Part shown: one piece after another, positions 1-64,000 of the stretch
How the letters are laid out: every line of letters starts with the position of its first letter
Numbering within the stretch: position 1 is the stretch's first letter
Origin: Mytilus trossulus
Lineage: Eukaryota
Direction: 5' to 3'
DNA length: 64,000 nucleotides
Assembly (NCBI RefSeq): GCF_036588685.1
Contig: NC_086385.1
Coordinates: forward strand, 6,634,001 to 6,698,000
Notes under the pieces: model-generated
Seen by the model: the letters and a program-made list of their open reading frames with translations, nothing else
Databases searched by the model: none
What the model was told of the DNA's origin: nothing
Made by a program: the position numbers and the translations under genes

Positions 1-310
1 ACATCATTCAGAGGACTTATTAAAGGTGAAGCAATACGGCAAATAAGAAACACAAGTGACCAGAACAAATTTATAAGCAATCTAAATAATTCGAAAGTGA
101 AATTATTAGATAGGGGTTATAATAACGTGCAAATAGGTGATAGTATTAATGATGCTTTATCAATTGACCGTACGGAATTACCACAACAAAATAAATTGAA
201 AAAAAAACAAAATATTTCCTCAGTGTTAAACTAACTATATTCCGTATTTACGTAAAATAAAGAAACGTATTATGAAACATTGGCTTTCAGTACATTTTAA
301 CAAAGATAAG
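1..310 (+). mobile_element. Penelope-like retroelement fragment (RT thumb/linker), cut by the window edge
   Basis: Frame 1 reads SFRGLIKGEAIRQIRNTSDQNKFISNL..KVKLLDRGY, then PYLRKIKKRIMKHW after a break. This resembles the FxGxIKGEAxR...LxxRGY thumb region of Penelope-like RTs. Confidence 0.7.
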
Positions 311-710
311 AGTGTTGGAGTTATGCTCAGTATATCAAAAGTAAAGACTTTAACATAAAATTGACAGTTTGATCCCTGATGATGGCAGATCTGTCATAAA
401 AACTAGATCTATTGAAGAAGAATTAAAAAATAAATATATTAATATATACATGAATAACTTTTATATTTGATTACATTCAAATAATGCATCTTAAAATGAC
501 CATCCAAAGCTTAACTGCCGAAACACTAAAGTAAATATGGGATGCGTGGTAGCATGGGTGTTTTATTATAACAAAAACCAATATCACAAATTGTAAAAAT
601 GTTACTCATCTTATGTATTTCCGTAATTTTATAAATTACGAAATCCTATAATATAGTTAACATATTATCCGATAAACTAGTATTATAAAGTGTTCATAAT
701 AATGGGTTAC

Positions 711-1358
711 AAAAGAGGATCGAAAGATTGCAGAGGGACAGTCAAACTCATCAATCGAAAATTAACTGACAACGTCATAGCTTAAATTGGAAAAGACAAA
801 CAAACAAACAATAGTACACATGACATAACATAGAAATCTAAATATTGAGCAACACGAACCCAACCAAAAACTAGGAGTGATCCAGGTGCTCCTAAAGGGT
901 AAGCATGTCCTGCTCCACATTTGGCACCCGTCGTGTTGCTTTTGTTATAACAAAACAGGTAAATAGTCTAATTCGGTAGGTCACATTCATCCAAGAGAAG
1001 AGGATCTTAGTTGTGACGTAAAGAACATATCCGATATCATTTATGAAACGGTTATTCCATAAAGGTCAACCAACTCGTGATGGCGTCCTTAAAAATTACG
1101 AAGGGATGATTTCAACTTCACCATTTAGAACTCTTGGTTTATAAGCTTCCTTGTGAGCAGCATCACTCTATCAAGAATATCATGATAGGAAATGCAAGCA
1201 TGCAACATCGTTTCAATTGGGAGATATATACCCCGTATGGAGGTGCGGCTGGAATGTTGCTACTTAGAAATAGAAAGTTCACAATTGGAAAGCTGAATTC
1301 ATCTAAGTCATGATATGAGGCCGACTTACCTGTACATGTATCTGTTGTATCCTTTATC
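711..1358 (-). mobile_element. Penelope-like element, 3' part (end of RT, thumb and 3' tail family A)
   Basis: Minus strand reads IKDTTDT..KSASYHDL/DEFSFPIVNFLFLSSNIPAAPPYGVYISQL, followed by the dispersed tail family (consensus end ...CCCTCTTT). The reading continues from 6669-6917 across an inserted transposon. Confidence 0.85.
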
Positions 1359-1929
1359 TATGAAAGTGCATATGGTACACCCCTTGGAAAGTTATGTTGT
1401 TGCAAATAAGTCGGAATTATTAGTTAAGTTGTGTGTAACAAGCTGGAATGAATCATCATGAGGAATCAACTTGTCGGAATAATGAAGAAAAAGTTGCATT
1501 ACAATGTCGAATTGCTGATATGAATATATTGACATGGTAATAAGAAGTCGACATGTTAAATTCAACTTGTTAATTGATTTAGCCGACAACCTTTTTGATA
1601 ATTAGATAAAACCACGTAACCATTTTGGAAAAACATGATCAATCGATTTTCATATGTCGTTTGTTGAATGTGCATCGGATGAGTGTCGCTATCCTTTGAG
1701 TTAAATTTCAAATTAAAGTTCGAGTTGTTGTTCTGAGTTATTTGGTATAATAAGGGGTAACGGCAGTCAAAGTACAAAAAAGACACTATTTAGGTCATAA
1801 GGGGATATCCCCACACTAGTACGTCTGTTTTCCCTCCCTATAGCTATTTCTCAAATGGAATCAGTATCATAAGTAATTCGTGATGGATTGCACGGAATCT
1901 TCCGTTTCACCTGAAATTGCTGCTGTCAG
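1359..1929 (+). repeat. Left terminal inverted repeat (~570 bp)
   Basis: Reverse-complement match to 6076-6668, from the terminus in to ATTGCTGCTGTCAG; identity decays inward. Confidence 0.9.
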
Positions 1930-2539
1930 TGCATAATTTGTAATATTGACTGTAAAAGGTGAATTTTGCTGTAACATACAAAATTTAGAAAATAGTTATT
2001 TCTTTCTGTAGATGCTTTATCTTGATCTTAAAGATTAACTTCAATACAAGTTTAATAACAATTCATGGAGTTTTACATTTATCAGGACAAACCAGTTTTA
2101 TTAACTGCTATTAAAAAACCTAACCTTGTAAAAAGATAAGAAGATGTGGTATGATAGCCAATTAGACATCTCTCGACCACATTTCAAATCATGGAGAAGT
2201 ATTTAAAACAATTGTTTGTCACTGTATGGTCTTCAACCATAAGCAAAATCCTTACCGCATAGTAAGCTTAAAACATCCCGAAAAGACACTTGTAAAAAAA
2301 ATATAACGAGAAACATACGATCTATTTGACGAAAACGCCGATGCAATTGACGACGACGGAAAAAGGATTGGCTGTGTCTCACTTCCGCGACATTAATGTC
2401 GAAGTCGCGACACAAATCCAATGACTTGTACATTGTTGTCAACAAATGAAACACTTTAATCATTTCATTAATTAACTGTTGATAAAACTGTTTACACATC
2501 TGTTGAACTTTTGAAATACATTTCTACCATGTCTACCTC

Positions 2540-2715
2540 AGGGGTATATTACCTAAGCTGTATTTGGCAAAACTTTTAGGAATTATGATCCTCAATTCTC
2601 TTCAACTTCGTACTTTATTTGGCCCTTTAAACTTTTTAGATTCGAGCGTCACTGATGAGTCTTTAGTAGACGAAACGCGCTTCTGGCGTAAATACAAAAT
2701 TTAATCATGGTATCT
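2540..2715 (+). mobile_element. Retrozyme-like element family 1, partial; hammerhead at 2646-2689
   Basis: GCGTCA-CTGATGA-GTCTttagtAGAC-GAAA-CGCGCT-TC-TGGCGT, with one stem III mismatch relative to the intact copies. Confidence 0.8.
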
Positions 2716-3333
2716 TCACACCAAAGTTACAGGGAAACAACGGATAAAATATGTTCCAATTGTCTTAACCACAATTCTGTCATATTTTCCTCGAAAATGA
2801 ACTACTGCATTATACCAAATCACTTGGTTTGTAATTTCACAATGACACGACAGGTAACTCACGTTGAGCAGGGTCAGCTTACTTTTTCCATTAATACTGA
2901 TGTATTGAGTAAGGCAGCTGCAACTGATTTTTATATGTTTTGTTGTTTATTTAGACAATGCCGATCATACCAACTGAATGATCCCGATTGTCTAAATTTC
3001 CACGACCAAAGGTGACAAAATTCTTGATCGGACCTGTTTACGACTTCTACCCGACTGCTATCCGACTTTCTCTAATTCTTCGTCAATTTATCCCTTTCTG
3101 CACCCATTGTATAAAAAAAAAAAATCAACGTGTGGTTTGTTTGATCTCAGTATTTCATTGGTTAAAATCCGATTATGACGTCGAATTTCCTTGCTTTCCT
3201 CTGAATTCCTATTGTGACGGAATGAAAAAAAGCGATCATGCCTGATGACGTCACATAGAAAGAACACATCTTTTTGATCATTCGAAATGAAGAATAAGTT
3301 TGATTGCATAATATAGAAAATCATTAGAGAAAC

Positions 3334-3495
3334 AGATTGCACCACCAAATCTCGTGTAATACGATATTTATCCACTCTCGACAGTTAAATTTTAAATATT
3401 AAAAACGCTCGGGCAAGTCTCGAGTTTTAAATTTGAAAATGTATCTGTCTCGAGTGGATAAATATCGTATTACACTCGATGCAGTGGTAGAATCT
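3334..3495. repeat. Palindromic (fold-back) MITE-like element
   Basis: Perfect 24-bp arms at 3354-3377 and 3452-3475 (GTGTAATACGATATTTATCCACTC), with further imperfect pairing inward and outward. Confidence 0.8.
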
Positions 3496-3764
3496 ATATA
3501 TATTCGAGTTTAACTCGACCATCTACGACTCCTTGATGATTCCATTACGACTCCAATCCGACCACTAATTGAATACATATTCCATAAATCCGACCAATTT
3601 ACGATCTCTATACGATCTTTTTATTTGACTAGCTAGACCTTATCAACTATGCTCGATACCAGCCTGATCTCTGCCAGAACAAATCTACTCGATCGTATAT
3701 GAGTAGTAGGGATAGTCGGGCATTGAACGGGTATGTACAATTTCAGTATAAAACATCTGATTCT

Positions 3765-4030
3765 TTTTTATATCACCCGCTGCAGCGGAGGAGGCAATAA
3801 GTGATTCCCTTGTCCGTCCGTTAGTACGTATACGTACGTCCCAACAATTAGTTTCCGTTCCCTTATTTTGTTGTGCCTAAACCATTTTTGGAAACGTAAT
3901 ACAATAAAAGACAGATCAAGTGCAAATTTGGGTGGTGTCACTTTTATCGTTCTTGGTAATGACTCTCCATAACGCTATATGCAAGCTGGGCATTATTTGT
4001 TTTAAATGAACAAGTTCCCCATGTATTTGG
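3765..4030. mobile_element. Helentron-associated/pearl-like non-autonomous element (related copy at ~14270-14650)
   Basis: T-run, then a short hairpin, then a GTCC/GTAC microsatellite and a conserved body shared with 14270-14650. Confidence 0.5.
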
Positions 4031-4553
4031 TTAGAATCAGTAGTTCACAGACGCTCTGAGTAAAAATATACATTTAAAATATCTATATGGAAATAAAGCA
4101 GTTGGATTGTTTTGCAATATGGTTAGAGCTCAGGCAGACAGGTTAATAGCTGTGACGGAGCTTGCAGAGAGCGTAGAAGACCAGCAAAAAGAGGTAGACA
4201 GTAAATTAAAGGGTGCCAAGAAATCTAGATGATGCAGTGGCTTACAAATGTGTCACTGCATTAATACTGATGTTAGACATCAATATACATAAATTTTACC
4301 ACCTCCTTTTCCTTGCCTTCTTACAAATTAAGCCCATACTTTGTGTCATACATGTGCATATGTATGCAACCAGTAATTTCCATAGATTTGATACAAAAAT
4401 TAGTTCAAAGGTTCTAGATATTTCGTTTTGGTGTATCCATGGCAACAAACTGCTTGTTTTTATTAATGATATTGCAAAAAGAGGGTAAAGATGTCACATA
4501 TTTCTCCCAAATTTGGCCAAAATTAAAATTTCAATCCACCTTTTTTTTTTAAA

Positions 4554-4586
<33 letters not shown>

Positions 4587-4728
4587 TCACGAATTCAAAT
4601 AAAAATCATTTGTCTTTTGTATCATTTTGTTTTATATAAAACTGTGTCAAAAAGCGTAAAAAAGGTGTTGCTAATATTCGTCCGTACGGTTAAACATAGT
4701 TGTTAATTTCTGTGTCATTTGGTGTCCT

Positions 4729-6008
4729 GGGGCAGGAGGATTTTACAAATAAATAACTCAGACTTGATAATCACAAAAATAAATGGTTTGTTCTGAGGTA
4801 GTTGGAAAATAAATTACCTGACTTGCAATGCATTGAAAATAAATAACTCAGCTGGTCTAATCAAAAGTATGAGATGGCACCAGATTCTTCATAAATTCAT
4901 CTTTTTTCCCAAAAAAAATCGGGAAACACTTCCCATTTTTTTTTAATAATAAAAGTATAAATATGATTCATATATACTTGAAATGTCTGACAATTGGTTT
5001 CATTTAACTTGAGGTATATTGTCTCAGGAAACCTTACCTCAATTTTATTTTAACAGGGCCGTAACTACATTGAGGCAAATGTCTCATATGTAGGAAATTT
5101 CAAAACCAAACGCTTGTCTCCATATCAAATTGTGTTCACAGCGAGTGCCTTGCAAGAAACAAGTTCTGTTTTCCCTCAGACTTAGCCCTGATTTTTCTGA
5201 ATCAATGTTTCTTATTTATTTGTCTTTTGTTCATTAATTGCCCTTCTGTATTTTGTTAGTGTTGCATTCCTTTTGTAATCTAGTAATTTTGTTATGAACT
5301 TGATCATGTAATGAGTTTAAATAAAAACAGCAACCACAGACTTCACTATTTGAATTCTAATTTTGCTATATCATGCACATTGGTCTCTTGATGTTGTCCC
5401 TAGAAACTTTAGTCTTACACCAAATTTATGCATTTTGCTTTGAGACCAAAATATTGTAAAAAAATTATTAAATAAAATTAGCATTTTCAAATTATAACAG
5501 CGAGTCTTCGGAACACCCAGAGAGCATGATTTTGAATCATTTGTTCTATAGCTTATTTGTCCTTCAGTGGCTCAAAAACCCTTAAAAAGAATTTTCATCG
5601 CTCCGCTCGGCGAAATATGTTTGCCAATACTTTTAAAAGAGGCTAGTAACAACCAAACTTTAATACTGCCTATGTATGCAATACATGTATATGCAGTTGG
5701 GAATATAAAAGATTCGTTTCTGCATAGGATGATGATGAATTCTGATTAAATTGTACATACTGGCTTGACTAGACATGTATTATTTATAACAAAACAAATC
5801 ATTTAAAAATTGTATGTTTTCGAATATGATGAATATAGTTGTGAAAATGAATTATCAGTCCCTTATTTAATGAAAATGAAAAATCTTGCTTCAATAGTGC
5901 AGAAAATGAATAATCTGTCCCCTCTTAGTTTACAAAAACAAATAACCGATCAAAAAAATCCTCCTGCCCCCCCCCCCCCCCCCCGAATATCAAATGGTCG
6001 TCCCCTAA
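4729..6008. mobile_element. MITE with G/C-run TIRs; left end truncated
   Basis: GGGGCAGGAGGATTT at 4729 pairs with AAATCCTCCTGCCCC...GAATATCAAATGGTCGTCCCCTAA at ~5955-6008. Periodic AAAT(A/G)AATAA-type subterminal repeats occur at both ends. Confidence 0.6.
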
Positions 6009-6075
6009 GTAAAATTGTTTTGTCCTGATACATTTGTAAATCTCCATGAATTGTTATAAAACAGGTCATTTTACT

Positions 6076-6668
6076 CTGACAGCAGCAATCTCATGCGAGA
6101 AAGAGGGTTCTGTGCAATGAATTCTTCGCGAATTTATTATAAATATATACTGATTCCATTTGAGAACTAAGTGGGAAAAAAGCCGGAATAAGTGTTGTGG
6201 GAATATCTCCCTAATGTCAATATTTTAGTACTTTTTCAGATGTTTGACTGTCGTCCCCCCTTTATATACCAAATAACTTTGAACATCAACTCGAACTTTA
6301 ATTTGAAATTTAACTCAATGGATAGCGACACTCAACCGAAGTTCATCTAAACAAACCACAGATGGAAATCGATTTAAAAATAGACCTTATAGGTTTTTCG
6401 AAAATGGTGGTTTTATCTCATCATGAAGTAAACAAGTTGTCGACTTAATTAATTAACAAATTGAATTTAACATGTCGACTTCTTATTACCATGTCAATAT
6501 ATTCATATCAGCAACTCGACATTGTAATGCAACTTTGTCTTCATCATTCATACAAGTTGATTCATCATGATGATTTCATTCCAGCTTATTAAACACAACT
6601 TAACTAATAATTCCGACTTATTTGCAACAAAATAACTTTCCAAGGGGTGTACCATATGCGCTTCCATA
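6076..6668 (-). repeat. Right terminal inverted repeat (~590 bp)
   Basis: Reverse complement of 1359-1929. Confidence 0.9.
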
Positions 6669-6917
6669 TTTATCTCTAGTTCGATGGGATAGATGCGTCC
6701 AACATAGTCACCAAACTTTTAATTATTTAGTGAAAGAACATCATCTTTATAGTAGAAAAGAAGAGTTAAAGGATGAGCCAACTTCTTATCTTTCTTCCTA
6801 AGAAGTTCCTGTATGAAGTCAGCCTCATATTAATAAAGAAACAAGTCAGCAAGAATTAAGAAGGGCACAATATGTTCCCATTGGACGTCCGACAGCTCGT
6901 TGAAAAACACGTCCTCC
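6669..6917 (-). mobile_element. Penelope-like RT catalytic core, degenerate (5' part of the element at 711-1358)
   Basis: Minus strand reads GGRVFQRAVGRPMGTYCA..LADLFLY*YEADFIQELLRKKDKKLA..YKDDVLSLNN*KFGDYVGRIYPIELEI, covering the G(I)PMG and YxDD motifs. Confidence 0.85.
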
Positions 6918-7856
6918 TATTCCTATTTAATCCTATGTGATCCTATTTGCATCGACTGGTTTTTTTTGTGTTTCTGTGTGTCTTTTTGTGTGTCTTTTCT
7001 TTCATTGATCAACCAAAAGGACCTATAAAGTCTTAAACTAAATCATTTTCGGTTAATATTCATAAAACTACATCAATGAGGGGTAAACTGACAGCCTGAG
7101 GGTGAAAATGGTCAGCAAGCCAATTAAGTCTTATTTAAGTTTAAAATCTATGGATGTAGAGAGAAATGAATAATGTAAAAATGATTAACATGACAGGATG
7201 TATTTATCCTGATAACTAGAGAACAATCTGCCAACTTGTATTGCATTGTTGCCCCTGAAATGTCATATTTTTGTGTTTTTTGGCTGTCATGATGAAACAT
7301 ATAGGAGCTATTTTAAACTGCAAATCGAACAACAAAATATATTAACCCTAACGATTTCTAGAAAGTTGGTTGTCTTGTTAGACATTTATTGCCCCTCCAA
7401 TATATAAATTATCTTCTAATTCAATTTTTTTTGGCATTGTATTGCTCTGTTTTTAAAGCTGAAAAAGGTAGGGTAAATTACAAAATGGTCAGCTCGATTA
7501 TATATGTCTATTGTTAAAATTTCACAACCCTTTTTGGAGTTACTTTTTTCTCAAAACGTTGATTTTCACTTTTTTGCAGTTTTGGCTTTCATCTTATAAA
7601 CAACAAACGTTTGAATGAAGGTTAAACTTCAAAAATGATCAGCAACACACAAAGAAATCTTAGTATGTGTATTTAAAAGTTTTTATTAGCAAACTGTTGA
7701 TTTTGTCACCAAATGAGTTTTACAGGACCAGGTATGCCTCAGGTTAACTACTCTTGTCATGCCTACAATTAAAGTCATGCAACATATTGTATTCTGGTTA
7801 AGGTATTATACATTGTTATACAAGTTTAAATCTAACTAAACCTCCACTACGCAGTT

Positions 7857-8147
7857 AAAGAGGGACAAAAGATACCAGAGGGATAGTTAAACTCATAGAT
7901 TGAAAAAAAAACTGACAACGCCATGGCTAAAAAAAAAAAAACAAAAAAAAAAACAGACAAATAATAGTACACAAGACATAATATTAGATAACTAAAAACT
8001 TAGCAACACGAACCCAACCTAAAACTGGGGGTGATCGCATGTGCTCTGGAAGGGTAAGCAGATCCTGCTCCACATGTGGCACCAGTCGTGTTGCTCATTT
8101 TATTACAAACCAGGTAAATATTCTATTTCGGAATGTCACATTCGTGG
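7857..8147 (-). mobile_element. Penelope-like 3' tail, family A (5'-truncated copy)
   Basis: AAAGAGGGACAAAAGATACCAGAGGG...ACTGACAACGCCATGGCT, shared with copies at 711, 18591, 24121, 24745-24925 and 45791. Confidence 0.8.
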
Positions 8148-8268
8148 TAAAAAGATATTTGATAGGCTAATAAACATTTTGTATTTTGAAAAAAAAGTCT
8201 ATTGAGATTTGAGTTGGTTGTGAAAATGTATTATAAAGACAATTAACTTATATTTTTTTTCTTACTAG

Positions 8269-8717
8269 TTTCATCAGGTGATTTAGATGAGGAGAAAAAA
8301 AGATGGCTGATCGTTGGGATCTGTCTTCATTCAATTATATCTCCTCTGCTAAGAAAGTATGTTGATCCTATTCTTAGTAACTTGTTTAGTTCTCTAGTAG
8401 CCAGCGACTTCATTGATACACAGGGATACAATAGATATTTAAAGAAATATCCAGCAACAAATCGATATTTTCTTAATTATGAATCAATAAACAACAACAG
8501 GAGCGTACCAAAGAAGAAGATCAACAACAAATGGATAAATGATTACCAAGCATATGATTACAAAGTGACGAGCCATGTCGATTTATCAAAGTTGTTCCTA
8601 CAGCCAAGTATGGCTCATTACACCGCAATTGATGAGTCATGTGACTCGTCTGCTCTGCTTGGTATGGTCGTCAACATCAGTTCATTTCAATTAGCTGTGC
8701 AATTTGATGCAGAAAAG
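8269..8717 (+). CDS. Gene 1 exon: N-terminal part of a HEPN-type domain
   Basis: Polypyrimidine/TAG acceptor and AAG|GTATAC donor. Open frame SSGDLDEEKKRWLIVGICLHSIISPLLRKYV...SHVDLSKLFLQPSMAHY...CDSSALLG...DAEK. Confidence 0.85.
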
Positions 8718-9451
8718 GTATACATTTTCAAGACAGGTTTAACATTTAGTATCTGCATTTGAATTATAAGGCTTCCGGAAAACGTTTCAAGGAGCATCTC
8801 TATATAACTAATAATAGAAATGTTGAAAGTACAGAAATGAAATAAAATTGTCTAATTTTGTGGTATTTAGTTTTTAGAGTAAGAATATTTTGAATAAAGA
8901 CCGTGTCATTTTTAGTATTTTGAATTCTGATAACTTAGTTTTAAATTATTGTATTTTACAGGCAAAGTATTACATTAATTGTGTAAAGAACACACAATTA
9001 AACAGACTGTTAATATCTGTACAAGCTTTCCTTACATTTTTAATATTATTTCTAAAGAAAAACACGAGTCATTTGTCGACAGATGGGGTGAATTTATGGA
9101 AGTTATTTAATTAAATTTGTTTTTAATATGATTATATATTTAATGAATTCATTCGCATAATAAAAATAGTAAAACAATACCATAATCTTGATTAATGTCA
9201 TGTCACTTACGTCCTGTAAAAATGTATGTATGCACTAGTTTGACACTAAAACATAAATTAAATTAATAAAGATGTTCGTGTTATAAACAAGCAAAACTAT
9301 ATCGATATGTTAATGAATTGAGCAAACGGAATTAAAATTTGCAAATTGAATTTAGCTTCATTGAAACTGTTCTGTGGGTCTTTGAAAACGGAATTTTGCC
9401 TGTCAATATTCACGTAATGGACTAAATATATCTCTTTTAATAATTATTCAG

Positions 9452-9620
9452 ATACGATCAGACATACGTAATCCATGGGCACATTGTGACTTCACAGAAT
9501 GGACGACAGCAAAATATACAGATTCCTTCCAGCTGATGGAACAACTTGTTAAGGACCTTGGTCTTTATAACAGAGAGGAGAACAGAGTTTTAGGAGCACT
9601 GAACACTTGGGCAACAAATG
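9452..9620 (+). CDS. Gene 1 exon carrying the HEPN catalytic motif RNPWAH (9467-9484)
   Basis: TTCAG| acceptor and G|GTAAC donor. Reads IRSDIRNPWAHCDFTEWTTAKYTDSFQLMEQLVKDL..., an R-N-x3-H motif. Confidence 0.85.
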
Positions 9621-10934
9621 GTAACATTAATATATAAGTTATGAATAATGAAAGATATATTGCTTTAACCCAATCAACTACTGTATAAAATATAATTTTG
9701 CGATGTTACACACAAATGACACAAAATATGTGAATGACACACCATGCATGTATTGTTGTGACTCTTATCAGAAATAACAACATATATATATTGTTGTGAA
9801 CAAAGTCACAGATGTCATAAAATAATATTTTTTTTTAACTGAATCAAATATGACTTAAAATTAACTGTGCTGTCATAAGAGAATAAGAAGTTTAGCGCTA
9901 TAAAAATTGTTTTTATCCACCATTTTGTACATAAGAAAATGCCCGTAGCAAGTCAGGACTATGACAGTTGTTGTCCATTTGTTTGATGTGTTTGTGCTTT
10001 TGATTTTACCATTTGATTAGGGACTGTCCGTCTTAATTTTTCTCGGAGTTCAGTACTTTTGCGATTAAATTTTTTGCCTGAAATGCAGTCATATATACAC
10101 TTATAGGCATAGATGTCATCAAATCTATTGTATATGACTAAAATAACCGATTTTATAAAATATATATATTATCATCTGAATTCAATATAACCCAAAAGCT
10201 GATACTACCTTGACTATATTAACAAATGACACAACATACATGATATCTACAGCGGCTTCAAGCATTTATCAGACGAATTGTGCACATTCTGCTACAAGCA
10301 TAAATTTGGCATTGAGCGTCTTCAAACAACTACTCTTTTAAATCAGGTAGGGAGGCATTTAAAAAAAATATGTCTCACATCTGGTAAAATCCAAAATGGC
10401 GAACATGATAATTTAATCAGCCCAATATCGAACGCTAGATTAATGTGGAAAGGTGCTATTATCATGCTACTATCATGCTACTATCATAATATTTGGTACA
10501 CATTTAAACCTTTGTTATGTACTACTTTTGGGTATATTATATAGATAAGATATCTTCAAAAACCCTACTTTCGGTAAAGTCGAATATTGCATACATTGTA
10601 CTGTGAATTCATTTTTTTTATGGGTATATATATTTTCGTGGATTGAGTTAAACTTGCATTTTCGTGGATATTTAAATTCGTGATTTTAGAAAAGTTTGCA
10701 TTCACGCCTTTAGAAAAGTTGTAATTCGTTGAATACTTTAATTCGTAGTTCCCCTGTATTCACGAAATTTACAAAAAAAATCGGTATCCAACGAATATTA
10801 ATGACTCCACAGTAAGCGTATTTGTTAGGTAGGGTAATTGAAATGTGTTTTAACGTATTGCTACTATCATTATATTGTGCAGGAACCTTTATTTGATATT
10901 CTGGTGGATACAATGTATAGGAAATAATGATGTT

Positions 10935-11590
10935 ACCCTCGGGGACTGAAGGTCCACCAGCAGAGGTATCGACCCAATGATGTAAAAAAATTAAAACAAC
11001 GCGTTTGATAATTTCTTGCGTCCGACGCGCTTTATCTGGATTTAACTTTATCCAGAACGCTCAAAACCAGATTTGAAATTCGAAGATGTATAAGTACCAA
11101 AACCGTTGAAGAGCTAGACGTCAAAAATAGCAAAAATAAATAGCTAAACTCATCAAAAGCCAACTTTGCCTGAGGGAGTTGAAACTTTATTTTCTTAATA
11201 AATTAAAAATTTATAAACGGACAATTCTATTAAAGTCAGTTAAATCATGTCACTACCGAAGTACTGACTACTGAGCTGATGATACACACGGGGACTGATA
11301 GTCCACCAGCAGAGGTACATTTTTTTTCGACCCAGTGATGTTTAAAATTGTAAACAACACGTTCAATAATTTCTTGCGTCCGAAGCACTTTTCTGGATTT
11401 ACTTTAATCAGGAACGCTCAAAGCCAAACATGTGAAATCCGAAGATGAATAAGTACCGAAACCGTTTAAGATCTATATGTCAAAATACTAAAAATAAACA
11501 GCTAAATTCATCCAAAGCCAACTTTGCCTAAGGTAGTTAAAACCTTAGTTCCTTGATAGTCCACCAGCAGAGGTGTCGACCCGGTGATGT
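10935..11590 (-). mobile_element. Head-to-tail array of ~350-nt retrozyme-like units, family 2 (degenerate hammerheads at 11018-11060 and 11376-11417)
   Basis: GTCCACCAGCAGAGG recurs at 10952, 11301 and 11559. Minus strand of the second unit reads GCGTTC-CTGATTA-AAGTAAATCCA-GAAA-AGTGCT-TC-GGACGC. Confidence 0.75.
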
Positions 11591-11940
11591 ACAAGATGAT
11601 CAGGCCTTACAAAGAGTTTTTTAAAGGGTTCCTATGGATCTTATATGTCCCTTCGCCATCTATTAGCGCCTGAACTGAATAGCATAATAGCCAGTTTCAC
11701 GTTCGTCCTCCTAGATTCAATACTTGTGGCAAGATGTGCACAATTTTTCTCGCAGCCGCCGTACTATATTGATGTGTCCAATATCACATACAACACATTA
11801 ATGCATACCAGATATATTTCAATGACAGAAAATGACAACACATAATTTGCTGCTATGTTTGGCTACAACACACATGAGAAGTAATCCCTGAATCTTTAAA
11901 AGCCTTACCCGAATAATAAATATAATATTCTTGTTTACAG

Positions 11941-23830: not shown

Positions 23831-24120
23831 ATCTTCTTGAGACAAACAGTCATTGAACTCAGGGATGTTAAAATTTACATAAACTTTAAATTTCACATCC
23901 TAAAATAACAGTTACAATATAAATTGTTATGAGATAATGTGATGTAAATTGTGTGATATTTTCAAAAAGGTATGTATAATGTTGATAATATGTATGAAAA
24001 TGCATTGAATTTTCCCTATATGATGTGATGATGGGTAGTTATGCATGTCCATTCGACTGTAATTAAATGGACAGAATAGACACCGAGTGTCTTTTTTCGT
24101 AAAAAAAAAACCAAAATATA

Positions 24121-24925
24121 AAAGAGGGACAAAGGATACCAGAGGGCTAGTCAAACTCACAGATCGAAAAACAAACTGACAACGCTATGGCTAAAACAGA
24201 AAAAAAGACAAACAGAATAATAAGAGTACACAAGACACGACATAGAAAACTAAAGACTAAGCAACACGAACCCCAACAAAAACTGGGTGAATATCAGGTG
24301 CTTCGGAAAGATAAGCAGTTTAACTCCATATGTGTCACTGTCGTCTCTCTCATGTTATTACAAACCCAATAAATAGTTGGTATGTCATATTTGTGAAAAG
24401 GGGAGAGAATTGTAGTCCCACATAAAGAACATATTCGATATCATTTGTGAAACGGTTATTCCATGACGGTCAACCGACTCGTGATGGTGTCCATTTAACA
24501 TATCATCCATAAATAACATGGAATTGGTTGATAGGATCTTAATAATGATCACTTCAGTGCACTTTTTTGTTTGAACTATCATAGGTAGTGATCAGCCTTG
24601 AAAGATATAAATATCTAGTCAGTACCATAGGATTTTGTTGCAATCTATACCAAATAAAACCAACTCTTTATTTCGACAATCAACTAGTCGGGACAATCAG
24701 TAACGAACTTTAGTTTCCTTATCTGTAACGTGTCTGTAACTACCCATGATATTTTTCACCTCTAGTTATTGGTGGGGTTACTGTTGTTTTTATTCTTTAG
24801 TTTTCTATGTTATGTCATGTGTACTATTGTTTGTCTGTTAGTTTTTTTCATTTTTAGCCATGGCATTGTCAGTTTATTTAAGATTTATGAGTTTGACTGT
24901 CCCTTTGGTATTTTTCTTCCCTCTT
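24121..24925. mobile_element. Two Penelope-like family A tails in inverted orientation (24121-24490 minus; ~24745-24925 plus)
   Basis: AAAGAGGGACAAAGGATACCAGAGGG at 24121 and its reverse complement ...CCCTTTGGTATTTTTCTTCCCTCTT ending at ~24925. Confidence 0.75.
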
Positions 24926-24929
24926 CAAC

Positions 24930-26566
24930 ATCAATTAAAATTATATTGTGGTTTCGTAGACTTCCGAAGGACGTTTGATAAGGTGGACAGAAGAATTTTG
25001 ATATACAATCTTCTCAAATCTGGAGTTAGCCGTAAATTCGTATCAATGGTTAATTCTATTAATTCATCTGTGCGTTTACGTGTGCGGTCTGGTGGAGTAC
25101 TATCAGAGGCTTTTAACAATCATATTGGTGTAAAACAAGGCGAGCCCGTATCTCCGTTACTTTTCTTATTTTTTTATAAATGACATTATTCAAGATATCT
25201 CCACCGATGTAAACGAAGATGTCATATCGTTGAATGGAATCCTTATATATCTAATACTTTTTGCTGACGACACCGTTTTATTTGGAAAAACACCGACTGT
25301 TCTGCAACACTTATTTGATACACTTTTACTTTACTGCAATAAATGGAATATCGAAGTAAACGCTGATAAAACCAAAGTAGTGGTATTTAGAAATGGATTT
25401 AGACCAGAAGACACTCAATTTTTTTCTATGATAATAAGGAACTGCAAGTTGTTAATTCATATGTGTACCTTGGTGTATTAATACATTACAACGGAAAGTT
25501 TTTACATACAAAGAAACGTTTAGCACAACAAGGATCTAGAGCCATGTCATCTTTAATGAACTCTCTCAAACAATTCTTCATCACTCCAGAAGAACAGATG
25601 TTTCTTTTCGACAGTATGGTCGGATCCATTTTAAGCTATGCATCATACATATAGGGTTTCCATCGTGATAAAGATATCGAACTTATCCATAATCGTTTTT
25701 GTAGATTTGAGTTAAAATTGGGTCGAAACGAACCAACATGCTTTTTATATGCCGAACTTGGCCATTTATCTCTTTTTATTGTTAGAAAACAAAATATATT
25801 GAAATATTGGTTACATATTATTACAAATAAACCAAAAGTTTTATACGATGTGTATAAACTCTTGTATGACGATGCTATCAATGTTTATGTAAACTGGGCC
25901 TAGAATATTCGTGATATGTTATATGATCTTGGTTTAAATTAGTTATGGCTAAACCAAGATACTAGCACAATTTGTATAAATAACATTAAAATTCGTATTA
26001 AAGATCATTACTTGCAGAATTGGTCAACTACTATTCAAAAATGTAGTAAACTGTCTTTTTATAGTACATTTAAATTAACTTTTTATATTGAAAAATATCT
26101 GTCTTATAGCAATAATTGTTAATCTGTTAACAACTTTACGTAGTGGAACATTAAAGTTAAATTTTGAAGTTGGCCGTTATAATAATATTCTAGAGAAAAT
26201 CGTTTATGTGAATATTGTTAAATGTGTGTTATTGAAGATGAATACCATTTTGTTCTTGTTTGTCCATCTTATAGATCTGTACGAACACAATTTTTACCTA
26301 AGTACTATAATTGTCATTGGCCTAATAATATCAAACTATTAAATTTACTACAAGCTTCTAGTAAGTCTCTCACGATCAAAATATGTAAGTATATAAAAGC
26401 TGCATGGAATATTTGATCTAATATAGTCTCATAACTTAATTTATATGTCACTGTATTATACTATTGTTCTCTGCTGTCTATTCATGTTTTATATTATGTA
26501 ATATATGTTGTTAATTTTGCCATAGCATGTCTATGCTTTGCAATAAAGATTCATTCATTCATTCAT
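24930..26566 (+). mobile_element. 5'-truncated non-LTR retrotransposon (LINE; RTEX/L2-group-like), degenerate
   Basis: LYCGFVDFRRTFDKV..GVKQGEPVSPLLF..ILFADDTVL..YLGV RT motifs, a C-terminal EDEYHFVLVCP motif, then AATAAA followed by a (TTCA)n tail. Confidence 0.9.
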
Positions 26567-27214
26567 ACTTCTAGAAAGATTCATTTATATATATTTTTTG
26601 TTCATTGACAGTATATTGATTGAATATCTTATTAGAAATTGTGAAAAAAAGTAATTCATTTGGTTTTTTTCAGTATTTTCAATTTTCGCAATAAAAAATA
26701 GCAAAATTATGAAGAAGAAAAAATCCAATTTTACAGATTTTACGGTTATATGTATAACGCTTTTTAATTTTACAATCTCAGACGAGAAAATAAATTTTAT
26801 GGAAACTTTTTCGTCGTTTTTTTTATCAAAAAATCAAAACCCATTATTTTTTTTCGTTATAAACATATTCATTGGCATTTGTTTATTGACCTGATAAGAG
26901 ACTGATATAAGATAGACTTAGATATGAGAAAATGTCAGGCCCTACGATTTGTGTGGAACACTTATATTGTTACTATGTCCAATCAATATTATTGTTGCCT
27001 TTCGACTGCAGTGTTTGACAGTGTTATGTTATAATTTTGTGTTATCAACATATTTTTTTACTGCTGTATTATTTTTACTCAAAAGTTAATGTTCTCATAA
27101 AAATATTTCTAATCAATGTTGCAAGCATAAATAAAGATATTCATAACCAATTATGTAGGATTTCAATTGAAGTCGATCATATATTTTAAAACTGTATTTA
27201 CTACTACAATATGT

Positions 27215-27900
27215 ATAAAAAGTAAAATCACAAAAAAAATGAACTTCGAGAAAAATTCAAAAAAAAGAAAATGTTCTTATCAAACATGTCAAATGGCAAA
27301 ATCAAACGCTCAAATACATCAAACACATCACACGAATGGGTATCTACTGTCATATTCCTGACTTGGTACAGACATTCACTTATAACTATGTAGATGATGG
27401 TGGATTAAACCTTGATTTTAAGCTAGCTAAATGTCTCACTTCTCCGACAGTCGAATAAAATTCCATCATATTGACATCGATGAGTGAACAAAACAAACAT
27501 ACATAATAGGTAAAAATGTAAAAAATATGGGTACATCGGTCAACATTGTGATATAGTCTTAATCACTATACAAAAAAAATATGTAACAAAAAAAAACATA
27601 AAATGACATATAGACCAAGCATATTAGCAAAAATCAAAGACAGAAATACGCAAATTTATCGTAGTACAATACCACAATGACGGGATGTATAAGGAAAGAG
27701 CCACGTCATATATGTATCAAAGAAACCTAAAAAGGCTCACACCACATCTTCCTATATCTATGTAGCTAAGGAACATTAGCAAAAATGAAAGACAAAAATA
27801 CAAAAATGTTTTACAACGGCACAATAACGCGGTGTATATTTACAGAGCCACGTCATATACATGTCTGTATCAAAGAAACACCAAAAGGCATATAGACAAA
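27215..27900 (-). repeat. Dispersed repeat (shared with ~9895-10075, ~17820-17900 and ~31660-31790) with an internal ~150-bp duplication
   Basis: AAATGGCAAAATCAAACGCTCAAATACATCAAAC...CATATTCCTGACTTGGTACAG; the block TTAGCAAAAAT..GAGCCACGTCATATA..TATCAAAGAAAC occurs twice. Confidence 0.6.
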
Positions 27901-28574
27901 GCACAATTGAGGACAAATGAAGGTCAGGAATCCGACAATTATCATACAATATACTGTCTGGCTTACCGTGATTGTATAAACTTGTTGAAAGCAGTCCAGT
28001 AAAGTGTGTTTTAGGGGACGGGTTCGATTGTTTGTATTCAAGGTTGGTTTCGGTTTCCGCGTTTTCTTATTATGGTCGTTTTATATCATGACAATGTTCA
28101 TCTATACCACTACATTATAAAAGTTTTAATTAATACAACAACGTTCAGTCTAAATAGACATTTACACTATATGCAAAATATTTATTACTAGTATTTATGT
28201 GTATGTTAAACGTCTTATTGATTGGGTCTATCTAGACCCCAGTCAATATCTTGTAATTTTCATAATTGAATAGAAATTTTAGTTTATTTCAAAATACACA
28301 ATTTCTGGCCACAATAGTAAACATATAATTACGTTTGATCTACACAACATAACATCATTCTGTAAATTATATGTCAAACATAAGTGAGTAAAGATTCATA
28401 AAATGTTGTTTTTTTATCTAAAAAAAAGAATAAACAACAGTATTTACAGGAATATTACAAACAGGGTCGATTTTACTTGTGAAATCAGTGCCCTATCATC
28501 TGATAGAAGTCAATAATTCAGGTAAATCTCATTAGTAATTATCATTTTTTTACTGGAAATAATAACCAAAATAG

Positions 28575-28705
28575 TATAAATTTGAAAACAACACGTTTAA
28601 TAATTTATTGCGTCCGAAGCGCCTCTCTGGATTTACCTTCGTCAGGAACGCTCAAACAATTGAAATCCGAAGATGTATAAGTACCGAAACCGTTGAAGAG
28701 CTTTA
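28575..28705 (-). mobile_element. Retrozyme-like family 2 fragment; hammerhead at 28610-28651
   Basis: Minus strand reads GCGTTC-CTGACGA-AGGTAAATCCA-GAGA-GGCGCT-TC-GGACGC (GAAA mutated to GAGA). Confidence 0.7.
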
Positions 28706-30069
28706 ACTCTCACCTAAGCAATTCTGCAATAATATTTATGTATTTATTTCTCATTAGGTCCGGGAACACAGTTATTGTAATTGGATTTTCGTTTGTCACG
28801 AATATAGTCCCTACAATACTGGACCAAAATACCAATGTTAATACCAGTAATAGTCAATGTGCGACTGTTTGAGTCGGTGGAAAACTGACGATGACTGTCA
28901 AATCAACTGATAACAACTGTGAGGGTTGTGACAGATGCCTTTTTTCATTGTAACAGTTAATTTTAGTCTGTCCCATCACTTTTATGGGTTGTGAAAATCA
29001 AAATATGCTATCATCAGTTATTTAAGGAAAAGAATTTATTACAGTCTTTCCAAAATTTGGGGTAGTTGTATAATGTTTGTCCCAACCATTTAATAATTGG
29101 AACAGTTTAAATTTGTCTGTGTCAACTTTTCAGACTTTGATGCAATCAAAAAATGTTTGTTACAACGTTTTTATAGTTTCATGAAGATATGTCACAGTCC
29201 GTCACTATTGATAAGTGTCATATATATGATGATGGAATTTTTTAACTACCATGACTGGCTTAACAGCCCTGGCACGGTCGTTGGTAAGTGTCAAATGACT
29301 GCTTGCTGTACTTATAAGAGTCAGATGTTAATACATGTATGTTGATAATCTTCTTAATTACTGTTCATTCTGAAACTGACATTTTATACTATATTCATTT
29401 TAAGTTCGCAAATTGTTTCACTAAAACTTAGTAAAAATGGCTTTTGAAGTCATAAAGCAGTATAAAGCTTAAAAAAATATTACTTTACACCTAATCTTAC
29501 TCTGAATTATAAAATTGAGAATGAAAATGGAGAAAGTGTCAAAGAGACAACAACCCGACCATAGAGAAGGCAACTGTATTCAATATTTTTAGGCGCTTAA
29601 TTATTGAAATTTAACAAAATGGTGGATTCTTGGGAGGTATATTGCATACAAGGAAAAAACTCAAAAAAAAATCATTTTTTGTCTAAAAAGGGTCCAAATA
29701 AATGTTTGCCTTGCTCCGCTCGGCGGGGTGCCTCCCCTTTACAGGGGAGGCAATTTACGGCCCTGCTTCCTAATATTAATAAATAGTTAGTGATTGTAAT
29801 ATACTTTATAACTTCATATAGTAATTGCTTTAATTAGCTTAGCTTCGTTTATTAAACCCCAAATTAAGTTCCCTTGCTGGTCTCTTACCGTCTACGTTTT
29901 GTAAGCAGGCTGATATGGTTTGTATTCAATTAAATGACAACTCGGCCAACGACAAACTCGATCCACGGCCAAAACGCACCACTAAAACACTCTAACTAAT
30001 CATTACAACTTGCATCACTTGATCATAGTCGCACCACTCAAGAAAAAAGAAATATAACAAACTCGAAGA

Positions 30070-30440
30070 AATGCGTTTCATCATCAGATTGATTTCTTCT
30101 TCTCTTGGTAAACTCCTGTCGTATTGGAGTACCCGTGTCACAGAGAGACAGATCTCACACCACTCGAATGAAACAAATAAAACTTCGCACAACTGAGGAA
30201 ATGTTTAAATCATCAAAGAATTCTGTATTGTCTTCTCTTTATTATATATTCTATTCTTGGAGCGCCCGTATCATACAGAGATAGAACTTGACTCGCCTAT
30301 TTCGAAAAAAAAAAATACTACAAACTGGCACCATTGACAAATGTTTTAATCAGCAGTGTTCTAGGTTGTTTTCTTTTTCTTTATAGGAGAGTTATATCCT
30401 CCGTTCAAGGCGCACATGAGTAACACCGAGACAGAAACTA
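30070..30440. repeat. Degenerate tandem repeat, about 2.5-3 units of ~140 bp
   Basis: TTGGAG(T/C)(A/G)CCCGT..CA.AGAGA.AGA and AAATGTTT.AATCA recur at ~135-150 nt spacing. Confidence 0.5.
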
Positions 30441-33400
30441 CTAAACTTTCAAACTCTAGACTGACTAATAAAAAATATCAACATAATGCATCAGTGCATA
30501 ACACAGTTTGAGAAACAAGTATCCAAGCTGTGTATCACAATAAACATTTTAAGTAATCCGGGTTTTTTTCTAGTTAATAATATATGTAAAGGCAAACAAG
30601 ATAAATAGTGTACAGTGATATAACTCTCATAAGAAGAAGGTGTACGATTACAAGAGTTATTATGAAAGCGTAATCACTGCTCCATATAATATTCAAAAAA
30701 TCGTTTTGATATCTTGTTTCAAAGCAAAAACAAAAACAAAGACATAAAAAAGAGGAAGAAGAAGCACAACGATCTCAGAACATAATCAACATGATCAAAA
30801 GGAAAATTGAAAGATTTATTATTTATAATAACACTAGAAGACAGATTTTATTGTACTTATGGAGGTATCCACAAACAGATGGTTAGAACATTATGCAATC
30901 CCGGTTACATAAACATAATAAAGAAAGCATGTGCATTTATGCTCTCAACCCTTTACTATTGGTTATGCTACCCTTCAAATACATGACTGAATAATATTAT
31001 TTTCAAAACTCGAGTTGCATGTAATGATTTTAATTTGGTTTTACGTTTCGGCGTATGTACAGATATCACTTTTTAAATTAATATTTTTGTATTAAAAAAA
31101 AAAGTGTGTAGTAGCCTGTTCTTAGTCTTCGGTAGTCTTTTTCAAGTAAATAATCCTCACTTTTTGTTTTATCGATGCTACATGTAATTACATTTTTTGT
31201 ATGTTTTTATTCTCTATCATTTAAGTTTTTTGACAGATCTTCAGGATCTACGGAAGCACATATTGTTCCATATCATGATGTTTGGGCGTCTGATGGTTAT
31301 TTCCTGTTTTCGATATTTTACTGTTTAATGTGAAAAGGTCCAAGCAAATGACGTTATGTTTGTCCAATGAAAAACAAGTTGCTAAAGAAGACTTTAAAAC
31401 TATCAGTCAGGTAAATAGTATTTTAAACTTTTGACTTGCAAATAGTATGGGGAATAAAAAACAACAAATATTTCATTCTTTCTTATATCGAAAAAAATAC
31501 CGTGGTATAACAATTGGATATATTTACGCATTACGAATTGATTTTAGTGAGAAATAAATATAAATAGAGAAAAGGTATCATCGAATCAATGTCAAGTATT
31601 ATGAATCATTTGACTTTCAACATCTTTTCATTTTGATTTTTCTTGGTATGAAAGACAAAAAGTTAATAAAAAATACCGAAATCCATGGAAAATTAAAAAG
31701 GGCATGTCCTTAAAAACAGACAAAATCAAACGTAATAAATTAACAGAACACGTGAAAAACAATTGCCATATTCCAGACTAAAAACGGGAACTTTTCCGAA
31801 GTTAATGATGAATTTAACCTTGATAAAGCTATTTCAACCTTTCATTTGTATTTAAGTTGTGATTAGTTTGTTAAACTGAACAAATTGGGTGAGCAACCCA
31901 GAAAAACGGCCCATGTGACAATAGTTGGGACACAGCAGCCAAAAACGAGTAACACACATCACAAACATATAACACAACTGACTCAAAAATTCGAACAAAC
32001 ATACAAATACATTTTACAAAGACGATAACAAAAAACATGAAAATGTTGAAGACAGTAAATTTGATAATGACATCAACCCAAAAATGTTTTTGTTGTTGAT
32101 AGCACATACCGTATACAGTATACACTTTCTCAAAAAGATAACCAATGGGGAAATATAAAGACAAGGATAAAAAAAATAAAAACAACATTGTATAAAACCC
32201 AATGTGTCCGAATAGCATCTCCGAATCCACCTGCACAAGCTACGTCCAAAGTTAAAAAGGCGCTGGATGAATACATACCGAGTCAAACGCCGTACGACCA
32301 AACGAAACATAATAACTTCAAAGTGAATATAGGGGAAACTAGTTGCAAACTATTGAAGATCGTGAATTTATAAATACATATACTCCATACGGTGGTGAGG
32401 TTTGTATATTGCTGATAAAGGGATGAACATTTATCATTTTAAATCAGAAATCGTGTCGTTTATCATTCCGGTACTGACTTGCCCGCTGTTGTCAAATTCG
32501 AAGTATAATGAAATAATGCATAAGAAGCTTTATCTTTAGTCCATAATTTTTTACTCAAATTGATATATTATTTAGACTTGATAAGAAAGTTTGGATTGTT
32601 AATCCAAATACTATATAAACGCATGAGAGTACTATGAAATTTGCCAGTTTTACAATCAAAGTTAGAAACTCTTACGCAACAGTATTTGACCAAATTCAAA
32701 ACTATAAATACTGATACTGACCCACAAAATTCTCATTATTTACATCTTCTTTTTATTTGTTCGAAGCACTTTTCTAGATTTACTTTCGTCTAAAATGAAT
32801 AAAGACAAATATTGGAAATATAAATATGAATAAATACCTTCATACATGAGAAGATATTTGACCAAATTCATAAAATGTCAAGTTTGTCCAATGGGGTTGG
32901 AACCTATTTTTTTTTAAGTCTTTAAACTTATCAACATGATTTTTAAAACATGTTTGCCATAACTTCTGTCGAAAGAAAATCCTTATAAATAACTTAGATC
33001 TTAGATACAGGTTTGTACTGGTGCATGATAACTGTTCTTGAATGTTTTTATATCATACGTAATTTGCATATTATATTAATGATTTGTATGAGAGTAAAAT
33101 TGGTAATAAGATATACAAAAAAATAGAAAAAAAATAAACATTTTGGAGCTTAGATTTATACTACGCCCGTTTTTTGTATAGCTTAAGACGATTTTAGCAC
33201 AATTTGTTTTTTTACTTTTGGGATTTAATGCTATTCAACTGTGTACACGATTGTCCTGCATTCTAAACAATTTCAACCCCTAAAACAAAAATATAAATAT
33301 ATCTCTGTGTACAAACTTTTTGGGTTTCCTGTTTTAGTGAATTTATTTTAGTATGTAACTTGGCCTTCAACCTATGTTTTTGTCGCATCTGGCGTAATAA

Positions 33401-34199
33401 TTCAAACATTTTATATCTTTAGATTGCATTTACGACATTGACTACACGAAGGTGATAAGCAAAAAGGTGGTTGAGCACATGTCAACATGTTTAACTAAAC
33501 TAAAATAAGTGGTTATACAAAGACAACCAATGAAAACAATCGGTTTATGTTGGTTTTTGTGTTTGTGTCATGTGAAACATTTGAGTCGGTCGGAAGTTGG
33601 TCGTTGCGCTTTTTTTTACTTTTTTTCAGATGCTGCTGATTCGCTGTTTACCTTTATATATTATCTTTATCATGTTGATATAAGCCAAGGTAAACTTAAT
33701 TAGCCTATCCGCATTTAGAAAGAAACAGCAATATAAATTTAAGTTTAAATAGTAAGAATGAAAACAAAATAGAATATCTGTCAACTAAAGTTTTATTGCA
33801 AATCGGTATATATATAGCAGTATGTTTATAAGCTATTGATTATATGCAACCAGACGAACAGATGCCGCCTAAAACAAGTGGTAAATGAGTCAAATATCTT
33901 TCCTCAACTACATTTATGCAGACGTAACCCGGACTATTCTCTTTATTTTTGGTATTAAGATTATGCATGCAGCTGTATTCATTTACCAATTCACTAGCTT
34001 ATTTATACGAGGCGTGCTCAGCTCTGAGAAAACGTATTAGATTTGACATTCAATTTGTTTTGTTCACTTAACAATAATCAAAGCTTAATTTGGATATTTT
34101 AAAAGTAAACAAACTAACATATATCGTGGTACAAAATGAATGCATGTTATATTCGTAAGAAATGTAATGTACTCATTTTGGTTTAGTTAAACAAGTTGC

Positions 34200-34645
34200 T
34201 TGATAAACGAATTAGGAATTGACAATTCACTTGTACACACAACATATACCCTCACGACACTTACCAAAAAGGAAATCCTATGTAATCATAGGTCTGATCA
34301 ATGTTCCTTTGGAATTTCAACCAAAGATGAAGAACTGGATCTTCCATCACTGTATTGAATACCTAAACGACATAAGTGTCATTACAAACAACGGTATATT
34401 GCTGGGTCTTCAAAAGTGCTCGACGAAACCTTTTTCGAAATTATTAGCTTCTATTTTATCAGCAATCAAAGACGGTCTTCAAAGTTATTGTGAAAATGCC
34501 TATTCTAGAGGTGGCTTACAATACGTGTGAGTCAAGGCTCCGTGTTGAAGGCCGTATTTTGACCTACAACGGTTACCTTTATAAAATGTGACTTGGATAG
34601 AGAGTTGTCTCATTTGCACGCATACCCCATTTTCCTATATCTATT
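34200..34645 (+). mobile_element. Internally deleted Penelope-like element (RT N-terminal region fused to a family B tail)
   Basis: NELGIDNSL..TYTLTTLTKKEIL..SFGISTKDEELDLPSLY*IPKRHKCHYKQRYIAGS/KCSTKPFSKLLASILSAIKDGLQSYCENAYSRGG, then GTTGAAGGCCGTA...GAGAGTTGTCTCATT. Confidence 0.8.
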
Positions 34646-35735
34646 ATGGGTATTTTTCTAGGAGTAAAACAAGGTGTAGGCAGTGGAATGAAACATTTAT
34701 TTCGCTTGAATTCGAAAGTTTTGAAATGTGTTTCCCGTCGAAAAGTTATAACTCCCTTGGGCGATTTTCTTGTGAAATATAATTCCTCTTGAGTTAACAC
34801 ATCTTCATATCTCCCTCGGGCACGGAAAATAAATGAGATATTACCATCATTAAGCGTCCGTCGCCTGTCTCTCCATCCGTTTTCGAAAACTTAAAAAAAA
34901 AGAAATCTTCACCTCTGACACAACTGCGCCAAATGATTGACATGGATGGTCCATCGGGAATCATGTTAAAATTTATAACCAGGATTTGTAGAACTCGTGG
35001 GCTTAATTCAAAATATTGACTTTTATATAGAAAAACTAGCTCATTTGAGGCAAACACGGACAATAGATAACAATAATGCTTTTTTTTTTAAACCATATAT
35101 TACAACCCGTTGCAAACTCATAGTTGTTGTTTAGTCATTGACTTGAAAATGTTATAGAGAGAACGAAAATGATATTGAAGAATGATTTTCAGGATCATTA
35201 GCTATACTAGGATGGTAATTTTATGTTAATGACGGTTCTCAAGAAACAGAAGAGGACTACCGGCCATCACCAGGACAATGGCAAACACAGTCGTTTACGA
35301 TCCTATATTAACGAACCTAGCTCGTTTCTACTCAAAACTTAAATGTTTAAGGCAAATGATCATTGTAAATAAAATATATACATCAGTCGGCACTCGATGG
35401 CATTACCACATTTAGTAGTGAAGATATAAATAATTTTGAAATGTTTTTTTTTTGGATTGAAACTTGCGCATATACACTCGTAACATACTTCATTAAAGCA
35501 TTGATAGTTCCTTTGCATATTCATATTCATAATTTTCCCAAACAGACGGAAATGAGAAAAAAATATTTTTGTTTTGGTTTCTCATCAAATACAGTCTTAA
35601 AAATTAGATGCTTTAGTCATTCGGGATCATAATTTCTTTTCTTTTATTAACCTTAATGTTTGCCTTCACTGTTCCCTTTATTCTGTATATAACCTTCAAT
35701 ACCCTGTCAAATAAAACTTTACAATAATTTTAGTA

Positions 35736-35967
35736 ATGAACAGGATGGTATCAAAAGAGGAAGAGAACTTTCTACGTATTGTGTATCTAAACTACAGCGT
35801 AGCCATTAGAGCACTTACAACATTCTTTGATAAACTACACCCAGACTTATCGGCTGATTTATATATCACAGGGAACAAAGCTACACTCAAACAGCTGCTA
35901 CATCCACCTCCTGGTATAAAACGTGTTCTCTATCAAGGACAATGGGATATTCTTTATCCTCCAACAG
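35736..35967 (+). CDS. Gene 2 first coding exon (DZIP3-type HEPN N-terminal part)
   Basis: MNRMVSKEEENFLRIVYL..AIRALTTFFD..KRVLYQGQWDILYPPT, with donor CAG|GTAAGT. Confidence 0.88.
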
Positions 35968-36409
35968 GTAAGTTCCGAAGTGAAAACGAGTTCTCTATCA
36001 CGTGGTTTTACAGTTTTATAAACGATGGCTTTCAATTCACCTGTAATTGTAGCGGGCTTCTGTATACATTTCAACCACGCGTCGGATATACTTTCTAGCA
36101 ATTCTTATGATTAGAAAATTATAATAAAGCGTACTATTTTGATTCTTTTATGCATATGCCGATTTTAAATATGAGAGCGTAATGTAATTCGACGTACTCC
36201 TCCTGTGTAATGGGCATAGTCATAAATATTTAAAAACAATGTATTCAAATTTTCTTTTATCCTTTTTTTAACGAAAGAGATTGTTTTAAATGAAAATAAT
36301 ACCTTATTAATTTCATTTTTCCTGAGAGTTTTCTCTCGATTGACCGTCATCAAGATCTTCAAACCTAAACATATAAAAGCAAGTGATGCAAAATACTTTA
36401 AAAATAATA

Positions 36410-36790
36410 CAAGAAATTGAAGACAACACGTTAAATAATTGAATGCGCCCAAAGCGCTTTTCTGGATTCACTTTCATTAGGAACACTTCAAGCCAAACAT
36501 TTGAAATCCGAGGATGTATAAGTACCACAACAGTTAAAGAGGTATATGACAAAAAAGCTTAAAAAATAGCCAAATTCATCGATGGTCAACTTTGCCAAAG
36601 AATAGCCAAATGCATATTTATAGTCACCTTTTTTTAGGTAGATAGAGACTAGGTCTCTTAAGAATTTATCAACCGGATATTTTGAAGTAGGTATAAAGCA
36701 TGTCAGTGCTACACCATTTACTACTGAGCTGATAGTACCCTAAAAAACCTAACAGTCCACCTGTTGTGGTTTTGACCAAGTGCTAATAAA
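36410..36790 (-). mobile_element. Retrozyme-like family 2 monomer, degenerate (hammerhead remnant at 36445-36486)
   Basis: Colinear with the 10935-11590 units. Minus strand reads GTGTTC-CTAATGA-AAGTGAATCCA-GAAA-AGCGCT-TT-GGGCGC. Confidence 0.7.
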
Positions 36791-37006
36791 TGGACATTTA
36801 TTTAACTTTGTCCGTACGAGGCGCTTTTCTTAGTTGGTTTTTATCAGGAATATTTGAATTTTTGTAGATTTCGTGGATATAGGATAGTCACGAACTTGGA
36901 TGTTCAATTAACACATGACAAAGTACAAAATCAATAATATATCATATATAATAATATACTTACATTGGCAAAATAGTTATCAAAGGTACCAGGATTGTAA
37001 TTTAGT

Positions 37007-37050
37007 ACGCCAGACGCGCGTTTCGTCTACATAAGACTCATCAGTGACGC
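37007..37050 (-). ncRNA. Minimal type I hammerhead ribozyme, intact core (family 1 fragment 36970-37085)
   Basis: Minus strand reads GCGTCA-CTGATGA-GTCT-tatgt-AGAC-GAAA-CGCGCG-TC-TGGCGT. Confidence 0.88.
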
Positions 37051-37886
37051 TCATATCAAAATATTTATAAGCCAAACAAGTACAAAACCTCGAAATCAAA
37101 TATTCACGCAATCATAATGTTTTCCTTAATCAACGAAAATAAATTTATTCAAAGTACCAGGATAACGGGTGTTTCGTCTACAAAGGAAAATTCAGTCATC
37201 ATGACGAAAATAAAAAAAATTAAAAAAGGCGAAATCAAGTACTAAGTTAAAGAACATAGAGGACAAAAGATTTCGAAAGGTTTTGCGATTTATCAATGTG
37301 GAGTCGCGAGTTAAAACAATATGTGATGCCATGACATGATGCTAAACCAGTTGCCTTCTTTTCAAGGAAATAATGCTGATAATGTTTTCAATCTCATAAC
37401 TTCTAAACTCTTTTTCACCAAATGTACGAAGATTTTGATGAACCCATGTTTTATTGAAAGATCTCAATAACTGAAGGAATGTGCACAATGTCTTACAACA
37501 ATCAGAGAGTCAATACAGGGCGCTACACATTGCATTACTGTGTTGATTGTTGATTGGTGTAGATTTGTATACATGGATGATGGTAGTCACTTTTATAAAC
37601 AAATTACTTCTTTATAATTATGAAATAATGCAATCATAACATGAAATGTCCTAAATTGTTATACTTTAAACGCAGAAATTTTCGTAGAGGATTTAATTTC
37701 GTTTATTTCGTGGAAATAATATATCAACGACATTGAAACCCTCACGAAAATTTAATCTCCATATAAGACCTCTTAGATTTAAGGAATTTCATGAAATTAG
37801 ATCCCCATTAAATCTTACAGAGAGACAAAACCACGAAATTTTAACCCCACGAAAGTTAATGCTTCTACAGCATATTTCTATTGCAG

Positions 37887-38127
37887 GGACACCAATAGTA
37901 ACTTCAGCTGATTTGGACTTAACTTGATTGTGTGGTCACTGTGTAACTTACCTCCACTTGTTGTAGCTCCTGTAAATGGATTTGACGAGCTACATAATCC
38001 TTATGACAAAAGTGATGGAGCCAACATTACATGCTTGAAATATTATAAAAATGTTCTAGTGTCACATTCCAAAGATGGTTCAATATCCAATGTAGACTTT
38101 GTTGGAATGTGGAATACTTTAGAACAG
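37887..38127 (+). pseudogene. Gene 2 exon 2 (HEPN core; 1-nt deletion; catalytic R replaced by K)
   Basis: TTGCAG|GTPIVTSADLDLT/LIVWSLCNLPP..APVNGFDEL..DKSDGANITCLKYYKNVLVSHSKDGSISNVDFVGMWNTLEQ|GTAACA. Confidence 0.85.
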
Positions 38128-38957
38128 GTAACAATACTTAGCTATTAATTTTTTAAAACAAATGAGCAAATCTTGAAAGCTTCTCGCTCTATCTGCATTT
38201 GGTGTCAGTCATATATTTATATCGTTATCCTCAACTTTTTTTTTGGAGTGGAGTATGAGTTCCAATGAGACAACTCTCCGTCCAAGTCACAATTTATAAA
38301 AATAAACCATTATGGGTCGAAGAGAGGTCTTCAACACGAAGCTTTGGCTCACATCGAAAACAAGCTTTAAAGGGCCCCAAAAATTACAAGTTTAAAACCA
38401 TTCAAACGAGGAAAAGCCACCGCGGTCTAATATATGTTTACTCAAAATTTGATGTCTTTCAGATAAATTTTTATTATCAATAGAACTAGTCCAAGTTCTA
38501 AGTTATAAGCCTGTGATTGAGACAATGGTGCGCTGAATATGGAAGAACAATATGTAGTTGTTCTATATAATAACCCCCTGTGTAGTTTTTCTCTTTAAAA
38601 AATATTCATCTCTAAAACTACTTGGCAAAAAGGGTAGCGTAATGCTGTTCTCGACAACTTGACTGTTCATTAATATTAAATTTACACAAATTTTAAATTA
38701 TTAGTTTTTTTTCTCAAGAAACTGGAATACTCAGGACTTTTTTGATAATCACTATATCACACAAACTGTAATTTCTGGTGTTTCTGGATCACAACCTGGT
38801 TACTATAATTACGGGCGATACTCAAAGATATAGTGCGAACCTTCAACTGTTAGAGACCCGCACACCCGAAAGAACTTCACCTATGATTGAAATAAAGTTG
38901 GTTTTTTGTTGATATTCAAGATGTTACCTTTCCTGTAACAGCTGTATCTTTCTTTAA

Positions 38958-39682
38958 GGTAGCACAATACAAAGATTTATTTACTTCCAATCCCCAACCT
39001 TTAAAACGCTGTAACTTTCTTAAAATTGCATATAAATTAATAAAAGAGGTATATGTAGATAGATAAAAGAATAATCTTTTAAATGAATGCAATATTTTTG
39101 TTATGCAATCATTATGTAATCAATTATTATACAATTAGTTGCAAAATCGTGGTCAGTTCACTATAATGAATTTAGCTCTTTATTCTTTATAGCTACACAA
39201 GAAATTTGAACGTTATCTTAATTAGCACAGCAGGAGCTTCAAAAGGGTGTCTCAAATTATCGCTATCGTATTCCATTCTCTCATAAATTTGTAATTAGTG
39301 TAAACATCCTTACCACAAAAGAGTAGATAATGTATGATTAGGTGTAACATTTGATCTATACATTCTATCCAAAATCTGAGACAACCTTTTGTAGATAATG
39401 ACTCAAGGAACAACATATAATAAAATCAACCCTCTAGGAGGATCCATGAAGAAGCTAATTTCAATTGAATGTGGAAATTTGTTGTAAAATTTTGTAGACA
39501 CAGTTATCATTATAATTGATTACATAATTGTTGTATAATACTAACATTGCATTAATTTGAAAGAGTAGTCTGTGTTAGCTATCCATGGATACCTTTATTA
39601 TAAATTTTCAAGCATTATAACGAAAGTTACAGCATTTTAAAACTGGGGAATTGGAGGGTTAAAATCTTTGCATTGTGCTACC
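38958..39682. mobile_element. Complete Kolobok-like MITE with TTAA TSD
   Basis: TTAA|GGTAGCACAATACAAAGATTT ... AAATCTTTGCATTGTGCTACC|TTAA; imperfect TIRs extend ~180 bp. Confidence 0.85.
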
Positions 39683-40684
39683 TTAAATGAAACATTTTCC
39701 AATAAAAAAAAAAGTGACATACAATTCAACCATGCCTACAACAAAGACCAATTTCCTTGTCAAATTTTAAAGTGTTGTGGTCATTTTAAAACAAGAAACG
39801 ACAATCTCGGTATTCATAAATATTCAAAGGAGAAACAAAACAAAGTTTTAAAGAGATTAATAAACAGAAAAGGATTGCAACAGTGCCATCCTTTTAATCA
39901 AACTATACACAAGTTCTTTTGCAGCGACATTTAAACTCTATAATGGTCAAGATCCGATGATTTACCTTTACCGTGTAAAAGTGCCAAGAAAGAAATAAAC
40001 GACATGAATACGAATGTTATGAGAAAAATGGGGTGGGCTCTATAGCCACTATATACTTTGTAAGAGGTTAGTAACCTCATGTTCATTTCAAACACTACAT
40101 CTTGACGACTCATACATTAAAATTCTAAATTTAACTTACTTACTTACTCAATTACAATTTACATAGTGGTTTCACGATGACGAACGGCAAAACAGTCCTT
40201 CTTAAACAAAATGTTTTTCTTGATAAAAAAAAAACACACTCAACCGAAGCCCCTTCTATCGAACCTGCATGTTTCATTGCAAATATCAATCTTCTCAGAA
40301 CTGATAAAGTCTTTGATAATGTTTTTATAACAATATTTTCAAATAGTGCACTGACATTAGTATGGATTATATGTTTAAATAAATCTTTCTAGAAACAATA
40401 TCTGCTTTGAGGTAAAATTTATCTATGTCTTTTTTGGAACATGCATTCATTGCAGTATATTCAGTATACACGCGGTAAATCAAATAATTTCGAAATTAAT
40501 CCATGGAGTAAGAATAAAACCCAGAAAAAAGTCCTTATTTTTTTATGGTTATAGAAACAAAAATAGAAAAAAATATATATACAAGTAAGCTCATAAGCCT
40601 GCCAAAATATGATATTAAGGAATACTTTGAATTTAATGGCCCAATTCAGTCATTTGTCAGTTTCACATTATCTTTATTTTTCAG

Positions 40685-41024
40685 GCCATTAAAGGTCTTG
40701 ATAATTCACAAGCTTCTATTGTAAGTTTAAAGGATACTGAAACAAAGATGCTGGATAATTCAATGGCACAAATATTGTCTCTCAAAGGCAACTCGAAAGG
40801 AAGGTTTCGAATCTTCAAGATGAGTTGGAGCAAATTTCAATATATATTGACAATGATGTTCAAGAAAAGAAGGAACTTAAACAGCCAACATCAAATCTAG
40901 AAGAAATAATAAAAATAAAGGGAGACAATCTAGAGAGGCTTATTGGCAAAAGTAAAAAAAAAAATAGATAAATTTTATGAACGACTGAATAGTAGTGAAG
41001 TTATTAGCCTTGAAACTAAATCAG
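40685..41024 (+). pseudogene. Gene 2 exon 3 (coiled coil; two frameshifts)
   Basis: TTTCAG|AIKGLDNSQASIVSLKDTETKMLD../QRQLERKVSNLQDELEQI../IDKFYERLNSSEVISLETKS G|GTATCT. Confidence 0.8.
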
Positions 41025-41672
41025 GTATCTCTTTTATATTAATGGTAATTGTTAAAGCATCTAGATAATGCATGTCCGTGCCTGTAGATGTAAATTCACG
41101 AGACACGTCAAAACACTAAATTTGACCAAATATCTGATATGATGCATAAGCCCGGGGAGTTACAAGCTCGTTTGTGCCTCAATATCTAAATACACTACTT
41201 AAATGTATAGATTTAATTGTTGATCATTGCTTTCACCGGCTTCACCTACTTATTTGTTAACTATCGAAATGAAAACATATTAAAGGTCATTTAAAAAGTG
41301 TTTTCATGCACTGCTTGCAACCAATATTGTTCGAATTCTCCTGTACCATGTTATTGAATATTTTGTAACAAACTAATATAGTTTCATGAACTATAATATG
41401 AATAAATCACCAGCTTCTTTTAACAAGGCCAGACAAACAAAGTATTGAAACTGAATTATTATATGTATGGTTAAAGAGGGGCGAAAGATACAAGAGGGAC
41501 ATTGCTCTTCACATTCGTACTATATTTGACATTTTTGCTTCTTTTTCAAGTGCCACTAATGAGTCTTTTGAAGACGAAAAGCCTGTTCTAATTGACGAGT
41601 TTGATTTGCATACAAAACTACATATAAACTTGATGGAGGTGTATAACGAATAAGTACTTGTTTGAATTTCAG

Positions 41673-41732
41673 ACTTATTGCAGAATGAATTGAAAAAACA
41701 AGAAAAAGATCATATTCCAAACTATATTAGAG
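41673..41732 (+). CDS. Gene 2 60-nt phase-1/phase-1 linker exon
   Basis: TTTCAG|DLLQNELKKQEKDHIPNYIR G|GTATGA; same length and phases as 16752-16811. Confidence 0.88.
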
Positions 41733-42530
41733 GTATGATTTGTATAAACTTTCCTCGTAATTGTAACAAGAAATTTATATGAATGCTACCTGTTAATTAT
41801 AGATTATTTATTTTCAGGAATAATCCAAACTGATATACATCGATCAAATATATTTAAATACAATCATCATTTATATGTTTGGCTTTATATTACATCTGAT
41901 GATTAGTTATCTTATAAATTCTTCTGTCTTATGCGTGTACAAAAAAGAAGAATCAGAAAGGTTCATCGGGTTTTGATAGTGGATTAATATTAATCATAAT
42001 TGTTCCAGATATCAGGTTCAAGTATGACAGTTAAATAAGTTTTGAGTGAGAACAGCAAATTCATTATGATATGCCATTTCGAAATGATACGCCGAATTGC
42101 GCTAATGTATAAGCTCAAATGACTTCGGACAGGTACATATATACTATTAAGAGGTAAAACATTGTTGTTGGCGTCCAAACCTTCCGAAGAGAGTGGTGTT
42201 TCAGCACAATATAAGGGCTATAAAATCAGTATAAGGGATAAATTCAGTTACAAATTCCCCGTTGACTGCAAATCTATATATTGAATTAAATTTGTACCTG
42301 ATTTATCTTTAGAAATCCAGAGCTTTCATTACCAAACTTTAACATAAAAAAGTTTATGATCGAAAGACAATATCCAGAGTAACTTATTTGCATTTAGATA
42401 CAATCATGATTTAAGCTTCGTTTAAATGTTACGTGTTCAATAATTATGTGTTAACCTTTGCAATAAATAAACCTCTTTCTAATTCCTTGATTGATGATGA
42501 AAACAGTGGTTGTCATTTTTTTATTTGCAG

Positions 42531-44736
42531 TACAACATGAACAAAAAAAATCAGACTGGGAGCAAGACAAAAATACGTTTGTTGAAACCAGAGCATGTAT
42601 AGTTGTTACAGGGAGTTGTGGTAAATCTTCAAACATACACCATATTGCCTTACACTTACGTAACAAGTATGGATATGAGATAATACCTGTTTTCACAGGA
42701 CCATCAGATATAACAAACTATTATAAAACAAATAAACCACAAGTGTTTGTTGTAGATGACATTTGCGGAAAGGAAATAATCAGCAAACTCACTTTACAGA
42801 TCTGGAGAGATTATTCCGAAAATTTGGAAAAATTATTTGCAAATGAAAAAAATAAAATATTGAATACAAATCCCTCAGAATTTCAGGTCAAAAACTACTG
42901 GTTTCCTGTACACTACATATATACAAAGAATCACAGTTTCAACGTATTACATTACTGACCAAAAAAGAATGCAATATATTATCATCAGATTTATGTTTGC
43001 TACCGAAAGAAAGAATGTTCATTATGCAAAAATACCTTCCGGATAATATTATTGACACGCTAATGCCATTGGTGGGGGATGTTGACTTTTCCCCTTAATC
43101 TGTAAAATGTCAAAAAATAAAACATTACAAGAAGTCAAGAAACTTTTTACAGATCCTGTAGATATTATTGAAAGGAACATACACTGCATAATTTCCGAAA
43201 GCAAATTGCAATTCTGTGCTATTGTTCTGTGTATCGTATTTGATGATGGATTCAGAACAGATTGGCTAAAATTAACATCAGCTCCAGAGACGAAGAGAGC
43301 AAAACTTGAATATATAGTTAATGAGTTTGATATAGACTTAACGAAAGAAATGTCAAGAAATTATTTAAAAGACTGTTTCAGAACCTTAAATGGAACCTAT
43401 TTAAAACAAAAAGGTACAAAGTACACAATGATACATGACAAAATCTATAAAATGGCAGCTATTATATGTGGGCAGCAACTTACCGATTTTTTTTATCAAA
43501 TATACCTCTTCTGTATTTATAAGGGGTCATTTTATTTTCAAATCTGTAACGGAAGTTCAAACAAAAGATGACTTGATAGCAATATCCAAAGACCAAGAAG
43601 AAAAATATTTTGAACGATTATTATATGACTTAAAACAGCATGTCATTACAAGTACATTTCATAATTCACAGTTAATATTCAAGTCATTCATCGAGAAGTT
43701 TATAAGTTTTTTTGGGCGGAATGATGATGCAAAAGCATTACTTAATAAGCTTGAGGTAGTAGTAGGCGTAATATCGAGAGACGATGAATAACAAATATAT
43801 AGGTTAATGTCAACCTTAAGTACAACACCTTTAATTGAATCAGCAGCAGGTGGCTACATTGAAATTGTACAGTTTCTTATTGTTGAAATTAACTGTGATG
43901 TAAATAAGTGCGATTCATACGGAAGTAGAAAAGGTAGGTCAGCTTTATATATGGCATCTGAGAGAGGACATTTAGATGTAGTTCAGCTGTTATTAAAAAA
44001 CAATGCAGAAGTTTCCCGGTGTAATGTGGTTCTAGAGTCTTCATTGTTTGTGGCATGTAAAAGAGGACATACAGATATTGTAAGACAACTACTGCAGGGG
44101 AAGGCTGATGTAAATCAGTGTAACTGTTATAGAGAGTCTCCACTTGGTGTGGCCTGTAAGGGAGGACACACAGATATAGTGAAACTATTACTTATGAACA
44201 ATGCTGATGTCATTTTATGTAATGATGAGGAAGAGTCCCCATTGTTTCTTGCCTGTGATAGAGGCCATAAAGATATAGTAGAACTGTTACTGGAGAATAA
44301 TGCTGATGTCTCTCAATGTAACATCTATAAAGATTCACCACTGTATGTGGCCTGTCAAAGAGGACGTACAGATATAGTAAAACTGTTACTACAGAACGAT
44401 GCTGACGTCTCTGAGTGTTACAGTGATGGTGATTCTCCATTGTTAGTGGCCTGCGAAGAAGGGCATACAGAAACATTAGAATTTCTACTCCAAAACAATT
44501 CGAAATTCCTTTCGCATGACATTGATGGAGAATTTTTATTGTATGTGGCCTGTATTGAAGGACAAGATAACACAGTGGAAATGTTACTGAAACACAATGC
44601 TAATGTCGTTCAGTGGGAGATTGATGAGGAATATCTTGCATTACTATTACGTGTGGCCTTACAGAACGGACATGACAAAACAGGAGACATTTTACTGTCA
44701 TACATTGCTGATTATCTTCAGAGTAACAGTTATTGA
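42531..44736 (+). pseudogene. Gene 2 last exon: degenerate nSTAND3-type NTPase plus ankyrin repeats (~43820-44700)
   Basis: Colinear with gene 1 (VFVVDDICGKE, TMIHDKIYKMA, TTPLIESAAGGY), with several frameshifts and a stop. Confidence 0.9.
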
Positions 44737-45790
44737 CAGTATTTTTTTAAGGAGAATAAAATATAGTCTAACTGTCAATTCAGTGTAAGGATAATAAACG
44801 ACGAGTACGGCCCGTGATGGAAGACACAAAGATACAGTGATACAGCTCTTCAATGCACTAGTTTCATATCTTTCAAATATGAACGCGACTCTTTTATAGC
44901 ACTTAGAGACCACAAAGCTGTATTTAGATCAAAAGTACTGAAATTTGCACATTTATCTGATTTTCCAATGTTATTGTCCGTTTCAAGTATCTCTAATTAT
45001 ATACATTGACCACTTTTTTCAGCACTATTACATGAGCACATTATAACCTCAAAAAAGCAGTACCGATAAAGAGACAAAACATATCACGTCAAGAAAAGAG
45101 TACCGCATTATCCCTAATTATATGTGAAATTCTTTCTACAATTATTCGAAATGATTTTTTTATATTATCGAGACCTTTCAATGACGTCTTTAGGTTTCTT
45201 GTCCTGTTTATCCATGGCTTTCAAATATTTGACTTTGACGGGAACTCAAGACAAGCGCTTGGACGCATGAACTTGGTAAAAAAAATGAGTGATATGAATA
45301 CAAGAAATGACCGCGTACATAATGCAGCAAAAATGTATCAGATTTCAGAAATAGTTTATACCGTATATGTTACAATGTACTAAATACAGTTATATGAACA
45401 CAGTCATTAATGCCCCTTTAAAGCATTCAAATTTAGCTATGTGTTTTGTAGATATTTTCTCCCTGAATTAGTTAATTCTGTGTATATTTTTTAAATATAC
45501 GAAAAATAAATTGAGTAACTTTGAAAATGGTTAACATCTGGATGATAAATTTACGAACCAATCACATATTTCGTTTGTATTTATGCAGATGATGAAGAAC
45601 TATCTTTCAGGCGTCCATAGTTTTCACCTTAATGCATCCTTCTGAATGGTACATATATTAACTATTTTAATATGACGTGCTTCTTTCGCTTTGTAAACAA
45701 CACCGTGATAAAATTCTCGATATATATCTATACTTAGCGCAGACTCGGAGATATACATAATAATGTCTGTTATTCTCAAAGCATTTTCTA

Positions 45791-45940
45791 AAAGAGGGAC
45801 GAAAGATACCAGAGGGACAGTCAGACTCATAAATCGAAAATAAACTAACAACGCCATGGCTAAAAATAAAAAGGACAGACAGACAAACAATAGTACACAT
45901 GACATAACATAGAAAACTAAAGAATAAACAACACGAACTC
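45791..45940 (-). mobile_element. Penelope-like 3' tail, family A, short copy
   Basis: AAAGAGGGACGAAAGATACCAGAGGGACAGTC... Confidence 0.8.
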
Positions 45941-47584
45941 TTTCTTCTCGTATTCTATTTTACAATTCTATCATTTAGTTTAGCATCTAATCACATAATA
46001 ATGCTTTTTCCTGTATAATCCATACAAAATGTGTTATTATGTCACAACCTGTAGCTTGAGAAAAAACGCGAGACCTATCATTTTGATTTTATTTTTGAAC
46101 ATATATCAATATATACTACGTTTTGCAAAGGTATGAACAAATTCTATCATTTTCAATTTAGACTCCCATACCACCTTAAACTTTGTTGAACTGGTCCCCA
46201 CGGTGCATATATTTCTAACGTCATCATGTGACGTTTAAATGTAAAAGGAGATCGGAGAGCGTAAAACAGATTGAAGTATAGAGAAATCATAATATGCATA
46301 CGTCATCAATTGATATCATTTTATAGTCACAGAATCAAGGCTTATTATATAGAAAACAACACGAAAGTGTTTCAAAGCGAATCACAAAAAGTTGTTCAGA
46401 TTATGGACCGGGAAGGAAGGAACATTCAAGGATTGTTTGAAAAATACTTCATTGTTAACGATAATTGGAATATAGCCCGTGATACTTTTCTTATTACTAG
46501 TTTGTTATCGAATGAGCAGCAGGTATAACTGCAGCAGGATAAACTTCCACTGCAGTAATTTTCGGTGGAAGATTACTTAAGGATGTCCGATTGTCATGTT
46601 TTGAAATTTTTGTCTAATTTTCGGAATCCTCTGGTTTTATCCATTTGAATGCCTTTAAAAATTTGCCCCATTTTTCTTTTTATAAATTTTGTACATGTAT
46701 AATTATAAACCATCTGTCAAAGTCTTTGTTATTTTTTAAATAGTTTTTGAGCTCTTAAACTTGTCAATTATAAAGCTATGTAAAATCAAGAGAGAACATT
46801 TTCCCGCCAAAATTTCAATGGCTAATATCTCGAAAACAAGCCCATATTGTTTTTTTCCTTTTTTGTTTCCTTAAATAATTCCCTATCAATATATACTAGT
46901 GTTATGAAAAGCTGGTTATTTTGAAACCTTAATAACCTTAAAGATGACCACGGCTATAGTTTTGTTTGCACTATAGAGGTAGAACAGTGTACTAAGCACC
47001 TACTTGTTTCCCTACAATTAACCATTAATGGCGACATTACATGTATGCGACATAAGCAAGATATCATTACGGATTCAAATTTATATAAATATGCATACCA
47101 TCTGACGAGGGTTTATCCAGTAAAGAGCTTCTTAGTAACGTTCAAAGACAATATCTTTTCATTTGGTGATTAATTTTTTTAAACACGCGCGATACAATTG
47201 ATCTATCACAGCTCCTACAACATATATTTGATGGCATGAATTGTATGCAAACATTTACTATTGGATATATATTCCGAAACAAGCCTCCATACACATATTT
47301 GTGCATATTTTAGTTTGCAAGATGCATACAATTTGACACATGGTTATATCCTTCAGGAGTATGTGATATAATCTACGGATGTAATTGCATACAGTCTTGC
47401 AACGCCTTGAGAAAGGGATGTAGAAGGAGTTGCATATGAAAAAATGTATACCCTCTGAATAAAACTGAATCAAACAATCGCTTCGGAAACGGAAATCTCC
47501 AAAACATTTCGGATCAGAAAGCAAAATAAGAGGTTGACAATATCATTATTTGGTTAAGATTTTAAATAACATTTCGATGTAAAT

Positions 47585-47945
47585 GAACTCATCATAGATA
47601 CCAGGATTTAATTTTATATTGAGACAGACGCGCGTTCCGTCTATAAAGACTCATCGGCGACATGAGTGACGCTCGAATCCGAAAAAGTAAACATGTGTTT
47701 TGCATTATATATTGCCTAGGGATTTTTTTTTAATCATTAATATATCTTAGACTGCAATTATACTATGCAAATGTTCCACACAATTGGTTTGATATTGTTG
47801 GTTATTGACGAACTACCGATAGGTACATCTGAATAGATCATAATCAAACTCATCATAGATACCAGGATTACATTTAGCTCTTACGCCAGACGCGCGTTTT
47901 GTCTACAAAAGACTCATTAGTGACGCTCGAATCCAAAAAAGTTCA
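47585..47945 (-). mobile_element. Two retrozyme family 1 hammerhead-end fragments with mutated cores
   Basis: AACTCATCATAGATACCAGGATT..CAGACGCGCGTT..GTCTA..AGACTCAT..GTGACGCTCGAATCC occurs twice, ~260 nt apart. Confidence 0.75.
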
Positions 47946-49783
47946 TGACACTGTATAAAAGTCATGAGAAATTCACTCAGTTTTAATCAAATGGCCATAA
48001 ACCCACTTACTCATGGTATGGCATCAGTATTTCTGACCTAACGCTACGTACTTTTAATTGCTTAAAATCTTTAGAACTTATTTTACAATGTTTCGGGTTT
48101 TTTTCTGGAATATTCTCAGGTAACCCCTCATCAGAGGTCGACCTTTATATGTTCGCATCGTATCTAACATAGTAGATAGATGATGTCATGTTTTATAACA
48201 GTTTATTTTTTGTTGTAGTTAGACATTGACCAAGTTGATCAGTACCATTGTTCAATATTCATAAATATATGTTTTTTTGAAAAACTAATCAATCTTAAAT
48301 CTACACAGGGTCTAGTAGAGATAACCCTCGTCGTTAATATTCCTATTTTGAAACCCATATCGGTTTAAGTATTGTGTCAACATTGTCTTCAACAGTTGTA
48401 TGTGAAAAGCTAAAAAAAATATTTTGCTTTTGTAGATACCTGTATTTGTGTCTGTATGTAAAATCTTTGCATATTATTTTCAGATGTCAGCCTTTTTGGG
48501 GGAAAAAAGGAATTCAGGAGAAAGTGGGCCTTCTTCGTTTGTCCTATTCTTAAATTTACTTGTTCAAAGAGAGATAACCAAAGCTTTTTATCCCAACTTA
48601 AGTGATTTCACTCTCTCCCTCTCTCGATTTTTATGTCAGAGACAAACTGTATTTTTAATGTCCACTAATTGAACCTCTGAAATGTGTGTAATGATGCACA
48701 CAATGAGTGTCTGGATGAGGGATTATGTATTCTCCAATTAGAGGGGTTCAAAATTGCCATCGATACCCAATTATTCAATTTTTCTTAGTTATTCTTTACA
48801 CTTTACCACCCTATTGTCCTATACCAAGGTATTTTAATGTTATCCCTTTGAATTTCTCTTGTCCTTATGTTAGGCCCTTATTCTATCTATGTAAATGCCA
48901 TTCAGGTCATCCTTGATCAAGAAAAAATTAACAGTGCATGCATGTATTGTATGATTGGGATGTTTGGTTCATTCATTGTACCTCAACGCAACTGTTCGAG
49001 GTAAACAAATCCCGTTCGAAACTTTGCGTTAAGTGGTAAGTTTTTTGTTGTTGTATATCATATTTGTGAGTTAATCGGGCCGCTAATTTTCTTGTTTGAT
49101 AATTTCCCAAATTTTGTCATTTCGGGGGCTTATATAATTGTTTGCTATGCGATTTGGGTTTGGCTATTCGTCATTCCTGAAGCCGTACAGTAGTAACCTA
49201 TATATATATATATATATAATAGTTGTTAAAATCTTCATTATTTGATTCTAAATGGATTGTTTATGAAACATTTCCGTCTGAAATACATATCTTTTAATCA
49301 AAAAGTGATTTTGGAAAATGACGACAGAAATATTAAGGAAATCTTAAAAATTGTTTTACATTGGTTCTAGATTTGTATTTGGATGATTTCCCTTTCATTC
49401 GGTTTCATTGCTACACCGTCTTTTTCGTATTGAATATTTGCACCCTCTTTTAAGTGAGAAAAGTGAACACCTGGAGTCGATTTCACCAAAAAACTTATGA
49501 ATAAGTTTGATCGTAAGTATACTGATTTCATGGATTTGTTCATGACTTAAGACCAATCTTAGTCGTAAGGTTTTGTGGTGAAACCGACTTCTGCTTTTTT
49601 TAACTGAAGAGTGATATTCTTTTTTCGAAATTCCCTTCAGGATCAAGTCCAGTATATCAAGCATTTGAAGCACGATATTATAGTGTTATTAACTGGCTGT
49701 TTCTGTATTGACACTGGTATAGATTCAAGGTTTGAGGGCCAATACAGTTGACCGAGAATCTATATTGGCACTGGTATAGGTTA

Positions 49784-52700
49784 TAGTCCAGCCGAATGGT
49801 GCAGATATAGAGCAGAATTGCTCACTTGATGAGGAAAGCATGAAACTTTGCATATTAGTTCTTGGTTATATACCCTTTGATTTCAGCTATGAACCCACTC
49901 TGAAAAATCCAATATGGCTGCCATTTTCAAGATAGCGGAAAAACGGTATTAATATCAAGATTGTCCTAAAGGTATTCTATATAATTTAGGAAATTAAAGG
50001 AATGATTCTTCAAAAATGGATTTCATGTTCTTGAATTTGTTATCAATTAAAATATAAAAAAAAATATTTGGTGATTTCTATTACACATTCATTTGCAAAT
50101 AAGGCTGCATATACAAAAACAAATAGTGAAATACAAAATGTTAATCAATATGTTACATGTTATTCTTTAAATGCTTTCAGTTTTAATAGTTGGAATGAAA
50201 TAGGTTGAAACGAGTCGATTGAACGTTAATATATGTCGGTTAAATGTGGTGGAATAGTAGGTAACTCATCTGAACTTTGAGCCAGTGACGAGGGCACCTT
50301 GTGTTACGTCGCTTATCGCGTTTTCATCTGCCGTACCCACTACATCGTCAAATTATTCTATGTAATCAATAGGTGTACCTTCCTTCAGGCGGAATAGGCG
50401 ATTATCATCATTTAAAATGGTTAAGGGGCAACTATTTCCTTTTTCAACTATGTGCGAAACCAATTCGCAACTATTCAGCGAGCATGGTCCTAAAATGCAC
50501 TCCTTGTCAGCACTATTATTAGTTTTAATGGTAACAGTCATTTCTGAGTTTGGTGGAACTTTGATGGTTCGTTTTATGCAAATTTGCTGAATTGAAATCT
50601 CGTTTCCACCGTTAACAAATGCCGCATTTATCACTTTATTGTTGATGGTAATTGTGGGAGTACTCAGGTTTATCACTGCGCTCAGTGTGTCCAAAATATC
50701 TAGCCTAAGTATAACATCGTCTGTTAATGACTCTTTTCACACATCCCACTGTATGTTTACTTTATTAATGTCGAGAAGTGTTCTTTATAATCTTCCCAAT
50801 AACAAGCTGGTAACCCAAACCACGTAGCGTTACGTTCTCCAAATCTCCATTTTCTGCCGGAATTAAATTCTCATTTACTAATGTTATCATTGCAGCATTG
50901 TCCACAATCATGCTCACATTCTTGTCATGTATAGTACATCGTACTGCTAAGCTCTTTCAAATGGTTTGTTTGATGACAATATCGGACGAGGGCGTGGGTC
51001 TCTGTTCTCTTTTGTGATGAGGTGATGTTTCATGGCCAATAGACTTTGGAATCGTGCGTTGGCCTACTGACCCGACCCTTTGCTGTTTAAAGACTCCATT
51101 GTTGGGGTTGCACTTTGATTTGCTCCGTATCCTTGTGAAGGTGATTGTTGTCTGAAATAACCGGGATTTCTGGAGTTTGCCCGTGGAGATGCTAACCGTT
51201 GTCTGTAGGGACTATATGATCTCTAGCTTAGTGGGGGTGTTGCTGATCGATATGCATTAAGCTTGGGAGTGTTTCTATCAGGCGATCTACCGCGAATGTA
51301 TTGCTCAGGAGATCTTCCACGTGGAAATTGATCAGGTGATCTTCCATGATTATTTGATCAGAAGAACCAGGTTATACTAATCGGCCAATCCACGGTTATG
51401 CTGATTGGTTGAAAGCATAGAATCAGCTAGTTTTGTGACAATTTGTGTGAGGTTATACCCCTCATTATCCAAAGGTCTGCTCGTATTTCCTTTATCGGTC
51501 GGTGATAGTGCGCCATCAGCAAAGTAGACTTGTCGATGGTTATAATTGGCACTTTTTGATCCATATATCGGCATCTGGTTTTCTATTGAGGTTTTTAGTT
51601 GATTAAACGTTTTCTGGGTTCCTCTTTATTACATGCCTTGAAGAATCTTTGTTTGTACATTCTCGACGGAATGCTTCGGTTCCAATCTGTTTTGATCATT
51701 TTTCTTGCTGAAGCGCTGCTCCAAATGAATGGTTTTTTTTAGGCCTTAGAATCATCATCTGTGCGAGTGTACTCAAAGCCAATACCGGCCTGCAATATTG
51801 GGCCTACACACATTTGTCTGTTTTCCCATTGGCATCTACCGGCAATTCGTTCAAATTAGTAAATGAACGCCTCCCAAGTCATGGATCCTCTCCAATTGAG
51901 TTTTTTTTTGCATTTTTGGGAGCTGTGGGCTTCGGCTCCGGTCCCTTGCACCAAGATTTCCTTGACATCGGGTATATTCTCTCTCCAATGAGGAGTCTGA
52001 AGAAGAGGTGTTGCCACACTCTTTTGGTTTCCTCTGCCCTTTCCTGAATCGGTCAGTGGAGTCAGCTTGCTGTTATAGGAAGCCTGTTAGAGTTACAGGA
52101 GCTGACGAGGTTGTCATAATTGGAGTGATAAATGTGGGATTTGCCATTGACTCGACGGGGATGATACCGTAAGTAGGCACTGCATTCAGACTTGGAGAAA
52201 CTTGATAGAATCCTCTTGCAGCAAATTGTTTCTGTAATGGTGTGCTGCTCTGAACCAGATATTATTGACTCATAGTAGATGGTAAGTGTGCGTAAGACGA
52301 CACATAAGCATTTTGCTGGTATCCTTGATAAGTACTAGAGGTTTTTAGTATGTTCATAATTCATTTTGTAATTGGAGATTATTGTTAAATAATTTGAACT
52401 GTCTCATGCAGGGCCAAGGCCCTGACATATGACTTTTGACTTAAGAAGAAGACACCTTCAACAGAGTTGGCGTGGTTGCTGGTTCATGCGAACTATAATT
52501 GGGGAAAGACCCAAGGCATGGATTTTGTTGTGTACTTTTGGTAAACTTGCGTTGTACTTGATAAGGTCAAATTTTGGCTTAGATGATGTGTTCATTGCAG
52601 GAATTTTAACTTCTTTATTTCGATTGTCCACTAATTCATTTACAACAGATGCCAGTTGTTGGAAGTACCCTGCTGTTGAAATGCACTTTTAAATAGAACT

Positions 52701-53772
52701 GTGTCTACTTCCTCAGTTGTTGTTAGATTGTCTATTCGTCTCACCACAGCATTAAGTATGTTATTGGTCTGTCCATAAATTCCGCCAAGCAATTATTACT
52801 AGCCTTATGGTCTATCCTGTCTTCAGACTGCTGAAGTTGCTGAAATATTGCTCTCCTCTGTTCGTTATTAATATGCATTGCCTCCTTCTGTTCAGCTTGA
52901 AACGTAATGAGACCAACACATATCTTATCAATTCGCAATGATTCGCTCTGTTTTATATTGCGGTAATCTCAGCTGTTCTTTCAGCATTAGATTTACTATC
53001 TGCTAAAAATTCTTGGTACAATTGTTTAATAGTCATTTCTGAGCTGTCCTCTGTTAAATCGTCTTCAACTGTGGGTTTCTCCATATCCCCCAGTGATTCA
53101 GTTTCTGCCATTTCAATGTTCTTGTCCTTGTTGTCCTCAATTCCTGCCATTTCACTGATATGTGTTTAAATGATTCTCAATTCACAGTTTAATATCTCAA
53201 ATTGCAAAATATTGCGACCCAAGAATTAGATAAGCACTGAATAATATCTTAAGGCAGATAAATCCTAAATAACAGCTTTTATGTGTGACACAAGACAACA
53301 AATAGGGCAGCTTTTAATGAAAGCTACTACTGCAGCTTTTCATGAAAGCTACTACTTTGTGTATGAAATGACAAGCAAGGCAAAATCAAAAAGGACAGAA
53401 CTGGGACAGATACTAAATGACACTATACATCAATAAAATGCTTATATTCAGATCAATTCTCAATAATGGAAATTTGCTCCTTTTTAAGGCGGCCATTTTG
53501 TATTTCAAAGATAGATCACAACAAAATCACCAAGTACACCAAGTCATTCAAATATGTTGATTTTTGTGCTTCCAGCATCAAATCCACTGTGGTTTGTGTA
53601 ATACTGGAAAATATTTTAGAACGTACGGCAGCCATCTTGAAATAAGCCGCAATATTGAATTTTGAGGGTGGGTCCAAAGCTAATATTGCTCAGTACACAA
53701 AAATGTACCATCATGCAAAAATTGGTGCTTTCCTCATTATTTGAGCAATTTTTTCACCGATCGGCCGGACTA
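49784..53772. mobile_element. TIR element with TAG...CTA termini (Academ-like), non-autonomous
   Basis: TAGTCCAGCCGAATGGTG pairs with CACCGATCGGCCGGACTA; imperfect TIRs of ~150 bp with ATGGC(T/G)GCC-type motifs. The TSD is not clear. Confidence 0.65.
50200..53200 (-). mobile_element. Gypsy-like LTR retrotransposon gag-protease remnant, no RT or LTR visible
   Basis: Fragmented gag-like ORFs from 53150, an RSP-rich tract at ~51150-51350, protease-like NVSMIVDNAAMITLV (~50880-50920) and DDVILRLDIL, then the linker IKVPPNSEM and PPHLTDIY*RS. Confidence 0.7.
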
Positions 53773-53904
53773 TACGGGTCTCGAGGCCAATACAGCTGAC
53801 CGAGAATCTATACCAGTGCCAAAACAGAAACAGCCAGTTTATAACACTTCTATTAAATGATTATAAGAAAATTAAAAACCGGGAGTGAACGTCCCGTATT
53901 AGGT

Positions 53905-55395
53905 CTCTTTGAACAATTACATTCCAGTCTATTGAGAACAAAAAACCAGAAGTAGACATTTTGATCGATACCACACAGCCTGATATTATAATAGGTACTG
54001 AAACCTGGTTAGATCCGAAAACATCATCTTATGAATATTTTTCAAAAGATCATTACAGCAGAATAAACGCAAACTCAAAGTCAGCCATAATTATTGGTGG
54101 AGACTTTAATTTAGGAAACATCAATTGGGAAACAACAAGCGTCATCCCTGGAAAAGCAAATCCAAAACAACATCAACAACTTTTAGATACAATAAATGAC
54201 CATTCATTAGCACAAGTTTTTAACATACCAACTCGAAATGATAAAATTTTAGATCTTGTGTTAACAAATTATCCCGCCATCATTGAAAAAACTGAAACCA
54301 TGCCACCATTAGGGAAGGCAGACCATGATATTGTATATATAGAATGTTTACTTACATTAAAAAGATGCCAAACCAAGCCACGTAAAGTATACAGATATAA
54401 AAATGCAAACTGGCAAAAAATAAAAGAGGATATAGATGAAATACATCAAAAGATCATACATAAAAAAGATAGTGCAGATACAAACACACTTTGGTTAATA
54501 TTTAAAAACTAATTACAAAACACTATCACTGAGAACATACCACCGAAAATGATGAGAAACAGCAAAATTTACCATGGATAAAGGACAGTATTAGACGACA
54601 AATGAAAAAGTACAAGAAAAAATATCAAAAGTACAAATTGAAAGGCAAAGGGAAACAAGACCAACTCAAAAAATTAAAACATGATATACAAAAACAACAA
54701 AGAACATCTTATTAGAATTATATTGAAAATATGATATGTGGTATACCAGTTGATGACAACCCTACTACCATATCAAAGAGCTTCCCAAAAAAATTGTTCA
54801 GTTATATAAAAACACAGAAGTCTGAAAGCATTAACATACCACCACTCCAAAAAAAAGGGCGCACTTACATCTGACTCAAAAGCAAAAGCTAACATTTTAA
54901 ATGAACAGTTCAAAAAAGCATTCACATCTGTAATAGATGACCCAATACCAGATAAGGGCGTCAGTAAACATCAACAGATGCCTGATACTCTAACACAACA
55001 ACAGGGCATAGAAAAAAATGATATCAATATCAACAAAGCAGCTGGACCTGATCTCATTCATGGAAAATTTTTAAAAGATTGTAAATCATTTATCACTCCC
55101 ATCTTATCAATCATATTCCAAACATCACTGAACTCTGGAAAGATCCCAGACGACTGGCGTCACGCAAGTGTATGTCCAGCATTCAAAAAAGGCGACAAAC
55201 ACGATCCTATAAACTATCGCCCAATATCATTGACTTGCATCTGCTGCAAACTATTAGAACATGTTGTAGCTAGTAGTATAATGAAACATCTGGAAAAAAA
55301 TAAAATACTACTAGTATATTACTTACAACATGGTTTTCGATCCTCCCGCTCCTGTGAAACTCAGCTAATATCATTTATTCAAGATCTTGCAAATT
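53905..55395 (+). mobile_element. CR1-group LINE fragment (APE endonuclease plus RT N-terminal part), degenerate
   Basis: PDIIIGTETWL, IIGGDFNL, PTR..ILDLVLTN and DHDIV; then KAAGPD, FKKGDKHDPINYRPISLT and QHGFRSSRSCETQL. Confidence 0.9.
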
Positions 55396-58290
55396 CACAT
55401 TATCTAAAAAACCTGTAGTTGTTAATTTCTGTGTCATTTTGGTCTCTTGTGGAGAATTATCTCATTGGCAATCATACCACATCTTTTTTTATATGTATTT
55501 GCTTACTATTTGTATGGTTCTATTTATATTACTTTGTGGAGGATCGTCAGTATCATTAGTAAAAAAAAATGTTAAAAGGTCGAATTGTTCCTCAGATTAG
55601 AATACATTTATTGGTTTTTAGTAATGACAATGCCTGACAAGATGCTAGGGGCTAGATGAGCTAGGAAGTAAACTTCTGTGCTGATTTTTATCAATTCTTT
55701 GATAATATTTCCTCCAAAGCTGGTCGAAGCAAAAATAAATTGACAAATATGAAAATGATTTCACCAAAAGAACTTTTTTGAGCATGCTTCAAAGACTCAA
55801 AACTGCTCCAAAAGTAATCTAAAAGAATTTCAGGCATGTCAAGTGGATATTATCAACATCTAATTAATTAGTCTTAATATGTCTAAATATCTAAAAAGTT
55901 AAAGTATACAAAAAGGTATTGCAAAATTATTCTCTTTTCATTTTTGTTTGTTATATAGATACAAATATAAGTGATACATGTACCACAAATACAGTATTTG
56001 TTGTGGTATGAAAGTGTAGTAATTAACATTTACTGTTACAATGTTAATTCACACAAATTTATTAGAAATAAACAATTGAATGAAAAATGTTGAACATGTA
56101 CAATGAAACATAGTTTTAGAAATCAATTAGGCCAGATAGGCCTTATAATTTTTTTTAAACATAATCGAATGACCATTTACACTCAGGACCAAGTCATCAG
56201 TAGGCAGTACAGATGTATTAAAACAACCTAGCATCATATTGCTAGTAGCGGGAGAAGAATTGTCGGGTAAATTTGTTCTTTTTATAAAATTTGGTCAAAG
56301 GACATATAATGTTTGGTTCAAATCGATATATGCTTTTTATCTCCCTATTACTTACATTGAAGAAAGAGGTGATACTACTTTGACAAATGCTTGTACACGA
56401 GAGTTGTCTGTCAAATCTTTATTTCACAAAGAATGAATTGCATAACAATGAACTGAGCTCAAAGCAAAGTACTTTAATAATACACTTAGACAAAGAGCTA
56501 AATCCAGTGATATACTTTGTACTGCAGGTTCTTCATGAACATCCATTGACCAAAATTAACCATATCTCAATAAAATGCCATATACTACATGGTTGGATCA
56601 GAAGTCCTGAAAAAGACATGTTTTTTTTATCGTATTTTAAGTTTTCACAGGTTAAAACTTTCTTGTGGTATTATCATTCAGTATCTAGCAACTATCAATT
56701 TGCTTCATGCACAAATTGATATAGGTTGAGCGCTCCTCTGTTGGAAATAAGAACACACCTCCTGGCTCCACCTAATTTAAGTCAACTGATGAAGAAACAT
56801 TCAAAACTATAAAGACTTTTCAGTGTCTATTTACCATTGCCACTGAAACAGTGATATATTTGTACACATATATAAGACCAAAACTGATATTCGGTCTTTA
56901 CTACCGGTACATCTTCATTCCCCAAGTCATTTTCAAATTTTCCAAATTTAGCTATATTTAAGCGATTGAAAGATTGATTGCACTTTGAATGTATAGTTCA
57001 GACTGAGACACGTGTTACATGAGGAGCTGCTTTGTTTACAAATAATAATGTCACGTGATCACTCTCTGACGTCACAATTTGCATCGATCTTGCAGTACAC
57101 TAGACAGTTCGCTCAAACAGTACCCATTATCATGCCCGCCCCCCCTTCGTGGGAAAAATTTGGTTGATTATATAGGGAATCATTGAAGCATGACTGGAGC
57201 GGGCCCCCTCTTAGGTCAGTCAGCGCCCCCCCCCCCCCCCCCCTTTTATGAAAAGTTCTGGATCCGCCACTGATTGCTTTACGTAATAAAGTTTGAATAG
57301 AATTGAATTTGACTGAAGTTCAGCATACAAAAAAAACGTGGATATGCAGAAGCATGACAATATATTACTGATAACGTGTGTACTAGTATATATTTCTGTA
57401 AACGAAGTTGCCTGTATACTTCACTTGAGCGAAAGGATATCTCTATTTGTGAATCGGTTTATTAACCCTTTGAACCCAGGGTCGAAGTTCAAGATGTTAA
57501 CATATTAACGGAAATTTTTTGGGTTGCTTTTACATCATTGAGGCTATCTTAATTCTATTTTCATTGCGGGGTTTCACATATTTCAAATGGAATTATAGAA
57601 AAAATAGAATGTTGTTAGCAGAATCAAAACAGAAAATGATGAACACTTGATTATTTTTAGCAATACATAAATCTGGATTGAGGGTCTGTGTATTCACATT
57701 ATTTGTAAAACTCTCCTTAATTATTCCTGTGAAGCGTGTGCTTTACATCGAGGCTTGCTATGCTTTACATCGACGCCACAGTGCTTCAACCAATCAGGGA
57801 ATGTTTATTTGGGGAATTCGACCTATTCTAACTCTGATTTTTGCACATTTTAATCCAAATTATAGAAAAATGGAATATTGTTAGTACATATAAAATAGAA
57901 AATGATGAATACTTTTAGTTAAAGATGAATTGGATGGGGGTTCTGTGTATTCACATTATTTGTACAACTCTCCTTACTGATGCCATATTTTGGAATTTCC
58001 GTGACCTAAATGGTTCGCGAAATTTAATATTTTTATATATAGTGAAACGAAATGGGGGGTCCCTTGAAATGGAACTTGTTTTCCCTAAAATTATGTGATG
58101 ATGTTGTTAAAACCTTACCGTAAATTTACTGTTCCTATTATATATTTATTGTACAACTTTGTGTAAACATTGTTAACTTTTTATTATTCTTTCCTTTGTT
58201 TTTTACAATCGGAACAGCTGTGAATTGTTTACTTCAAATGAAGTACACCAATGACGTCATAACCTATTTTTGTTATGACGTCGGCTCTGG

Positions 58291-58621
58291 GTTTGGTAAT
58301 TTAGGTAAATGGTAAGCCAAAATGGTAAAAATGGTAAGCCGAAATGGTAAATGGTAAACCATTTTGTATAAATAAATACGATGGAGAGAAAGGATAAGGT
58401 TCAGTACGACTTTACCCTGGGCAAGTAACACACGCTAATTCCAAGCGATTTAAAATATACATGTACCGAAACCATTTACCAGACTAAGTAATAACCAGAC
58501 TATTTCCGTATAATGTGGGCTTGTTAGTTCCATAAAAAGTTGTATTTAGAGAATTACTTCTCGAGAGAAACGTTATCAGTTTTGACATTGAATTTCCGTT
58601 ACCATTTGCCGATTACCAAAC
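58291..58621. mobile_element. Small MITE with (AAATGGTAA)n subterminal repeats
   Basis: GTTTGGTAATTTAGGTAAATGGTAA pairs with TTACCATTTGCCGATTACCAAAC. Confidence 0.6.
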
Positions 58622-59833
58622 TATCTTGTTCGTAAACTTTCTAGGTAATACCGTATTTATGTATTATAGTTCCGCTATCCATTTTCTTTACGATATTCTA
58701 ATAAAGTAAGGTATTTATTTGTTAAACTAGAATCCTGTTACTTAAGTTATTTATTATGTCTACGAATTGCTGATATTTATTGCACGTATAAAATACAAGT
58801 TGATTTTTATTCGACGAGTCTGTTATTCTTACAAAAACCTAAACGGAACCAAACTAAGATCTATCAGAATACCACAACGTACCACAAAACCTATACAGAA
58901 CCAACTGTAGATCTATCCGAATACCACGATACCAGAGAACCACGTTACCAAAGAAGAGTCGCCAGTTATAACTCTAGTTCATATATTCCAGTCTTATAGC
59001 AACACACTAAGGGTTCCAATATTTATAGTTAATACCAAAGCCTGACCGCTCGGTTTTCGTTACAATAGTATAGTAATTAAACTTCAAAAAGTAAATCGGT
59101 TCGATTGAAGTATTATACGGCGGCTTCACTGTTGTGCCTTTAAAATACACCTAGATACTGCACGTACAAACTATGCCGAGTAGAGGAAAAACGATGATTT
59201 TTCAGAGTTATTTTCAACCCTTTTCAGATGCATAAAGCATTATATTTAGGACTATTTGGAAATGCCCTTAAATTGTATGAAGATCAAGAATAACTGTATT
59301 TACCAATTCCATTCACAAATTATTTCTAGAACGGGTTTGTTGTGACGCCTCCGGGTGTGGGAGCTTCTCTCTGTATTGAAGCCCCATTGGTGGCCTTCAG
59401 CTGTTGTCTCCTCTATGGTCGGGTTGTAATGGGTCTTTCCCGCATAAGCAATTTCACACAGCAAAATAAAATGAACATGTTTACTTTTATATACAGTTTC
59501 TTTAATAAGGGAGTTTATTAGTAAATTGAGTTGTTTTCGCATCACTTAAGTAATTACATGTAACGAACTAACATAGGTCCCAGTAATGTGCAGTGGCTGA
59601 TCCAGGGGAGGGTTTTCAGTTGGAACCGCCCCTTTTTTTGGGTGATCAATGCATTTGAATGGTTACATGGTTGGACCCCCCCTTTTCACCAAAATGGCCT
59701 GATGTGTTTCAGTTTAGATTAGAGTAACTGAGACAGATCCAACCATTTTTTAAAAGGGGGACCTCACCCAGGATAAGCAGAGGCGGATTTAGTAACTTTT
59801 CAAAAAGGGGGACCTACAAGGCAATGTTTCCCC

Positions 59834-60168
59834 ATCGGGAAAATACTCCAAATCGGGAAATGTTACCCGATTAGGCAACATGGAGAAGAAATGTTACTCG
59901 ATCGGGATACTGTAGACAAATTTGGGCATGACCCCTTTATAGGTGACAATAAGTTGTTGCTTTCTCACCTGGAATTCTGTAACCTGTTTGTAAGGATGAA
60001 ATTGAGCCCTGGAGATATTATTTTATTTTGGCAGGTCAAAATAAAAAATATATGTATGGAGATAAAGGCAATGATTCCTCATGATTCCTCATCGGGAAAA
60101 TACTCCAAATTGGGAAATGTAACCCGATTGGGAAACATGGAGATTAAATGTAACTTGATCGGGATACT
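59834..60168. repeat. Direct repeat of ~78 bp at 257-nt spacing, rich in ATCGGGA/CCCGAT motifs
   Basis: ATCGGGAAAATACTCCAAAT.GGGAAATGT.ACCCGATT at 59834 and 60091. Confidence 0.75.
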
Positions 60169-60479
60169 GGAGCCAAATTGGGACATGTTTAAAAAATGGG
60201 TGACACTAAAGGTTGTTGCTTCCTCACTTTGGTTAAAAGTGAGTATAGGTGTGCTGCTGGAATTTGAAAAACACCTCGAGTCATATATTACCCATGACAG
60301 ATAATCACAAAATTTCTGTCTCAGTTATATGTTTGTCTGATAAGTTGAAAAAGTGATCCATTCATTCAAGTGGCATGCCTGTATTTACCTGTAGTTGAGG
60401 CCTCATATCATGGAAATCAAATTCCACATTATTTTCAGTACTTGATCATTTTATTGACATAAATATATTTCAACAGAAA

Positions 60480-60879
60480 AAATTGTCACTTGGAACACAG
60501 TTAGCTCTTTTCATGTGGTGTACTATGCTGGAAATTGATGCCTGTGATTCATATTCAAGCAGATATATGACTTTAAGTTTAGGGCCCTGGTGATCATGCA
60601 AATTGCATGTCTTAAGCATCTTTGAACCAACATTGGGATGCTAATAATGTTGCATACTAGTTTTGGCACATGCCCAATTGTTTGGCCAAGAATGTCCTGC
60701 ACAACCTGGTAATTTGGATGTCCTCTAGTTATAACATCAAGATCATCTTCTGATATATCTCATCTATGCTGGGAGCCATAACTTTGACTGCATGTCTATC
60801 AAAACGATTAGTTGGTTCTGGTACACATTTCATCACAAACCTTCTTCCAACCATTGGTCTCCTTTTATATATATGGTAC
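60480..60879 (-). pseudogene. HIRAN-domain exon remnant
   Basis: TTTGTAG|gYHIYKRRPMVGRRFVMKCVPEPTNRFDRHAVKV.../..ILGQTIGHVPKLVC../GPKLKVIYLLE. The YH.YK, EPxNxxDxxAV and IGHVP motifs are present, with two frameshifts. Confidence 0.7.
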
Positions 60880-60943
60880 CTACAAACAAATGATAACTAA
60901 CCATAGAATTTGATTGATCTTTGATAGTTCATTTTTACACCAG

Positions 60944-61380
60944 GTGACTTTGACCTAAAGTTGAGGGATGATTTGGTCAACTTTACAAGCCTTGCAGAAG
61001 ACATAAGACAGAACTATATGAGGTCTTTTATCAGTACATCTAATGATGAAACCTCCTCACAACATGTTATTTATGTTTCAGAGAAAGAAAAAGAAGAAAG
61101 TCAAAAAATAGAAAATATGACAAAAAAAGAAATTCAACAACAAATATTTCTCAAATTAGAAGATTTGAATGACTCCCAGTTGTTGGAAGAAATGTATCAA
61201 AAGTCTGTTAAACATAAAAACAAAGAAGCATATATTGAATTTTATTATAGTCTGTTTAAAAAAAAATTAACATCTATGTGTCTGCCTCTTGAGCAAAAGC
61301 GAGACATAGGCATGGTTTTACTAACGAAAACATTAACATTGCATCAAAGTTTGTCATTTAATATTGATTTTTTTTTATGA
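60944..61380 (+). CDS. Orphan terminal exon of an unknown helical protein
   Basis: ACACCAG| acceptor in frame with the 139-aa ORF (DFDLKLRDDLVNFTSLAEDIRQNYM...). No upstream exon was identified. Confidence 0.5.
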
Positions 61381-61385
61381 TTGAA

Positions 61386-62323
61386 TTATTTGGACATTTT
61401 AGCCCATGCATTTCTGACAGTTGGAACAGTCAAGACATACTTGAGTATATACCTCTTCTATTAGTAATCTTCTTATAGTTTTAGTCATTTTTTCAAGTGA
61501 TAAAAATGAATGAGTTCCTAAAGAATGTGCCGAAGTTTTTAATAGCAACACTAAAAGCACTTCAATTATGATAATGATTTTTATATCACTCCACAGGAAC
61601 TTAATTACAAAAGAAAGTGATTCACATCTTCTTTATATATACTAGAACACACCCGTGATATCGCGGGTCGTGACTGATATATAACTATGCGTATGCCTTA
61701 TTTTAGTAATTGGTATTGTCATCTGATAAAGTCATGTCGATTATAACATGTATAAGGTGCACAGTTTTCTCTGCTTTCAAAATCTTTCTGTTTGAACCCG
61801 TCGACCTGGAACCTATCAGTTATTGGTAATATTAATAATTTGGAAAACAAAAGGGCCTGGAATGGAATATTTTTTACTCAACAGTATACAGCAAAATTCT
61901 AAATACACTTTAAAGGTTACTTCAAGCAGATGCCTTACAGTATAATTTTTTTTTATCTAGGAGTAAATGTAAAGAAAAGTAATGTTTTGTGAAGTTTTGA
62001 GAAAGGAAATATATATGCATGAGGTTTTATCAATTACTAGTATATTGAAGATATATTATTATTATCAAAAGAAACAATATTAATGTATATTAAAGTTTTA
62101 ATATGAACGACAAGACTTTTTATTGTTAATATCAGACAGTTATTCATTTAGAACTGTTCTTTACCACATGAAAAAAGAAGTATAAAGTGAAAAGTACCCT
62201 TTTTGTAACTGGTCCACTCAAATTTTCATATGAAATGCTCAGGTCTGCTTCCTCATCTGTTGTTGACCCAATTTCCACTTCTGTTGCCCCATGAACAGCA
62301 GTTCCAAAAATCTCCAATGGATC
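61386..62323 (-). CDS. Last two exons of an unknown gene (62323-62198 and 61457-61386)
   Basis: AG|DPLEIFGTAVHGATEVEIGSTTDEEADLSISYENLSGPVTKR|GT (126 nt) splices in phase 0 to AG|KRYILKYVLTVPTVRNAWAKMSK*. Confidence 0.5.
61641..61670 (-). mobile_element. Helitron 3' terminus (second copy at 63583-63612)
   Basis: Minus strand has the hairpin ACCCGCGATATCACGGGT followed by GTGTT-CTAG|T. Confidence 0.65.
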
Positions 62324-62649
62324 CTAATCAAAAAGTAATATTATATCATTAGCACGGATTTCAGAAAACTTAACATAAAAATTAATTGATTTTTTTCAAC
62401 ATAAATGGAAGTCCTTAGTTTTAGGTCAACATCTCATGATTTCTTGACATTTTTTTTGTAACTTGTGTTTCCCAGTAGACTTGTCTTGCATAAAAAGACC
62501 ATTGAATTATTACATAATGCAGTGTAGGGTCCTGTTGGCTCATGTTCTACATAATATATGAATTACTTGGTTTCGTTGAGTTCTTGGTTTTATAAGGTGA
62601 TAGACATGGTATGTGAAATCTTATTAGAAGATACCCTTTCCATTAGACA

Positions 62650-62818
62650 CCTTTTTTTTTTAAATAGACACCCTAGTAATGATTGTGGCCAAGTTTGGTT
62701 TAATTTGGCCCATAGTTTTAGAAAAGAAGATTTTTGTACAAGTTTACAGACGACGGACGACGGACGCCAAGTGATGAGAAAAGCTCACTTTACCTTTCAG
62801 GTCAGGTGAGCTAAAAAA
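62650..62818. mobile_element. Helentron-associated non-autonomous element end (related degenerate copy at ~34790-34990)
   Basis: CCAAGTTTGG..GAAGATTTTT..(GACG)n..AAAGCTCAC..CCTTTCAGG.CAGGTGAGCTAAAAA: subterminal inverted repeat plus hairpin. Confidence 0.65.
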
Positions 62819-62819
62819 A

Positions 62820-63545
62820 TGAACAAAAAACAATATGTAACACCGCATCAAACGACAACCACTGAATTACAGGCTCCTGACTTTGGACAGGCACATACAT
62901 ACAGAATGTGGCGAGATTAAACATGTCAGCGGGATCCCAACACTCCCCTTTACCTGGGACAGTGGTGTAACAGTACAACATAAGAACAAACTATACAAAT
63001 CAGTTGAAAAAGGCTTAACTCATCAGATGGATACACATAGAAATACATCTAACAAAAACACAGAGTGGACGGGACCGAGTACTTGTACATCCCATCAACA
63101 AAAAGACACTAAGAACAGATCTTAGAGTACTCGCAGTTACTGACAGCTAGTTCAAAGCTAATAACAACTAATAAAAAAAGTGATGCATCTGAGACTAAAT
63201 TATCAATCATTTCACATCCAACATCCAATGGCACTGTAAACAACATCTCCGTAAAAATGAGGATGTGCTATCCCGTTTGAAATAGGTTTTCTACAGGTAG
63301 AACCAAACTTCAAAACCAAATCTTTACATCTACGGAAGAATTTAGTAAAGATTTTAAGTGATTTGTGGTAACGAAATCCCTGACTTAATAATTTACCAGT
63401 AATACATAGATTATGTCCATTAAAATCCAAAACGTTACAACAGACACGGGCATAGCGGAGGAGTTGTGATACACAAACACCGTAAGATAGTGCCAAAGGA
63501 ACATCACCTTCCAAAATAGGAAAATTAACAATAGGGAACGAAGTA
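62820..63545 (-). mobile_element. Penelope-like 3' fragment (RT thumb plus family B tail)
   Basis: SFPIVNFPILEGDVPLALSYGVCVSQLLRYARVCC..ITGKLLSQGF..IFTKFF, followed by sequence matching 14055-14270. Confidence 0.85.
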
Positions 63546-64000
63546 TGGAAAGCAACACAAATACTTTTAAAATTATCACTACACTAGAACACACCCGCGA
63601 AATCGCGGTCATTCAGAACGTATTTGAAAGGATGTAAAGTGTTGTAGGAAGAATTTTGTAAAAGATTTAATGACTTGAGAATTTCAGGAAAAGTATCAAA
63701 AGTCATAGGTACTTGGGGACAGGAATATGTTTTTTTTAACCCTCCTCCTTTATTTCCAAAATTCCCATTTTTTGTTTTATTTTAATTTCATTATGAACAT
63801 AGTACATTAAGTGTACATGTATTATGAACATTCCAGTCAGGAGCCTGTAATTCAGTGGTTCAGTGATATTTGTTTTTCGTTCATTTTTTGTACGAAAATA
63901 ATTAAGGCTGTTAGTTTTCTCATTTGAATTGTTTTACATTGTCATTTCGGGGCCTTTTATATCAGATTATGCAGTAATTTGGGACAGGATAATTGTTTTT

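Follow-up and report, generated by a model that had tools for sequence, protein, structure and literature searches.

A stretch of 64,000 nucleotides from Mytilus trossulus (contig NC_086385.1), hereafter the window, contains two neighbouring genes that an earlier note had read, from the letters alone, as a candidate non-canonical NLR immune system composed of an N-terminal HEPN RNase, a STAND NTPase and a C-terminal ankyrin sensor. Two questions are raised by this locus, namely whether either gene can work as such a system and whether the system is new.

Structure and integrity of the two genes

Gene 1 (8277-23908) and gene 2 (35745-44736) were confirmed as neighbouring paralogues on the same (+) strand. 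Each combines a predicted HEPN domain with nSTAND3 and ankyrin domains, and their NTPases are ~66% identical (Table 1). Retrotransposon fragments were observed on the flanks of both genes. Searches used the individual exons of the two genes, and naturally occurring paralogues from databases (P numbers) stood in for the joined proteins. In gene 1, the predicted exons have AG/GT borders and match Mytilus proteins one by one. Exon A has at least 58 paralogous copies genome-wide; no counterpart was found in the window for the initial coding exon, which in relatives adds ~36 residues ahead of exon A.

Table 1. Exons, motifs and lesions of gene 1 and gene 2 in the window.
Feature	Position	Strand	Evidence or detail
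Gene 1 exon A, first three quarters of the gene-1-type ('T1') HEPN-like domain, open frame	8277..8720	+	tblastn P0003, P0008, P0012, P0151, 51-80% identity; AG acceptor, GT donor
Gene 1 exon B, final helices of the T1 HEPN-like domain	9452..9622	+	tblastn; motif
R-x4-H motif of exon B	9467-9484	+	RNPWAH
Gene 1 exon C, charged helical linker (putative 'coiled coil' of the earlier note)	11940..12125	+	tblastn P0003 residues 227-288, P0008 residues 244-309
Gene 1 exon D, short linker (..EDHIPNHIRG)	~16751..16819	+	tblastn P0003 residues 299-320, P0001, P0013; splice sites present
Gene 1 large 3' exon: nSTAND3 NTPase, helical region, ~30 ankyrin repeats	~19057..23908	+	Pfam PF20720 67.5 bits, Ank families; acceptor somewhere within ~19057-19085
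Gene 1 Walker A	19195-19218	+	GSSGCGKS, intact (consensus GxxxxGK[ST])
Gene 1 Walker B	19333-19359	+	VFVVDD, intact (consensus hhhhDD)
Gene 1 nonsense codons	19828-19830, 21010-21012, 22754-22756	+	TAG, TAA, TAG; translation across breaks
Gene 1 frameshift	near 21450	+	
Gene 2 exon 1, start codon and initial helices of DZIP3-type HEPN	35745..36005	+	HEPN_DZIP3 profile positions 10-52; 91% identity P0009, 71% P0013
Gene 2 exon 2, remainder of DZIP3-type HEPN	37870..38130	+	tblastn P0013, P0010 in two frames; three-frame view; frameshift near 37921
Gene 2 exon 3, helical linker	40682..40965	+	tblastn P0010, P0013 in two adjoining frames; three-frame view; frameshift near 40776
Gene 2 large 3' exon: degenerate nSTAND3, helical region, ~8 ankyrin repeats	42530..44736	+	PF20720, Ank
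Gene 2 frameshifts of the 3' exon	near 42872, near 43092, within 43440-43540	+	
Gene 2 stop	43789-43791	+	

The NTPases of both genes matched nSTAND3 (PF20720, cut-off 27.2 bits), that of gene 1 over profile positions 1-150 of 155 (E 1.4e-18) and that of gene 2 on a 155-aa piece (49.3 bits, E 5.5e-13). The motif set described in the earlier note is encoded in full by gene 1 (FVKT, GSSGCGKS, VFVVDDICG, SCR and FFPL), but in gene 2, which retains the Walker B sequence VFVVDD, the P-loop is reduced to GSCGKS, with a loss of 12 residues just upstream, as compared with P0009, P0013, P0003 and P0198. The C-terminal ankyrin arrays were recovered in both genes. The claim of an N-terminal HEPN domain in each gene stood only in part. 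Gene 1 does encode RNPWAH, and gene 2 exon 1 alone gave a partial match to HEPN_DZIP3 (PF18738; 20.8 bits, E 3.6e-4, under the curated cut-off), but the two domains are of different types, and the motif of gene 2 is KNVLVSH, in which K replaces R and R-x4-6-H is therefore absent. In HEPN domains, the R of this motif is usually followed by a polar residue. Intact gene-2-type relatives scored 76-127 bits with the same profile.

Introns by themselves do not account for the fragmented open reading frames. The large 3' exons carry stops and frameshifts, and homologues aligned straight across the stops in tblastn, indicating that the breaks inside these exons are damage and not introns. In gene 1, the N-terminal HEPN-like domain, the linker and the NTPase core are intact; the first TAG lies directly after the NTPase, and the other two nonsense codons and the frameshift lie in the ankyrin array, a pattern that suggests recent inactivation. 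Gene 2, with at least five frameshifts and one stop, is heavily decayed as judged from its sequence. The uninterrupted frames retained are 257 aa (gene 1) and 155 aa (gene 2), as compared with 487-2024 aa, mostly 700-2000, in the ~23 closest paralogues on the same chromosome. The lesion calls rest on one assembly, in which both copies are probably pseudogenes or null alleles, as tandem old members of a lineage-expanded Mytilus HEPN-nSTAND3-ankyrin family.

The HEPN-like domain of gene 1

The profile search suggested as a check recovered nSTAND3 and ankyrin, but HEPN_DZIP3 stayed under its cut-off in gene 2 and no Pfam model was matched above threshold by the gene-1-type N-terminal domain. The best curated HEPN match of this type was HEPN_Swt1 (PF18731; 19.9 bits, E 9.5e-4, under the 27.5 cut-off), and gene 1 exon B itself gave a sub-threshold match over the R-x4-H motif (E 0.058). 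Such sub-threshold matches were observed in every member with the motif exon and in none without it, and RN.WAH was kept in all six gene-1-type paralogues examined. Over the R-x4-H helix, the best sequence matches of the gene 1 domain were Swt1-like HEPN and DUF4559 (PF15112), which we take to be the CXorf38 family, all under curated cut-offs. The nearest ESM Atlas clusters were HEPN_DZIP3 or DUF4559 (0.95-0.96), with HEPN_Swt1 at 0.86.

An AF2 model of paralogue P0151 (pLDDT 89.5) placed RNPWAH where helix 178-196 ends at its C-terminus and the following loop begins, the position given for the HEPN motif in PMC3710099. In contrast to Swt1-like and DUF4559 HEPN domains, the predicted domain has its long first helix separated from the motif helix by an insert of ~95 residues that contains a beta-hairpin. 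The topology of the model appears HEPN-like, with VIA scores that lie within the chance range of helical bundles: at least nine HEPN structures (among Csm6, sacsin, Swt1, AbiF, AbiA, 1wwp, 2hsb and Roquin) were in the top 50 at Z 6.0-6.9, and the yeast Swt1 C-terminal domain (4pqz) was aligned over 122 residues at Z 6.4. Foldseek of the same model against PDB gave no match at E<=0.001, and a profile of the gene-1-type alignment A2 gave nothing at E<=10 against all PDB sequences. The comparison of gene-1-type (7 sequences) and DZIP3-type (8 sequences) alignments by hhalign returned a probability of 2%, from alignments too shallow to decide, and a homodimer prediction made with residues 37-242 of P0151 scored 0.00, which is evidence neither way.

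We tentatively propose, with somewhat less than even confidence, that the gene-1-type domain forms a HEPN subfamily restricted to bivalves, for which no curated model exists and which is marked by R-N-x-W-A-H, a conserved CDSSALL helix and the beta-hairpin insert, and that it has been repeatedly exchanged with the DZIP3-type HEPN by exon shuffling on closely related mussel nSTAND3-ankyrin modules. This unmodelled HEPN and the repeated swaps of two HEPN types on related NTPase-ankyrin modules are the modest new points of the analysis.

Relation to known families and defence systems

A genome-wide count of paralogues gave at least 150 NTPase copies (E<1e-28). They include an intact relative of 1683 aa (P0198, RefSeq XP_076089437.1) with RNPWAH, GSSGCGKS, nSTAND3 and ankyrins, so the suspicion that the domain combination might already exist in bivalve annotation was correct. 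P0010, P0013 and P0020 combine HEPN_DZIP3, nSTAND3 and Ank. The effector-STAND-repeat reading was upheld for the family by these four intact proteins, but not for the genes of the window, which are broken, so that neither can itself be a working system. Strictly defined, NLRs carry NACHT/NB-ARC domains and LRRs, which this family lacks: the NTPase is nSTAND3, NACHT was seen just at E 0.032 in 3 of 30 relatives, and LRR families had no match in the window genes or the relatives searched. A canonical NLR was rejected on these grounds.

Fusions of DZIP3-type HEPN domains to NACHT or ankyrin, which are expanded in oyster and Nematostella, were described in PMC3710099. More than 50 HEPN-NACHT genes with a proposed RNase output were reported in pearl oyster (PMC9646362), and the same HEPN-NACHT expansions are found in cnidarians (PMC8260672). 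HEPN-STAND/NACHT-repeat expansions in bivalves and cnidarians and the proposal of an RNase output are therefore already published in silico. Like the DZIP3/hRUL138-like fusions of these studies (PMC3710099 Table 1; PMC9646362; PMC8260672), the mussel proteins have a HEPN at the N-terminus (with Rx4-6H, although K stands for R in the gene 2 subfamily), a STAND-class NTPase in the centre and repeats at the C-terminus, form large clustered lineage-specific expansions, invite the same RNase-effector hypothesis and contain PF18738 itself (P0010, P0013, P0020 and, under the cut-off, gene 2). They differ in that the NTPase is nSTAND3 and not NACHT, the repeats are ankyrin and not LRR, TPR or WD40, the HEPN type of gene 1 falls under every Pfam threshold, and both window copies are broken.

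The bacterial defence protein Avs5 has nSTAND3 as its NTPase (10.1101/2025.07.08.663546). The tripartite effector-NTPase-helical-repeat layout and PF20720 are shared with Avs5 (AVAST type 5; SIR2 - nSTAND3 - TPR/Sel1/PPR), whereas the mussel protein has HEPN in place of the SIR2 effector and ankyrins as the sensor, and is encoded by a multi-exon animal gene. PADLOC gave no Avs model match for the gene 1 NTPase or intact P0198, and membership of Avs was rejected. The best PADLOC match of the gene 1 NTPase was the candidate PDC-S73 (E 5.5e-8, a weak match of the P-loop region), together with typeIV_RecD (E 0.0084); the matches of P0198 were limited to ankyrin-type models and LeoA.

RNase L (ankyrin - pseudokinase - KEN/HEPN) is likewise an antiviral-type protein that joins ankyrins to an RNase domain of the HEPN superfamily, and it is activated by ligand-driven dimerisation. 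In the mussel proteins, the order is reversed (HEPN - NTPase - ankyrin), dimerisation driven by 2-5A is replaced by a STAND NTPase switch, and the HEPN belongs to a different family, KEN being circularly permuted (PMC3710099). No kinase or KEN family was matched in gene 1, gene 2 or the intact relatives searched with Pfam.

Stop codons and frameshifts disable both genes, which makes the locus an unremarkable, decaying portion of a known family. It belongs to a catalogued family and is not a new system.

Proposed mechanism and its biological meaning

For the intact members, a STAND-type intracellular sensor is the most likely mechanism, inferred at each step. Binding of a ligand by the C-terminal ankyrin array would relieve autoinhibition, and the nSTAND3 NTPase would then oligomerise in a nucleotide-dependent manner. 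The N-terminal HEPN domains would thereby be brought into dimers, whose paired R-x4-6-H motifs may form a metal-independent RNase site and cleave viral and/or host RNA. This order of ligand, oligomerisation, HEPN dimer and RNA cleavage has already been proposed for such animal HEPN-NTPase fusions (PMC3710099, PMC9646362). The earlier statement that no functional description was known agrees with our literature searches, in which no functional study or experiment on any family member was found.

That gene 1 itself still functions is unlikely. Its lesions could be assembly errors or a null allele beside an intact one, or a truncated ~580-aa HEPN-linker-NTPase without the sensor could act as a partner or regulator of intact paralogues. 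In favour of function, no lesion is found in the N-terminal exons, RNPWAH, Walker A or Walker B, the splice sites are kept, there are just four lesions in ~4.8 kb, so that the ankyrin array still reads as long ORFs, and bivalve immune-gene clusters are reported to be strongly variable between haplotypes (PMC9646362). However, three independent substitution-type stops are improbable as assembly errors, the closest paralogues of gene 1 keep long open frames, and gene 1 adjoins the clearly decayed gene 2 in a setting where retrotransposon fragments flank both. Inactivation therefore remains the preferred reading of gene 1.

The HEPN domains of the family might also be non-catalytic RNA-binding, adaptor or oligomerisation modules, with signalling or scaffolding as the output in place of RNase L-like cleavage. 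The K for catalytic R in the gene 2 subfamily recurs in the annotated relatives P0013 and P0065, so not every member need be an RNase; PMC3710099 lists losses of the motif in HEPN families and in individual members, and our literature search found no RNase assay of DZIP3-type or gene-1-type HEPN domains. We consider this rather unlikely for the family as a whole, as every gene-1-type paralogue examined keeps RN.WAH without exception and Rx4-6H is kept in 194 of 202 pearl oyster DZIP3-type HEPN proteins (PMC9646362). A role other than pathogen sensing, such as allorecognition, defence against transmissible cancer or transposons, or stress-induced cell death, appears improbable by a wide measure. 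Large, fast-evolving, clustered families with swapped effectors are also typical of allorecognition and anti-transposon systems, and transposon RNA was proposed as a possible target (PMC9646362), but the effector-STAND-repeat layout and the NTPase family common to bacterial Avs5 (10.1101/2025.07.08.663546) best fit pathogen sensing, by analogy only.

Both the HEPN-STAND idea and the family had been described before, in publications and in database annotation, and the locus consists of two probably dead copies. Its value therefore lies mainly in being an example of birth-and-death turnover and a pointer to an unmodelled HEPN subtype, the gene-1-type domain, which is a candidate for a family model of its own. 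If the subfamily and its exchange with the DZIP3 type are real, they would describe a cassette system in which RNase effectors are swapped on one sensor scaffold. If the intact members work as proposed for a STAND-type sensor, they would represent STAND receptors of animals in which killing results from RNA cleavage itself and not from death-domain signalling, a finding that would connect Avs-type defence of bacteria and RNase L with the immunity of invertebrates.

Structure and decay of the two genes

The window is AT-rich animal DNA free of N runs, from a Mytilus assembly of 1.3 Gb. Two genes on the same strand were delimited by translating all six frames and by running tblastn with proteins from databases; they were searched one exon at a time, with natural database paralogue proteins standing in for whole domains. 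Upstream of 8277, tblastn gave no match to the short first coding exon found in relatives of gene 1 (about 36 residues, e.g., in the 242-aa paralogue P0151); this exon may be too short for tblastn, too divergent, or lost.

Exons and lesions of genes 1 and 2 (window positions)
Gene	Feature	Position	Strand	Remark
1	exon A	8277-8720	+	AG acceptor, GT donor
1	exon B	9452-9622	+	AG acceptor, GT donor
1	exon C	11940-12125	+	AG acceptor, GT donor
1	exon D	about 16751-16819	+	AG acceptor, GT donor
1	large 3' exon	about 19057 to 23908	+	start approximate, acceptor site not pinned down
1	lesion, TAG	19828-19830	+	immediately 3' of NTPase core
1	lesion, TAA	21010-21012	+	
1	lesion, frameshifting deletion	near 21450	+	
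1	lesion, TAG	22754-22756	+	
2	exon	35745-36005	+	tblastn / six-frame translation
2	exon	37870-38130	+	tblastn / six-frame translation
2	exon	40682-40965	+	tblastn / six-frame translation
2	short exon	near 41700	+	tblastn / six-frame translation
2	exon	42530-44736	+	tblastn / six-frame translation
2	lesion, frameshift	near 37921	+	within HEPN exon
2	lesion, frameshift	near 40776	+	
2	lesion, frameshift	near 42872	+	
2	lesion, frameshift	near 43092	+	
2	lesion, frameshift	within 43440-43540	+	
2	lesion, stop	43789-43791	+	
2	lesion, P-loop cut down to GSCGKS			
2	lesion, 12-residue deletion			just upstream of P-loop; absent from database relatives P0009, P0013, P0003, P0198

The reading frame of the gene 1 large exon was broken at four places. 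Homologue alignments by tblastn ran unbroken over the first stop, indicating that the frame breaks are not introns. The lesions of both genes were read from one assembly, and the three independent substitution-type stops of gene 1 are unlikely to be assembly errors. Damage to gene 2 was far greater than that to gene 1. The RefSeq model XP_063412587.1 (P0009; Mytilus trossulus, 698 aa) is 91% identical to the first exon of gene 2 and 74-90% identical to its NTPase (window 35745-44526 compared), and skips the second HEPN exon; by sequence comparison it may be the gene 2 orthologue, called coding by leaving out decayed parts.

A whole-genome search with the gene 1 NTPase as query returned at least 150 NTPase copies at E<1e-28. 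About 23 close paralogues (61-72% identity) are clustered at 0.9-13.3 Mb of the same chromosome, with open frames mostly of 700-2000 aa as compared with 257 and 155 aa for the two copies in the window, which itself sits within this super-cluster. Reverse-transcriptase fragments (RVT_1) lie between the genes at 24860-25481, and a LINE-type endonuclease and reverse-transcriptase fragment (Exo_endo_phos_2, RVT_1) lies downstream at 53961-55418. Two plus-strand ORFs of 137-139 aa (60961-61380 and 59891-60304) are without Pfam match or similarity to the family.

Domain content and the N-terminal HEPN types

The earlier note had read an N-terminal HEPN, a STAND NTPase and C-terminal ankyrins in both genes. 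Pfam search bore out the latter two, detecting nSTAND3 (PF20720) in the large exons of gene 1 (67.5 bits, E 1.4e-18) and gene 2 (49.3 bits), each followed by a long ankyrin array. The NTPase motifs of the earlier note were all recovered in gene 1 (FVKT, GSSGCGKS, VFVVDDICG, SCR and FFPL), as was RNPWAH, encoded at 9467-9484. As to HEPN, the first exon of gene 2 matched HEPN_DZIP3 partially (E 3.6e-4, domain start only, under the curated cut-off), and the gene 1 N-domain is of a different type, for which Pfam search gave no family at threshold. All three of the closest annotated gene 2 relatives (P0010, P0013 and P0020) carry HEPN_DZIP3 and nSTAND3, with ankyrins in two. The gene 2 HEPN motif is KNVLVSH (38040-38060), where K replaces the catalytic R; the annotated Mytilus edulis relatives P0013 and P0065 share this K in their DZIP3-type HEPN, indicating from these sequences that it is a subfamily trait rather than decay. 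This subfamily may be catalytically altered or inactive.

At least 58 copies of the gene-1-type N-domain are present in the genome, and it heads annotated Mytilus proteins, among them P0003, P0008 and P0012. The intact RefSeq protein XP_076089437.1 (P0198; 1683 aa) combines it with RNPWAH, GSSGCGKS, nSTAND3 and about 27 ankyrins. P0151, 80% identical to exon A, was folded with a 30-sequence alignment, and the predicted model (pLDDT 89.5) places RNPWAH at the C-terminus of helix 178-196, running on into the next loop, which is the position of Rx4-6H in HEPN domains (PMC3710099). A large insert including a beta-hairpin precedes the motif, and inserts of this kind are frequent in HEPN domains (PMC3710099). 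Foldseek with this model gave no significant match. A Foldseek-independent structure search placed at least nine HEPN structures in the top 50 (Csm6 twice, sacsin HEPN, the Swt1 C-terminal domain, AbiF, AbiA, 1wwp, 2hsb and Roquin) at Z 6.0-6.9, a range that unrelated helical bundles also reach. HEPN_Swt1 matched the motif helix below threshold (E 9.5e-4 to 0.14) in all members with exon B and in none without it. The nearest ESM Atlas clusters carried HEPN_DZIP3 or DUF4559 (scores 0.95-0.96), with a HEPN_Swt1 cluster more distant (0.86), and RN.WAH was kept in six of six paralogues inspected. For the gene-1-type domain, hhalign of shallow alignments, profile search of PDB sequences and homodimer prediction returned nothing. 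Taken from the predicted fold and sequence, the gene 1 N-domain is very probably a divergent HEPN, its formal superfamily membership being putative.

Possible exchange of HEPN types and relation to known systems

When 35 NTPase domains (those of P0003-P0149 and of window 19072-19827) were placed on a maximum-likelihood tree, the N-terminal HEPN switched between the gene-1 and DZIP3 types at least five times over well-supported branches, a count that may be too high where gene models from tandem arrays are chimeric. Near-identical NTPases carried different HEPN types in the pairs P0008/P0013 and P0077/P0065. The tree suggests that effectors were repeatedly swapped by exon shuffling, the alternative being chimeras among the gene models.

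DZIP3-type HEPN domains are fused to ankyrin, NACHT, CARD, Death and LRR and are expanded in oyster and Nematostella (PMC3710099). More than 50 HEPN-NACHT genes, in clusters varying by haplotype, occur in pearl oyster, and Rx4-6H is kept in 194 of 202 DZIP3-type HEPN proteins (PMC9646362); in many cnidarians, HEPN is the commonest NACHT partner (PMC8260672). A reading as NLRs in the strict sense was ruled out, as the mussel family has neither NACHT nor LRR. Its architecture is also not that of RNase L. The NTPase of bacterial Avs5 is likewise nSTAND3; PADLOC Avs models gave no match to the mussel proteins. The family is already annotated, with "Novel STAND NTPase 3 domain-containing protein" and "DZIP3-like HEPN domain-containing protein" standing in UniRef as names of its relatives from Mytilus, and the literature search, in agreement with the earlier note, found no functional study of any family member.

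For intact members, the standard STAND model is best supported: ligand detection by the ankyrin array would release the nSTAND3 switch, and nucleotide-dependent oligomerisation would dimerise the HEPN domains, giving a composite R/H RNase site. Domain order, motifs and fold topology are the observed elements of this model, and its remaining steps are inferred from what is established for STAND proteins and for HEPN RNases. This mechanism had already been put forward for HEPN-NTPase fusions of animals (PMC3710099, on eukaryotic host-pathogen conflicts; PMC9646362). The observation is real, but the two genes form an ordinary pair in decay within a catalogued family, in which a gene-1-type HEPN with no curated family model and the repeated change of HEPN type on the NTPase tree are mildly new.
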